This document shows, piece by piece, positions 1 to 64,000 of a DNA stretch of 64,000 bases (within the stretch, counting starts at the first letter, position 1; the number at the start of each line of letters is the position of its first letter). The stretch comes from an uncultured Chloroflexia bacterium (GTDB lineage: Bacteria; Chloroflexota; Limnocylindria; QHBO01). The notes below the pieces were generated by a model. That model made no database searches and had not been told where the DNA came from. It was given only the letters and a program-made list of their open reading frames with translations. The stretch covers positions 287,396-351,395 of the forward strand of contig CAVZPD010000009.1 of assembly GCA_963777045.1 (NCBI GenBank). The letters run 5' to 3'. The position numbers were made by a program, and so were the translations under genes.

Positions 1-529
1 CACGGCCGACTTCGCCATCGTCGGCTCGGGACCGAACTCCGCCAGCCCGCACCACGAGCCGGGGGAGCGCGTCATCGGCCCGGCGACGCCATCGTGCTCG
101 ACATCGGCGGCACGCTGGCGGGCTACTGCAGCGACACAACCCGCACGGCCTTCGTGGGCGAGCCGCCGGCGATTTCGCCGAGCTCTACGACGTGCTGCAG
201 GCGGCCCAGGCCGCGGCCTGCGAGGCGGTCGCCCCCGGGGTGGCGGCCGAGGCGATCGACGCGGCGGCGCGCGCGTCATCGACGAGGCCGGCTACGGAGA
301 GCAGTTCATCCACCGCACCGGCCACGGCATCGGCATGGAGACGCACGAGGAGCCGTACATCGTGGCCGGCAACGGGGAGCCGCTGCAGGCGGGTGACGCC
401 TTCAGCATCGAGCCGGGAATCTACATGGCCGGACGCTGGGGAGCCCGCATCGAGGACATCGTGGTCTGCACCGCCGACGGCGGCGAGCGCCTCAACCGAG
501 CCCGCCGCGACCTCTACCTCGTCGAGTAG
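1..529 (+). CDS. Xaa-Pro aminopeptidase (M24 family), 3' part, frameshifted
   Basis: Motifs across frames: GPNSASPHHEP, DIGG..GYCSDTTRT, HRTGHGIG.ETHEEPY, FSIEPGIY..GRWGARIEDIV. Confidence 0.9.
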   Translation, partial: TADFAIVGSGPNSASPHHEPGERVIGPATPSCSTSAARWRATAATQPARPSWASRRRFRRALRRAAGGPGRGLRGGRPRGGGRGDRRGGARVIDEAGYGEQFIHRTGHGIGMETHEEPYIVAGNGEPLQAGDAFSIEPGIYMAGRWGARIEDIVVCTADGGERLNRARRDLYLVE

Positions 530-532
530 CCG

Positions 533-1168
533 TCAGGTCAGGATGGACCGATGCGAGCCGACCAGCGCGACCAGCACCTGGTCGATGGCCGCGGTCGCCT
601 CGCGGTACGCCACCGTCACGTCGCTGATGTCCGCAGACCGGCGGCGCAGGTGCGACGCGATCGCCTCGAGCACCGGCGAACGGTAGTAGAGGAACGCCTC
701 CACGGCCTCGGCCAGCGACAGGCCGGCGGCCGATGCCTCGCGCCCGTACAGCCCGCCCATCTTCTCCGCCTCTTCCAGCAGGAGCTCGCGTTCAGCCCGT
801 CTGCGGGCCGAGACGTACTCGATCACCAGCTGGAAGGTCCGCTGCCCCCAGCGCCGGAACTCGTCGCGCTGCTCTGCGCTGAGGCGGGCCTGCCAGGGCT
901 GCGTCGTGGCGGCGCCCCGAACCACGCGCCGTCGCACCTCGCCCGAGATCGTCCCGGCCGAGCCGGTCAGCCGCTGCACGCCGTAGCGCGAGCGGCGCGG
1001 AGCGTTGACCATGGCCTCGAGGCTCGAACGCAGGAAGCGACGATGGCCGCCCGGCGTCAGGAAGCTCTCCACCTTGCCGCTGTCGGCCCAGCGTCGCAGC
1101 GTGTCCGGTCCGACGCCGACCAGGCGCGATGCCGCGCCGAGCGCCAGCCAGGGATCGTCCTCGGACAT
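533..1168 (-). CDS. MerR/excisionase-like HTH DNA-binding protein with helical C-terminal domain
   Basis: MSEDDPWLALGAASRLVGVGPDTLRRWADSGKVESFLTPGGHRRF; start lies just after the dipeptidase stop. Confidence 0.8.
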   Translation of the reverse strand: MSEDDPWLALGAASRLVGVGPDTLRRWADSGKVESFLTPGGHRRFLRSSLEAMVNAPRRSRYGVQRLTGSAGTISGEVRRRVVRGAATTQPWQARLSAEQRDEFRRWGQRTFQLVIEYVSARRRAERELLLEEAEKMGGLYGREASAAGLSLAEAVEAFLYYRSPVLEAIASHLRRRSADISDVTVAYREATAAIDQVLVALVGSHRSILT

Positions 1169-1173
1169 CTGGG

Positions 1174-2595
1174 TCAGCCGTCCGCCAGCGCCGCCCCGGT
1201 CATATCGCCCATCTCGTCCCAGAGCCGCACGATGGCGTTCATCCCGCCGCGGTAGTTGGCGAGCGGCATCCACTCGTTCGGCGCGTGGAAGTTGCCATTC
1301 GGGGAGGCGAAGCCGACCATGACCGACTTCAGGCCGACGCCGGACTCGAGCGCGGCCACGACCGGGATCGAGCCACCCGAGCGATGGAAGAGCGGCGCCT
1401 TGCCGAAGGCGTCCTGCAGCGCCTTGGCCGCGACACGCACGGCGGGGTGGTCGAGGGGCGTGACCGCCGGCTGTCCGCCGTGGATCACCTTCACCTCCAC
1501 CTTGACGGTGTCCGGCGCGATCCGCTGCAGGTGCTCGATCATGGCGCGCTCGATCTCGCGGTGGTCCTGGTCCGGCACCAGGCGCGTCGAGAGCTTGGCG
1601 GCGGCGTAGGCGGGGATGATCGTCTTGGCGCCCTCGCCGGCATAGCCGCCCCACAGTCCGTTGACGTCGAAGGTCGGGCGTGCCGACATCCGCTCGGCGA
1701 GCGTGTAGCCGCGCTCGCCCTGCATCGGCCCCGAAACGCCCAGTCGTTCGGCCCAGTCGCGCTCGTCGAACGGCAGCTCGGCGTAGGCGCTGCGCTCCTC
1801 GTCGGTGAGGTCCCGGACGTTGTCGTAGAAGCCCGGCACGGTGACGCGCCCGTCCGCATCGGTCAGGCTGGCCAGCATCTTCACCAGGACGTTGGCCGGG
1901 TTGTCGACGCCGCCGCCGTACTGGCCCGAATGGACGTCCTGGAACGGCCCGGAGACCTTGACCTCCCAGTAGGCGATGCCGCGCAGCCCGTAGCAGATGG
2001 CGGGCGTCCCGTCGTCGTCCTGCATGTCCGAGTCGGAGACGATGCAGACGTCGGCCTGCAGCAGCTCGGGGTGCGCGGCGATGAACTCCTCGACCGGCAG
2101 GCTGCCGACCTCCTCGTCGCCCTCGAAGAAGAAGCGGAGGTTGACCGGGAGCGCGCCGGGGCCCTGCAGCCAGGCCTCGGCCGCCTTCAGGTGCATGTAG
2201 ACCTGGCTCTTGTCGTCGCCCGCGCCACGGGCGTAGACGATGTCGTTCTCGTAGCGCGGCTCGAACGGTGGGCGGACCCACTCCTCCAGCGGATCGGCCG
2301 GCTGGACGTCGTAGTGAGCGTAGACGAGCACGGTCGGCGCATCGGGGCCGGCGTGCAGCCAGTCGCCGGTGACGATCGGATGGCCGCTGGTCTCGTGCAG
2401 CTGCGCGTGCTCCACGCCCATGCGGGTGAGTTGGTCGGCGACCCACTGCGCCGCGCGCCGCACCTCGTCCTTCTTCGCCGGATCCGCGCTCACCGACTCC
2501 AGCCGCAGGAAGTCGTCCAGGCCCTTGAGGTGCTCATCGGCGTGGTCGTGGAGGTAGGTGAGGGCGGCATCCACGCCCTTCGTCGTTGTCGTCAT
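1174..2595 (-). CDS. M20 family dipeptidase
   Basis: YAHYDVQP, ARGAGDDK, FEGDEEVGS, DVHSG, GGSIP, FHAPNE motifs; ATG at 2595. Confidence 0.92.
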   Translation of the reverse strand: MTTTTKGVDAALTYLHDHADEHLKGLDDFLRLESVSADPAKKDEVRRAAQWVADQLTRMGVEHAQLHETSGHPIVTGDWLHAGPDAPTVLVYAHYDVQPADPLEEWVRPPFEPRYENDIVYARGAGDDKSQVYMHLKAAEAWLQGPGALPVNLRFFFEGDEEVGSLPVEEFIAAHPELLQADVCIVSDSDMQDDDGTPAICYGLRGIAYWEVKVSGPFQDVHSGQYGGGVDNPANVLVKMLASLTDADGRVTVPGFYDNVRDLTDEERSAYAELPFDERDWAERLGVSGPMQGERGYTLAERMSARPTFDVNGLWGGYAGEGAKTIIPAYAAAKLSTRLVPDQDHREIERAMIEHLQRIAPDTVKVEVKVIHGGQPAVTPLDHPAVRVAAKALQDAFGKAPLFHRSGGSIPVVAALESGVGLKSVMVGFASPNGNFHAPNEWMPLANYRGGMNAIVRLWDEMGDMTGAALADG

Positions 2596-2650
2596 GGACC
2601 GATGATAGGTCCCGCGCCCGTCCTCCGTGCCGTGCCATCCCGGCTCGCCT

Positions 2651-2702
2651 CGCCGCGCACCGCCGCCGCGCACCGCCGCCGCGCACCGCCGCTGGGCACC
2701 GC
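2651..2702. repeat. 13-bp tandem repeat (CGCCGCGCACCGC x3 plus one degenerate unit)
   Basis: Read directly; abuts the dispersed element at 2705. Confidence 0.85.
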
Positions 2703-2704
2703 CA

Positions 2705-2881
2705 TCGATAGATCTCCGCACCTGCACCGGGAGGCCCGTCGTGGTGCGCTCTGGCCGATAGATCGGTGCAAGATGAGCGCGGGCGGCGCCCGCGGGCGGC
2801 CTCCGTGCACAACCGGCACCGATAGATCTGCAGCACAACGGCATGAACCACCTTCCTGGCGCCGTGGGGAAGATCTATCGG
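2705..2881. repeat. Dispersed four-box palindromic element, copy A
   Basis: CGATAGA 2706, TAGATCGG 2759 (variant), CGATAGA 2820, TCTATCGG 2874. Confidence 0.8.
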
Positions 2882-2919
2882 TCCCTCAAGCCAGTCGAGA
2901 ACAGCGGCTCCTCGACGGC

Positions 2920-3192
2920 TCAGCTGAAGAATCCGAACAGGAACCCCAGGAAGAGCGCGATCGCGGCCGCCGGGACGAAGGAAGCGGCGCGCAGGAACGG
3001 CGGCCAGCCCGCGTCGCCCAGGAACGCGTAGGCGGGAATCGTGACCGGGAACACGATCACGGCCACGGACCAGCCCACGCGAGCACCGAAACCAAGGTCG
3101 GGCCGATCCTGAACGTCGAGCCAGTACGCGGCGAGCACGATGAAGCCGCCCACGGCGGTGATGGCGAAGACGGCCCAGATGACGGGAAGCAT
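2920..3192 (-). CDS. Small membrane protein, unknown function
   Basis: 90 aa with three hydrophobic segments; TACGAT 7 nt upstream of ATG. Confidence 0.7.
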   Translation of the reverse strand: MLPVIWAVFAITAVGGFIVLAAYWLDVQDRPDLGFGARVGWSVAVIVFPVTIPAYAFLGDAGWPPFLRAASFVPAAAIALFLGFLFGFFS

Positions 3193-3222
3193 CGAGCCGA
3201 TCGTACGCCGGCCAGCGTCGAG

Positions 3223-3999
3223 CTACTTGCCGAGGTCGTTCAGCTCAGCCTCGCGGCGCCGTGCCTCGTCCGGTGCGTGGAAGAGATCGGTCAGCATGCC
3301 GGCGAGCGGCCGCCGCGTCGGGGTCGGGGGCTCATGCTGTGGCAGCATCTCGACGATAGCCGCTCGCACCCGCTCGCTGAGCTCCGCCCGCGCCGCCGGT
3401 CCGCGGATCCCGGCGCTCGGGACGGGGCCGCCGAAGCGAACCGTGAGCCGCTTGCCGAGCCACAGGTGCGTCGTGCCGGAGATGGCGCACGGGACGATCG
3501 GTACGCCGGCCATGCTGGCGAAGGCGATGGCTCCATCCTCGAACGGCTGCAGCTCCATCTCGCGAAAGCCGTTGTGTCCTTCGGCGAAGATCCCCAGCAC
3601 TCCCTCCACCGCGAAGACGTGGCGGACTGCGTGCACGGCCGAGGTGAGCCGAGTCATCGCCGGATCGAAGGGAATGACGCCGCCGAAGAAGCTCATCACT
3701 CGATTCTTGAAGCCGCGGGAGAAATCAGCCTCGCGCGGACCGAACCAGGTGATGCGGGGCGTGGCCGGCGTCACCGCCAGCACGATCAGCGGATCCCACC
3801 CGTTGTGGTGGTTCACGACGAGGCAGAACGGGGCGTCGGGCCAGCTCGCGAGGCCCTCCACGCGGACACGGAAGAGCGCTCGGACCAGCAGGCGGTCGGC
3901 GTGGCGCATGAGCCGGTAGCGCAGCGAGTCCTCGGCTCCCGGCCTGCGCGGCCCGGTGCGGCTCGCGCGCCGTGTCGCTTCGTTCGCTTGCGGCTTCAT
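3223..3999 (-). CDS. Lysophospholipid acyltransferase (PlsC family)
   Basis: NHHNGWD (HX4D), IFAEG, GVPIVPCAISG. Confidence 0.88.
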   Translation of the reverse strand: MKPQANEATRRASRTGPRRPGAEDSLRYRLMRHADRLLVRALFRVRVEGLASWPDAPFCLVVNHHNGWDPLIVLAVTPATPRITWFGPREADFSRGFKNRVMSFFGGVIPFDPAMTRLTSAVHAVRHVFAVEGVLGIFAEGHNGFREMELQPFEDGAIAFASMAGVPIVPCAISGTTHLWLGKRLTVRFGGPVPSAGIRGPAARAELSERVRAAIVEMLPQHEPPTPTRRPLAGMLTDLFHAPDEARRREAELNDLGK

Positions 4000-5318
4000 G
4001 CTGGTTGTGTTGCGGGCGCCGGCTCACCGGGGGCGGTCTCACCCGTCGCGTCCGCTTCGCGCCGCCTGGGGTTGACCCGGGTCAGTGCCAGGCCGGACAA
4101 CGCCACGAAGACAGCGGCCGTCGCCATGGCGGCGCGGGGCCCCACATCGCTCCCGGCACCGGCGCCCACCAGGTCCATGATCGGACCGCCGGCGGCGATG
4201 AAAACCGGGCCCGCCATGGCCGTTCCGGCGTTCAGGATCCCCATGTAGCGACCCGTTGCGTCCTTGGGAATCACGTCGGCCATGAGCGCCCAGTCGGCTG
4301 AGAGGAAGGTGCCGATGCCGATGCCGAACGGCACCCATGCCGCGATTGCGACGGCCGGTGAAGGGGCCAATGTCACCCCGACCATCGCCGCCGCGCACAG
4401 GGCCGATGCCGCCCAGATCACCTGCCGCCGTCCGAAGCGATCAGACAGCCGTCCGGCAGGAAGCGCCGCGAGGAGCGTGAGGACGCCCACGATCGCGGTC
4501 GTCAGGAAGAGCGTGCGGTCCGCCTCTTCCGCGGGAAGCCCATGCGTCCGCGTGAAATAGAGCAGGCCGAAGGCCGTCACGTTGTACGCCCCCAGGAAGA
4601 GGAGCCGCACGAGCAGGAGCCAGAGCACGTCGCGCTGCTGGAGGATGTCCCGCCCCCAGGCGGACAGGGCGACCTGCCTCCAGGGCTTCGTGCGCGGCAG
4701 GGCCTCGCTGCCCTCGCGGACGGTCGTGACGAGCACAACCATCGTCGCCAGCTCGACCGCACCCAGGGCCATCACCGTGAGCGGATCGCTGAGGATGGCA
4801 CCGCCGACCGTCGCGAGGCCCACGCCGACGATCGTGCCCAGCGCCAGCATCAGGCCCATCAGGCCGCTCGCCAGCCCGACCTGCCGTGCGGGGACCAGGT
4901 CGGGCACGTATCCCTGGAACGGGCCCTGCGCAAAGTTGGAGCTGACCTGGAGCAGGAAGTAGAGGGCGAGGATGGCCAGGAACTCGTTGCTCAGGGCCAG
5001 GCCGGCAAGGAAGAGCATGTCGAGGGCCGTACCGATGACGATGTACGGCTTCCGTCGACCCCAACGAGAAACGGTGTAGTCGCTGATGACCCCTACCGTC
5101 GGCTGCACCACGATCGCCGCGACCGCTCCCACGATGTAGAGCAGCCCCATCAGCGTGCCGGTGGCGCCGGGGTTGATGGCATCCAGCCGGGCGGGGATCA
5201 CCACCAGGTTGAGGCCACCCCAGATGGCCTGGATCCCGAGCCAGTAGATCGAGAGCGTCAGCAGCTGCTGCAGCGGCAGGTTCGCCCCCCGCAGGGCCGC
5301 ACCGGCTCGCTCACCCAT
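3996..5318 (-). CDS. MFS transporter
   Basis: About 12 TM segments; SDYTVSRWGRRKPY and GRLSDRFGRR motifs; ATGA overlap with the plsC-like gene. Confidence 0.9.
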   Translation of the reverse strand: MGERAGAALRGANLPLQQLLTLSIYWLGIQAIWGGLNLVVIPARLDAINPGATGTLMGLLYIVGAVAAIVVQPTVGVISDYTVSRWGRRKPYIVIGTALDMLFLAGLALSNEFLAILALYFLLQVSSNFAQGPFQGYVPDLVPARQVGLASGLMGLMLALGTIVGVGLATVGGAILSDPLTVMALGAVELATMVVLVTTVREGSEALPRTKPWRQVALSAWGRDILQQRDVLWLLLVRLLFLGAYNVTAFGLLYFTRTHGLPAEEADRTLFLTTAIVGVLTLLAALPAGRLSDRFGRRQVIWAASALCAAAMVGVTLAPSPAVAIAAWVPFGIGIGTFLSADWALMADVIPKDATGRYMGILNAGTAMAGPVFIAAGGPIMDLVGAGAGSDVGPRAAMATAAVFVALSGLALTRVNPRRREADATGETAPGEPAPATQPA

Positions 5319-5428
5319 GGCGCTCGCGCCTCCGCACGCGGTGGATCATGCACCCGCGGCACCCCAGTCGACTAGCCCCCCGCCGCGCAACCTGGGGCGG
5401 GCCGCGCCGCCGGGTTAGAATCGCGCTC

Positions 5429-6325
5429 GTGATCATCGATCCGATCCTGGTTCGCATCGGCCCCATCGAAGTCCACTGGTACGGCGTCATCATCGCCAGC
5501 GCCGTGCTGCTGGCCGGCCTCATCGGCACCATGGAGGCGCGCCGGCGCGGCGAGGACCCCGACACGGGCTGGTCGATGCTGCTGCCCGTCCTGGTGCTGG
5601 CCGTCATCGGCGCCCGGCTCTACCACGTCATCCACCAGTGGGACTTCTACTCGAAGGACCCGTGGCTGATCCCGCAGATCTGGAACGGCGGACTGGGCAT
5701 CCCCGGCGCGGTGGCGGGCGGCGTCATCGCCATCTGGGCGTACTCCCGCTGGGCCGGGCTCAATACCCTGCGCTGGTTCGACATCTTTGCCAGCGGGATG
5801 CTGCTGGGCCAGGCGATCGGTCGCCTGGGGAACTTCGTCAACCAGGAGCTCTACGGGCCGCCCACCGATCTTCCCTGGGGCATCCCGATCGATGCCGCCC
5901 ACCGCATCGGCCCATGGACCGATCTCTCCGCCTTCCCGCTCGACACGACCCGCTTCCATCCGCTCTTCGCCTACGAGGGGCTGCTCAACCTGGTTGGGCT
6001 GGTGGTCATCCTGTGGGCCGCGCGCCGCTTCGCCGCCTGGCTCTACGACGGCGACGTGCTCGTCTTCTACCTGGTCTGGTACAGCGCCGTGCGGATCTGG
6101 CTGGAGACGTTCCGGATCGAGAACTGGACGATCCTGGGCGTCCCGACCGCCACGTGGGTCGGCATCATCACGATCCTGGTGGCGGGGGGCATCTTCGTCC
6201 TCCGACACCTCAAGGGCTGGGGTACGCCCGGCGCCTGGATTCGCGAGCAGGAGCAGCGCGAGGCCGATGCGGCCGCGGCACATCCGGGTGAGCCGGCACC
6301 GACCACGGAGGCGAGCCCTGGCTGA
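5429..6325 (+). CDS. lgt: Prolipoprotein diacylglyceryl transferase
   Basis: HWYG, IGARLYHV, IWNGGL, GRLGNFVNQELYG, HPLFAYE; GTG at 5429. Confidence 0.95.
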   Translation: MIIDPILVRIGPIEVHWYGVIIASAVLLAGLIGTMEARRRGEDPDTGWSMLLPVLVLAVIGARLYHVIHQWDFYSKDPWLIPQIWNGGLGIPGAVAGGVIAIWAYSRWAGLNTLRWFDIFASGMLLGQAIGRLGNFVNQELYGPPTDLPWGIPIDAAHRIGPWTDLSAFPLDTTRFHPLFAYEGLLNLVGLVVILWAARRFAAWLYDGDVLVFYLVWYSAVRIWLETFRIENWTILGVPTATWVGIITILVAGGIFVLRHLKGWGTPGAWIREQEQREADAAAAHPGEPAPTTEASPG

Positions 6326-7379
6326 CCCATCCGGCATTCGGCCCGATGTGACGGCGGTCATCGGCGAGACTCCGCTCGTTGCCCTGGATCGCCTGGCGTC
6401 GGGCCTGGCACCGAGAGTCGCAGCCAAGCTGGAGCACATGAATCCGGGCGGATCGGTCAAGGACCGCATCGCGATGCCGATGATCGAGGCCGCCGAGCGG
6501 GCCGGCCTGCTGAAGCCGGGCGGCGTCATCGTGGAGCCGACCAGCGGCAACACCGGGGTCGGCCTGGCCATGGCGGCCGCGGTGAAGGGCTACCGCTGCA
6601 TCTTCGTCATGGCCGACAAGCAGTCGGAGGAGAAGCGCGCCCTGCTGCGCGCATACGGCGCCGAGGTGGTCGTCTGCCCCACCGATGTCGACCCGAACGA
6701 CGAGCGCTCCTACTACCGGGTCTCGGATCGCCTGGCGCGAGAGACGCCCGGCGCGTGGAAGCCGGACCAGTACGCCAACCTCGCCAACCCCGAGGCCCAC
6801 TACGCCACCACCGGACCGGAGATCTGGGAGGCGACCGAGGGGCGCATCACGCACTTCGTGGCCGGGATCGGCACGGGCGGCACCATCAGCGGCACCGCCC
6901 GCTACCTGCGCGAGCGCAACCCGTCGGTGGTGGTGGTGGGCGCCGATACGGAGGGCAGCGTGTTCAGCGGCGACACGCCGCACGCCTACCTGACCGAGGG
7001 CGTCGGCGAGGACTTCTGGCCGGCCACCTACGATGCCGATGCGCCCGACCTGATCGTGCGGGTCTCGGACCGCGACGCGATGCTGACAGCCCGGCAGGCA
7101 ACCGCCACCGAGGGCATCCTGGTGGGGGAATCGTGCGGTACCGCGCTGTGGGCCGCCCTGCAGGTGGCGCGCGAGGTCGACGAGCCTGATGCGCTGTTCG
7201 TGGTGCTGCTGCCGGACAGCGGACGCAACTACCTCGGCAAGCTGTACAGCGACGACTGGCTGCGCCAAGTTGGCCTGCTGGGAGCGAAGGAGCAGGTCGC
7301 CGACTACGACTGGCGCGCGACGCGCCCCTCGGTGGTCGTCCGTCGAGGCGAGGTCAGACGCCCGGCTCAGCCGGAGTAG
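6318..7379 (+). CDS. Cystathionine beta-synthase / cysteine synthase family (PLP)
   Basis: KLEHMNPGGSVKDR, EPTSGNTG, GIGTGGT, EGVGEDFWP, LPDSGRNY; start uncertain (CTG 6318 after GGAGG, or GTG 6348). Confidence 0.9.
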   Translation: MADPSGIRPDVTAVIGETPLVALDRLASGLAPRVAAKLEHMNPGGSVKDRIAMPMIEAAERAGLLKPGGVIVEPTSGNTGVGLAMAAAVKGYRCIFVMADKQSEEKRALLRAYGAEVVVCPTDVDPNDERSYYRVSDRLARETPGAWKPDQYANLANPEAHYATTGPEIWEATEGRITHFVAGIGTGGTISGTARYLRERNPSVVVVGADTEGSVFSGDTPHAYLTEGVGEDFWPATYDADAPDLIVRVSDRDAMLTARQATATEGILVGESCGTALWAALQVAREVDEPDALFVVLLPDSGRNYLGKLYSDDWLRQVGLLGAKEQVADYDWRATRPSVVVRRGEVRRPAQPE

Positions 7380-7570
7380 GGGTCGCTCTCCGGCTCCTCG
7401 CCCGGCTCGGCCTCGTCGCGGGTTCCCATGGTGTCGCCCTCGACGTTGACGGCGGTGGGCCCGTCCTCGTTGTAGAGACCGCCGGTCTCCGCAGCCGAGC
7501 CACCGAAGGCCGGCTCCGCGATTGGCTCGGTCTGCTCTTCAGGCGCGCTGCGCGGTTTCTGATTTGTCAT
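7367..7570 (-). CDS. Small acidic hypothetical protein
   Basis: 67-aa E/D/G/P-rich ORF with plausible codon usage. Confidence 0.5.
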   Translation of the reverse strand: MTNQKPRSAPEEQTEPIAEPAFGGSAAETGGLYNEDGPTAVNVEGDTMGTRDEAEPGEEPESDPYSG

Positions 7571-7614
7571 GTCCGCGGATCGGCGCATGCGACGTGCCAG
7601 CGGCGGGAGCGAGA

Positions 7615-7644
7615 CATGACCGGGCCCCGAGAGGCCCGGTCATG
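7615..7644. terminator. Hairpin, probable terminator of the DUF4242 operon
   Basis: CATGACCGGGCC-ccgaga-GGCCCGGTCATG, 12-bp perfect stem just downstream of the 7670 stop. Confidence 0.65.
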
Positions 7645-7669
7645 CTCCTTCACCGGAGGGATGTGAGCG

Positions 7670-8218
7670 TCAGCAGCTCACGCGCGGGTTGTACTCGTAG
7701 AACATCCCGCTGGGGTTCGGCTGCCAGACCCAGGCGTGCAGCTCGTAGAAGTCGGGCAGGCCGTAGCGGTTTCCGGCTGGCGTCAGGTGGAAGTGCTCCC
7801 CGAAGAGCTCCGGCGGCGCGGCGCCGGCACCGTTGGTGGCCTCCCAATCGGCCTTCAGCACCAGGTACTCGACGGCGACCAGCTTGAGGCGTCCATCCGA
7901 CTGCGGCTCGTAGATGAGCAGTTCGGGGGCAGTGGCGACGGCCTCGTCGTCGAGCAGCTCGGGCTTGAGATAGTGGATGCCCATGGTGCCCGAGCCATTT
8001 GGATCGGCGATGCAGGTGATGCCGGCAAGATCGGCGACTTCCACCGTATACCCGGCGGCCATGGCGGCGTCGATGTCGTGGAAGGCCGCCGTGGCGTTGC
8101 GGAGCGCGGCCAGTCCGGACTGTCCGGCTGCGGCCACTCCCGTCAGCGCGCTCGCCGCGAGCGCTCCGGCGAGCAGGGCTGGAATGAGACGCCGGAGTGG
8201 ATGCGATGTGGTCTTCAT
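7670..8218 (-). CDS. Secreted protein of unknown function (MGIHY / PELLIYEP / LHAWVW / NPRVSC motifs)
   Basis: N-terminal signal peptide; RBS GAGAGGA; follows a DUF4242 gene. Confidence 0.8.
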   Translation of the reverse strand: MKTTSHPLRRLIPALLAGALAASALTGVAAAGQSGLAALRNATAAFHDIDAAMAAGYTVEVADLAGITCIADPNGSGTMGIHYLKPELLDDEAVATAPELLIYEPQSDGRLKLVAVEYLVLKADWEATNGAGAAPPELFGEHFHLTPAGNRYGLPDFYELHAWVWQPNPSGMFYEYNPRVSC

Positions 8219-8231
8219 GATCTGGTTCCTC

Positions 8232-8483
8232 TCACTGTCCTTCGACGACCGGGTAGACGGCATCGGCCACCAGGCCGTGCGCCTCTCGGTGCACACGATT
8301 TGCGGCGTCCTCGTCTGGGGCGTCGACGAGGCAGAAGATCTTCCCCTGCTTCTCGTCGACCCAGTACCGCAGGTAGCGGACGCCGTACTGCTCCTGCGTC
8401 TTCAGATCGGCCTGGTGCGCCTGGGCCACGTCATCGGCCTTCACACCCCCGTCCAGGTTGTGCATGTCCATGTAGAGCGGCAT
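8232..8483 (-). CDS. DUF4242 protein (SCO4226-like nickel-binding family)
   Basis: MPLYMDMH..AHQADL..YWVDEKQGKIFCLVDAP..VHREAHG; RBS AAAGGAG. Confidence 0.9.
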   Translation of the reverse strand: MPLYMDMHNLDGGVKADDVAQAHQADLKTQEQYGVRYLRYWVDEKQGKIFCLVDAPDEDAANRVHREAHGLVADAVYPVVEGQ

Positions 8484-8581
8484 GTGGTTTCTCCTTTCGT
8501 CTGAAGCGTGGTGCCGGTGGGCGTGTCGGACATCGGGGGAATTGCCCACGTTGGCCGTGGGCGATTGCCCAAACTGGCCGG

Positions 8582-8830
8582 CTAGACCTCCACCTCCAAT
8601 TCGTAGACTTCGGGAGTTGGATGGCCGGCACGTTCGTGCACCCGCATCACGGCCTCGCGGCTCGGCCCGACTGCCAGACAGAAGGCCTTCCCGCGCTCGG
8701 GGTCGAGCCAGGCACGTTCGAAACGGACGCCTTCCTCGTCCTGGATCGCGAGGTCGCGGTCATGGGCCTCGGCAAGCTGCGTTCGAGTCACGCCGAAGAA
8801 GCCCGAATGGACGTCCATGAACTGCGCCAT
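8582..8830 (-). CDS. DUF4242 protein, second paralog
   Basis: MAQFMDVH..AHDRDL..WLDPERGKAFCL..VHERAGH. Confidence 0.88.
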   Translation of the reverse strand: MAQFMDVHSGFFGVTRTQLAEAHDRDLAIQDEEGVRFERAWLDPERGKAFCLAVGPSREAVMRVHERAGHPTPEVYELEVEV

Positions 8831-8990
8831 CTGCATCTCCGGTGTGGTTACGGGGCCGATTGCGCCAAGGCTCGTACGCGAAGTGACGCGCGTCATCGGG
8901 CGGGGAACGTACCGACCGTCCCTGCTTGGCTCGGGGACTATCGGTCGTTCGACCGATGGACTCTGTGGACAGGCACCGTAGACTCGGCGC

Positions 8991-11915
8991 ATGGCCAAGG
9001 CAGGCAGCGTTCTGTGTCCGATCCTCGTCGGCCGAGATGAGCTCCTCGAGCGCTTCGATCAACTGATCGAGGAGGCGCGGGCGGGGCACGGCCACGCGAC
9101 CTTCCTGTCGGGCCGCGCCGGCCTTGGCAAGACCCGGCTGATGCGGGCGGCGATTCTCAAGGCCCAGACGGCCGGGCTGCGGGTGGACGGGGGCGCAGTC
9201 GCTCCCCAGGACCACCAGGTTCCGCTTGCCTCCATCCACGAGATGGCCGTCGGGCTGCGCAATGACGACACCTGGGGGAGCCTTTCGCCGGATCTGCTCG
9301 CGATCGACGGGCGGCACGACGGCGACGCGCTCGGCGCTCGCCGTCTCATGGTGCGTGCGGCGGCGGACCGCATCCTCGACGCGATCGATCGACCGTCGAT
9401 GCTGGTCTTCAGCGACCTGCATTGGACCGATGAGATGAGCCTGGAGGTGATCGGCGAGCTCGCGCGGCATGCGGCTGACCGCCCCTTGCTGCTGCTCGCC
9501 GACTATCGCGCCGACGAGTTTCCGATAGAGGGCATCCATCGCGAGTGGCGGTCGCGCCTTCTCAACCAGCGGCACGCGGACGAGATCAAGCTGCAGCCGC
9601 TGTCGCTCGAAGAGACCGCGACCGCGACGACGCTGATCCTGGGCGGCGAGCTTCCCGCACCCCGGGAAGTGGTCGAGGCAGTGCACCAGCGCACGAACGG
9701 GATCCCGCTCCACATCGAGGAGCTGCTGGCGGCGCTTGATGATGACGCGCGGTCCGATGGCCGCCGGATCCGCGAGGCGCATGTCCCGGACACGATTGCC
9801 GACGCCGTTTTGGTGCGCCTCGACCGGCTATCGGAGGCGGCGCGTGCGGTTGCGCGGGCCGGAGCCGTCATCGGCCGATGCTTCCGTCCGGACGTCCTGG
9901 CGGGCGTCATGGACCGACCGCTGACGCTCCTGGAGCCGGCGCTCCAGGAGCTGGAGGATGCCGCCATCCTTTACCCGTTCCAGTACGTGGATGGCGGCTA
10001 CTACGATTTCCGCCATCAGCTGCTGCGTGACGCGATCTACGACGCGCTTCCGCCGTCGCAGCTGAGGCGGTTCCACGCCCAGGCAGCCGAGTTCGTGATG
10101 TCACTGGAGGCGTCGAACGTCGTCCACGCCGCACGGCACTACGATCTCGCCGGACTGCGTTCGCAGGCATTTCGCACGTCGATAACTGCGGCGAGCGAAG
10201 CGAGCCGCATCTCCGCTCGACAGGAGGCGTACGAGCTCTACCGGCGCGCCATCGCCAACATTCCGGACGACCTGCCGGTCCTCGAGCGGGCGCAGCTCTA
10301 CGAACAGTTCTCGAACGCGGCCGGCGCCGTGGAGCACAACGAGGATTCCGAGCTGGCGGCGATCCGCGCGCGACAGCTCTACCTCGAGGCGGGGCGGCCG
10401 GTCGCCGCCGCCGCCCAGCTGATCGGCATCTGGTCGGCCGGATATCGCCGGGGAGACCGCGCCGATAGGCTAGAGGCCTTCGTCAGGCAGGCCGCGGCCG
10501 AGATCGCCGATCTGCCGCCGACGCCGGACCGCGAGACCCTGCGCGCGTACCTGATGGTGCTTGACGCGGAGCAGCTGTTCCTCGCGCTCGACCTCGTCCC
10601 GGCACGTGAGCGCGCGATGGAGGCACGCAAGACCGCCTCGACCGTTGGGGACCGGGAGATCGGTCTCGACGCGGAGATCCTGCTCGCGCGAATCGCCGTC
10701 GTCGCGGGGAGCCACGAGACCGGGCTGCGCGATGGCCTACGAGCTGCGCGCGAGGCGCGAGATGCCGGCTTCGAGTCGGTCGGGGTCACCGGGCTGCGCA
10801 ACATCGCGCTCCTGGCGGCCCGGATCATGGATCCGACGACGGCCAGGGTGGCCATCGGGGAGGGGCTGCAGTACGCGGACGCCATCGAGCAGTCGCACTG
10901 CAGGCAGATGATCGCCACCACATCAGCCCTGCTCGCCTGGGGCGCCGGCGAGTGGGATCTGGCGGATGCCACGGCTCGACAGGACCTCAGCGACCGAGGC
11001 TGCCGCCGCGGGATGGTCGGTGGTCTCGACGTCCTCGGACTGGTCGCCCTCGGACGAGGGCGACCTACGGAAGCGCGCCGCTGGCTGGAAGAATCGCTGT
11101 CCGTCGGCCGGCGCATCGGGGAGGTTCACCTCGTCCTCACGCCGCTCTGGGGCCTCGCCGAAGCCGACCTCCAGGAAGGTCTGACGGACGCAGCTGTCGA
11201 GCGCTGCGAAGAGGCCTGGTCGGCCGCCAGCGCCAGCGGCGAACGAGCCCTCTTCATCCCGTTCGTCGTCACCGGTACCCGCAGCCTCATTGCCGCGCGC
11301 CGCCCGGACGAGGCTGAACGTTGGCTGAGCCGGGCCCGTGAGTTCCTCACAGGATGGGAAGCGGTGGCCGGCGCAGCCCTGGCCCACGCGGCCGGCCTCG
11401 TCCGGCTGGCGGGTGGATCCTTGGTCGCCGCCCGCGAGGCGCTTGAACGCAGCATTCGGGGGTGGGAGGAGCGGGGTCGTGCGTGGGAGGCCGAGTGCGC
11501 CCGCCTCGATCTCGCCCAGTGCCTGACGCGCATGAACCGCTATGCCGACGCCATGGACGTGCTGGCCGGCGTTCGGCCGCGCCTTGAGGCCATGGGCGCC
11601 TCGCCGCTCGTCGCACGGGCCGATGAGCTCGCGAAGGCGGGCAAGGGGCGTGGCCAGCAGCACGAGCCATGGCGACCGCTCAGCGTGCGGGAGTTCGAGG
11701 TCGCGCGGCTCATCGCCGAGGGCCTGACGAACGCCCAGATCGCGGGGCAGCTGTCCGTCTCGCCGAAGACGGTGAGCGCACACGTTGAGCACATCCTGGC
11801 CAAGCTCGGCGTCGCGAGGCGCACCGAGGTCGCCGCGTGGGCGACCGATGTCCGCAGCGCAGCGACCGCGTTTGCCGACAGGCCCATCGTGGCGGGACCC
11901 GCGGCTCAGCGGTAG
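8991..11915 (+). CDS. LAL-family regulator (AAA/STAND ATPase, TPR-like region, LuxR HTH)
   Basis: LVGRDEL, Walker A GRAGLGKT, DLHWTD, TNGIPL, FRHQLLRD, C-terminal LSVREFEVARLIAEGLTNAQIA..HILAKLG. Confidence 0.93.
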   Translation: MAKAGSVLCPILVGRDELLERFDQLIEEARAGHGHATFLSGRAGLGKTRLMRAAILKAQTAGLRVDGGAVAPQDHQVPLASIHEMAVGLRNDDTWGSLSPDLLAIDGRHDGDALGARRLMVRAAADRILDAIDRPSMLVFSDLHWTDEMSLEVIGELARHAADRPLLLLADYRADEFPIEGIHREWRSRLLNQRHADEIKLQPLSLEETATATTLILGGELPAPREVVEAVHQRTNGIPLHIEELLAALDDDARSDGRRIREAHVPDTIADAVLVRLDRLSEAARAVARAGAVIGRCFRPDVLAGVMDRPLTLLEPALQELEDAAILYPFQYVDGGYYDFRHQLLRDAIYDALPPSQLRRFHAQAAEFVMSLEASNVVHAARHYDLAGLRSQAFRTSITAASEASRISARQEAYELYRRAIANIPDDLPVLERAQLYEQFSNAAGAVEHNEDSELAAIRARQLYLEAGRPVAAAAQLIGIWSAGYRRGDRADRLEAFVRQAAAEIADLPPTPDRETLRAYLMVLDAEQLFLALDLVPARERAMEARKTASTVGDREIGLDAEILLARIAVVAGSHETGLRDGLRAAREARDAGFESVGVTGLRNIALLAARIMDPTTARVAIGEGLQYADAIEQSHCRQMIATTSALLAWGAGEWDLADATARQDLSDRGCRRGMVGGLDVLGLVALGRGRPTEARRWLEESLSVGRRIGEVHLVLTPLWGLAEADLQEGLTDAAVERCEEAWSAASASGERALFIPFVVTGTRSLIAARRPDEAERWLSRAREFLTGWEAVAGAALAHAAGLVRLAGGSLVAAREALERSIRGWEERGRAWEAECARLDLAQCLTRMNRYADAMDVLAGVRPRLEAMGASPLVARADELAKAGKGRGQQHEPWRPLSVREFEVARLIAEGLTNAQIAGQLSVSPKTVSAHVEHILAKLGVARRTEVAAWATDVRSAATAFADRPIVAGPAAQR

Positions 11916-12045
11916 GAGTCGGGATCCAGCACCATCATTGGGGTCAACGTGACGCCTGCTCCAGCCGGAGGTATCGTGTCTCCTTCAAGGCAGGAGGCAG
12001 GCATGACGCAGACCGCGGACCCCCGGGCTGCCGCGGCGAGCGGGC

Positions 12046-13542
12046 GTGGAGCGGGTCAATCACTGGATCGGGGGTCGCCGGGTGGCGGGCGCATCGGGCC
12101 GCCAGGGTCCGGTCTACAACCCGGCCACCGGCGAGGTGGCGCGCGAGGTCGACTTCGCATCCGTGGAAGAGGTGGACGAGGCCGTCCGCAGTGCCGGCAA
12201 GGCCTTCCCCGCCTGGCGCGCCACGTCCCTTTCGAAGCGAACCGACATCCTCTTCCGCTTCCGCAACCTGGTGGAGCAGCACCGCGAGGAGGTCGCGGCG
12301 CACCTGACCCGCGAGCACGGCAAGGTGCGCACCGATGCGCTGGGCGAGGTGCAGCGCGGGCTGGAGAACATCGAATTCGCGACCGGCATCTCGCACCTGC
12401 TCAAGGGCGGCTTCAGCGAGCAGGTGTCGACCGGCGTGGACGTCTACCAGATCCGCCAGCCGCTGGGCGTCGTGACCGGCATCACCCCCTTCAACTTTCC
12501 GGCCATGGTGCCGATGTGGATGTTCGGCAACGCCATCGCCTGCGGCAACGCCTTCGTGCTGAAGCCGTCCGAGAAGGACCCGTCCGCATCGGTCTACCTC
12601 GCTGAGCTGTGGAAGGAGGCCGGGCTGCCGGACGGCGTCTTCAACGTCGTCCACGGTGACAAGGTCGCGGTGGATCGGCTGCTGGAGCACCCGGAGATCG
12701 CGGCCGTGAGCTTCGTCGGCTCCACGCCCATCGCGCGCTACATCTACGAGACCGGCACGAAGAACGGCAAGCGCGTGCAGGCCCTGGGTGGTGCCAAGAA
12801 CCACATGGTCGTCCTGCCCGATGCCGACATCGGCATGGCCGCCGATGCCGCCGTCTCCGCCGCCTACGGCTCGGCCGGCGAACGGTGCATGGCGATCAGC
12901 GTCGTCGTGGCGGTCGGCGAGGTGGCCGATCCGCTGGTCTCCGCGATCGAGGAGCGCCTGCCGAAGATCAAGGTGGGGCCGGGCCACGAGGAGGGCTCGG
13001 AGATGGGGCCGCTCATCACGCGCGAGCACCGCGACCGCGTGGCCGGCTTCCTGGAGAGCGGCGTCGCCGCCGGCGCCACGCTGCGCGCCGACGGGCGGGA
13101 GCACGTCCTCTACGACCAGGACTCCGGCGGATTCTTCCTTGGTCTCTCGCTGCTCGACAACGTGACGCCGGAGATGGAGTGCTACCGCAACGAGATCTTC
13201 GGCCCGGTGCTGGAGGTGATCCGCGTCCCGACCTACACCGATGCGGTGCGCGTCATCGAGGAGAACCCCTACGCCAACGGGACCGCCATCTTCACCCGGG
13301 ACGGCGGCGCGGCGCGGCAGTTCCAGTTCGACGTGCCGGTGGGCATGGTCGGCATCAACGTGCCGATCCCGGTGCCGGTCGCCTACTACAGCTTCGGCGG
13401 CTGGAAGGCCTCGCTCTTCGGCGACCTGCACATGTACGGACCGGAGGGGATCCAGTTCTACACGCGAGCCAAGGTGGTCACCGCCCGCTGGCCGGATCCG
13501 GCCACCTCTTCCGTGGACCTGCGCTTTCCGCAGACGAGGTAG
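12046..13542 (+). CDS. mmsA: CoA-acylating methylmalonate-semialdehyde dehydrogenase
   Basis: ITPFNFPAMVP, LKPSEKDP, FVGSTP, GAKNH, GERCMA, GINVPIPVP; true start may be ATG 12003 (after AGGAGG) with a 1-nt indel. Confidence 0.95.
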   Translation: MERVNHWIGGRRVAGASGRQGPVYNPATGEVAREVDFASVEEVDEAVRSAGKAFPAWRATSLSKRTDILFRFRNLVEQHREEVAAHLTREHGKVRTDALGEVQRGLENIEFATGISHLLKGGFSEQVSTGVDVYQIRQPLGVVTGITPFNFPAMVPMWMFGNAIACGNAFVLKPSEKDPSASVYLAELWKEAGLPDGVFNVVHGDKVAVDRLLEHPEIAAVSFVGSTPIARYIYETGTKNGKRVQALGGAKNHMVVLPDADIGMAADAAVSAAYGSAGERCMAISVVVAVGEVADPLVSAIEERLPKIKVGPGHEEGSEMGPLITREHRDRVAGFLESGVAAGATLRADGREHVLYDQDSGGFFLGLSLLDNVTPEMECYRNEIFGPVLEVIRVPTYTDAVRVIEENPYANGTAIFTRDGGAARQFQFDVPVGMVGINVPIPVPVAYYSFGGWKASLFGDLHMYGPEGIQFYTRAKVVTARWPDPATSSVDLRFPQTR

Positions 13543-13625
13543 GTCGTTGCCTCAGCTCCCGAAATCGGCGTAGACGTCCCACTCGGGGACAGTTCCCTCC
13601 TGCACGCCGACGCTGACGTAGAGGC

Positions 13626-14198
13626 TCAGCGAGCGGTCGCGGTCATCGGGCAGGAGGCAGCCCCGAGCTCCGGTCGCGCATGCAGCCGGGGACCGTGAGT
13701 GGCCGCAGGCGGGCTCCTAGATCTGCCCGCGAGCACCTCAGGACCGGCTGGGCTCGCAGCAACCCTCGAATCCGCGCGAGGACAGGCATCGATCAGGCCG
13801 TCGGAGGGGCTCCCGACCAGGTCCCCCTTCAGGACAGCCCACCGCGGGCTCCGGTTCGCGCCCGGTCCCAGGGTGCCGTACACGCGCAGCAGGTAATAGT
13901 CCTTCTGCGGATCAGCGTCGTAGAGGGAGCGGTGGGCCTCCCAGCAGACATCGAACCAGCCGTCCGGACGCTGGATGCGTGGCAGGCACTCGCCACCGGA
14001 GGGCGAGCTCGCGAGCTGGCTGGGATCCGTTCCTTCGCTCGGGTCCGGTGCGATCTCGCCGGACATGGTCGTCCGCGCGATGGTCGCGTCCGCGGCTCCG
14101 GCGGGGACCCCTGGCGTCCAGCGCAGGAAGGCGAACGCGAGGAGACCGGCGCCAACGATCACGCCAAGCACGACGGCGATCCGCCCCGTCCGACCCAT
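13626..14198 (-). CDS. Hypothetical membrane-anchored or exported protein (3' end probably frameshifted)
   Basis: N-terminal TM, then P/S-rich linker and a Cys-containing domain. Confidence 0.55.
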   Translation of the reverse strand: MGRTGRIAVVLGVIVGAGLLAFAFLRWTPGVPAGAADATIARTTMSGEIAPDPSEGTDPSQLASSPSGGECLPRIQRPDGWFDVCWEAHRSLYDADPQKDYYLLRVYGTLGPGANRSPRWAVLKGDLVGSPSDGLIDACPRADSRVAASPAGPEVLAGRSRSPPAATHGPRLHARPELGAASCPMTATAR

Positions 14199-14251
14199 GC
14201 GACGCCTCCACGTCAGCTGCCCGCCGAATTGTCATCGCACCGGACCGTTCG

Positions 14252-15049
14252 TCAAGTGCCGCAGCGGCTGCGACCCCCGGCGGCCGTACCCCGGCGGACG
14301 GCGTACATCAGCGAGCCGGGCGTCGTCAGCAGCTCGCCGGTCTCGAGCCAGGTCTTGAGGCCCGAGAGGATCATCGGCCAGCCGCCGTAGAGCTGCTCGT
14401 TTGCGCCCTCGGGAAGCTGGTCGTGGGTGACGAGCAGGCGGCAGGAATCGCCAACCGGCTCGATCTCCCAGGTCACGCGCGAGGTCCCCTCGGCCTTCAC
14501 GTCGTCGCCCCACAGCGCTCGCATGGTCTGCACCAGGCGGCGGGGCGGATCGACCTCCAGGTTCTCGCCCTCGGCGATGGGCACCGCGCCGTCCCTGGCG
14601 CTCGACGCGTAGCTCGATCCCGGCAGCCAGTCGGACTCGATCCTGACCCCGAAGCTGTATCGGCTCCGGATCTCGGGATCGGTGATCGCCTCCCACAGCC
14701 GTTCTGGCGTGGTCTTGATGTAGATCTCGAACACCTTCTCCATCGGTCTCTCCAGTCTGGTCTTGATCTCGCTCAGCGCCGCCGTCCAGGGCTCGGCGAA
14801 CTTGCTCACCCATCGGTCATGGACGAGCCGGATGGGAACGGGGTTCAGGAAGTGGAGCTTCTCGCGGCCGCGCCGCCGGGTCACGACCAGGCCGGCATCC
14901 TCGAGGAGGCGCAGGTGCTTCATGACCCCGAAGCGCGTCATCGAGAACCGACCCTGGAGTGCGTGGAGCGTCTGCCCGTCCTCCCGGAAGAGCTCGTCGA
15001 GCAGGCGTCGCCGCGTCGGATCGGAGAGTGCCCTGAACACGTCGTCCAT
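14252..15049 (-). CDS. ArsR HTH - SRPBCC (AHA1-like) fusion regulator
   Basis: FRALSDPTRRRLLD..MKHLRLLEDAGLV..GREKLHFLN followed by EIYIKTTPERLWEAITDP..GGWPMILSGLKTWLETG. Confidence 0.92.
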   Translation of the reverse strand: MDDVFRALSDPTRRRLLDELFREDGQTLHALQGRFSMTRFGVMKHLRLLEDAGLVVTRRRGREKLHFLNPVPIRLVHDRWVSKFAEPWTAALSEIKTRLERPMEKVFEIYIKTTPERLWEAITDPEIRSRYSFGVRIESDWLPGSSYASSARDGAVPIAEGENLEVDPPRRLVQTMRALWGDDVKAEGTSRVTWEIEPVGDSCRLLVTHDQLPEGANEQLYGGWPMILSGLKTWLETGELLTTPGSLMYAVRRGTAAGGRSRCGT

Positions 15050-15056
15050 GCAGGGG

Positions 15057-15086
15057 ACGTTATGTGACGAGAAGGTCACATGTCAA
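15057..15086 (-). promoter_or_regulatory. Sigma-70 promoter with overlapping palindromic operator for the ArsR gene
   Basis: Minus strand TTGACA-18 nt-TAACGT; inverted repeat ATGTGAC-N6-GTCACAT at 15062-15081. Confidence 0.75.
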
Positions 15087-15269
15087 GCGGGCGATTGCGG
15101 TTAGGGAGGGGGAGAGATGGGTGAGGGAACGAGAGATTGAGTTGAGATGTGAGAGGTAGAGGTTAGTGGAAGAGGAAGTCGGAGCGTGAAGGAATGAGGA
15201 TGAGGAGCTGGTGGACGAATGGGGCGTATTGGCGGTATGGCTGTTGGCAGGGCGACAGGTAGGTACTCA

Positions 15270-15890
15270 TGTGGCGGATGATCAGGACGTGCAGGCGACG
15301 AGACCCAGCGCGCCTGCGCAAGGAGGAGGGGCCGTCGAGCGTGGCGATGGCGTAGCAGAGGTACGGGGCGAGCAGCGAGGGCCCGTACTTGATCGCGGCA
15401 GCAAGCCCGATGCTGGTGCTGCCGTCGACGGTCGTCGGAGTGCATGCGGCGCAGCGGCGACCGGCAGGGTCACGTTCAGGGCGATCAGCTCGATCGCCAC
15501 CGGGGCCAGGAGCAGCGACCGCCACGGCCCGCCACGTTCAACGAGGTACGCAGGCAGAGCAGGCACACGAGGCGGAAGGTCCAGGTCGCGAGCAGTTCGG
15601 GGAGGAGGGCGACCGGCGCATCAGCAATGCGAAGGTCGGCAGGTAACGAAAGGCGCCCGGGTCGTTGATCTCGACGTTCGCATAGAGGGGCGCCCCCTCG
15701 AGGAGATGGCGGCCCGCCAGCCAGTAGGAGTCGAAGTCATAGGCGGCTCCCCCGTCGCGCGCGATGGCCTGCCCCAAAGCGATGGCGAACGTCGAGAAGC
15801 CGATGGCGGAGCCAATCGAGATCGCGGCGGCAATCGCGAGGCGTGGCTTGAACAGCGCGCGCGACCTGGGGTGGGGCGCGGATGTGCCAT
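15270..15890 (-). CDS. Glycosyltransferase family 87 (DUF2029)-like membrane protein, frameshifted, 3' end unreadable
   Basis: AYDFDSYWLAGRHLLEGAPLY..FRYLPTFALL, later LIALNVTL and LAAAIKYGP. Confidence 0.7.
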
Positions 15891-15914
15891 TGCTCGCGGT
15901 ATTGGTGAGGTTGG

Positions 15915-16142
15915 CTACCGGCAGCCGATGCCGAGCGCGAGCCGCCAACCAGCCACGAGCACAATGGCGACTCCCAGCGTGACGGTGACCGGCATGAGCC
16001 ATCCTGCGAGCGGGCCGGAGCACAGGGCTAGCAGGTCTACTGAAGCACAGCGCTTCGCATCCTCCGCGTAGCGAACCTGCAGCCCCAGTCCGACGAGCAC
16101 CAGGGTGAGCGCCGCGCCCCAAGCGAGCCATGTCCCGCGCAT
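15915..16142 (-). CDS. Small hypothetical membrane protein
   Basis: Two hydrophobic helices; GAGGAG upstream. Confidence 0.45.
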   Translation of the reverse strand: MRGTWLAWGAALTLVLVGLGLQVRYAEDAKRCASVDLLALCSGPLAGWLMPVTVTLGVAIVLVAGWRLALGIGCR

Positions 16143-16272
16143 GAAGATTCCTCTCCTCGGAGGCAGCATCATCCGGCAATCGGTCCGCGTCAAGGCGGTT
16201 GCCATATGCGGATACCGCGGAAAGGGGGAGCGGGAGAATGTCCGCAACGGAGGCAGGAGCTGCGAGGAGCGG

Positions 16273-16722
16273 ATGAACTCGATCCCTGATGGCTACCGCA
16301 TGGGGCGGAGCCTTGATGACGCAGCGCGCAAGGCGCTGGCGGCGACGGTCAACGGGACGGTCGGGACGCTGAACCCGGACGGGACGATCAACCTGGCGCA
16401 CGTCTACTTCCTGTTCGAGAACGATCGGATCTACTTCGAGACGGCCTCGTCGACGCGCAAGGCCCGTAACGCTGCGGAGCGCCACAGCATCAGCTTCCTG
16501 ATCGACCATCCCGACATCGACGTGCGCGCCGAGGGGCGTGCCCGCGTGCTCGTGGGCGAGGAGGCGCAGGCGATCAACCGGCGTCTGCGCGACAAGTACG
16601 AGATGGGTGAGCAGGCACATCGGTTCTTCACCGAGATCGACGACTGTGCCGTGGAGATCAGCGTCGAGCGCTGGCGTACCTGGACGAACACGCGGCTGCG
16701 CGAGGACGTGCGCCAAGCCTGA
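16273..16722 (+). CDS. Pyridoxamine 5'-phosphate oxidase-like (split-barrel flavin/F420-binding) protein
   Basis: GTLNPDG..VYF..FET..RKARN..VRAEGRA..DKY pattern; start 16273 or 16300. Confidence 0.8.
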   Translation: MNSIPDGYRMGRSLDDAARKALAATVNGTVGTLNPDGTINLAHVYFLFENDRIYFETASSTRKARNAAERHSISFLIDHPDIDVRAEGRARVLVGEEAQAINRRLRDKYEMGEQAHRFFTEIDDCAVEISVERWRTWTNTRLREDVRQA

Positions 16723-16976
16723 TCATCGCCGCACCGCAGGCCCCCGTCGGCCGGCGCGGATGCCGCGCGCCAACCGGATCTCGTCACCTGCGACTGGGAG
16801 TCACCTTAGGCGGCGGGAAGCCGATCGGACGCTGGTAGGACGGAGCTTTTCACGCTCGGCGTCTGTCCTCGGAGCGGCTCTGGGACGAGCGGAACTCGCA
16901 TAACGCGACTGACAGCCGCGCCTGACAAGATGAGGTACCGAATCCCGCCGGCCGGTGCTGTCACAATGACCGGCGC

Positions 16977-18128
16977 ATGAGCGACAAGTTCGAGACGCTG
17001 GCCGTCCACGCCGGGGTCGAGCCGGACGCGGCCACCGGCGCAGTCGTACCGCCCATTCAGATGAGCACCACCTTCAAGCAGGATGCCGTGGGCGCCACGC
17101 GGGGCGGCTTCGAGTACGGCCGCAGCGACAACCCGACGCGGCGGATGCTGGAGGCGGCCATCGCCGAGCTGGAGGGTGCGGCGCACGGCTTCGCCTACGC
17201 CTCCGGGCTGGCGGCGACCCAGAACCTGCTCTACCTCGCGCAGCCGGGCGATCGCCTGGTCCTGTCCGATGACGTCTACGGCGGCACCTGGCGCCTCGCC
17301 GACAAGGTCTGGCGCCGATACGGGATCGAGGCGGAGCCGGTCGACCTGACCGACCTCGACGCGGTCGGCCGCGCGGTCACCGGTGCGCGCATGGTCTGGG
17401 TCGAGACGCCCACCAACCCGCTCCTCAAGCTCGTCGACATCCGGGCAGTCGCCGACCTCGCACGTGCGGCGGGGGCGCTCGTCGTCGTCGACAACACCTT
17501 TGCCACGCCCTTCCTGCAGCAGCCGCTGGCGCTGGGGGCCGATGCGGTCCTGCACTCCGCCACGAAGTACCTGGGCGGGCACTCCGACGTGATCGGTGGG
17601 CTGGTGGCGACGAGCCGCGAGGACCTGGCCGAGGCGTTGCGCTTCCACCAGAACGCGGCCGGCGCCGTCCCTAGCCCCTTCGACTGCTGGCTGGTGATGC
17701 GCGGCATGCGGACGCTGGCGGTGCGCATGGAGCGCGCCTGCGAGAACGCCCGCGCCATCGCCTTCTGGCTGGATGGCCGACCGGAGGTGCGCCTGGTCCG
17801 ATGGCCGGGCCTCGTCGGGTCGCCGTACCGCGACCTCTGCGAACGGCAGATGCGGCTCCCGGGTGCGATGGTCAGCTTCGAGCTCGACGCCGATCTGGAG
17901 GCTGCCAAGCGCTTCGTGGCGTCGACGCGGCTCTTCGCGCTGGCCGAGTCGCTGGGCGCGGTGGAGTCGCTGATCGAGCTGCCGGCCGCCATGACCCACG
18001 CCTCGGTGGCCGGCTCGCCGCTGGCCGTGCCGGACGGCCTGGTCCGCCTCTCGGTGGGGATCGAGGCGGCCGACGACCTGATCGCGGACCTGGAAGCTGC
18101 CTTCCGCGCAGTCGGAGCGCCGACGTGA
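16977..18128 (+). CDS. metB: Cystathionine gamma-synthase/lyase
   Basis: YGRSDNPTR, DDVYGGT, WVETPTNP, DNTFATP, HSATKYLGGHSD, AESLGAVESL. Confidence 0.92.
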   Translation: MSDKFETLAVHAGVEPDAATGAVVPPIQMSTTFKQDAVGATRGGFEYGRSDNPTRRMLEAAIAELEGAAHGFAYASGLAATQNLLYLAQPGDRLVLSDDVYGGTWRLADKVWRRYGIEAEPVDLTDLDAVGRAVTGARMVWVETPTNPLLKLVDIRAVADLARAAGALVVVDNTFATPFLQQPLALGADAVLHSATKYLGGHSDVIGGLVATSREDLAEALRFHQNAAGAVPSPFDCWLVMRGMRTLAVRMERACENARAIAFWLDGRPEVRLVRWPGLVGSPYRDLCERQMRLPGAMVSFELDADLEAAKRFVASTRLFALAESLGAVESLIELPAAMTHASVAGSPLAVPDGLVRLSVGIEAADDLIADLEAAFRAVGAPT

Positions 18129-18673
18129 CGGAGGACCGGCCGCCGCAGCTTCCCGAGGACGGGCCCACGGAGCTGGCTGAGGGGCGCGATGGCGAGCTGG
18201 TCGAGCGCCTCTCGGGCGGCACGGCCACGCTGCTGCTGGTCTGGCTGCTCGGCATCGGCGCTGCGAGCTCGCTGCTGGCTGCCTGGATCTTCTCGTCCAT
18301 CTTCCTCGACCAGCACCTGGGCCTGGACGACCTGTTCAGCGGAGTCGGCTTCTACGTGGCGCTCTTCGGCGCCGCGGGTCCGACCATCCTCTGGCTGAGC
18401 GGGCGCGCCCAGGGCCATTCGCTGGCCTGGTTCGGCTGGACCGCCGCGAAGATCGGCCTGGTCATGATCGGCGGCACCATCGGCATCGCGGCGACGGGGA
18501 TCCTGATGCTCGGCGGCTCGTTCGGCGGTGGTGCGCTGCCGGCCGCGCTGACCCTCATCGGCCTCACGCTGGTGCTCTCGATCATCTGGGCGCTGGCGGT
18601 CTGGTCGGCCGATCGCTACATTGCGCGGGCGCGCGTCGAGGGCGAGGGCAGAGACCCCGATCCTGCCCGGTAG
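18125..18673 (+). CDS. Hypothetical 4-TM membrane protein
   Basis: GTGA overlap with the metB stop; four hydrophobic segments. Confidence 0.7.
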   Translation: MTEDRPPQLPEDGPTELAEGRDGELVERLSGGTATLLLVWLLGIGAASSLLAAWIFSSIFLDQHLGLDDLFSGVGFYVALFGAAGPTILWLSGRAQGHSLAWFGWTAAKIGLVMIGGTIGIAATGILMLGGSFGGGALPAALTLIGLTLVLSIIWALAVWSADRYIARARVEGEGRDPDPAR

Positions 18674-18699
18674 GGCGCCAGTAGCCGGCCGGTAACGGG

Positions 18700-19980
18700 T
18701 CAGTTCGGCAGCGGCGGCAGCGTCGGCTCCTCGGTCACTGCCGATGCAGTAGGCCGCCCGATGGCCACCACGATCCCGCAGGGGGTCTCGCCGAGGCAGC
18801 TCCCCAGGGCGACGAACCGGTCCGGTAGCGCGACGATCCCCTGGATGTTGAATGGGATCTGCATCGATGTGGGCGTGCCTCCGTAAGGAATGAAGTACGT
18901 GCGCTGGCTTCCATCCGCGTTGGACCAGCCCGACGCTACCGCACCATCGGCGTTGGCAGCGACGATCACCGCGCCTGACTCCGGGGTCTCGTCCAGATCC
19001 AGCTCTTGCCAGCCATAGCCGTCGTTCGAAAGCCACGCCGCCGCGTGCCCGTACCGCTGCCAGTCGGATTCCTGCGACGCCACTCCCACGGCGACGAAGC
19101 CCTGCTCGAAGGCGGTCATGCCCCAGACCAACCCGTAGGTGTCATCGTCGCCCTCGTAGACCCGCTCCCAGTTCAGCCAGCCGGTGGAGGCGTAGATCGC
19201 CGGGTGCGTGCTGCGCCTTCGCTCCGCGCCGCTGCCCAGCACGATCACTTCGCCGCCGTTGGCCACGGCGGGCATCCCGAATGCGACCTGGTCGATGCCG
19301 ACCGGCTCGATCGCCTGCCAGGCCACGCCGTCGGATGAGTACCACCAGCTCTGACCGCGTGACTGAGAGAATCCACTGGCATAGAAAGCCTGAGGAGTGC
19401 CGAACAGTTCATCCAGCATCGAGCCTCCCTCGAGGCCGCTCAGCTCGGTGCTCATCCATGCCCGGCCGTCGTGGGATGCCCATGCGATAGGTTCGAGGAT
19501 CTCACCGCTATCGGGATCGACCCAGAATCCGACGGCCACCAGGCCATCGGGACCGACGGCCGCGGACCGTGGTCGCGCGCGTGCCGCGTCGGACGGCGGT
19601 TCGGGGAGCTCCATGGCCGAGAGGGTCCAGTTCTCGCCGTCGTCATCGGACCACCACGCGGCAGGAAAGTCGAGTGTTGCCCCCACTGCGACGAGGCGCC
19701 CATCGGCCTCGACGAGGGAGGAAACGCCCTCCGGGTCGCCGGGCAACAAGGTGAGCTGCCACTCGATGCCCAAGTATGGGCTGGCGGCGAACGACACCTG
19801 CGGTGCGGGCGTCGGCGTCTCCGAGAGCGTCGGCGATGTGCCTTCTGCAGGCGGCGGCGGGAGCAGCATGCGCGGCACGAGGACAAACGCGAGCGCCACC
19901 ACGCCGAGGCCGCCAATGATCGCTAGCGTCGGTCCCCAGCCGCCACCTGGGCGTGCGCTACCGGTGCGCTTGACCGTCAC
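18700..19980 (-). CDS. Membrane-anchored extracellular protein with Asp-box/BNR-like repeats (probable beta-propeller)
   Basis: Repeats WWSDDDGENW, WASHDGRAW, WYSSDGVAW, WLSNDGYGW after a TM and Pro-rich linker. Confidence 0.8.
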   Translation of the reverse strand: MTVKRTGSARPGGGWGPTLAIIGGLGVVALAFVLVPRMLLPPPPAEGTSPTLSETPTPAPQVSFAASPYLGIEWQLTLLPGDPEGVSSLVEADGRLVAVGATLDFPAAWWSDDDGENWTLSAMELPEPPSDAARARPRSAAVGPDGLVAVGFWVDPDSGEILEPIAWASHDGRAWMSTELSGLEGGSMLDELFGTPQAFYASGFSQSRGQSWWYSSDGVAWQAIEPVGIDQVAFGMPAVANGGEVIVLGSGAERRRSTHPAIYASTGWLNWERVYEGDDDTYGLVWGMTAFEQGFVAVGVASQESDWQRYGHAAAWLSNDGYGWQELDLDETPESGAVIVAANADGAVASGWSNADGSQRTYFIPYGGTPTSMQIPFNIQGIVALPDRFVALGSCLGETPCGIVVAIGRPTASAVTEEPTLPPLPN

Positions 19981-20002
19981 CTACGTCGCCGCCCGCTCGT
20001 GC

Positions 20003-20248
20003 TCAGTTGCCGCCGGGCTCCGGGTTGCCCGGGAACGGCGCACCCTGGGTCGTCTGCCGCCCGTCCATCTGGCGCTGGAGGTCGGGGTTGTTCAGGGCCG
20101 CGCCGTAGGCCAGCCAGAGGGCGGCGAAGACCACGATCGTCAGGATGCCGGTGATGATCACGCCTCGCCACGATGCCGGCCGATAGGAGTTGAGCGGATC
20201 CTCCGGATGGGCCGCACGGGCCGCGTCGTTCCTCCCCATGCCGGGCAC
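20003..20248 (-). CDS. Small single-TM hypothetical protein
   Basis: Hydrophobic core GVIITGILTIVVFAALWLAY. Confidence 0.55.
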   Translation of the reverse strand: MPGMGRNDAARAAHPEDPLNSYRPASWRGVIITGILTIVVFAALWLAYGAALNNPDLQRQMDGRQTTQGAPFPGNPEPGGN

Positions 20249-20295
20249 GGTACGGCCGCCGAGCCGGCTGGGTCAAGATCCGTTCGGGCCGGGCC

Positions 20296-21075
20296 CTAGA
20301 CCTCGTACGTCTTGAGCGGCTGCGCGACCTCGAGTGGTCCCTCGTAGATGGCGCCGGCCTCCTTCATGGCCCACTCCCCGCCATCGGGCAGCGGGATGTG
20401 GGTCAGCACCAGGCGCCTGGCGTTCGAGCGCCGGGCAACCTCAGCGGCCTCCGATGGCAGCAGGTGCCCGCGGCTCTGCGGCTCGGGATCGTCCTCCTTG
20501 AGGTCGCGCAGGGCGGCCTCGCACAGGAAGAAGTCGGCGGTATCGGCCAGGCGGGGGAGCGCGGGGCAAGGCCCGGCATCGGCCGAGTAGGCGAAGATGC
20601 GGTCCGGGTCCTCGCCGTCGCCCCGCGCGCTGACGCGGAAGCCCCAGGTGCGCACGAAGTGCTGCGTCTCATCGGGCTCCATGCGGAGGTTGCCGATCTC
20701 GATGGGGCGCTTCCCGTCGTGCTCCACGAAGATGAAGCTCTTGTCGAAGAAGTTGGCGTAGCCGGCGCCCAGCGCCAGCTCCGCGAGCTGGGCGGTGGAG
20801 CCGGGCGGCACGATCACCAGCAGGCGCTTCTTGGCCACGTCGATCCACGGGTAGGAGTAGCGCAAGGTGATCAGGTCCAGGCAGTGGTCGGTGTGCATGT
20901 GGCTGATGACCACCGCGTCCAGCTCGTCGGGCGTGTTGCGGCGCAGCAGCTGAGCGACGACGCCGGGGCCGACGTCGAGCAGGATCCGGGAGCCGCCGCC
21001 CTCGAGCAGGTAGCCGGCGCATGCCTCGCCGGGGTTCGGTCGGGCCGGGCTGCGGCCAAGCACGGTCAGTTGCAT
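20296..21075 (-). CDS. MBL-fold metallohydrolase (RNase Z/YhfI-like)
   Basis: ISHMHTDHCLD, YSAD, LCEA, GHL, LVLTH. Confidence 0.9.
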   Translation of the reverse strand: MQLTVLGRSPARPNPGEACAGYLLEGGGSRILLDVGPGVVAQLLRRNTPDELDAVVISHMHTDHCLDLITLRYSYPWIDVAKKRLLVIVPPGSTAQLAELALGAGYANFFDKSFIFVEHDGKRPIEIGNLRMEPDETQHFVRTWGFRVSARGDGEDPDRIFAYSADAGPCPALPRLADTADFFLCEAALRDLKEDDPEPQSRGHLLPSEAAEVARRSNARRLVLTHIPLPDGGEWAMKEAGAIYEGPLEVAQPLKTYEV

Positions 21076-21145
21076 GTCCGGCCGATCTTAGGGCGCGCAA
21101 CCCCTTGCCTGTGTCGCAAATTCGACTGCCGCGGTGGTCGGTCGA

Positions 21146-21323
21146 TCGATAGATCATCGCCGATGAAACCCGGACTCCGTTTCGGCGTGGATTTGCACCT
21201 TCTATCGGTGCGTGCCGCGCGGGAGCGCGATCCCGGGGCGCACCCCGGGCTCCAGGTGCACCGATAGATGTGCCAAACGCGAGCCCGAAGCGACATCGGG
21301 GAGTCGTCTGCGCGTTCTATCGG
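21146..21323. repeat. Dispersed four-box palindromic element, copy B
   Basis: CGATAGA 21147, TCTATCGG 21201, CGATAGA 21262, TCTATCGG 21316. Confidence 0.88.
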
Positions 21324-21350
21324 TACAGCGCCGAGCAACCGGCGTGCCCT

Positions 21351-22651
<1,301 letters not shown>

Positions 22652-22655
<4 letters not shown>

Positions 22656-23644
22656 GGCAGCAGGTCCTTCACTGCTTCTCGCTCCCCGAGGAGCTCGTCG
22701 AGCGTCGCCTGGATCTTCGACTGCGCCCATTCGCCGTGCTCGATGCCCTGCCCGATCGAGACTCGTCCGGGGCCCGAGGCCCGTACCGGATAGCCGAACA
22801 CGAGGCCTTCAGGCACGCCGTAAGCGGAGGCGCCGCCCGGCGACGGGATGGCGACGCTGAACTGTTCGCCGGTGGGCTGGGTGATGTTGCGCACCGTATC
22901 GACCACCGCGTTCGCCGCCGACGCGGCCGAAGACTGGCCCCTGGCCTTGATGATCGCTGCCCCGCGCTGCTGCACGGTGGTCAGGAATTCGCCACGGATC
23001 CACTCGTCGTCGTTGATGACCTGGCCGGCCGCTTCACCGCCGATGGTGGCGTGGTAGACGTCGGGAAACTGGGTCGAGGAATGGTTCCCCCAGATGGCCA
23101 GGTTGCGGACCTCCTCGACCAGCGTCCCCGCCTTGTGCGCGAGCTGGCTCCGGCCGCGGTTCTCGTCGAGCATCGTCATGGCGAACCATCGATCCGAAGG
23201 GACGCCGGGCGCGTTGGCCGCCGCGATCAGGCAGTTCGTGTTGCACGGGTTGCCGACCACCAGTACGCGCACGTCGTCGTCGGCGTTGTCGGCGATGGCT
23301 TTGCCCTGCGCCGTGAAGATGCCGCCGTTCACCGTCAGCAGGTCGTTTCGCTCCATCCCGGCCTTGCGCGGGACGGCGCCGACCAGCAGGCACCAGTTCG
23401 CATCGGCGAAGGCTTCGTTCGCGTCTGCGGTCTTGACGATGCTGCGCAGCAGCGGGAACGCGCAGTCCTCCAGCTCCATCGCCACGCCGTCGAGGGCCGG
23501 CAGCGCGGCCTCCAGCTCCAGGAGCTGCAGGTCGACCGTGGTGCGCGGACCGAACATCTGGCCCGAGGCGATGCGGAACAGGAGCGCGTAGCCGATCTGC
23601 CCTGCGGCGCCGGTCACGGCCACCTTCACGTGCGACTCTGACAT
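22652..23644 (-). CDS. mdh: Malate dehydrogenase
   Basis: [44 protein letters not shown]; stop overlaps the gltA ATG. Confidence 0.97.
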
Positions 23645-23806
23645 CGTTCTCCTTGATGCTGACGGGACTCATCGAGTTTAGCGCAGCACCGCGCGGCTTC
23701 CCGCTGGGCGTGGTGGCGCTGCCGCCGCCGGGCGATCAGGGGATGCTGACCCGTGGCCATCGGGGGCGCACAGTGCCAGGTGTCGCCCCGGGACGGGGGC
23801 CATCGG

Positions 23807-24691
23807 TCACCTGCCGCCAGCCGGCCCCTTGCCCTGTCGCTGGCTATCCGGGTCGGCGTGCTTCCGCCCGGGCACCCGGCGCCGATCGAGCACCGCAACG
23901 AGCTCCGCGGCGAGCAGGATCGCTCCAGATGCGATGAGCGCCCAGGTCATGAGGATGGCGATTGTGGCGAGCGGACCGTAGGCGGACCTGAAGTTGCCGA
24001 ATGTGCTCAGGAAGAGGGTGAAGAAGAACTGGGCCATCCTGAGCAGGAACGTGCCCACCAGCGCGCCCACGGCCGCCGTCCGCCATCGCGCGGCGCCGTG
24101 CGGCAGCAGCATGTAGGTCGTGAAGAGGCCGACGAAGACGAGGACCGCCGGCAGGAGCTGGGAGCGCAGGCCCCAGCCGACCAGCGGCGACAGCTTGACG
24201 TCCTTGCTGATCACGGCTGCCGCGATCTCGAGGCCAATGCTCGCGGCGAGGAGGCCACCCACGGCGACGAGCAGGAGCAGACGGCTCAGCTGCCGGCGCA
24301 ACCAGCTCGAGTTGTCGACGTGCGACCAGAAGCTGTTGATGGCCCTCGCGAGCGCGGCGAAGACGCGGGTCCCGCTCACGAGCAGGAAGCCGATGGAGAC
24401 GGCGGCGGCGGGACCGAAGCCCGTCACGGTCGACTCCACCACCGACTGCATCTGCGAGCTGCCCGTGGGCATGAACTCGCTGATCCGCTCCGTGACGAAC
24501 TGCCGTGCGGTCTGCTCCCCCACGATGGCGACACCGATGGAGGTGAACGCGATCAGCAGCGGCGGGATCGAGAGGACCAGGTAGAAGGCAGTGGCGGCCG
24601 ACCAGGTGACGCCGGAGTCCTTGAGGAAGGCAACCACCGTCTTCTTCGCCACCAGGAATGTCCACCAGGCCCGAATCCGAATGCCGTGCAC
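23807..24691 (-). CDS. YihY/BrkB family membrane protein
   Basis: AATAFYLVLSIPP, FAALARAIN..W, YGPLATIAILMTW, GAILLAAEL. Confidence 0.88.
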   Translation of the reverse strand: MHGIRIRAWWTFLVAKKTVVAFLKDSGVTWSAATAFYLVLSIPPLLIAFTSIGVAIVGEQTARQFVTERISEFMPTGSSQMQSVVESTVTGFGPAAAVSIGFLLVSGTRVFAALARAINSFWSHVDNSSWLRRQLSRLLLLVAVGGLLAASIGLEIAAAVISKDVKLSPLVGWGLRSQLLPAVLVFVGLFTTYMLLPHGAARWRTAAVGALVGTFLLRMAQFFFTLFLSTFGNFRSAYGPLATIAILMTWALIASGAILLAAELVAVLDRRRVPGRKHADPDSQRQGKGPAGGR

Positions 24692-24807
24692 GTGGCGCTG
24701 TGCACCGCCAGTTGCGTGCCGGGTCCTGGCCCTCCCGGTACAGGCGACGGCTGGCGCTTCGATGCGCCCCGTGGTAAGACTGTCCCCCGAGCCGGGAGGC
24801 CAACGGC

Positions 24808-26865
24808 ATGCAGGACAGGGACGAGACGCGACCGATGGGGCCGATGGGCCCGCGCGGCACCGCCATCTACGGCGGCTCTCCCTACCCGCCCATCGCCGAG
24901 TACGGCTTCCTCTCCGACTGCGAGTCGGCGGCACTGGTTGCCCCCAGCGGCAGCGTGGAGTGGCTCTGCATGCCGCGCTTCGATTCTCCCAGCGTCTTCG
25001 GCGCGATCCTCGACCGTGATGCCGGATCCTTCCGGTTGGGACCTGCCGACGTCCAGGTCCCGGCGGCGCGACGCTACCTGCCGGGGACCATGGTGCTGGA
25101 AACGAGCTGGAGCACGCCCACCGGCTGGATCATCGTCCGGGACGTGATGCTCATCGGCCCCTGGCGCAACGAGGACGGCCGCTCGAGGTCACAGCGCCGC
25201 GCGCCAACCGACTACGACGCCGAGCACATCCTGCTGCGCCTGGTGCGCTGCGTGAACGGCGAGGTGCAGCTGACCATGGAGTGCGAGCCGCGCTTCGACT
25301 ACGGCCGCAGCTTCGGCACATGGGACTACACGCAACCGGGCTACCACCAGGGCCGATGCGCCTGTCCGGCGATGGGTCCGGAACAAGGCGAGCTGCTGCT
25401 GACGAGCGACATGAACATCGGCTTCGAGGGCCCCAAGGCGATCGCGCGAACCTTGATCAAGGAGGGCGAGACGCTCTACGCCGCGCTGTCGTGGGGGATG
25501 CCCCAGGCGCCCGCCGATCACGAGGAGGCCTACGACCGGCTGGTCTGGACCGCGCACCACTGGCAGCACTGGCTGGCCCGCGGCCACTTCCCCGACCACC
25601 CATGGCGAAGCTACCTCGAGCGCTCTGCGCTCACCCTGAAGGGACTCACCTACGCGCCGACCGGCGCGGTCGTGGCGGCTCCCACCACCTCGTTGCCCGA
25701 GACGCCGGGCGGGGAACGCAACTGGGACTACCGCTACTCGTGGGTGCGCGACTCCACGTTCGCCCTCTGGGCGCTCTACACGCTCGGCTTCGACTGGGAG
25801 GCGACCGACTTCATGTACTTCATCGCCGAGGTGGCGGGAGGCGATGAGGAGCTGCAGATCATGTACGGCATCGGAGGCGAGCGCGACCTGGAGGAGAAGG
25901 TGCTGCCGCACCTGCGCGGCTACGAGGGGGCGAACCCGGTGCGCGTCGGAAACGACGCCTACAAGCAGCGCCAACATGACATGTGGGGCGCAGTGCTCGA
26001 CTCGGTCTACCTGCACACCAAGTCGCGCGACCACCTCGACGAGTTCATCTGGCCCATCCTGAAGCGGCAGGTCGAGGAGGCGCTGAAGCACTGGAAGGAG
26101 CCGGACCGCGGCATCTGGGAGGTGCGAGGCGACCCGAAGCACTTCACCTCCTCGAAGCTGATGTGCTGGGTCGCGGCCGATCGCGGTGCCCGCCTGGCGC
26201 GCATCCGGCAGGAAGACGAGCTGGCCGACGAATGGGCGGCGGCGGCGGAGGAGATCCGCGCCGACATCTGCAACCGCGGCGTCGACGAGCGAGGCGTATT
26301 CACGCAGCACTACGACACCGACGCGCTGGATGCGTCGCTCCTCCTCATCCCGCTGGTCCGCTTCCTGCCGCCTGATGACGAGCGCGTCCGCAAGACGGTG
26401 ATGGCCATCGCCAACGAGCTGTCCGAGGAAGGACTGGTGCTGCGCTACCGGACGGAGCGAACCGACGATGGGCTGCCCGGCAGCGAGGGGACCTTCACCA
26501 TCTGCTCCTTCTGGCTCGTCTCGGCGCTGGTCGAGATCGGCCAGCTCGATCGTGGCCGCAGGCTGTGCGAGCGGCTCCTCTCGTACGCGAGTCCCCTGGG
26601 CCTCTACGGCGAGGAGATCGACCCGGAGACGGGACGCCACCTGGGGAACTTCCCGCAGGCGTTCACCCACCTCGCTCTGATCAACGCCGTGATGCACATC
26701 ATCCACGCCGAGGAGGATGCATCCGGCGCCATCGCCAGCCCCGAGGCTCGACCGAGCCCGCTCGACGCCCGGACCCCCGACGAGCCTGAGCCGGAGGCCT
26801 CGCTCTCGTCGCCGCGCCGTCCCTGGCGCGAGTCGGGCAACGGACACTCGGCGGGTGACGGCTGA
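24808..26865 (+). CDS. Glycoside hydrolase family 15 (trehalase/glucoamylase-like)
   Basis: WLCMPRFDSPS, APTTSLPE..GGERNWDYRYSWVRD, GIWEVR, EGTFTICSFW, LGNFPQAFTH. Confidence 0.95.
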   Translation: MQDRDETRPMGPMGPRGTAIYGGSPYPPIAEYGFLSDCESAALVAPSGSVEWLCMPRFDSPSVFGAILDRDAGSFRLGPADVQVPAARRYLPGTMVLETSWSTPTGWIIVRDVMLIGPWRNEDGRSRSQRRAPTDYDAEHILLRLVRCVNGEVQLTMECEPRFDYGRSFGTWDYTQPGYHQGRCACPAMGPEQGELLLTSDMNIGFEGPKAIARTLIKEGETLYAALSWGMPQAPADHEEAYDRLVWTAHHWQHWLARGHFPDHPWRSYLERSALTLKGLTYAPTGAVVAAPTTSLPETPGGERNWDYRYSWVRDSTFALWALYTLGFDWEATDFMYFIAEVAGGDEELQIMYGIGGERDLEEKVLPHLRGYEGANPVRVGNDAYKQRQHDMWGAVLDSVYLHTKSRDHLDEFIWPILKRQVEEALKHWKEPDRGIWEVRGDPKHFTSSKLMCWVAADRGARLARIRQEDELADEWAAAAEEIRADICNRGVDERGVFTQHYDTDALDASLLLIPLVRFLPPDDERVRKTVMAIANELSEEGLVLRYRTERTDDGLPGSEGTFTICSFWLVSALVEIGQLDRGRRLCERLLSYASPLGLYGEEIDPETGRHLGNFPQAFTHLALINAVMHIIHAEEDASGAIASPEARPSPLDARTPDEPEPEASLSSPRRPWRESGNGHSAGDG

Positions 26866-26901
26866 CGCCAAGTCGAGCGGCGCGAGGTCATCGACTCGAC
26901 G

Positions 26902-26962
26902 ATATCCACCTTGGGGACAACCTGTGGATAAGTCGGCGAGCGGCTGGGAAAGTCGGGGAAAA
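26902..26962. promoter_or_regulatory. DnaA-box cluster
   Basis: Perfect TGTGGATAA at 26923-26931; near-matches ATATCCACC 26902, TGGGGACAA 26912, CGGGGAAAA 26954. Confidence 0.65.
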
Positions 26963-27004
26963 GGGGTATTGCCGGCGTGGCGGCGCGAACCCTATGCTGT
27001 GGTC

Positions 27005-27075
27005 GTCCCGAAGGGGCAGCCAACGGCGCCAGAGATTGCATCAACGGTCCGATGGCGGTTCCTTCGGGACATTTC
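27005..27075 (+). ncRNA. Candidate small hairpin RNA (family not recognised)
   Basis: TTGCCG-18 nt-TATGCT promoter (26969-26998); GTCCCGAAGG/CCTTCGGGAC closes a ~22-bp imperfect stem that starts at the predicted +1; lies between convergent genes. Confidence 0.55.
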
Positions 27076-27103
27076 GCTGCCCCGAAAGATCTGGCTCGTC
27101 GAC

Positions 27104-27832
27104 CTAGTCCCCGGCGAGGTTGCGCTGCAGGCGCCTGACGACCTCCGCCGCCTCGTCCGCCTCGTGGCCCGGCTCGGATGCAGGGCCGGCGAACGTGCCG
27201 AACTGCCGGTCACCGGCATCGCCCAGGCCGGGCACGATGTACCCGCGCTCGTTCAGCGCCCTGTCCACCGCGGCGACGTGGATGTCGACGTCAGGATGCT
27301 GTTCGGAGAGCGTGCCGACGCCCTCCGGCGCCGCGATCAGGCTCACCTGCTTGATGCGTGCCGCGCCCCACGCCTTGAGGATGTCGACGGTGGCGGCCGA
27401 TGAGCCACCGGTCGCCAGCATCGGGTCCAGGATGAGGCAGACCTGGACCGTGGCAGCGTCGGGCAGCTTGTTGTAGTACTCCACCGGCTTCAGCGTCCGC
27501 TCGTCGCGATAGAGGCCGATGTGCCACACCTGCGCGGTGGGAATCAGCTCCAGCATGGCGTCCACCATGCCGAGGCCCGCTCGCAGCACCGGGACCAGCC
27601 CGACGCGAGGATCGACCTCGGCACCGTCCATGCGCTCCAGCGGCGTCTCCACCTGGCGTGGGCGAGTCGCCAGGTCGGCCATCGCCTCGTAGCCGAGCAG
27701 CCAGGTGAGCTCGCGCACCAGCTCGCGGAACTTCTTGGTATCGGTCTCGACATCGCGAAGGATGGAGACCTTGTGCGCGACCAGCGGATGGCGGCTGACG
27801 TGCAGGCTCGGGTAACGCTGGCTGAGGTCCAT
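27104..27832 (-). CDS. upp: Uracil phosphoribosyltransferase
   Basis: HPLVAHK, VPVLRAGLGM, LDPMLATGGS, YIVPGLGDAGDR. Confidence 0.96.
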   Translation of the reverse strand: MDLSQRYPSLHVSRHPLVAHKVSILRDVETDTKKFRELVRELTWLLGYEAMADLATRPRQVETPLERMDGAEVDPRVGLVPVLRAGLGMVDAMLELIPTAQVWHIGLYRDERTLKPVEYYNKLPDAATVQVCLILDPMLATGGSSAATVDILKAWGAARIKQVSLIAAPEGVGTLSEQHPDVDIHVAAVDRALNERGYIVPGLGDAGDRQFGTFAGPASEPGHEADEAAEVVRRLQRNLAGD

Positions 27833-28017
27833 CGGCGCCAATTCTAGGCCCGTCGTGCCTTCGCCGGCTGCACTCGTGCGCGCTGCCATCGGCCAGCGCA
27901 GGGGGACATCGGTCCTGGGACTACCTCCCGCGGGTATTCACTGTTAGGCTATCGGTCCCAGCCAGAACCCCGCACGACCGGCGTGCCCAGGCCGTCGCCG
28001 CGAAGGAGGAGCCACCA

Positions 28018-28662
28018 GTGGTCTTCGGATCCAAGCGAGACAACAAGTCCGACAGCTTGTCGCGCGAAGATGTCGTCGGAAACCTGTATCCGGACAGCCT
28101 TACGAGTGAGGTCGATGTGACCCCTTCCCCAACCGAGTTCCGCCGGAGCGATGCCGGCAACGAGAGCGTGATCGATCCGCATGCCCGATTCAACGGCAAG
28201 TACGTGTCGGATCGAGACCTGCGCATCGAGGGCGAGGCCCAGGGCGAGATCGAGTGCCAGGGCACGCTGATCATCAGTCCCCAGGCGCGCGTGCGCAGCG
28301 CCATCACCGCGCACAACGTGATCATCAACGGCGACTACGAGGGTGACGTCGACTGCGGCGGTCGCTTCGAGATCGGCTCCACGGGGCGGGTCAAGGGCCA
28401 GGTCAAGACCCAGGTGCTGGTGGTGAAGGAGGGCGCCCACTGGGAGGGATCGGTGGTGATGAGCCACGAGCCACCGCGCCAGGCGAGCAGCTCCAGCCAG
28501 GGCGGCAACAGCCAGTCCAAGCCGGCCGCACAGCCCGCGTCGGCCGGCGCCGGCGCCGGAGCGCAGGGCGGCCAGGGCTCCATCTTCAGCAAGCAGGATC
28601 GCGAGGGTGCTCCCGCCGGCGAGCGCCAGGCGACGGGCCCCGGCACCGGCAACGGCCAGTAA
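28018..28662 (+). CDS. Bactofilin (polymer-forming cytoskeletal protein)
   Basis: SVID..FNG..LRIEG..GEI..LII..V.SAI.AHNVIING..EGDV..I..TGRVKG..LVVKEGA.WEG; disordered tails; RBS AAGGAGG. Confidence 0.9.
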   Translation: MVFGSKRDNKSDSLSREDVVGNLYPDSLTSEVDVTPSPTEFRRSDAGNESVIDPHARFNGKYVSDRDLRIEGEAQGEIECQGTLIISPQARVRSAITAHNVIINGDYEGDVDCGGRFEIGSTGRVKGQVKTQVLVVKEGAHWEGSVVMSHEPPRQASSSSQGGNSQSKPAAQPASAGAGAGAQGGQGSIFSKQDREGAPAGERQATGPGTGNGQ

Positions 28663-28682
28663 GGGGTCGGCAGGGGGCGGCC

Positions 28683-29756
28683 GTGTCAAGGCGCCGCCCA
28701 TCCTGGTCGAGCTGACACGCGGCGACCGCGTCGAGTCCCGTCATCGGGGCTCGCTCGCGGTCGTCTCCGTCTCGGGGGATCTGCTCGCATCCATCGGCGA
28801 CCCGGACGCCTTCGTCTACCTGCGCTCCAGCGCGAAGCCGTTCCAGCTCGCCCCGTTCGTGGCCTCCGGCCGCTTCGACGCCTACGACTTCCCGTCGCCG
28901 GTCCAGGCGCTGGCGATCATGGCGGCCTCGCACGCCGGCGAGGACCGGCACGCCCGCACCGTGCAGGCGCTGCTGCGGGCGGGCGGGCTGACGCGCGAGG
29001 TGCTCGCCTGCGGGACGCATGCACCCTACGACCGCGAGACGGCGCAGCGGCTGGTTCGTGATGGGGAGCCTCCCTCGACACTGCGGCACAACTGCTCGGG
29101 GAAGCACGCCGGCATGGCGCTGCATGCCAAAGCCGCGGGATGGCCGATCGAGACGTACTGGCAGCCGGACCATCCCGTCCAGCAGGCCGCCCTGGAGACG
29201 GTCTCGCGCCTCACCGATGTGCCAGCGCAGGAGATCGCCCGGGGGACCGATGGCTGTGGCGTGGTCACCTTCGGCCTTCCGCTGCGCGGCCTGGCTCTGG
29301 CCTACGCGCGACTGGCCGACCCCTCCACGATCCGGGACGAGGCGCTGCGGCACGCCCTCGTTCGCATCCGCGACGCCATGATGACCCACCCCGAGCTGAT
29401 TGCCGGTGAGCGCGGGATGCTCGACACCGCACTGATGCGCGCGGCGCCGCGGACGCCTGGTCTCGAAGGGCGGGGCAGAGGGCGTCCAGGCGGTGGGTTT
29501 GCTTCCGGGGGAGCTGCCCGGCGCGAACGGCGCGAACGGCGCGAACGGGGAGTCGGGTGGGCTCGCGCTCAAGATCGAGGATGGTGACGGTGCGCGCCGC
29601 GCGCGCGGCTCGGCCACGGTCTCCGCCCTGCGGCAGCTTGGGGTACTTGGAGATGACCTGGTGGCAGAGCGCCTCGGCGAGTTTGCCTCGCCCCCGGTGT
29701 TCGACCCGCGGGGCAACCGCTCCGGCAGCGTGACGGCGACCTTCCGCCTGTCCTGA
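28683..29756 (+). CDS. L-asparaginase II (Rhizobium AnsA type), frameshift near 29455
   Basis: RGDRVESRHRG, RSSAKPFQ, ASHAGE, HNCSGKHAG, DGCG, ALKIEDG. Confidence 0.88.
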
Positions 29757-29845
29757 CTGCCGGCAAGCGCTCGGCACGCAACCTGCTGACGTCTGCAGCG
29801 GGCGCGGCCTTCGATACCGCCCGCCCGTACGACAAGGAGGACGAC

Positions 29846-30013
29846 ATGCTCTGGATAATCATCGCGGTGGTGGTGCTGCTCCTGCTCTTCGGGGGCGTGG
29901 GCTACGGCTACCGCGACCGGTGGGGTGGCTACTACGGTGGCGGGACGGGCCTCATCGGGCTGATCTTGATCGTCCTGTTCATCATCTGGGCGGTCAACGG
30001 CTTCGCAATGTAA
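29846..30013 (+). CDS. Small Gly-rich membrane protein (DUF3309-like), 55 aa, absent from the ORF track
   Basis: RBS AAGGAGG; MLWIIIAVVVLLLLFGGVGYGYRDRWGGYYGGGTGLIGLILIVLFIIWAVNGFAM. Confidence 0.8.
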   Translation: MLWIIIAVVVLLLLFGGVGYGYRDRWGGYYGGGTGLIGLILIVLFIIWAVNGFAM

Positions 30014-30065
30014 GCAGGGCCGGGCCGAGTGAGCCCCTGGCTCGGCGCCTCGGGGCGACCCGGCG

Positions 30066-30800
30066 TCAGCCGATCCAGCCGCGCACCAGCTCGGCGAGCC
30101 GCAGGAGCAGCGGAGCCAGCACCAGCGCCGGCAGGAAGTTCGCAACCCGGACTCGCTTGAGCTCCAGCAGGCGCAGCGCGACCCCGAGCAGGATGAGGCC
30201 GCCGGCGGCGGTGATGGCCAGCACCGTGGGCGGGTCCATCACGTCGCGCAGGAGGAATGCGCTGCCCGCGATTCCTCCCTGGACGACCAGGACGGTGAGC
30301 GCGGAGAGGTAGACCCCCGCGCCAAGCGCCGCCGCGAAGGCGATGCTCGCGACGCCGTCGAGGAGGCTCTTGGTCGCCAGCAGCGTGACGTCGCCGGAGA
30401 GGCCGTTCTCGATCGAGCCGAGGATCGTCAGCGGCCCCACGCAGAAGACGAGGCTGGCGGTGATGAACGCCTCGGCGATGCGGCTCGGCTCGCCACCGCG
30501 TGCCAGGCGCCGCTGGAACCACGCGCCGAGGGCCTCCAGGCCATCGTGGAGGTGCAGCAGCTCGCCGACGACCACCCCGCCCAACAGGCCGGCCAGCACG
30601 GCAAGGTCGTCGCCCGGCTGGACGACATCGGAGGTGAAGAGGGGGAGCGCCATCGAGATGGCGATCAGGACGGTGAAGAAGCCGAGCGCTGTGGTCAGGC
30701 TCTCCTGCATCCTCCGCGGCACGCGTGCACCGGCGAGCAGCCCGACGGTGGTGCCCAGGAGCACGGTCGCCACGTTGAGCAGGGTCCCGGTCAAGAACAT
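30066..30800 (-). CDS. DUF554 family membrane protein
   Basis: GTLLNVATV, FITASLVFCVGPLTILGS, KSLLDG, VANFLPAL. Confidence 0.92.
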   Translation of the reverse strand: MFLTGTLLNVATVLLGTTVGLLAGARVPRRMQESLTTALGFFTVLIAISMALPLFTSDVVQPGDDLAVLAGLLGGVVVGELLHLHDGLEALGAWFQRRLARGGEPSRIAEAFITASLVFCVGPLTILGSIENGLSGDVTLLATKSLLDGVASIAFAAALGAGVYLSALTVLVVQGGIAGSAFLLRDVMDPPTVLAITAAGGLILLGVALRLLELKRVRVANFLPALVLAPLLLRLAELVRGWIG

Positions 30801-30825
30801 GTCGTGCATTGTCGCCCGCTGGTCG

Positions 30826-31004
30826 TCGATAGATGTGCGGGAACGCTCCCGGATCGGTCTCCCGGCCCCGGTCTGGCTCATCTATCGGTGCGGGGGAGGG
30901 CCCGCGGCGTGCCTCCGGACGCTGTTCACGCTCACGGTGGACCGATAGACCGGCCAACTGTCAGCCCGGATCGACCATCGGGCACGGATGAGGCGATCTA
31001 TCGG
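30826..31004. repeat. Dispersed four-box palindromic element, copy C
   Basis: CGATAGA 30827, TCTATCGG 30881, CGATAGA 30943, TCTATCGG 30997. Confidence 0.88.
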
Positions 31005-31053
31005 CGCCGGCCCGGTCCGAGGCGAGTGGAGCGCCTGCTACCATCGGCGATCC

Positions 31054-32532
31054 ATGACCGAACCCGCTGCGCCAGTCCGCGCCCGCATGGCGCCCAGCCC
31101 CACCGGGCCCCTGCACATCGGCACGGCTCGCACCAGCCTGTACAACTTCCTCTTCGCGCGCCACGTGGGCGGCAGCTACATCCTGCGTGTCGAGGACACC
31201 GACACCGCTCGCAGCACGGTGGAGTTCGAGCGCGACATCATCGACAACCTGCACTGGCTCGGCATCACCTGGGACGAAGGCCCGCAGGCGGCCGGCGGCG
31301 AGGAGATCGGCCCCCTCGGGCCATACCGCCAGAGCCAGCGCATGGACCGATACGCTCGCGAGGCGGAGCGGCTGATCGCAACCGGCGATGCGTACCACTG
31401 CTGGTGCACGCCGGACGAGCTCGAGGCGGTTCGCAGGGAGCAGTCGGCAAAGAAGGAGGCACCGCGCTACAACGGCCGCTGCCTGACTATCAGTGACGCG
31501 GATCGCGAGCGATTCGCAGCCGAGGGCCGCCGCCCGGCCGTCCGCTTCAGGGTGCCGGCGGAGACCATCCGCTTCGACGACCTGATCCGTGGCGAGGTGG
31601 AGTTCGACAACGCGCTGCTGGGCGACTTCGTCATCGTGCGGGGCGACGGCGGGCCGCTCTACCACTTCGTGGTGGTGGTCGACGACGAGGAGATGGGCAT
31701 CACCCACGTCATCCGCGGCGAGGATCACCTGTCGAACACGCCCAAGCACATCGCTCTCATCCGAGCGCTCGGCTACCGCGAGCCCCGATTCGGGCACATC
31801 CCGCTGATCCTCAACCCCGATCGCTCGAAGATGAGCAAGCGCAAGTCGCAGACCGCCATCACCGCCTACCGCGAGCAGGGCTACCTGCCGGAGGCGATGG
31901 TCAACTTCCTGGCCTTCCTGGGCTGGAGCCCCGGCACCGAGGAGGAGATCTTCACCCTCGACGAGCTCGCCGAGCGGTTCGAGATCGAAGCGGTGCACAA
32001 GGGCGGCGCGGTCTTCGACGCCGACCGGCTCGACCACCTCAACGGCGTCTACATCCGCAACCTCACCGATGAGCAGCTCGCGCTGCGCCTGCGTCCCTTC
32101 CTGCCCGATGCCCTCGCCGACGAGTCGGTCATACGGGTGGTGCCGCTCATCAAGGAGCGCCTGGTGCGCCTCGCCGATGCCAGGGAGCTGCTCGCCTTCC
32201 TGACCGAGTCGGATGCCCAGGTGGCCGCGCTCTACGAGGCGGACGCGCTGCTGCCCAAGAAGCGGTCGCACGAGGAGGTGGCAGCAGCGCTGGCGGACGC
32301 GCGCGCGGCGCTGGACGGGCTCGACGCCGCCGACTTCTCGGCGGACGTGCTCGAATCGACCTGCCGCGCGAAGGCCGATGGGATGGGCTGGAAGGCCGGC
32401 GACTTCTTCAGGCCGCTGCGCGTGGCGATCACCGGGCGTCTCGTTTCGCCGCCCCTGTTCGGATCGATGGAGCTGCTGGGTCGCGAGCGAGTGCTGGCCC
32501 GGCTCGACGCTGCGCTGGAGCGGCTGCGATGA
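31054..32532 (+). CDS. gltX: Glutamate--tRNA ligase
   Basis: APSPTGPLHIG, LRVEDTD, HVIRGEDH, KMSKR. Confidence 0.97.
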   Translation: MTEPAAPVRARMAPSPTGPLHIGTARTSLYNFLFARHVGGSYILRVEDTDTARSTVEFERDIIDNLHWLGITWDEGPQAAGGEEIGPLGPYRQSQRMDRYAREAERLIATGDAYHCWCTPDELEAVRREQSAKKEAPRYNGRCLTISDADRERFAAEGRRPAVRFRVPAETIRFDDLIRGEVEFDNALLGDFVIVRGDGGPLYHFVVVVDDEEMGITHVIRGEDHLSNTPKHIALIRALGYREPRFGHIPLILNPDRSKMSKRKSQTAITAYREQGYLPEAMVNFLAFLGWSPGTEEEIFTLDELAERFEIEAVHKGGAVFDADRLDHLNGVYIRNLTDEQLALRLRPFLPDALADESVIRVVPLIKERLVRLADARELLAFLTESDAQVAALYEADALLPKKRSHEEVAAALADARAALDGLDAADFSADVLESTCRAKADGMGWKAGDFFRPLRVAITGRLVSPPLFGSMELLGRERVLARLDAALERLR

Positions 32533-33256
32533 GCGATAGCGGCATGGGCGAGCTCCTTTCCATGACCGTGCTCGTCCCCATCCGCAGCAGCGGTGGCGAG
32601 CAGGTCGACCCGGCGCGCGTTCCGCTGGAGGGCTACCGGCATGGCGCCGATGGCCAGGGCCGATTCGTGGCGGCCTACACCTCGCCTGAGCTCCTGCGCG
32701 AGTTCGGTCCGCCCGGTTCCGACGCCATCGAGCTCGCCTCGCGTGACCTCTTCATCCGGGCAGAGGGCGGCGGCGAGCGGGTGGTGATCGATCCCGGGGC
32801 TCCCGGCCAGCTGGAGGTGCCGACGAGCGTGCTGCCGTTCCTTGCCGCCGGCATCGACCCCTCCTCCCCGGAAGCGATGCGCGCGCGGCGTCCCTTCGGC
32901 GAGCTGCCGCCCCTCGAATCGCCGGCCGACGTCCCGCAGCCGTTCGCGAGCCGAGCTGCACGCACCCTGCTGGAGCTGCCGCAGGTGGAGCGGGCCTGGC
33001 TGCTGCGGGCGGGAACGGCGTGGACGGTCGGCATCGTGCTCGCCGACGGCGGGCGCGCTGGACGCGTTCGACGAGGTGCGCAACCGACTCCACGCGCTCG
33101 CTGCCGAGCACCTGGGCGGGCGCCGCGCGCTCGCGGTCACCGACCTCACCGCGCAGCCGGTTCGCGAGGCGTACGAATCGGTCTCCGGGCCCTGGTACAG
33201 CGAAGCCGCCGGAGAAGCCAAAGGGCTTGCTGGGTCGGTTCTTCGGCGAGAGCTGA
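32529..33256 (+). CDS. SseB-like protein (N- and C-terminal domains), frameshift near 33050
   Basis: VLVP..FVAAYTSPELL..VVIDPG..; PQVERAWLL; ends KGLLGRFFGES. Confidence 0.6.
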
Positions 33257-33262
33257 GGGAGG

Positions 33263-34300
33263 TCAGGAGCGGGGCGGGACCAGGACCAGACGACCCTCCA
33301 CGTCGCCCGGCGGCCAGCCGGTCGAGCGCCGCATTCGCCTCCGCCAGCGGCATCCGCTCGACCTCCCAGCGAAGCGTGCCGCGGCGCGCCAGCCGGACCA
33401 CCTCGCGCAGGTCGGCCAGCGAGCCCCAGGCGGTCGTCGTCAGCGACGCCTCGACCGGCAGCCGGTCGAAGCCGAAGGGCAGACTGCCGCCCGCCTCGCC
33501 GACCAGCGAGATGAGGCCGCCGGGCGCCACGTTGCGCGCGGCGTAGGCGAGCTCTCATCGGTCCCGACGAAGTCGAAGACGACGTCCGCCGGCGCGCCCA
33601 GGCCCAGCGTCACCAGCGACTCGTCGCCCTCGAGGAGGCCCAGGTCGGCCCCGCGGGTCGCGGCGAGCTGGAGCTTTGCCGGGTTGATCTCCCGAACCGC
33701 GACGGTGAGGTCGGGCGATGCGGCGAAGGTACTGCAGCGCGAACTGGCCGAGGCCGCCGAAGCCGATGAGCAGGACGCGCGCGCCAGGCGCCAGCCACGG
33801 CGCGGCGCGTCGGACGGCGCGGAACGGGGTGACGCCGGCATCGGCCAGCGGCGCGGCGTGGTCGGCGTGCAGGTCGCCGATCCGGACGAGGTAGCGCGGG
33901 TGGGGGACCAGCATGTACTCCGCGTAGCCGCCGTCGAGCTGGAAGCCGGGGGACTCGCCGCGCTCGCAGCGCTGCTCCTCGCCGGCGGCGCACTCGCGGC
34001 AGGCTCCGCAGCCCCAGCCGCCGAAGACGACGACGGGGTTGCCCTCGTCCAGGTGCGCGCGATGCAGGGGAGCCCGCGCCTCGGGACCCCACGCGTCGAT
34101 GCGTGCCCGCCGACCTCGTGGCCCAGGGTGACCGGCCGGGTGATGCGCAGCCGGTCCGTGCGTGCCAGGTGGACATCGGTGTGGCACACGCCGCAGCCCG
34201 CGACCCGGATGCGGACCTGCGCTGCCGGTCGGTTCCGGCATCGGGCAGCTCCTCGAGCCGCAGTGGCTCGTCCGGCGCCGTGGGTTCGGACGGCAAGCAT
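33263..34300 (-). CDS. Zn-dependent alcohol dehydrogenase, frameshifted
   Basis: GCGVCHTD, LGHE, CGAC.EC, DGGYAEY, LADAGVTP, GFGGLG. Confidence 0.88.
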
Positions 34301-34319
34301 CGGTCCGCCCGCGACCGCC

Positions 34320-34829
34320 CTAGTCGGGCGGGTTGATGGCCTCGAGCAGGCGAGCGATGAGGCCCTTCGGCTCGGCGCGCTCGACGATGTCCAGGATCGT
34401 GCCGTCCTGCGCGACGGCGAAGGCGGTGGGCTCCGCGTTGACGTTGCCGCGATCGCTGCGGGTGGGGATGCCCAGCATGGCGCAGGCGGTCCGCCGCTCG
34501 TCGCGAGAAGAGCAGGTAGGGAAGCTCCAGTCTCGGCGATGTAGTCGGCCTGCTGCTCCTCGGAATCGGTCGTCACCGCCACGAGGCCGACGCCGGCGCG
34601 CTCGATGCGCGCGTAGGCGTCGCGCAGGGTCCTGGCCAGCTCGTCGCCGCGCTCGCGCGCGGTGCCCTTGAGCGATCGGGCCGCCGAAGAAGATGACGAT
34701 CGACCGGCTGCTTGTCGACGAACGTGCGCAGGTTGAGGAGGTAGCCGTCGGATGGCGCGCAGGCCGACGGACGGCATCGGGTCGCCGACCTGCACGCTGA
34801 GGCCGGCGGGGCGCGTAGTGGCGGGTCAT
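34320..34829 (-). CDS. AhpC/TSA (BCP-like) redoxin-fold protein, frameshifted
   Basis: QVGDPMPSVGLRASDG..L..F..VIFF..LVAVTTDS..F..DE..LG..PTAFAVAQDGTI. Confidence 0.7.
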   Translation of the reverse strand: MTRHYAPRRPQRAGRRPDAVRRPARHPTATSSTCARSSTSSRSIVIFFGGPIAQGHRARARRRAGQDPARRLRAHRARRRRPRGGDDRFRGAAGRLHRRDWSFPTCSSRDERRTACAMLGIPTRSDRGNVNAEPTAFAVAQDGTILDIVERAEPKGLIARLLEAINPPD

Positions 34830-34849
34830 GGGCCGATTGTAGCCACTGC

Positions 34850-35717
34850 CGCGCCGGCACGCCCCGGCCGAGCCGCAGCTCGTCCCCTGTCGGTGCGCCA
34901 GCCCGTCGCGCTCCAGCCCGTCGAGCAGCGCGCTCGCCGGGTCGCGTCGACGAGCGTCGCGCCAGCGGCGAGCCGGTGGCCGTCGGCGCCGCGGCCAGCT
35001 GCCGCAGGAGCGCTGCCCCGCTGCTCCCGCGACGGAGCCGCGAAGGCCGGCTGGCGGGCGACCGGCACGGCGACCGCGCGACCCGCGAGGGGCAGCCGCG
35101 GCCACCGGGCAGGCGGCGCAGGCCGGCGCCGTGCCGAGCAGACGCGCGCCGAACTCCATGCTGGCGTGCATCCAGCGGCTGCGTCGCGCGGTTCGCGGCC
35201 GCTGCCGGCGAGCGCATCGGCCAGCTCCTGCAGGTCCGCCGGCGGCACGTCCGGCGCAGCCCAGCCGGCGGACCAGCCAGCGGCGAACGTTGGTGTCCAC
35301 CGCGCCGACACGGGCTGGCCGAAGGCGAGCGCTGCCACCGCCCGGGCCGTGTAGGGGCCGATGCCGGGCAGCGACTGGAGCCCGGCCACGTCGCGTGGCC
35401 AGCCGTCGCTCGACAACCGCCGCCGCGGTCCGTCGCAGCGCCACGGCGCGACGGTTGTAGCCCAGCCCGGACCACGCGGCGAGCACCTCGGCATCGCTGG
35501 CGGCGGCCATCGGGCGGCGGTCGGGAAGCGGGCCATGAACGGCGGGAAGCGCTCCGCGACGCGCGATGCCTGCGTCTGCTGCAGCATGACCTCGCTGACC
35601 AGCACCGCCCAGGGTCGCGTCGTCCGCCGCCACGGGAAGTCGCGGTGCTCCTCGGCGTACCAGGCCAGGATCCGCCGCCGGATGGAGCGCAGCTGGCCGG
35701 AGCGAGGCGGTCACCAC
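34850..35717 (-). CDS. mutY: A/G-specific adenine glycosylase, frameshifted
   Basis: RDFPWR, LVSEVMLQQTQ, WSGLGYNRRA, LPGIGPYTA, VDTNVRR. Confidence 0.9.
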
Positions 35718-35776
35718 GGCAGGGTAGCGCGGCCGCTCGCGAACGCGGCGGCCCGGTGCGCTACGCTCGCAGGCCC

Positions 35777-36510
35777 ATGCGCTACCGACTCGTCTGCCTG
35801 GATGCCGGTTTCACGCTGCTCGCGCCACGCCGCACGCTGGCGGACGCGCTGACCGGCGTCCTCGAGCGAGCGCGGCCACCCCGTCAGCGAGGACGACGTG
35901 CGCCGCGCCTGGGAGATCGCCGACCAGTGGTTCTGGGACGAGTACCACCGACCCGACAACCGGACCTGGGGCGACGACGCGGAGATCGAGCGCACGTGGC
36001 GCGAGTACCACTGCCTGATGCTCGGGGAGCTGGGCTTCGGCGATCGCGCCCACGAGCTGATGGACGCGATCCTGGCCAGCCAGTTCGCGGCCGACGCGTG
36101 GGAGCTCTACCCCGACGTGGAGCCGGCGCTGGCCGAGCTGCGCGGCCGTGGCGCGACAGCATCGGCGTCATCTCCGACTGGGGCTCGAACCTGGGTCAGA
36201 TCCTGGAGGGGCTGGGACTGGACCGATACCTTGACTTCGTCCTTGCCTCCGGGGCGGTCGGCGTTGCGAAGCCGGACCCGGCCATCTTCCGCCGCGCTCG
36301 ACCGTGCCGATGCCGCGCCGCACGAAGGGATGATGGTGGGAGACTCACTGCGGGCCGATGTGCTGGGTGCCGAGCGGCCGGGCTCGCCGGCGTGCTGCTG
36401 GTGCGGGAGGAAGGTGGCGGGCCCGACCATCGCGTGCCGCGGGTGGGATCCCCGAGGGGGTCCGCGTCATCGCCTCCCTGGCCGAGCTGCCGGCCATCGT
36501 CGCGGGCTAG
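35777..36510 (+). CDS. HAD-superfamily hydrolase, frameshifted
   Basis: LDAGFTL, LYPDV, VISDW, KPDPAIF, VGDSLRADV. Confidence 0.88.
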
Positions 36511-36522
36511 AGTGAAGCCGCC

Positions 36523-37560
36523 ATGCCGGGTCGCCCATCCCACGTCGCGGCACCGCCGATCGTCGTCGACAAGTTCGGCGGCTCCGTCCTGCGACGCCCA
36601 CAGGACATCGCCGCGGCCGTTGATGCCGTGGCCCGGCAGCGGTCGAACGGGCAGCGCCCGGTGGTGGTGGTCTCCGCTTTCGAGGGCGTGACGGACGCGA
36701 TCCTCGGGTCGGTCTCCGTGCTCCTCCCGGATGGCGGGGCGGCCCTGCGCCAGCCGCGGCAGGACGCCTCCTCGCCGCTCGCCCGCGAGACCGACCGCGC
36801 CCTCGCCACCGGCGAGGCGCTCTCGGCGGCGCTCTTCGCCCTGGGCCTGCAGGCACGCGGCATCCCCGCTCGCTCGTTCACGGGCGCCGAGGCGGGGATC
36901 CGCACCGCCGCCGCGCACCTGGGAGCGGAGGTGCGCCGCGTCGCGCCACGCATGGTCCGCGCAGCACTCGCCGAGGGGCTGGTGCCGGTGGTGGCCGGGT
37001 TCCAGGGGATCGGCGCCCACGGTGAGCTGACGACCCTGGGTCGCGGCGGGACCGACCTGTCGGCGGTGGTGCTGGCCGCCGCGCTGCGGGCAGACCGCTG
37101 CGAGCTCTTCAAGGACACCGGAGGCATCATGGAGGCCGATCCGCACCTCGTCCCCACCGCCCGCTTCCTCCCGGTGGTCGATGCGGTCCAGCTGGAGCTG
37201 CTGGCGGAGCTGGGCGCCGAGGTCGTGCACCCGGTCGCGGTCCGCCGGGCTCGGCGCGGACGGCTGCGGCTCGTCGTGCGGGCTCTCGATGAGGACCAGC
37301 CGATGACGGAGGTCCAGCCGCGGGCTCGGGGCCGTGGTGCGGAGCCGGCCGGCCTGATGCTGGCGGTCGACCGCCGCGACCGGATCGCGCGGCTCAGCCT
37401 GGTCGGCCCCGCCGCGAGCACACCCGAGCTGCTGCCGATCCCCGCCCACGGAGCGGGGAGCTTCTACGAGAGCGGCATGCGCGTGGTGTGGGCCGAGGTG
37501 CCGGTGGACCAGGCCGGCGCGGCCGCCCAGGCGGTGCATGCCGCGCTGATGGTGCGCTGA
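36523..37560 (+). CDS. ask: Aspartate kinase (short form)
   Basis: KFGGS, VVVVSA, ATGE..S, VVAGFQG, TTLGRGGTD, ADP, GAEVVHP. Confidence 0.88.
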   Translation: MPGRPSHVAAPPIVVDKFGGSVLRRPQDIAAAVDAVARQRSNGQRPVVVVSAFEGVTDAILGSVSVLLPDGGAALRQPRQDASSPLARETDRALATGEALSAALFALGLQARGIPARSFTGAEAGIRTAAAHLGAEVRRVAPRMVRAALAEGLVPVVAGFQGIGAHGELTTLGRGGTDLSAVVLAAALRADRCELFKDTGGIMEADPHLVPTARFLPVVDAVQLELLAELGAEVVHPVAVRRARRGRLRLVVRALDEDQPMTEVQPRARGRGAEPAGLMLAVDRRDRIARLSLVGPAASTPELLPIPAHGAGSFYESGMRVVWAEVPVDQAGAAAQAVHAALMVR

Positions 37561-37617
37561 CCAGGAGGCCCGACCGCGGACCAGAAGGCCCGACCCGGAC
37601 CAGGAGGCCCGACCGCG
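37559..37617. repeat. 20-bp tandem repeat x3 (GACCAGGAGGCCCGACCGCG)
   Basis: Units at 37559, 37579, 37598 between convergent stops. Confidence 0.85.
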
Positions 37618-37627
37618 GCCGAGGGCG

Positions 37628-38634
37628 CTAGGCCGATGCCTCGTCGCCGGCGAGCTCCTCCGGTTCCACCACCGCCTCGTGCTCCGCGGCCTCGGCCCGT
37701 GGCCGCAGCTGCAGCACCACGCCCGAGGCGATGATCAGCACTCCTCCCAGCAGCTGCAGTGCCGCGGGCCGCTCGGCCAGGAGGATCGCGGCAAGTGCCA
37801 CGCCGACCACCGGTTCGAAGTTGGCGAGGATGGCGGCGCGCGGCGCACCCAGGCGCCGGATGCCGGTGATATAGGTGACGGTCGGCACGCCGGCGCCCAC
37901 CACGCCTGCCAGCAGCACCGGCCAGAAGGCGTCTGCTGCCGACACCGGCACAACCAGCTCGCCCAGGGGCCCCGATCCCGAGGTGGCGATCAACAGGTAG
38001 ATCCCGGCGGCACCGGCCATGGTGAGGGCCGCGGCCTGGCTGCCGGGCACGTGCGCAAAGCCGTAGCGGGCGGCTAGCACGTAGAAGGTCTGGCCAAGTG
38101 CGCCGAGGAGGAGAGCCCGATGCCGAGCGCGTCCAGGTGGCCGAGGTCTCCGGCGCCAGCGACGACGAGCACCATCCCCGACCAGCGACATCGCCAGCGC
38201 CGCCCCAGCGGATGCGGTCCAGCCGCTCGCCGAGCCAGGCGACGCTGATCAGGGCCACGAATGCGGGGTAGAGGTAGAAGACGAGCAGCGACAGGGCGAT
38301 GCTGATCCGCAGGAAGGCCACGAACACGGCAAGGTTGAGGGCGGCATTGGCCACGGCCGCGCCGGCGATGAACCAGCGGTACGGGCACCGAGCACAGCAC
38401 CACAGCGGGACGAACCCGGCGGCGCCCGGGTCGCCAGCCGCGCGCCGAGGAAGGCCGCCATGCAGGTCGCGCCCAGGAGGCCGCGCCAGAAGACGAGCGC
38501 CAGGCTGCTGACGCCCGCATCGTCGGCAAAGCGCGTCTGCGGCCCGAGCGTCCCGAAGCAGGCCGCGGCGAGCAGGATCAGCCCGGCGCCGACGAGGTCC
38601 GGCGCCTGGGGGGACGAGGGGCCCGAGAGTTCAC
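37628..38634 (-). CDS. DMT/EamA family transporter, frameshifted
   Basis: [46 protein letters not shown]. Confidence 0.88.
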
Positions 38635-40629
38635 CGCCGCGCCTCGGCGGCGTTCTCCTCGGCCTCGGCTGCCTCGATCTCGGCCGAGAGCCGCGTCCAC
38701 TCGGACGCCAGCGCATCGGACCGGTCCTTGCCCGGGTTGTGCCGGTGGATCAGCTCGCGCACCGCCGCGCCATCGGCGGATAGGTGTCGGGGTCGGCCAG
38801 CAGCCCGGAGGCCTCGGCCAGCTCTGCGTCCGTGTCGCGCGCCTCCGCTTCGACGCGCGCCAGCGCGTCCCGCAGGTCACGCGTGCGACGGTAGCGACGG
38901 TTGCGCTCCTCGGCCTCGGCCCGCTTGCGACGCGCCGCCTCGGCGGCCGTCTCCTTCGGACGCGGAGCGGGTGCCTCGATCCCGCGCGGCGTGGCCCGGC
39001 CCTCCACCGCCCCCCGCGTCTCGATATCCAGCCCGCGCTTGGCGGCGTAGTACTCGAAGTCGCCAGGGTCAGGGTCGCGTCACCGGCGTTCACCTCCACG
39101 ATCGCGTTGGCCACGGTGCGGATCAGGTGGCGGTCATGGGTGATCAGCACGAGGGTGCCGGAATAGTCGTGCAGGGCGCCTTCCAGGACCGCGCGGGAAG
39201 CGATGTCCAGGTGGTTGGTCGGCTCGTCGAGGCAGAGGAGGTTGGGCGGATCGGCCATCAGCCGCGCCAGGGCCAGGCGGGTCTGCTCGCCGCCGGAGAG
39301 GACCTCCACCGGCTTGTCGACCGCGTCGCCGGAGAAGAGGAAGACGCCGAGGAGGCGGCGGACGTCCGCGGTCGACATGCGCGGGGGCGACGGCCGAGAG
39401 CTCGTCGAAGACGGTGTTGGCGGGTTGAGCGCCTCGATCTGGTGCTGCGCGAAGTAGGCGACGCGCACGTTCAGGCCGAGCGCCCGGCTCGCCGCCCTCG
39501 AAGGGCAGCACGCCGGCGAGGAGCTTGAGCAGGGTGCTCTTGCCGGCGCCGTTGGGGCCGATCAGGGCCACCTTCTGGCCGCGCTCCAGCTGCAGGTCGA
39601 GCCCGTCGTAGACGGAGTGGCGGCCGTAACGCTTCACGATCCGGTCCAGGGAACCACCACCCGGCCGCTGCGCGGCGGGCGGGAAGCGGGACCTCCCGAC
39701 TTGTGGCGTTCTTTCGGCACCTCCACGCGCTCGATGCGGTCCAGCTGCTTGATGCGGCTCTGGACCTGGCGCGCCTTGGTCGTCTTGTAGCGGAAGCGCT
39801 CGATGAAGCGCTCGATCTGCGCGATCTTGCGGCCCTGCGCCTTGGCCGCGGCTGAGCTGCGCGATGCGTTCCTCGCGCTGGTCGACGAAGTCGGCGTAGT
39901 CGCCGGGGTACTCGGTCAGCAGGCCGTGGTTGAGCTCCGCCACGCGGTTGACGACGGCGTTGATGAAGTCGCGGTCGTGGCTGATCAGCAGGACCGCGCC
40001 CGCAAACTCGGCCAGGAAGCCCTGCAGCCACTCGACCGACGCCAGGTCGAGGTGGTTCGACGGCTCGTCCAGCAGCAGCAGGTCCGGGATCTGCAGCAGC
40101 AGGCGCGCCAGCGCCGCGCGCATCCGCCAGCCGCCGGAGAACTCCTCCGTGCTGCGCTCCATGTCGGTCTCCGCGAAGCCGAGGCCCGCCAGGATGCGGC
40201 GCGCCTCGGCCTCCAGGCCGAAGCCGCCGAGCGCCTCGAACCGATGCTGGAGCCGGCCGTACTCGTCCATCAGCTCGGCCAGCGCCTCCTCGTCCGTCGC
40301 CTCGGCCAGCTCGGCCTCGATGTGGTGCATGCGGCGCTCGATGCCGCTCACCGCGCCGGCGCCGGTCAGCACCTCCTCGATGGCGGGGCGGTTGCCGCCT
40401 CCGCCACCTCCTGGCGCAGGTAGCCGATGACCAGGTCCTCGCCCCCGCGTGACCTGCCGGCGTCCGCCTCCTGCTCGCCGGTGATGATCTCCAGGAGGGT
40501 CGTCTTGCCGGCGCCGTTGGGCCCCACGATGGCGATGCGCCGCCCGGTGCTGATCTGCAGGTCGACCTCGCTGAAGAGGTGCTGCGCGCCGTGGCTCTTG
40601 GCGATGCCGGTGAGCGTGACCAGGCTCAC
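38631..40629 (-). CDS. ABC-F family ATPase, frameshifted
   Basis: Two GPNGAGK Walker A motifs, [35 protein letters not shown]; no TM segments. Confidence 0.93.
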
Positions 40630-41552
40630 CGCTCGTGCTCGGCATGGGTCAGCCGGGCCCCGGCGGTGTCGAAGCGCAGGCGCGTGGCCATGCCGGGCAG
40701 CCCGGCGGCGTTCCACGCCTTCTCGACCGAATGGGCCGTGATGGGCGAGTCGCAGATGGCGATCACGCTGGGCCCCGCGCCGGAAAGCGCCGCTCCCGCA
40801 GCCCCATGATCGTAGGCGGCGTCCATCAGCTCGGCCGCGCCAGCCAGGTGCGGCAGGCGGTACTGCTGGTGCAGGCGGTCGTCCATGGCCCGGCGCAGCA
40901 GCGACGCGTCGCCGGACATGATCGCCGTGGCCAGCAGCGCGCTGCGAGCCGCCTGGCGCGTGGCATCGGCGTGCGACACCGTCCGCGGCAGTGCCGCCGC
41001 ATCTCCTCGGTGCGGCTCTCCGCCGATGCAATGAAGACGACGGATCCAGCCATCCGGACGCGGAAGCGGCGCACGAGCGGCGGCCCCTCGCCGTCGCCGG
41101 CCACCGCCAGGGCGAAGCCGCCGTAGATCGCCGCAGCCACGTTGTCCGGGTGGCCCTCCAGCTCGGCGGCCAGCCCGAGCAGGCGTCCGCCGGCGGCGCG
41201 TTGCGGCCCATGCTGGCGCCCAGCAGCAGTCCGGCCACGATCGCCGCCGCCGAGCTCCCAGCCCGCGGGCGGCGGGGATCATGCTGCTCACCTCGATCCG
41301 CCAGGCGCCGCTGCCGGACGGGAGCCGTGCGCCGCGCGCAACCCCTCGCGGAAGGCGCGGATCACCAGGTTCTGGTCCGGGTCCCCGCTGGCTCGCGGCG
41401 CCCTCGCCGCGAGCGTTCAGCAGGATCCCCGCCTCGTCCCCGTGGTACAGCTCGGCGCGCAGCTTCAGGCTCAGGGCGGCGGCGAACGCGTCGAAGCCGG
41501 AGCCCAGGTTCGCGCTGCTGGCGGGAACGTCGACCGAGGCGATGGGTGGCAT
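40626..41552 (-). CDS. thrB: Homoserine kinase, frameshifted
   Basis: VPASSANLGSGFD, IPAARGLG, EGHPDNV, DRLHQQYR, LSGAGPS. Confidence 0.92.
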   Translation of the reverse strand: MPPIASVDVPASSANLGSGFDAFAAALSLKLRAELYHGDEAGILLNARGEGAASQRGPGPEPGDPRLPRGVARGARLPSGSGAWRIEVSSMIPAARGLGARRRRSWPDCCWAPAWAATRRRRTPARAGRRAGGPPGQRGCGDLRRLRPGGGRRRRGAAARAPLPRPDGWIRRLHCIGGEPHRGDAAALPRTVSHADATRQAARSALLATAIMSGDASLLRRAMDDRLHQQYRLPHLAGAAELMDAAYDHGAAGAALSGAGPSVIAICDSPITAHSVEKAWNAAGLPGMATRLRFDTAGARLTHAEHER

Positions 41553-41598
41553 TGCCGGCCGAGTATAGGAAGCGTCGCCGGGAACCTTGCCATGCACC

Positions 41599-42195
41599 TC
41601 AGCGGGCAGGGCCACCCGGCATGGCGGAAAAACCGACCAGGTGGTCGTTGACCATCCGGCCGACTGCATGAAGGCGTAGGCGATGGTCGGGCCCACGAAG
41701 CGGAAGCCGCGGCCCCGCAGGTCGGCGGAGAGGGCGCGCGAGGCATCGGTCTCGGTCGGCACCTCGGCCAGTGGGGCCCGGGGTTCTGCACGGGCCCGCC
41801 GCCCACGAAGGACCACAGGTGGTCGCCGGCGAGCCGACCTCATCGGCCAGCCGCAGCCAGGCCCGGGCGTTGCCGATGGCGGCGCTCACCTTGGCCCGGT
41901 TGCGCACGATGCCGGCATCGGCCAGCAGGCGGTCCACATCGGCCTCGCCGAAGGCGGCCACCCGGACCGGGTCGAAGCCATCGAAAGCGCGGCGGTAGCC
42001 TCGCGCTTGCGCAGGATGGTGATCCAGGCCAGCCCCGCCTGGGCGCCCTCCAGGATCAGCAGCTCGAAGAGGGCGCGGTCATCGCGCAGCGGGACGCCCC
42101 ACTCGGAGTCGTGGTAACGGTGTAGAGCGGGTCGCCCTCCGCCCCACGGGCAGCGCTCGTGCCGTCAGCCGCGAAGGGCGCGAGCCAAGCGCCAC
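41599..42195 (-). CDS. tag: DNA-3-methyladenine glycosylase I, frameshifted
   Basis: YHDSEWG, LEGAQAGLAW, GIVRNRAK, GFRFVGPTIAYAFMQ, VNDH. Confidence 0.92.
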
Positions 42196-42248
42196 GCCTC
42201 CGGGAGCACCCGGCAACGCAGGCGCGGAGCGGCGGTCCTGCGACGCAC

Positions 42249-43130
<882 letters not shown>

Positions 43131-43147
43131 CAGGAGTCCGTGTTCGG

Positions 43148-43326
43148 TCAGGCGCTGCCCTCGGCGAGAGGACTGCTGCGGAGTCGTCGAGCCGCAGCCG
43201 CCCCACCTGTCGCACCCGTGCCCGCCTGCCCGTCCCGCGAGCATCCTCCGGGCGGCGGCCGCGGAGGTCATCGGCGGCGCGTCGCGAGGTGACGCTCGCG
43301 TCGGAAACGAACTGTGAGATGTACAC
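43148..43326 (-). CDS. Small hypothetical protein (about 59 aa, indel-affected)
   Basis: Strong RBS AAAGGAGG, GTG start (MYISQFVSD..), followed by the terminator. Confidence 0.6.
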
Positions 43327-43481
43327 CTTGGTGACCTCCTTTCGGTCGTGTGCCAACAGTCTGGGTCCCCGGATCCGAGGCACACCGTCGCTGCATCGCG
43401 AAGTCGGGCGGGACCTTCGTCGCACCCGTCGGTACGTCATTTGGACGGGGAGGCTCGCCCCGCGCGGGGTATCCTCGTCCC

Positions 43482-44149
43482 GTGCACGACGAGCCCGAGC
43501 GCATCCGGGTGATGCTGGTCGACGACCACGTGGTCGTCCGACGCGGGCTGCGCGGCTTCCTGGAGCTCCAGCCCGACATGGAGGTGGTGGGGGAGGCGGG
43601 CGACGGGGTCGAGGCGGTGGAGCTCGCCGACCGGTTCGAGCCCGACGTGATCCTGATGGACCTGCTGATGCCGCGCATGGACGGGCTGACGGCGATCGGG
43701 CGCATCAAGGCTGCGCACCCGGTGATCGAGATCGTCGCCGTGACCAGCTTCATCGAGGAGGAGAAGGTGACCTCGGCACTGGAGGCAGGTGCCTCCGGCT
43801 ACCTGCTCAAGGATGCCGATGCCGACGAGGTCGCCGCCGCGATCCGCGCGGCGCACGCGGGCGAGGTGCACCTCGACGCGGCGGTCGCCCGGCTGCTCGC
43901 GCAGCGGATGCGGTAGCGGCGCGACAGCGAGCCGGTCGAGCCGCTCACCCCGCGCGAGAAGGAGGTACTCGCGCAGCTCGGGCGTGGCGCCTCGAACAAG
44001 GAGATCGCCCACGAGCTGTCGATCACCGAGCGTACGGCGCGCACCCACGTCAGCAATATCCTCGGCAAGCTCGGGCTCACCAGCCGGACCCAGGCCGCGC
44101 TCTGGGCCGTCGAGCACAAGCTGGTCGAACCGTCGTCCTCGGGCCATGA
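43482..44149 (+). CDS. NarL/LuxR-family response regulator (in-frame TAG at 43914)
   Basis: MLVDDH, DVILMD, GYLLKD; HTH LTPREKEVL..SNKEIA..HVSNILGKL continues in frame after the TAG. Confidence 0.9.
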
Positions 44150-47100
44150 CGGCCGACGCCGAGCTTCTCCAGTCCGCGGTCAGCGAGGTCGCGCGCCTGC
44201 TGCGCGCCGACGGCGCGATGATCTACCTGGTCGACGAGGCGACGGGCCAGCTCCGCTTCGCCCACGACGCGGGGATCACGGATCCGGACGCGCGCCGCCT
44301 GATCCATGACCTGACGCTGCCGGTGGGGGTGGGGATGTTCGGCACCGCGGTCGCATCGCGGCGCATGACCGTCACGGACGACTACCCGGCCGACCAGCGT
44401 TTCACCCACAGCGAGGTCGCGGACCGCATCGTCACCGCCGCCCGGATGCGGTCGATGGCGGTCGCGCCGCTGCTGGCCAACGGCCGGCCGATCGGCGCCT
44501 GGGCACTACGCGTCGCGGCGCGGCCTCAGCGAGCCGCGGATCGCCTGCTGCGCGCCCTGGCCGACCCGCCGCCGCGCCATCGCCAACCAGCGGCTGGTTG
44601 CGCAGCTGGCCGCCTCCGAGGAGCGCTATCGGAACCTGGTCGAGGGCTCGCCCGACGTCGTCTGGGCCACCGACCACCGGGGACGCCTCGTCTTCCTCTC
44701 CGAGACGGTGGAGCAGCTGACCGGGCACCGGCCGACGAGCTGCTCGGTCAGCACTGGTCGGTGATGGTCGTCCCCGAGGACCGCGAAGGCTTCCAGCGAC
44801 GCTGGGACGAATCGAAGCAGCAGGGCGACGAGGAGCGTCGCGTCCGCTTCCGCATCCAGCGTGCCGACGGGACGCCGCGGACGGTCGAGCTGCGGGGCCG
44901 AGAGCGCGTCATGGCGAGCGGCATCGGCGCCCACGGCTCGATCCGGGACATCAGCGAGCTGGCGGGCCTGGAGGATGACCTGCGCGCGCAGGCGCAGGAG
45001 CTGGCGCCGCGTCGAGACCAGCAGACGGTGGCACGCGATCAGCGCGCCGCATCGCCGCGATGGAACGCGATCGGGAGGTGCTGCAGCAGGTGGTCGACGC
45101 CGCAAAGCGGCTGCTCGTCTCGGATGGCGCCCACCTCACCCTGCTCGACCCGGATGAGGCCGAACCTGCGGCCGCACGTCGTCGCCGGCGGCGTCGACGG
45201 ACGCGGCGCGCGTGGCTTGCCGGCGCAGGAGCGCTTCCCGATCGGCGGCGGGATCAACGGCCTGGCCGCGCAGACCGGCGTGCCGGTCTGGACGGACGAC
45301 TACCGGGTCGACCCGCGGATGCCGCACACCGAGGATGACTCGCCGGACCGGCTGGACCTGGGTGCCATGGCGGTCGCGCCACTGCGCGGGGTGCGCGGCG
45401 AGATCATCGGCACGCTCGCCATCTCGTACCGGGATCCGCGCGAGTCACGCCCGCGAGATCGCGCTGCTGGAGGGGCTGGCCGGGCAGGCCGCGATCGCTG
45501 CGCGCAACGCCGGCCTGTACGCGAAGCTGCGCGACAGCGAGCGCCGCTATCGACTCCTCGTCGACCACTCGCCCGACCAGGTCTTCGAGACCGATGCGCA
45601 GGGCCGTCTGACCTACCTCTCGTCAGCGAGCGAACAGCTGACGGGCCGGGATCCCGCCGAGCTGGTCGGCCATCCCTTCGCCGACGTCGTTGTCCCGGAG
45701 CAGCGCGATGAGCTGGACGCCACCTTCGCTCGCTTCCGCGAGCAGCCGCAGGTCGAGCAGCGCAGCGAATTCGTCTTCCTGCGGCGCGACGGTTCTCGAG
45801 TGCCGGTCGAGACCGTGGCCCTGGACGGGTCGACGACGACGGTGCCTTCGCTGGCATCCACGGATCGACGCGCGACATCAGCGAGCGGGCTCGGCTCGAG
45901 GCGAGCCTGCGCCAGCAGGCGGAAGAGCTGTCGCGTTCCGTCGACGCGCAGCGCACGCTTGCCGAGATCGCGGCCGAGATCAGCTCCATCCGCGACCCGG
46001 TCGGCGTGCTGCGCCGGACCGTCACGGCGGCGAGGCGGCTGCTGGGCGGTGACCACGCGGTGATCAACCTGGAATCGCGCACCGCCCAGGCGCTGGCACG
46101 GAGGAGACCGAAGCTGATCGATCCGGGCGCCATTCCCGTCGGGGTCGGCCTGGCCGGGACCGCAATCTGCCAGAGCCGCGTGCTGTGGACCGGGGACTAC
46201 CTGGCGGACATTCGTTCGTGCATCGGAAGAGGCCGATGCGTGGATTCGCGAGCACGGCTATCGCTCCCAGATCTCGGCGCCGCTGCACCAGGAGGAAGGG
46301 CCGATCGGCGCCCTGACCGTCTACGCGAAGGCAACCGACGCGTTCGACGAGGCGGATGCCGAGCTGCTCGACGCGCTGGCCGGGCACGCCGCCATCGTGC
46401 AGACCAACGCCCGCCTCTACGCCGAGACCCAGCAGGCGGCCGAGGAACTGGCACACCTGGTCGAGGCGCAGCGCTCGCTGTCCGCGATCGCCGCGCAGAT
46501 CAGCGCGATCCGCGACCCGTCGGTCGTCCTGCAGCGGACCGTGGACGAGGCGCGTCGGCTGCTCGGAGCCGACCTGGCCACATCAACCCACTCGACACCG
46601 GAACCAACCGCCTCGAATGGGCGGTCGCCTACTCCCCGGCCGATCAGCCGCTGGATGACGTGGTCGTGACGCCCGGCCCCGGGGTCTCCGGGACCGCCCT
46701 CGCCGAGCGCCGCGTGGTCCGCACGGGGACTACCTTAGGGACGCAGCCTTCGAGCACAGCCCGGAGCTGGATGCGTACATCGCCCGCCGCGGCATGGTCT
46801 CGATGATGTCCGCGCCGCTGGTCGCAGGCGACCAGCCGATCGGAACGCTCACCGTGCAGGCGGCACGCCTGATGCCTTCAGCGAGGACGACGCGCAGCTG
46901 CTGGATGCGCTCGCCGCACAGGCGGCCGTGGCGATCACCAACGCGCGGCTGCTCGAGCAGATGCAGGGCTCGGAGCGGCGCTACCGGCACCTGGTGGAGC
47001 ATTCCCCGGACCTGGTCTGGTCGGTGGATGCGGACGGCATCTTCACCTACCTGGGTGAGGCGCTGGAGCGGATGACCGGATTCCGCCGCGAGGAGCTGGT

Positions 47101-48001
47101 GGGCCGTCACTGGGGCGAACTGGTCGTTGCAACGTCGATGGATGATGCCCAGCGCGCCTGGGCCACCGTCCAGGAGCGCCCGGACGAGGAGCTGCAGCTG
47201 CGCGTGGTCCTGCGACAGGTGGGCGGGGGCGGCAGGCCGCCGAGGTGAACATGGTGGCCACCACCGTCGACGGCCGCTTCGCCGGCGCGCAGGGCTCGAT
47301 CCGCGACATCCGGGAGCGAGAGCGGCTGGAGGCGGACCTGCGCAGCCAGGCCGCCGCGATCGCCGCCAACGAGGAGCGGGCCAACCTGGCGCGCGAGCTC
47401 CACGACTCGGTGACGCAGGCGCTCTTCAGCATGGGCCTCACGGCGCGCGCGCTGGAGCTGCTGCTCGACCGCGACCCGGAGGCCGCGCGCGAGAAGCTGG
47501 CGGAGCTGCGGGACCTGCAGAAGGACGCCCTGGCCGAGATGCGGACGCTCATCTTCGAGCTGCGACCCCAGGGACTCGAGACCGACGGGCTGGCGCAGGC
47601 GCTCCGCAACCACGCGGCCGCGGTGCAGGGCCGGACCGGGCTGGCCGTGGCCGTGGAGATCGAGATGGACGAGCGGCTGCCGCTCCACGTAGAGGAGGCG
47701 CTCTACCGCGTCGCGCAGGAGGCGCTGCACAACGTGGTGAAGCACGCCAACGCCGAGAACGCGCGCATCGCCCTGCGGCGTCGGCCGCGAGCTGCGCCTG
47801 ACCGTGGAGGACGACGGCATCGGCTTCGACCCGGGCGACGTCCCACGCGGCCACCTGGGCCTGGTGGGCATGGGTCAGCGCGCGGAACGCATCGGGGCCG
47901 AGCTCGAGATCTCGCGCCGGCCGGGGGGTGGAACGCGGGTGCGTGTGACGCTGCCGCTCGCGACGATGGCCGGCACGCCAGAGGCCGCAACGGCGCAATG
48001 A
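44146..48001 (+). CDS. Multi-GAF/PAS sensor histidine kinase (HisKA_3), heavily frameshifted
   Basis: Repeated GAF (G.G..G, V.T.DY, APL, IG.L) and PAS (SERRYR.LV..SPD) blocks; ERANLARELHDSVTQ, QEALHNVVKHA, DDGIGF, GHLGLVGM. Confidence 0.9.
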
Positions 48002-48064
48002 CGTAGGCGCATCCCCCGTTCGCCCGATGCTCCGGGAGCGCTGCCGCGCAGATCATGGGGGCCG

Positions 48065-48451
48065 ATGGATACGAACGATCACGCGGACAGAATTGGCAAC
48101 GACGGCGTGCTGGTCGTGGACGCCGATCGCCGCGTCCAGCAGTCGGTGGCCGAGGTGCTCCGCGCTGCTGGCCTGAACGTCGTCGGCATGGCCGGCGACG
48201 TACGCTCCGCGATGGAGCTGATGGCGGACCTGCTTCCCGGCGTTCTGGTGGTGGATCTGCGCCTGCCCGACCCCGAGGCGGGCGCGTCGCTCATGTCGAG
48301 CGTGGCGCTGGGCTGGCCCGGGACACGGATCGTGGTCATGGGGTGGCCCGGCGGCGAGCGCGCTGACGCGCCGCGGGCCCATGCCTACGTCTCGAAGTCC
48401 GCGGAACCAGAGGACTTCGTTTCGGCCACCATCGCCGCCTGCGGCTGCTGA
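48065..48451 (+). CDS. Single-domain response regulator receiver
   Basis: VLVVDAD, VVDLRLPD, YVSKS. Confidence 0.8.
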   Translation: MDTNDHADRIGNDGVLVVDADRRVQQSVAEVLRAAGLNVVGMAGDVRSAMELMADLLPGVLVVDLRLPDPEAGASLMSSVALGWPGTRIVVMGWPGGERADAPRAHAYVSKSAEPEDFVSATIAACGC

Positions 48452-48521
48452 CCGAGCGCCGCGGGCCGCCGCTTGCCGCGCATGGCATGATCCGCCGGTG
48501 CAGGCCCGCCTACCGGCACCC

Positions 48522-50140
48522 ATGGCTGCGATCCTCGCCGTCATTCATAATGGCTCGCTGCGGCGCGTCCTGCTGGCCTACATCGGCTTCTCGATGGCCG
48601 AGTGGGGGAGCTGGATCGCGATCCTGGTCTATGCCTATGAGCGCGGGGGCGCCGCCGAGAGCGGGTTCGCGGCCCTCGTCCAGCTGGCGCCCTCGGCCAT
48701 CGTGGCGCCGATCGCCGCCTCGGTCGGCGACCACCTCCGCCGCGAGCGTGCGCTCCTGCTCGCCTACCTCGCCCAGGCAGCCGCGATGGCGCTCACCGCC
48801 GCGGCACTGCTGGCAGCCGTACCGTCACCGGTCGTCTACTCGCCGCGGCCGTCGCGGCGACGAGCGTGACGCTGACGCGGCCGATCCAGGCCGCCATCCT
48901 GCCGTCGCTGTCGCGCACGCCGGCCGAGCTGACCGCCGCGAACGTGGCCGACGGCAGCGTCGAGACGGTGGCGATCGTGGTCGGCCCGATCCTGGCTGGC
49001 CTGACGCTGGCGGTCGCCGGACCGGCGCGGTCTTCGTCGGCGCCGCGCTGGTCTCGTGGCGGGCGCGCCCTGGTGGCCGGCATTCGATCCGCGGGCCGCG
49101 AGCGGCCCGCCGGAGGTCCGCGACGGCTGGCGCGGCGTGGCCGAGGCGCTCGGCGGCTTCGGCGTCCTGGTCGCGGAGCCGCGGCCGCGGCGGTGCTGGG
49201 CCTGCTGGGCGCCGCCGCGGTGCTGGGGGGGACGCTCGACGTGCTGCTGGTGGTGCTCGCGGTGGACCTGCTGCTCATCGGCGACAGCGGGGGTGGGCTA
49301 CCTCAACGCGGCGCTCGGCGTCGGCGGGCTGGTCGGTGCCGGGATGCGCCGTGCTGCTCATCGGGCGTGCCCGGCTGGCGGCACCGTTCGCCGCCGGCAT
49401 CGGCCTGTTGTCGATCGCCCGTGACGCTGGTCGGCGTGGGCCGGCGTGGTCGTGGCCCTGGTGCTGATCGCCGCCGCCGGCATCGGCCGGGTGGTGATGG
49501 ATGTGGCCGGCCGGACGCTGCTGCAGCGCGTCGCGCCCGAGCATTTCCTGGCGCGAACCTTCGGCGTGCTGGAGGGGCTGCACATGGCTGCCCTGGCGGT
49601 CGGCAGCGTTCGCGGCGCCGCTGCTGATCCTCCTCGCCGGTGACCAGGGAGCCTTCGTGATTCCGGGCGGCGCGGTGGTGTCGTGGCGCTGCTGTGGCGT
49701 GCCGCTCGCTGGGCCGGATCGACAGCGTCGGCCTGGCGCGGCCGCGCGAGCTCGGCCTGCTGCGCGCCCTTCCGATCTTCGCGCCGCTCGGGACGGTGGA
49801 GCTGGAGCAGCTGGCCGTCAACCTGTGCCGGTGCACGCGCATGCCGGCGGCGCGATGATTCGCCAGGGCCAGAAGGGGGATCATTTCTACATCGTGGTCA
49901 GCGGCGAGGTGGAAGTGACGATCGACGGACGCACCGTGCGCCAGCTCGGCGCCGGCGACTCGTTCGGCGAGATCGCCCTGCTCCGAACGTGCCGCGCACC
50001 GCGACGGTCAGCGCGCTGGAGCAGCAGCTCCTGTCGCTCGAGCGCGGCGCCTTCCTGGAGGCGGTCACCGGCCAGCCCGCGAGCCAGCAGCGCGGCCGAG
50101 GCCGTCGGTGCGAGGGCACCTGGGCACCCCCGCGGAGGAT
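48522..50140 (+). CDS. MFS transporter fused to a cyclic-nucleotide-binding domain, frameshifted
   Basis: [14 protein letters not shown] and TM segments, then [31 protein letters not shown]. Confidence 0.85.
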
Positions 50141-50144
50141 GCCG

Positions 50145-51203
50145 ATGCGCGCGCGTGACCTGGGCATCGTGATCGGGCTGCTGCCACCCGGCGCGAACAA
50201 CGCGATCACCGACGTGGATGGCGTGCGCGTCGGCCACGCCACCCTGGTCGACGGGGACGGGCCGCTTGTGGTCGGCGCCGGACCGGTGCGAACCGGCGTG
50301 ACCGTCATCCTGCCGCACGCGGCGAGATCGGCGCGAGCCGTCTTCGCCGGAACGCACACCCTCAACGGCAACGGCGAGCTGACCGGGCTGGAGTGGGTGC
50401 GCGAGTCGGGGCTGCTGACCACGCCCATCGGCCTGACCAACACCCACAGCGTGGGAGTGGTGCGCGACGCGCTGGTCACCGCCAGCATCCATGGCGCCCC
50501 GCACGGCCAGCCACGCTGGGCGCTTCCCGTCGTGGGCGACGTGGGACGGCTACCTGAACGACATCGATGGCCAGCACGTCGGCGGAGCATGTCTCGCGGC
50601 CCTGGCCGGCGCCGCCGGACCCGGTGACGGAAGGGAACGGGGTGCCGGGACCGGGACCAAGGCCTTCGGCTTCAAGGCTGGGATCGGCACGCTCGCGCGT
50701 GGTGCGCGAGGCGCCGGTGGCCACACCGTGGGGGTGCTGGTGCAGGCCAACCACGGCCGGCGCCATCGGCTCAGCATCGACGGCGTGCCGGTCGGGCGCG
50801 AGATCACGGCGAGAGGTGCCCGGCCCGGACGTGTCGCGCCCGACGGTGGATCGATCATCGTCGTGGTGGCCACCGACGCGCCGCTCCTGCCGCACCAGTG
50901 CCGGCGCCTGGCGCAGCGTGCCTCGCTCGGCATCGCCCGCGGCGGCGGGGGAGGCGAGCACACAGCGGCGACCTGTCATCGCGTTCGCCACCGGCAACCG
51001 GGGCCTTCGCCCGAGGAGGACGAGGGGGCGCCGCCCCACGCGGCGCTGCGGATGCTGAACGACGTCCACATCGACGCGCTTTCTGGGCGACCATCGAGGC
51101 GACCGAGGAGGCGATCGACAACGCGCTGGTCGCCGCCGAGACGATGACCGGCCGCGACGGGATCACCTTCCACGCCATCCCGCACGATCGCCTGCGCAGG
51201 TGA
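50145..51203 (+). CDS. P1/S58 family peptidase (DmpA-like), frameshifted
   Basis: RARDLG, NAITDVDGVRVGH, RTGVT, NGNGELTG, LTNTHSVG, GSIIVVVATDAPL, EATEEAI.NAL. Confidence 0.92.
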
Positions 51204-51235
51204 TGGCACCGATACGGCCGCGGCGGCCGGCTGGG

Positions 51236-52284
51236 TCAGACGGCGGGCGCATGGCCTCCCCGGATCGAGCCAAGGTCGGCGGCGCGGGCTGAGCGACCCT
51301 CCTCGCCCGCGACGATGTCCGGGTCCTTGAGCCCGTGCCCGGTCAGGATGCAGACGACCGTCTCGGACCGATGCAGCCGCCCCTCCCGGCCAGCCGCGCC
51401 ACGCCGGCGACCCCGGTAGCCGAGGCAGGCTCGCAGAAGATGCCCTCGATGCGCAGGATGCGCCGCTGCATCTGCAGGATCTCTTTGGTCCGGGATCGCC
51501 TCGATCAGGCCGCCAGACTCGTCGCGCGCGGCCAAGGCTCCCGGCCACGAAGCGGGATTGCCGATGCGGATCGCGGTCGCCGCCGTCTCCGGGTGCTCAC
51601 CGGCTCCCCGCACGATCGGCGCGGCCCCCTCGGCCTGGAAGCCAGCATCCGCGGCCGGCGGCCACCGGCGTGCGGCCCTCGTCGGCGTAGCGCGGAAGCC
51701 GGACCAGGCGGCGGTGATGTTCCCGGCGTTGCCGACCGGGAGCGCCACGGCGTCCGGGAGGCGCCAGCTCGTCGACGATCTCCCAGGCGACGGTCTGCTG
51801 CCCGGCGATGCGGTCAGGGTTGACGAGTTCACGACCGCCGCCACGCCCTCCTCGCCGAGCCGCCGCACGGCGGCCAGCGCCTCGTCGAAGTTGCCATCGA
51901 CCATGATCAGCCGCGCGCCAGCAGCCAGCGCCTGCGCCAGCTTCCCGCGCGCCACCTTGCCGGCCGGCAGCACCACGAGGCACGCGATGCCGGCCGCGGC
52001 GGCGTACGCCGCGGCGGAGGCGCTGGTGTTGCCGGTCGAGGCGCAGACCACGCGCCGCGCGCCCCGGCCTCCACGGCGCGGGTCACGGCCAGGACCATGC
52101 CGCGGTCCTTGAAGCTAGCCGGTCGGGTTCGTGCCCTCGACTTGAGGTGCAGCCGATCCAGCCCCAGCTCCTCACCCAGCCGCCGAGCGTAGACCAGCGG
52201 AGTACCGCCCTCGCCCAGGGTGATGCGGGAACGCCTCGCGGCCCGGGCCAGCAGGTCGCGGTAACGCTCGAGGAGCGCGGCCAT
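51236..52284 (-). CDS. thrC: Threonine synthase, frameshifted
   Basis: TLGEGGTPL, SFKDRGM, CASTGNTSAS, PVGNAGNI, ATAIRIGNP, LTGHGLKDP. Confidence 0.93.
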
Positions 52285-52347
52285 CAGCCGGTGCCCGCCT
52301 CGGCAGACTTAGCGAGCCTCAGGCACCGCCCCGTTCACGGCCCGGTG

Positions 52348-52516
52348 CCGATAGATCGGCCCCAGCGAGCATCACGCTTGAGAGGCGCTACCGTTACCGT
52401 ATCGGTACGACAGGGGCGCACGACGTCAGCCAGGAGGCGACCGTTGCCACGTCGCGTGGGACGACCGAGCCCGCGCCGCCCCGTCGCCGGGCGCGTTCCC
52501 GTTGGATCTCTATCGG
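52348..52516. repeat. Dispersed four-box palindromic element, copy D (degraded or error-rich)
   Basis: CCGATAGATC 52348, GTATCGGT 52399, TCTATCGG 52509; third box unclear. Confidence 0.6.
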
Positions 52517-55500
52517 GCGATTTTCACGACACTGCGCAGGTAGGAGGTCGGCAGCCGCGCACCGATCGGCACCTCCTTCGGCGTGGTGAACAGCAGGGTC
52601 GCTCCCTTCGGCCGGACGCGAGCGCTTGCCGAGCGGCTGATGTCGCCGGCGGAATCTCGAACAGGACGAGGTCCCGGATCTTCGGCAGCACAACTGCAAG
52701 CGGCCATCTTCGCGGGCTCCTCCTGGACCCACCGAGAACACATCCCGACGGCGGCGTACCGGCGCCAAGTTCTTCAGGCCAGCCGTAGATTCGAACAGGT
52801 CGGCCCGCTGCCACCCACACCCCACCCCGGCCACGTCCAGGTGCGCGGGGCCGCTGGTGGGGGGAGAGGTACGTGTCGGTGTCAGTTAATCATGTGCGCT
52901 CCACCAGGGTCGGCGTGGCGCGTCCGCCGCCTGCTCCTCCAGAGCGCCACGGGTCGGGTCCGTCAAGAGGACCGGCTCGAATGAGCCTGAGGGAGACTTC
53001 CGCCACGGCAGACGAGGCCGCCGAGCAGCCGCAGCAGCTTCAGCTTCAGCGTCGTGACCGCCGGCGCAGCATGTCGGCGTGCAGGGTCTGCCTCACGCGG
53101 CAGGTGGAAGCCTGCAAGAACGTAGTCATCAGGTAGAACCAGCCCGGATACCCCCTCCGCGCCCGACGCACCAGGACCGCTGCCACCGCCAGGCCGAGGA
53201 GTTGCTCTGGGCAGCCAGCCCTCGTACAGCCGTGCGGGAGGAGGAGCGTCATCAGCAAGATCTAGCACCACTTGGCCAGGCCAAGCGATCAGGAGCTCGT
53301 CGATCGTGGTGCGCCGCCCCGTTGGCGGAGTCGGCGTGCTCCGCCTCCCAGACGAGCAGCGCCTCAGCACGTGGCGGCGACGACGGGCGTACTCAAAGCC
53401 CCAGGCAGGCGTTGCTCCGGGAGGACGGGCTTCCTCTGTCCCGCCTGAAGAAGCTCGCCGGGCGCCCTCCAGGTGCCTGGATCAGGATCCACGCCTCGCC
53501 CGCTGCCGGGGGGCAGTCGACCAGGGCCTTCGAGTTCCGCTCGCTGAAGTACAGCTCGGCAGGGGAGGGTGCCCTGGCAGCGGCAACGGCGACCCGGGGG
53601 GCACCAGAGCATGCCGAAGGCAGGCGCCTGCCGCTGCACCCGAGTCGAGATCAGCATCTTCCCCGCGGCGAGCGGCACGCGCCGTCGCTCGAGCTGCTCC
53701 CGAGCGTGGGATGGACGGTGGAGGATCGATCGGGCCGACGGTCGAGCGGCCAGCTCGTCGCATCGACTCGTCGCTGCACTCCACCGCGGTACCCGGCTGA
53801 CCACCCCCTCCGGCTGCAACGCCTGGGCACAGCAGTCCCCAGCTGCGGGACCAGTTGATCGCTAAGTACCGCCTCCGCCGCTGAGCAGTGGCCCAGGTCG
53901 CGCGCCATCTCACCGCGCACAGCACCATCGGCCTGCTGCTCCAGATACCACGCCCCGCCTGGACCGGGGGTGCACCTGGTCAAGCTCGCGGACGCTCGGG
54001 TACTCAGCGGATGCGCAGCGGCCGTTGTCTGCGGCTGCGGGTATTCAGCGGCTCCATCACCCCCTGCGTTCTGGCATCGGAGCGACGGTCACCCGGTTCC
54101 AGGTCGGTCGCCGCGTCGCCGTCGGAAGAACACAGTCGATACGTCGATTTCCAGGCGGACCGAGCCGCCGGGCGGGGCACCGGGTCATCAGCATGACATC
54201 GATGATCGGCACGTCGTTGCCGCCCTTCGCCAGGTCCGACGGGTCGCGGTGGACGTACCTCGTCCGGCCCCGTCGTCGAAGCGACCTCGTTGCTAACGAT
54301 CAGGTGCCGCCGTTCCCGCGGTACGAGCGGCCGCCGCCGCGGCGAGGGTCGGGTCTCGGCCGCCACGCCCTCGCCGCGAAAATATCACGTCGCCGTCGAT
54401 CAGGACCGCTAGCGTGATCTAGTCGTTCCAGGTCGTCGTAACGATGGACAGAGCGATTCCGTCTGCTGCCGCGCGGCAAGCGTCCCTCGACGACCGAGTT
54501 GACCCAGCCTCCCAGTGGCTTCAGATTCGACGAGTTCGGTGACGTCCGGCGGCTCCGCGGCGGGAAGGTTGTCGTCGTCGCCGTGCGCGCCCAGGTCGTG
54601 CTTCACGTCGTCGAGGCCGACCCCTTGCGAGTCGGCGCATCGGTGCCAAGCCGGCCGCCTGGGACTCAGCCACGCCGCCGCGTTGACTGATCCCACGATA
54701 CGGAGAAGGACACGTCAGCGAGTGCCGGTGCGCCATGCCAATGGCCCCGACGTCGTGGCTTCAAGCCACGCCCCGGCATCGAGCAGGATCACGTCCCAGA
54801 CATCAGAGCCATCGCGTCCAGAGCGTCGATGCTGAAGCGCTTCTCGCCCAGGTCGGCCCATGCAGGAAGCACTCGAGGCCTCCACCTCAGTACGCCGCTC
54901 CAGCAGCGCCCCGCTGCTCGGCAGGACGTCCAGCGGCATCTCGTCCGCACCGGAACCGGTGGCCTTCGCACACCCAGACCAGCTCCTCGTCCGAGGCAAT
55001 CTGCTCCACCTCGTATGCGATCGAGCCGCAGTAGGTGGCGAGCAGGTTCGGAAGCCGCGTCGGCGAGCGTGTTGCCGGGCAGTCGATGCGCAGCAGGTCG
55101 GCGGGGATGGCTGCCATGACGTCGTGCGAGAGGCCCAGTGACAGCGGGTCGAGCGCCGGATCGCGCGCCGGTTCGGTGCCCAGGGGACCAAGGTGCGCGG
55201 CCAGGTGTCCGAAGGACCGATACGCCCGCACCAGCGCGACCGCCGCTGCCAGCGCCTCCAGGTCCTCGCGCTCCGCCCCCTCGGGCGTGGCCGATGGCGT
55301 CGCGGCTCCGCCACGGCCGGCAGTGGCTGCGGTTCGGCGTCCAGTGCGCCGAACACCTCTTCGAAGAAGCCGTCCTCGCCACGCAGGAGGGCGTCGATGC
55401 GGCGGAGGAAGCTGCCCGACTCGGCGCCCTGGATGACGCGGTGGTCGTAGGTCGAGGTGATCGTCATCACCCGCTGCAGCCCGACGTCGCGGATCGCCGG

Positions 55501-56298
55501 TGGCCACGATGGTGCCCTGGCCGGGCATCAGGCGTGGCACCGAGGCGGTCGTGCCCAGGGTTCCGGGGTTCTCAGCGTGATGGTGGCGCCGGCGAAGTCG
55601 TCGGGCGACAGCTTGTTGCTTCGCGCGCCCTCGAGCCAGCTCGTCGTAGCGGGCATGGAACTCGCCGAAGTCCATGCCGTCGGCGCCTGATGACCGGCAC
55701 CACCAGGAAACGGCTGCCGTCGCGCCGCTCGACGTCCACGGCCAGGCCAAGGTTCCCGCCCCAGGGTCGACCCGGTGCGGCGCACCGTCGGGATCGGCGA
55801 AGTCGTGCGTCATCGCCGGCTGCTCGGACGCGGCGCGCACGATTGCCCAGCCGATGAGGTGCGTGAAGCTCACCTTGCGCGGCGCGATCGCGGCGTTCAG
55901 TTCTCGCCGGCGTGTCTGAGGACGCTGGCCTCGATGTCGCGGAAGCTCGTGAGTCGGAAACCTCAAGTGAGGCGACCATGTCGCGGAGGCCGCGCGGCCG
56001 GCCCCTTAATCGGGCTGGCGCCCTCCGGGAGTTCGGATGCGTCCGTCCCCTCCGGCTGCCCGATGCCTCCGGCGTGCGGCCGTTTCATCGCCGGCTGGCT
56101 GCTGCGGCCGCTGCCGGGGGAGCTCGCCCGGGCGAGCGGGGCCAAAGCCGGCCGTGCCGCTCTCGAAGAGCATGCGCCACTCGCGGTCGACCGACGCCGG
56201 GTCGCGGCGGTACTGCTCGTAGAGCTCGGCGACGTAGCCGGCGTTGACGCTGTCGAGCGCGCGGTCGATCCGGGTGGGCTCCTGGAGTCACCTGCCAT
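52510..56298 (-). CDS. sucA: Multifunctional 2-oxoglutarate dehydrogenase (E2-like domain fused to E1; Kgd/SucA), very error-rich
   Basis: NAGYVAELYEQY, KVSFTHLIGWA, TSTYDHRVIQGAESG, YRSFGHLAA, GEKRFSI, GMAHR, SDLAKG, GFEY, TLLLPHG, WVQEEP recognisable in order across frames. Confidence 0.88.
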
Positions 56299-56375
56299 CA
56301 GCGCTAAGGATAGGCATGATGGCGGGACGCGGCACCCGCACCCCCCCGCGGGCGCAGGTCTCCGCCGCTGAATGC

Positions 56376-56739
56376 TCAGCGGCGGCGTCGCTGGCGGCGT
56401 TCTCCTCCAGCCGAACCCCACGATGCGGCGACCAGGTCGTCGGGCATCGGGGTCGCCGGATCGAAGCGGAGGGTGCCCTTGCCCGAGGCGTAGGGCTTCA
56501 GCTCGTCGCCGATGCCTCGATCACGGCGCCGCTCATCGGGAAGAGGCTGCAGTGGTCCTTGAAGGCCGCGTACGAGACCAGCAGGCGATCCCCATCTCGG
56601 AACGCCGGCATCTGGTAGCTGATCGTCTCGGTGGCGTGGGGAGCGACGGCGCGAACGGTCTCGCGCAGGTGCTGGAGCGCGGCGCGGGGGCCGGGCGGAA
56701 CCGCCGCCAGGTACTCGTCGACGTCGTCAGGAATGGCAT
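56376..56739 (-). CDS. DUF1801 (YdhG-like) protein
   Basis: VDEYLAAVP..LRETVRAVAP.ATETISYQMPAF..YAAFKDHCSLFP..KGTLRF. Confidence 0.85.
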
Positions 56740-56747
56740 GTTGCCCT

Positions 56748-57329
56748 CTAGCTGAGCTCCCGCCTCACCACCGGCCGGCCGGGGCGCCGCTCCGCGACCC
56801 GCGCGAAGCCGAAGCGCAGGAACAGGTCCAGCGTACCGGTGAAAGCGAACTACTCTGCCTCCGTTCGCCGCGCGTGTCCACCGGGTACCCCTCGATCGCC
56901 GACGGCCGATGCGCCGTGCCCGGCGACGCGGCATCGAGCAGCGCCGACGCCACGCCCTGGCCACGGTGGTCGGTCGGAATGAAGAAGCAGGCGACCGACC
57001 AGACGGTCTGGTCGGCCGCCGCCGCGGCATCAGCCGAGTGACGGGCGAGCGCAGGATGCGGCCAAACTCGGGTCGGGGGCCGGCGCTCACCCAGCCGACG
57101 GGCGCCGTCACGATAGGCGAGCAGCCCGGGCCGCCGGCCCTCCGAGACCAGGCTCCAGCAGCGCGCGGTTGCCCGCACCGCGGTTCGCGCAGCCCGCGCT
57201 GAACTCGCGGCCGCGGACGCGCTGCCACGCGCACCAGCAGTTCGAGTAGGCGCCGTTCGGGCCGAAGAGCGCTTCGAGGTCCGGCCACCGCTCGTCGGTG
57301 AGCGGCAGAACGATGAGCTCACGCGTCAC
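56748..57329 (-). CDS. GNAT acetyltransferase, frameshifted
   Basis: LFG..G..CWC, PGLLAY, VGWVS.GPR, WSVACFFI..RGQGVA..LL, EGYP. Confidence 0.85.
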
Positions 57330-57890
57330 GCGGATGCGGCCTCGCGCTGCCGCGCGCGGTACGCGCGCGCCTTCATGCGGCTGCCGCAGATGGCCATGGT
57401 GCACCACGTGCCGGAGCGGTTCCTCGACTGGTCGTAGAAGAGCCAGCGGCAGGTGTCGTTGCGGCAGGCCTTGATCCGCGACCAGCTGCCGTCGGCCATG
57501 GCGCGCACCACGATCGCCATGATGCGGCCCAGGAACGCGTCACGTCGCCGCGGCGGCGGGGCCAGCTGCCACTCGCCCTCGCCCGCCGCGGCGGAGGGAT
57601 GCGGTCAGCGGGAGGCTGCCGCGGCATGGTTGAGCGCGGCGACGCGCGCCGCGTCCACCGCCTCGCCATTGTTGGCCCGGGCGAGCGCGCGGATTCCCTC
57701 CCGGATGGCGAGCGCGCGTGCGTGCCCGCGGCATCGAGCGGAGCATCGGCCTCGATCAGGACCCGCTCGCCAGCCAGTCGCGCAGGAGATCGGGAGTGGC
57801 AAGGCGGTCACGGCCGCCCTCGAGGTCGTTGGTGTTGACGAAGTCCTGGAGGAGCTGCAGATCGTCGGAGGGCTCCCTCGTCATGGCCAT
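57326..57890 (-). CDS. CGNR zinc-finger (ABATE) protein, frameshifted
   Basis: DFVNT, RIKAC...CRWLFYDQSRN..WCTMAICGSRMKARAYR. Confidence 0.9.
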
Positions 57891-57906
57891 CTCACTGACA
57901 GCCTAC

Positions 57907-57988
57907 ATCACCAGTCAAGGTCCGTTGACAGGTGACGTGCTGTGCGCGTACACTGGCGTCACCATCGACAGGCATATGGGTGGTGACG
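57907..57988. promoter_or_regulatory. Divergent promoter with inverted repeats
   Basis: TCACCAGTCAA-N6-TTGACAGGTGA; TTGACA (57925)-18 nt-TACACT (57949); CGTCACCA..TGGTGACG. Confidence 0.65.
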
Positions 57989-58012
57989 ATCAAAGCGGCA
58001 ACGACAAGGGAC

Positions 58013-58171
58013 ATGATCATGGTCGAGATGCTGGACTACCACCTTCACTACGCGCTGATGGCCACGGAGGATCGCCTGCGGGACCGCATGGGCCGGCAGA
58101 ACCGAGGACGGCCGCTGCGTCCACATCGGCGCAGGCTGCTGCGGAGCCGCAGGCCGGGGGAGCGCCCGTGA
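58013..58171 (+). CDS. Small Arg-rich hypothetical protein (52 aa)
   Basis: Downstream of a strong promoter and AAGGGA. Confidence 0.5.
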   Translation: MIMVEMLDYHLHYALMATEDRLRDRMGRQNRGRPLRPHRRRLLRSRRPGERP

Positions 58172-58202
58172 GGCGGCGCATCTACGCCGGAGCGATGGGC
58201 AT

Positions 58203-58237
58203 GAAAGAACCCTCGTCCTCCGGCACGAGGACGAGGG
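58203..58237 (-). terminator. Intrinsic terminator
   Basis: CCCTCGTCCTC/GAGGACGAGGG 11-bp stem followed by TTCTTTC on the minus strand. Confidence 0.75.
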
Positions 58238-58302
58238 CGGGGTCAAGTATGAACGGCTGCCGCCCTGCGGCCAATGCGGCCGGCGGCAAGGTCCGGCCGG
58301 GG

Positions 58303-58904
58303 CTACTCTGCTGGCTGGCCTCGTCGCTCTCCGGGCCGCGGCCGATGACCGCTCGGAGCAGGACGACCACGCCCAGGCCGATGATGACCGCGGGCATCAC
58401 CCACTCGGCCAGGTTCCACCGGTCGCCGCTGAGGCCGATGAAGCCCTCGAAGAAGATGAAGCCGACCGCGAAGATGCGCCAGCGCGGTCATGATCTGCCA
58501 GAAGCCATCACGGGCCATCTTGGCGTTGCCGCTGCGGGTGCCGTAGAGCAGCATACCGACGCCGCTCCCGCCGGGGCCTACCAGCGCCCAGGCGTAGGCC
58601 CAGCTCTCCCAGTGGTCGGTGACGTTCTGGTAGAAGAGGATCAGCCCCACGATCGTCACGATGCTGCCGGCGATGGTCAGGCCGGAGCCGTGGGGCTGCG
58701 TGAGCCCGAAGGCCAGCAGCACGAGGCCAGGGGCGATGACGTAGAAGGGCCACGTCGCCTCGCCCCAGTCGATCTCGAACTGCTGGCCCACGAAGAAGAT
58801 GATCCCAACCGCGATCAGGATCGCTCCGAGCACCGCGGTGCCGGAGAGCCCGGAACGCCGCCCGCCGGTTGGCTGCGGGCGGCCTCGGGTCGTTGCTCGG
58901 TCAT
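58303..58904 (-). CDS. Membrane protein (LiaF/LiaI-like TM repeats), frameshifted
   Basis: GAILIAVGIIFF..WPFYVIAPG..WESWAYAWAL..PAVIIGLGVVVL. Confidence 0.7.
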
Positions 58905-58914
58905 GGGCGAAATG

Positions 58915-59246
58915 CTACTGCTGAGGGGAAGGCCCCCGGTACCGTTCTCGACGTCGCCGCCGTCCGCCGGGCGGAAGATCAGCTGCGATTCGCCGTTCTC
59001 GGCCACGACGTCCATGACCGCCTCGGAGAGCGGATCGGCCAGCTCCTGCGAGACGAAGAGCCGCAGGCCCTCGTGGTCGGCGACCTGGTCGCCGGGAGCC
59101 GGATCGGGCGTGAAGCCCAGGGAGAGCGTCGGCTGGCCGGAGTCCGCGGTCTCGCTGAAGACGCGAATGCCGGCCTCGTCGGGAAGCTGCGCCTCGCGAC
59201 GCAGGTTGCGCAGCAGGTCGGCCGCGCGGTCAGTCATTTGCAGCAT
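58915..59246 (-). CDS. HesB/IscA-fold protein lacking Cys ligands
   Basis: MLQMTDRAA..GIRV..L.LGF..P.PGDQV..EGLRLFV..L...MD. Confidence 0.7.
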
Positions 59247-59313
59247 GGATGGGGTGCCTCCAACAGGTTGCTCGTGTAGAGGGTCCTCAGGCGTGCAAGA
59301 TGATTACCACTCT

Positions 59314-60291
59314 TTAGGAAAGCACGGCGCGCAGGGTCTCGCCGCTCACGTTGCGTCCGGTCAGCACCGCCGCCACGCGGCGCCCCTCCAGCCCGCCAAG
59401 CCGCGCCCGCAGCGCGGCGATCGGCAGGGCGGCACTGCCCTCCAGCGCGAGGTGGTGCACCTCCAGCGCCCAGCGCATCGCGTCGGCGATCTGCTCCTCG
59501 TCGACCAGGACCACCTCGTCGACCAGCTGGCGGCACATCTTCCAGGTGATGCTGCCGCGCTCGATGTTGCCGGCCACGCCATCGGCCAGGGTGGGTGCGA
59601 TCGGCATGCGAGCGGTCGTGCCCGATTCGCAGGTGGGCGTACATCGGCGGGGAGGCGGACGGCTGGACGCCCACCAGGCGCAGGCCCGGATTGACCGCCT
59701 TGGCCCACAGGCCGATGCCGGAGATGAGCCCGCCGCCGCCGATGGGCACCACCATCGCATCGCACTCCGGCCAGTCGTCCAGGATCTCGGCCGCCACGGT
59801 GCCCTGGCCGGCGATGACGTCGGGGTCGTTGTACGGGATGGACGTAGATGGCGATGCCTGCCTCGTCGCGTCGACGCGCCTCGTCCTCGGCGTCGTCGCT
59901 GCTGCGCCCGAAGACCTCGACCGTGCAGAGGTCCGACTCGAGCTCGCGCAGCCGCTCCAGCTTGGCGGGGGAGATGCGAGGCGCCGACCAGCACCGTCAG
60001 CCGCATGCCGTGGCGGCGCGCGGCGGTGGCGACGGCGATGCCGTGGTTGCCGCTGCTGGCCGTCACCAGCGCGGCGTCCGGGTTCTCGGCCGCGATGAGC
60101 GCCACCTTGTTGTGGGCGCCGCGCGTCTTGAATGCGCCGGTCGGCTGCAGCAGCTCCAGCTTCAGGCGAACCTCGGCAGCGCCGCTCTCATCGGCCAGCC
60201 GGGGCGAAGCTTCCAGCGGCGTGTGCAGGGCGATGCCGTGCAGCCGGTGTCGAGCGGCGACGACGTCGGCAAGGAGCGGGTAGCGCGGCAT
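59314..60291 (-). CDS. Threonine/serine dehydratase (PLP), frameshifted
   Basis: LKLELLQPTGAFKTRGA, ASSGNHG, IAGQGTV, VPIGGGGLISG, TLADGVAG, LTGRN. Confidence 0.9.
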   Translation of the reverse strand: MPRYPLLADVVAARHRLHGIALHTPLEASPRLADESGAAEVRLKLELLQPTGAFKTRGAHNKVALIAAENPDAALVTASSGNHGIAVATAARRHGMRLTVLVGASHLPRQAGAAARARVGPLHGRGLRAQQRRRRGRGASTRRGRHRHLRPSRTTTPTSSPARAPWRPRSWTTGRSAMRWWCPSAAAGSSPASACGPRRSIRACAWWASSRPPPRRCTPTCESGTTARMPIAPTLADGVAGNIERGSITWKMCRQLVDEVVLVDEEQIADAMRWALEVHHLALEGSAALPIAALRARLGGLEGRRVAAVLTGRNVSGETLRAVLS

Positions 60292-60422
60292 AGCTCCGAC
60301 GGCCCAGGAGGATGAGGCCGCTGAACAGGGCCACCACGAAGAGGAGCAGGATCACGAAGCCGAACGGGTCCTCATGGATGGGCGGTCCGTGCGCGGCGAG
60401 CAATCCGATCACGGCGCAAATC

Positions 60423-60827
60423 CTACGCCGACGCGCAACCTCGTCGGCTCAGGCGGCGTCCGGGCTCGGCACGGGCTGCGGTCGTCGAGGGCCCGGGCAG
60501 TGCGACGCTCCGCATCTGGCGGCTGATGCGCATCAGCGAGCCCAGGCGGTCCTCGACCCGCGCGCGCTCGACGGGCGTGGCCCAATGGCGCAGCGTGTAG
60601 TCGATCTCGTGCTTGTGGCGCGTGGCGGTGGTGAAGAGCTCCTCCACCCGCGCCGGCACGTCGTCGGCTGGGGCTGCCTTGGCGAGCTCCGAGCGGAGCT
60701 CCAGGATCTCGAGGTAGTAGGAGGTTGCGAGCCGATCGAGGTCGCGCTGGGCGCCATGCGGCCATGGCTCCGGCGGTCCGCCGAAACCGTAGCGCCGCCA
60801 CTCCCCGGATTGGACGCCGTGTGTCAT
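60423..60827 (-). CDS. Hypothetical helical protein
   Basis: Clean 134-aa ORF with typical codon bias. Confidence 0.6.
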   Translation of the reverse strand: MTHGVQSGEWRRYGFGGPPEPWPHGAQRDLDRLATSYYLEILELRSELAKAAPADDVPARVEELFTTATRHKHEIDYTLRHWATPVERARVEDRLGSLMRISRQMRSVALPGPSTTAARAEPGRRLSRRGCASA

Positions 60828-60879
60828 GCCGCGACGCGTATCCGACGCCGGGCGTCGCGCGAACAGCGCGCCGTCCGGC

Positions 60880-61718
60880 CTATCGCGGGCGTACCAAAGG
60901 TTGGGGACTACCGCAGCGTCGATCGCCATCGCTGACGGGAATCCAGTGCCCGGCCCAGATGCCGTTCGAGATGAAGCACGTGGGGCGTGCCATTGAGCAT
61001 GCCGAAGGCGGCGGCGGGGGCGCCCGAGGACTTCCCGAGCTCGTGCGGCTTCTCGTCGCGTCACCGCCCCGTTGCCGTCGACCTGCACGCCGGTGTAGTT
61101 GCCGGCCGCGAAGATGACGGTGCGCGGCTCGTCGAAGATGGCCACGTTCGCCTGGCTGGAGCTGGCCCAGGGCGACGTCCGTCCCGCCGATGCGGTCGCC
61201 CTCCCAGCGGAGACTCGACGCGGTAGATGCCGGCGCCCAGCTCCTCGGTGAGGGCCGCGACGCTGGTGCGCACGCTGGCCATGCCGTTTACGTCGGGCTC
61301 GACGTCGACGCGACGGGCTGCGCGGGCTGTCAGCGTGCCGTCGCGGCTGCATCTGCGCCAGCCCGATCTCGACGCGTGGTCGCCTGGTCGGTCGGCAGCG
61401 GCACCGACAGGGCGACCTGCGCGCCGGCTGGGAAGGCCGCCGGGCCGACCGCCAGCGTCTCGCCGGCAGCGTCGACCGGGAGCAGCAGGGAGAGGGAGCC
61501 GCTGGCCGTCTTCGTCGCCGGATCAGTCACCACCGACGGGCCATTACCGGTCCCGACCGGCGCACCGCTGAGCGGGGTGCCGGCGACGCGGGCTGCGTGT
61601 TCAGCAGGCGGATGACCACGCCGATGACGACCACCGCGCCGATCAGCATCACGACGGGCGCGTACGGCGCGCGGGTGCTCAGGAAGAAGTCTCGCTTCGA
61701 TCGGGCCATGCTTGTCAT
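60880..61718 (-). CDS. Hypothetical membrane-anchored exported protein, frameshifted
   Basis: RBS GGAGGG; N-terminal TM (VVMLIGAVVVIGVVIRLL); coding-like fragments down to VVPNLWYAR. Confidence 0.55.
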
Positions 61719-61814
61719 GCTGCCCTCCCCATGCAAGTGGCGTACCTCGCCGTGCCAGCCGCCAGGGCGATCGGTGTCGAGATCGGCCTTTGGTAGAATG
61801 CTGGCCGCACGCGC

Positions 61815-61889
61815 TGGGGTGTGGCCAAGCGGTAAGGCGCCTGACTCTGGATCAGGAGATCGAAGGTTCGAATCCTTCCGCCCCAGCCA
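61815..61889 (+). tRNA. tRNA-Gln (anticodon CTG)
   Basis: TGGGGTG acceptor stem, CCTGA-CTCTGGA-TCAGG anticodon arm, GGTTCGAATCC T arm, encoded CCA; extended -10 TGGTAGAAT at 61791. Confidence 0.97.
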
Positions 61890-62157
61890 ACACCGCGCGC
61901 CGCTACCCGATACATCGGGCAATTCGTCACCGGAAGCCGATGTGGGGTTTCATTCTGCCGCTCCCATCGGGCAGCCCTTCGCACGAACAGCACCCCTGGG
62001 TGCCCCATACGCTCACGGTTGCCCGATGTAACCGCAGTCCGTCGCCCGCAGCTCGCGTCTGGTGACGTTCTTCCGATATGCCGGCAGGCGCAACACCGGC
62101 GGCTGGCTCAGCGTCGGGGAGGGAAGTAATCGGGGAGGGAAGGCGGAGGCCGGGCAG

Positions 62158-62607
62158 ATGGGGAGGATCATCGCGCTGGTCATGCTGGTGGCCGTGCTGA
62201 CGAGCGGCTGCAACTGGATCGGTCTGTCGGGGAAGCCGCCTGCCTGGGTCACCGATCGCGAGCCGCTGCCATCCTGCGGCGTGGAGGACCTGGGGCATGG
62301 CGAGGGCGTCGACACGCAGGCGCGTCGCTGTCTGCTCGACGCGTTCCAGTCCGGCGAGGCGGCGGAGCTGATCTCGAATGCGACAACCATCGAGGGTGCG
62401 CCGGTCTCCCAGATCTACCGCGTCCATGCCGACGGCCGGGTCGAGATCTTCTTCGACTGGACGCGTGATCCCCTGGGTCCGGGCGGCTGGGAGCGCCTTG
62501 CCTGCGAGGGCCTGGCGCCAGTGCAGGAGACGAACACGGCGGACAACTACCTCCCGCCGGAGATGGTCTTCCGCGAAGTGAACTGCCGGACGGTGGAGGA
62601 AGGCTGA
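62158..62607 (+). CDS. Putative lipoprotein
   Basis: Signal peptide with lipobox-like LTSG-C; additional Cys residues. Confidence 0.75.
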   Translation: MGRIIALVMLVAVLTSGCNWIGLSGKPPAWVTDREPLPSCGVEDLGHGEGVDTQARRCLLDAFQSGEAAELISNATTIEGAPVSQIYRVHADGRVEIFFDWTRDPLGPGGWERLACEGLAPVQETNTADNYLPPEMVFREVNCRTVEEG

Positions 62608-62780
62608 GGAGGGAACGCATGATCCGGATTCACGCCTCGCTGGAGGACGTGCTTGCGGCGCCGCGGGAGCACCCGGCCGCGCGCTCATCGGCCTGCGGCT
62701 GCGCCGCCAGGACCGTCCATTGGTCCCGTGACCAGGTGAGTAATGGCACGGAGCCAATGTCCGCATCGGGCATTTAATAG

Positions 62781-64000
<1,220 letters not shown>

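Follow-up and report, generated by a model that had tools for sequence, protein, structure and literature searches.

The window, i.e. the whole 64-kb stretch of DNA that was analysed, carries dispersed copies of a non-coding repeat among ordinary genes (Table 1). Copy A lies between a peptidase M20 gene (1174–2595, − strand) and a small ORF (2920–3192, −), copy B between the genes of an MBL-fold hydrolase (20296–21075, −) and citrate synthase (21351–22655, −), and copy C amid the divergent genes of a DUF554 protein (30066–30809, −) and a glutamyl/glutaminyl-tRNA synthetase (31087–32532, +). The layout of these three copies was exactly as the initial annotation gave it, including its count of five spacers in six at exactly 47 nt. 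The pattern CGATAGA-N47-TCTATCG was found five times in the window against an expectation of 0.00, and the sixth spacer belongs to the box of copy A at 2756, where the core is flipped to CGATAGA instead of TCTATCG (CGATAGATCG replaces CGATCTATCG) and the 10-mer register is kept. CGATAGA alone occurred 16 times as compared to 3.37 expected, and none of 100 shuffles gave 16 or more. The initial list of four copies stood for A to C only. Copy D matched just half of the profile, for which 51 copies had been used, and gave no match at E ≤ 1e-3 in the genome-wide profile search; its outer boxes are 160 apart, not 169, and its inner boxes are degenerate, so that it is at best a decayed remnant. Two features had been overlooked: the tandem repeat that stops 2–3 nt short of copy A, and the degenerate copy E, with boxes CGATACATCG, CCATCGG, CCGATGTAAC and CGATATGCCG, which lies 13–16 nt downstream of a tRNA gene (61815–61886; tRNA-Gln by aragorn).

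Table 1. Repeat copies and associated features in the window (">" and "<" denote box orientation).
Feature	Position	Strand	Details
Tandem repeat beside copy A	2651–2703	.	13-bp unit × 4.1, 95% matches
Copy A, full element	2705–2881	.	box pattern '>>><'; nhmmer E 2.6e-35 (C9:290093-290281)
Copy A boxes	2706–2712, 2756–2762, 2820–2826, 2874–2880		CGATAGA at the first, flipped core at the second, TCTATCG at the last
Copy B, full element	21146–21323	.	'><><'; boxes at 21147, 21201, 21262, 21316; offsets 54/61/54; nhmmer E 1.8e-31
Copy C, full element	30826–31004	.	'><><'; boxes at 30827, 30881, 30943, 30997; offsets 54/62/54; nhmmer E 6.7e-35
Copy D, doubtful decayed remnant	52348–52516	.	5.8 bits, model positions 5–106
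Copy E, degenerate full-length	61902–62085	.	nhmmer 29.2 bits, model positions 8–191

The consensus is a 176-bp palindrome of perfect type, of the form U–centre–rc(U), and the left units and the reverse-complemented right units yield the same consensus (orientable units: 33/33 left and 32/33 right). Each 61-bp U is flanked by two 10-bp boxes, CGAT-NN-ATCG, and contains a GC-rich CCCGG...CCGGG dyad, the centre of the element is a GGTGCAGGCTGAGCGTG...CACGCTCAGCCTGCACC dyad, and the outer boxes form terminal inverted repeats (CGATAGATC...GATCTATCG). The central dinucleotide of the boxes is free, both in the host genome, where AG or CT predominates and about 8% of boxes have it flipped, and across the genomes of the bacterial family. 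The box frames 0/51/115/166 give a spacing of 51/64/51. A distance of 115 bp, about 11 helical turns, separates box 1 from box 3 and box 2 from box 4; the phasing is only approximate, with 51 bp equal to 4.9 turns and 64 bp to 6.1 turns. Conservation over the 176 columns was bimodal: 48 columns were conserved at 90% or more, 29 at 70–90%, and 51 at less than 50%, i.e. with no majority base. The columns in the first class read CGATAGAT..., CC, GG, ATCGG, GC, etc., and many conserved columns, such as the CC/GG dyads, GGTGCAGG and GAGC, had not been used to choose copies. The free columns showed a pairwise identity of 0.326 as compared to 0.266 expected from composition. The description of the spacers as mostly unrelated was thus overstated in view of the 48 conserved columns, only 51 being near saturation. 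The unusual trait of the element is that, although the intervening sequence has drifted almost to random, its length is kept and so are the four short boxes.

The profile search of the 3.0-Mb host MAG (Ca. Limnocylindria) gave 69 loci, about 56 of them at E < 1e-20 and only 13 weak. The copy number was estimated at ~55–70, dispersed between the genes of this uncultured soil Chloroflexota bacterium and amounting to about 10–12 kb of element DNA. At least two boxes stood in register at 59 loci and the full '><><' order at 29; the loci are dispersed singletons except for a small number of local duplicates, among them the tandem pair C10:20711/20987. A lack of genome-wide enrichment of the 47-nt spacing had been set beforehand as refuting the observation. 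The enrichment was there: the CGATAGA-to-TCTATCG offset was 54 in 75 pairs, 55 in eight, 53 in two and 7 in one, with none otherwise below 118. The length of the 45 full copies was 176 bp in 29, 177 bp in 13 and 175 bp in three, and haplotype alignments from the same assembly contained 180 gap openings per 1419 mismatches. Pairwise identity was 50–68% for all 406 pairs that the 29 copies of 176 bp form, bar one local tandem duplicate. These results bore out the proposal of a dispersed family with constrained geometry, with the free columns near saturation and yet 29 of 45 full copies at exactly 176 bp.

The mobility of the element was evident from comparison of orthologous loci. The site of copy B is empty in the congeners G001, G002 and G003, and that of copy C in G001, G002 and G004, i.e. 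in all three congeners holding the respective locus; a relative's metagenome contig joins 21076 to 21352 with 64 letters replacing 275. Among the haplotype contigs of the same bin, four sites with flanks 88–92% identical differed by presence or absence and at one further such site the element was cut down to its last 19 nt, while two sites with flanks 99.6–100% identical were shared. One haplotype contig (C19) carries a near-identical counterpart of copy A and another (C3) an identical copy C (176/176). Furthermore, genome G046 contains six copies at unrelated loci with one full-length consensus, as judged by eye and not computed; the likeness ends at the outer boxes, and its seven congeners have zero copies. 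The empty orthologous and haplotype sites together with the G046 copies at unrelated loci identify the element as mobile DNA, and the common consensus within unrelated flanks argues for transposition rather than convergence. Thus, the mobile unit was shown to span exactly from outer box to outer box and to be gained or lost between congeners and between two haplotypes. The locus comparison advised in the initial annotation gave this presence/absence variation. As for target duplication, no direct repeat of 3–6 nt beyond those given by the boxes was found across the ends of 46 copies, and DDE-type cut-and-paste is therefore left without direct support.

These data also bear on the possibility of a dead selfish MITE family in neutral decay, in which the conservation of boxes and spacing comes from the collection procedure or from uneven mutation and the geometry is read by no protein today. 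Such decay would fit the lack of young copies in the host genome (the 406 divergent pairs), the degenerate copies (D, E and the 13 weak profile loci), the copy reduced to 19 nt in one haplotype and the failure to find a transposase of the five families searched. Box conservation is indeed inflated because the copies were initially gathered by exact boxes; this bias is limited, not removed, since the offset histogram is unselected and the profile added only 13 weak loci. At saturation, however, chance could have left four exact 7-mers in 29 copies only if the pool of decayed copies were vast, and those 13 weak loci were all that was found. Columns unused in selection were also conserved at 90% or more, and the unselected histogram is sharply peaked. 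The positional turnover between haplotypes of 88–92% identity and the young burst in G046 show that the family is still active somewhere, and we consider neutral decay improbable.

When the location of copies was tabulated, the intergenic position noted earlier applied to 48 of 59 copies, which had zero overlap with gene calls; the calls were those of an in-house crude caller that takes 87% of the genome as coding. The flanking genes were oriented −− in 19 cases, −+ in 14, ++ in 13 and +− in 11. The possibility of a regulon operator array, i.e. transcription factor sites that control neighbouring genes and evolve in place without moving, was considered, because the palindromic 10-bp boxes are of the kind bound by dimeric regulators, four sites occur at fixed spacing, and divergent genes flank 14 of 57 copies as compared to 14% of all gene pairs. 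But convergent genes flank 11 copies and co-directional genes 32, the genes next to the examined copies are housekeeping genes of unrelated families, such as those of citrate synthase, tRNA synthetase, ClpB and peptidases, the orthologous promoters of congeners have no copies, and the six G046 copies share their consensus (by eye) within unrelated flanks, which makes such an array highly improbable.

A short tandem repeat abuts one end of the element in 23 of 54 copies, copy A among them, always on a single side and with a period of 7–21, as compared to 83 of 3067 intergenic windows (2.7%) and 36 of 2000 random windows. The repeat unit was single-copy at two homologous sites that are empty or truncated, and the side on which it lies showed no relation to GC skew, to gene ends or to the strand bias of genes. 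These repeats may have arisen as by-products when DNA synthesis stalled or slipped at a bound or hairpinned element end. If the link holds up, it would tie small palindromic repeats to the local birth of minisatellites.

The palindromic consensus also allows that the selected feature is a hairpin or cloverleaf in transcripts, ssDNA or cruciform DNA, as in a REP/ERIC/Correia-like structural element acting in mRNA stability, termination, supercoiling or replication, with the boxes and lengths preserving the fold. Folding z-scores averaged −3.48 (+) and −3.25 (−) and were below −2 in 43 of 51 copies, which fits a hairpin or cruciform function just as well. Copy B folded as ssDNA at −50.8 kcal/mol (z −3.81), with a box1:box4 stem around three hairpins. 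The dyads of U differ by genome and yet stay dyads when compared by eye (CCCGG/CCGGG in the host genome, GCGCC/GGCGC and CGCAG/CTGCG in G152 and G161), the '>> <<' boxes of G046 are compatible with nested 1:4 and 2:3 pairing, and same-unit pairs were in weak excess when counted in a fixed register across genomes (9.7 vs 9.2 of 17; 57/2000 permutations). Against this, RNAalifold found only five invariant pairs and no covariation. Arms of the same copy paired no better than swapped arms within the genome (−15.9 vs −16.0 and −20.1 vs −22.7 kcal/mol), and the cross-genome duplex energy of same versus swapped arms was −11.7 vs −11.0 (272/2000 permutations, p about 0.14). In any fixed register, mid-stem columns pair in just 20–60% of units. 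The centres of the boxes are frequently non-complementary, and flipped cores disrupt the pairing between boxes, for example in the patterns '<<<<' and '>>><'. The element has neither a T-run nor a strand preference, convergent, divergent and tandem gene settings being alike. Rfam at the gathering threshold detected only a tRNA and a fluoride riboswitch in the window, and the 20 of 54 copies searched at E ≤ 1 had no match. A selected fold as the basis of the family thus appears doubtful. The initial idea of an array-like RNA processed at the boxes was not borne out by dispersed singletons of a strandless palindrome with five invariant pairs and no same-copy compensation. A CRISPR-like array was likewise rejected, since the boxes alternate in orientation, number four per locus and sit at loci that are dispersed singletons bar a few local duplicates.

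The relaxed pattern CGATNNATC-N40-44-GATNNATCG matched in 74 of 175 genomes of the bacterial family, in 50 of 63 genomes of one genus and with up to 52 units per genome; the reversed controls were all 0. Outside the family, only 1–2 matches per genome were found, and the element is multi-copy only in this one family of uncultured Chloroflexota (Ca. Limnocylindria). The initial annotation had seen no cognate enzyme in the window. None is there, and Y1_Tnp, TnpB, IS110, DDE_Tnp_1 and rve gave no matches in the whole host assembly (G000, 90.8% complete), nor did Y1_Tnp, IS110, DDE_Tnp_1 and rve in G046 (480 contigs). RAYT (Y1_Tnp, PF01797) occurred in two of the 175 family genomes, which are incomplete MAGs, unrelated to the presence of the element. 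The genes adjoining solo units and clusters are ordinary, and no parent IS with matching ends was found with the five families searched in G000 and the four in G046.

Taken together, we give about even chances to the reading that these sites are a ~176-bp lineage-specific, non-coding and non-autonomous mobile element of the REP/BIME/MITE class, of which a predicted DNA-binding enzyme reads the boxes and the geometry. A trans-acting sequence-specific protein would read the four box sites at their fixed register; most likely it would be a dimeric enzyme, either recombinase or transposase, or else a host protein of such descent. Because this predicted protein reads them, the boxes would be kept together with the spacing and a small number of other motifs, and the remaining columns, being unread, would drift to saturation. 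The old-looking sequences at young-looking positions and the absence of close copy pairs in the host genome suggest mainly conservative (cut-and-paste) movement, perhaps with occasional replicative bursts as in G046. A more specific proposal, tentative and on balance unlikely, is that the copies are substrates of an undescribed geometry-reading recombinase or transposase other than Y1/RAYT, TnpB, IS110, IS4/5-type DDE or rve. Such an enzyme would recognise four CGAT-NN-ATCG sites in fixed register and move the 176-bp unit mostly conservatively, each element lineage being ancient and filtered for mobility and its genomic position young. The bound or extruded element would then block DNA synthesis at its own end and produce the one-sided tandem duplications of flanking DNA. 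Calling the repeats an undescribed system was too strong, since their behaviour is that of the known REP/BIME/MITE class; no described family matched, and this one appears to be new, as do some of its properties.

Limnocylindria (CSP1-4/Ellin6529-type soil Chloroflexota) are abundant and uncultured. The genome-architecture paper PMC13212565 reports long intergenic spacers and a higher transposase density for the CSP1-4 lineage, and the word 'repeat' is absent from its main text. The present family makes up part of the intergenic DNA of its host. It offers a clean natural example of a mobile repeat whose length and few short motifs are constrained and the rest free, so that the recognition code of the partner protein would be directly readable. 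The elements also cause breaks in assemblies, and in soil metagenomes they could be used as strain markers.

Among the known systems, BIMEs are built of units that alternate in orientation with linkers of set length, and so is the present element. REPIN copies cluster around a master sequence, unlike the copies here, which are 50–68% alike. ERIC, Correia/NEMIS, BOX and RIME are imperfect palindromes of 100–200 bp that are intergenic, often transcribed and in some cases modular; they are conserved from end to end, and TA duplications or IHF sites are known for several of them. To our knowledge, none of them carries CGAT-NN-ATCG boxes, and by these descriptions the element is set apart by its variable spacers. 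The Tn3/gamma-delta res site and the integron attC are multi-site recombinase substrates, and attC conserves structure or geometry with free sequence. The element likewise has several palindromic subsites (putatively protein-binding) at fixed spacing within about 120–180 bp; res and attC, however, occur as single sites linked to the gene of a recombinase or to a cassette array, whereas the element exists as 50–70 dispersed copies. Like MITEs, it is short and non-coding with terminal inverted repeats (the outer boxes), its presence varies between close genomes, and in G046 similar copies have spread in a burst to unrelated loci; unlike MITEs, it has one-sided tandem repeats instead of target-site duplications (46 copies) and a saturated interior between kept ends at a kept length. 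REPs measure 20–40 bp and carry at one end a GTAG or CGTC tag that is unpaired (PMC3733652), while the unit here is 61 bp, the element 176 bp, and neither tag is among the conserved columns. The same survey mentions Chloroflexi once and describes GTAG-23 repeats of Thermomicrobium roseum, which are unlike the 176-bp element (PMC3733652). REPIN-RAYT differs in that the host genome here has no RAYT (Y1_Tnp). The CGTC-tagged REPs seem to have no dedicated transposase (PMC3733652) and resemble the element as palindromic intergenic repeats without a recognisable cognate transposase, and differ from it in tag, size and architecture. Overall, as with REP/BIME and REPIN-RAYT of Enterobacteria and Pseudomonas, the element is extragenic, palindromic and multi-copy (tens to hundreds) with inverted doublets, non-autonomous, and persists vertically in one lineage with a copy number that varies strongly among relatives (PMC3733652).

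The intergenic sites A, B and C were re-read and found to be as the initial annotation had described them, with four boxes each in fixed register, where a box is the 10-bp CGAT-NN-ATCG and is written '>' when it reads CGATAGA and '<' when it reads TCTATCG. The exact 47-nt length claimed for five of the six spacers was also recovered, as CGATAGA-N47-TCTATCG occurs five times in the window against 0.00 expected. The sixth spacer, in copy A, does differ in sequence, but it is no exception in geometry because the 10-mer keeps its register; the second box of this copy is CGATAGATCG in place of CGATCTATCG, with the two central bases flipped. CGATAGA was counted 16 times in the window (3.37 expected), a number reached in 0 of 100 shuffles. 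The reading of site D as a fourth copy was not confirmed. Its outer boxes are 160 apart and not 169, and it is a remnant at best because it scored 5.8 bits over half of the profile built from 51 copies. A degenerate fifth copy (E) was found 13-16 nt downstream of a tRNA-Gln gene. Targeting of tRNA genes was considered and dropped: of the 69 loci, just copy E and two others follow one of the 59 tRNA genes at a distance of up to 150 bp, which is too few to claim.

Features located in the window and elsewhere in the host genome
Feature	Location	Strand	Score or property
Copy A	window 2705-2881		
Tandem repeat at copy A	window 2651-2703		
Copy B	window 21146-21323		
Copy C	window 30826-31004		
Site D	window 52348-52516		
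tRNA-Gln	window 61815-61886		
Copy E, degenerate fifth copy	window 61902-62085		29 bits, profile built from 51 copies
Fluoride riboswitch (crcB motif)	window 42981-43053	-	38.9 bits, gathering score 34
'Error-rich zone' of the initial annotation	window 32500-62000		sparse gene calls; 75-83% identity to contig C3, many gaps
Perfect tandem array	host contig C15, 267286-269253		279-bp period, copies 100% identical (self-BLAST)

The enrichment of the 47-nt spacing was found to extend over the whole host assembly (3.02 Mb in 31 contigs, ~70% G+C, 90.8% complete), in which the window is the stretch 287396-351395 of contig C9. The offsets of all CGATAGA/TCTATCG pairs within 200 nt, tallied without any selection of copies, were 54 (75 pairs), 55 (8), 53 (2) and 7 (1), and the next pair offsets, 118 and 160-172, come from more distant boxes within one element. 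The initial annotation had named a lack of genome-wide enrichment as refuting, and this tally answers that test. At least two boxes stand in register at 59 loci and at least three at 54. The full '><><' pattern is present at 29 loci, and the variants '>>><', '><<<' and '<<<<' keep the register with box cores flipped. A profile HMM with a cut-off of E<=1e-3 detected 69 loci, and for about 56 the match was better than E = 1e-20. The bin also holds a second related haplotype or strain, contigs C3, C19, C2, C23, C4, C20 and C8 sharing 75-99% identity with stretches of C9, C22, C26, C10 and C6, which means that a few loci enter the counts twice. The dispersed element is a real feature of this genome and not chance.

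One consensus was common to the left 61-bp half units (U) and the reverse-complemented right units, and by it 33/33 left and 32/33 right units could be oriented. Therefore, the 176-bp element is palindromic at the consensus level and has the form U - centre - rc(U). Conservation along the 51-copy alignment is bimodal, with 48 of 176 columns at >=90%, 29 columns at 70-90% and 51 without a majority base. The columns at >=90% are the boxes, the CC/GG dyads inside U, a TG, and GGTGCAGG..GAGC with its mirror. The free columns are near saturation, with a pairwise identity of 0.326 against 0.266 expected from composition. The earlier description of a fixed geometry with mostly unrelated spacers stands for the conserved geometry and the largely free sequence, but 'mostly unrelated' was overstated given the 48 conserved columns. 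Across genomes, CGAT and ATCG are fixed, the two central box bases take nearly any value, and the bases directly outside the boxes differ genome by genome, as judged by eye. The length is also held closely, being 176 bp in 29, 177 bp in 13 and 175 bp in 3 of the 45 full copies. Haplotype alignments within the host assembly carried 180 gap openings per 1419 mismatches, and in neutral sequence this diverged several indels would be expected in each element. The reading as a dead MITE in neutral decay fits worse than the hairpin or cruciform function discussed below and was considered distinctly unlikely.

Compared with dinucleotide shuffles, the copies fold much more stably on either strand (mean z -3.48 and -3.25; 43/51 below -2), and copy B as single-stranded DNA gave -50.8 kcal/mol with a z of -3.81. 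Such strong folding z values would be expected of any palindromic consensus. RNAalifold on the 51 copies returned just five invariant pairs, all of them box pairs, and in the fixed register the mid-parts of U were paired in 20-60% of units only. When compensatory pairing was examined within the genome, pairing was no better between arms of the same copy than between arms taken from different copies. Across genomes the corresponding differences were weak or non-significant, both in duplex energy (-11.7 vs -11.0 kcal/mol, 272/2000 permutations) and in the fixed-register count (9.7 vs 9.2 pairs of 17, 57/2000 permutations). Partner box centres are often non-complementary, in the host and in its relatives. 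A single long hairpin formed by the two halves of an element was rejected, as the left half and the reverse-complemented right half are 45.2% identical in the same copy and 46.9% in different copies. No Rfam family for the element was found in the window at the gathering threshold or in 20 of the 54 copies at E<=1. The tests for selection on pairing were thus negative or weak. The main rival reading is that the element functions as a hairpin or cruciform, in RNA or single-stranded DNA, and we rate it as rather unlikely.

The element overlaps no gene at 48 of 59 loci, according to our own codon-usage gene caller (87% coding), and is flanked by co-directional (32), divergent (14) or convergent (11) genes. 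The neighbour genes examined belong to unrelated housekeeping families. An operator regulon fits worse than the hairpin or cruciform reading and is very improbable. In the comparison of orthologous loci proposed in the initial annotation, sites B and C were empty in all three congeners that have each locus, and a scan of the element ends for target-site duplications gave nothing. Site B is bridged in a metagenome contig of a relative by 64 letters where the window has 275. Among the Logan contigs of 4 DNA runs, one of 229 nt, which may derive from the source sample, matches 21082-21311 without other letters; of 20 sequencing runs listed, none was of RNA. Between the two haplotypes of the assembly, the element is present at four sites in one haplotype only, and at a fifth just its last 19 nt are left, the flanks of these five sites being 88-92% identical; two element sites are common to both haplotypes, with flanks 99.6-100% identical.

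Close relatives are lacking among the copies of the host: those of 176 bp, 29 in number, form 406 pairs that are all 50-68% identical, bar one local tandem duplicate at 94%. A genome of another genus, G046, carries six copies (L120-L125) with one full-length consensus, the box pattern '>> <<' and unrelated flanks, a likeness that was judged by eye and not computed; the element was present in 0 of 7 congeners of G046. On this reading by eye, the six copies are a recent burst in one species. Their likeness stops exactly at the outer boxes and their flanks are unrelated, and therefore the stretch bounded by boxes 1 and 4 is a mobile element. Old sequences, young positions and the lack of close pairs together suggest that movement may be mainly conservative, with rare replicative bursts.

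A tandem repeat (period 7-21, 2-8 copies) abuts one end in 23 of 54 elements and never both ends. Among control windows, such repeats occurred in 83 of 3067 size-matched intergenic ones (2.7%) and in 36 of 2000 drawn at random. Where the full element is lacking, at two homologous sites, the repeat unit occurs just once, and the repeated unit sometimes takes in the first 4-6 box bases. Similar flank repeats were seen by eye beside elements of two relatives (G152 and G161). When the side of the repeat was compared with replication direction, it followed neither the GC skew, which stays below 0.03 throughout, nor the strand bias of genes, nor their ends. These flank repeats suggest that DNA synthesis may have stalled or slipped at the end of the element.

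Among relatives, the exact pattern of the host was found in 21 of 175 genomes of its family. A relaxed pattern, CGATNNATC-N40-44-GATNNATCG, was found in 74/175, including 50/63, 7/8 and 3/4 genomes of three genera, with up to 52 units per genome; the reversed control gave 0 in every genome. Elsewhere in the class, outside this family, 22 of 191 genomes matched, with 1-2 hits each, mostly CGATCGATCG-type strings, and these matches look like chance. The tallies take in the unpublished genomes G121 and G144, and that of the other families also G263. The matching public contigs are titled Candidatus Limnocylindria or Chloroflexota MAGs. Three further loci (L035, L044 and L045, titled Ktedonobacteria, Mesorhizobium and Gammaproteobacteria) miss the internal motifs, were taken as chance matches and were left out of the cross-genome pairing count. 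Typical elements are also carried by a MAG titled gammaproteobacterial Steroidobacteraceae (L058, L030, L046); this label is probably wrong, as the MAG coincides with G169, a genome placed in the window's own family.

The host genome was searched for a partner enzyme. Y1_Tnp (RAYT, PF01797) is absent from it and matched in 2 of the family's 175 genomes, and TnpB (PF07282) was also absent from the host. IS110, IS4/5-type DDE and rve domains (PF01548, PF01609, PF00665) are absent from both the host and G046, and occur only in some element-free genomes (three element-free congeners were searched). The gene neighbours were ordinary at the solo units (C18, C31), the weak-copy cluster (C10), the G161 cluster and the contig-end copies. 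Because the assemblies are incomplete and five families were tried, the missing partner is absence of evidence.

These results together showed a non-coding, palindromic repeat of intergenic DNA that is mobile and lineage-specific. Its four boxes keep a fixed register, and its unconstrained positions are saturated. The distance from box 1 to box 3, and from box 2 to box 4, is 115 bp, or ~11 helical turns, and the spacings of 51 and 64 bp correspond to 4.9 and 6.1 turns. We infer that a sequence-specific enzyme or other protein that binds DNA, probably as a dimer, reads the boxes and their spacing. Recognition of this kind would account for a box centre that is free and tolerates flips, for the missing covariation and for the strict length.

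The element was not described in the literature searched on Limnocylindria, REPIN/RAYT and MITEs in Chloroflexi; the supplementary REP tables of one study (PMC3733652) might list a similar Chloroflexota repeat, and the word 'repeat' is absent from the main text of a paper on Limnocylindria genome architecture (PMC13212565). Unlike REP/REPIN as defined in PMC3733652, the element has neither a GTAG or CGTC tag nor a RAYT, and unlike a classical MITE it has no target duplication and no parent IS was found. It is noteworthy for a readable constraint on geometry, a missing enzyme and one-sided tandem duplications, and it works like the REP/BIME/REPIN, ERIC/Correia and MITE elements.
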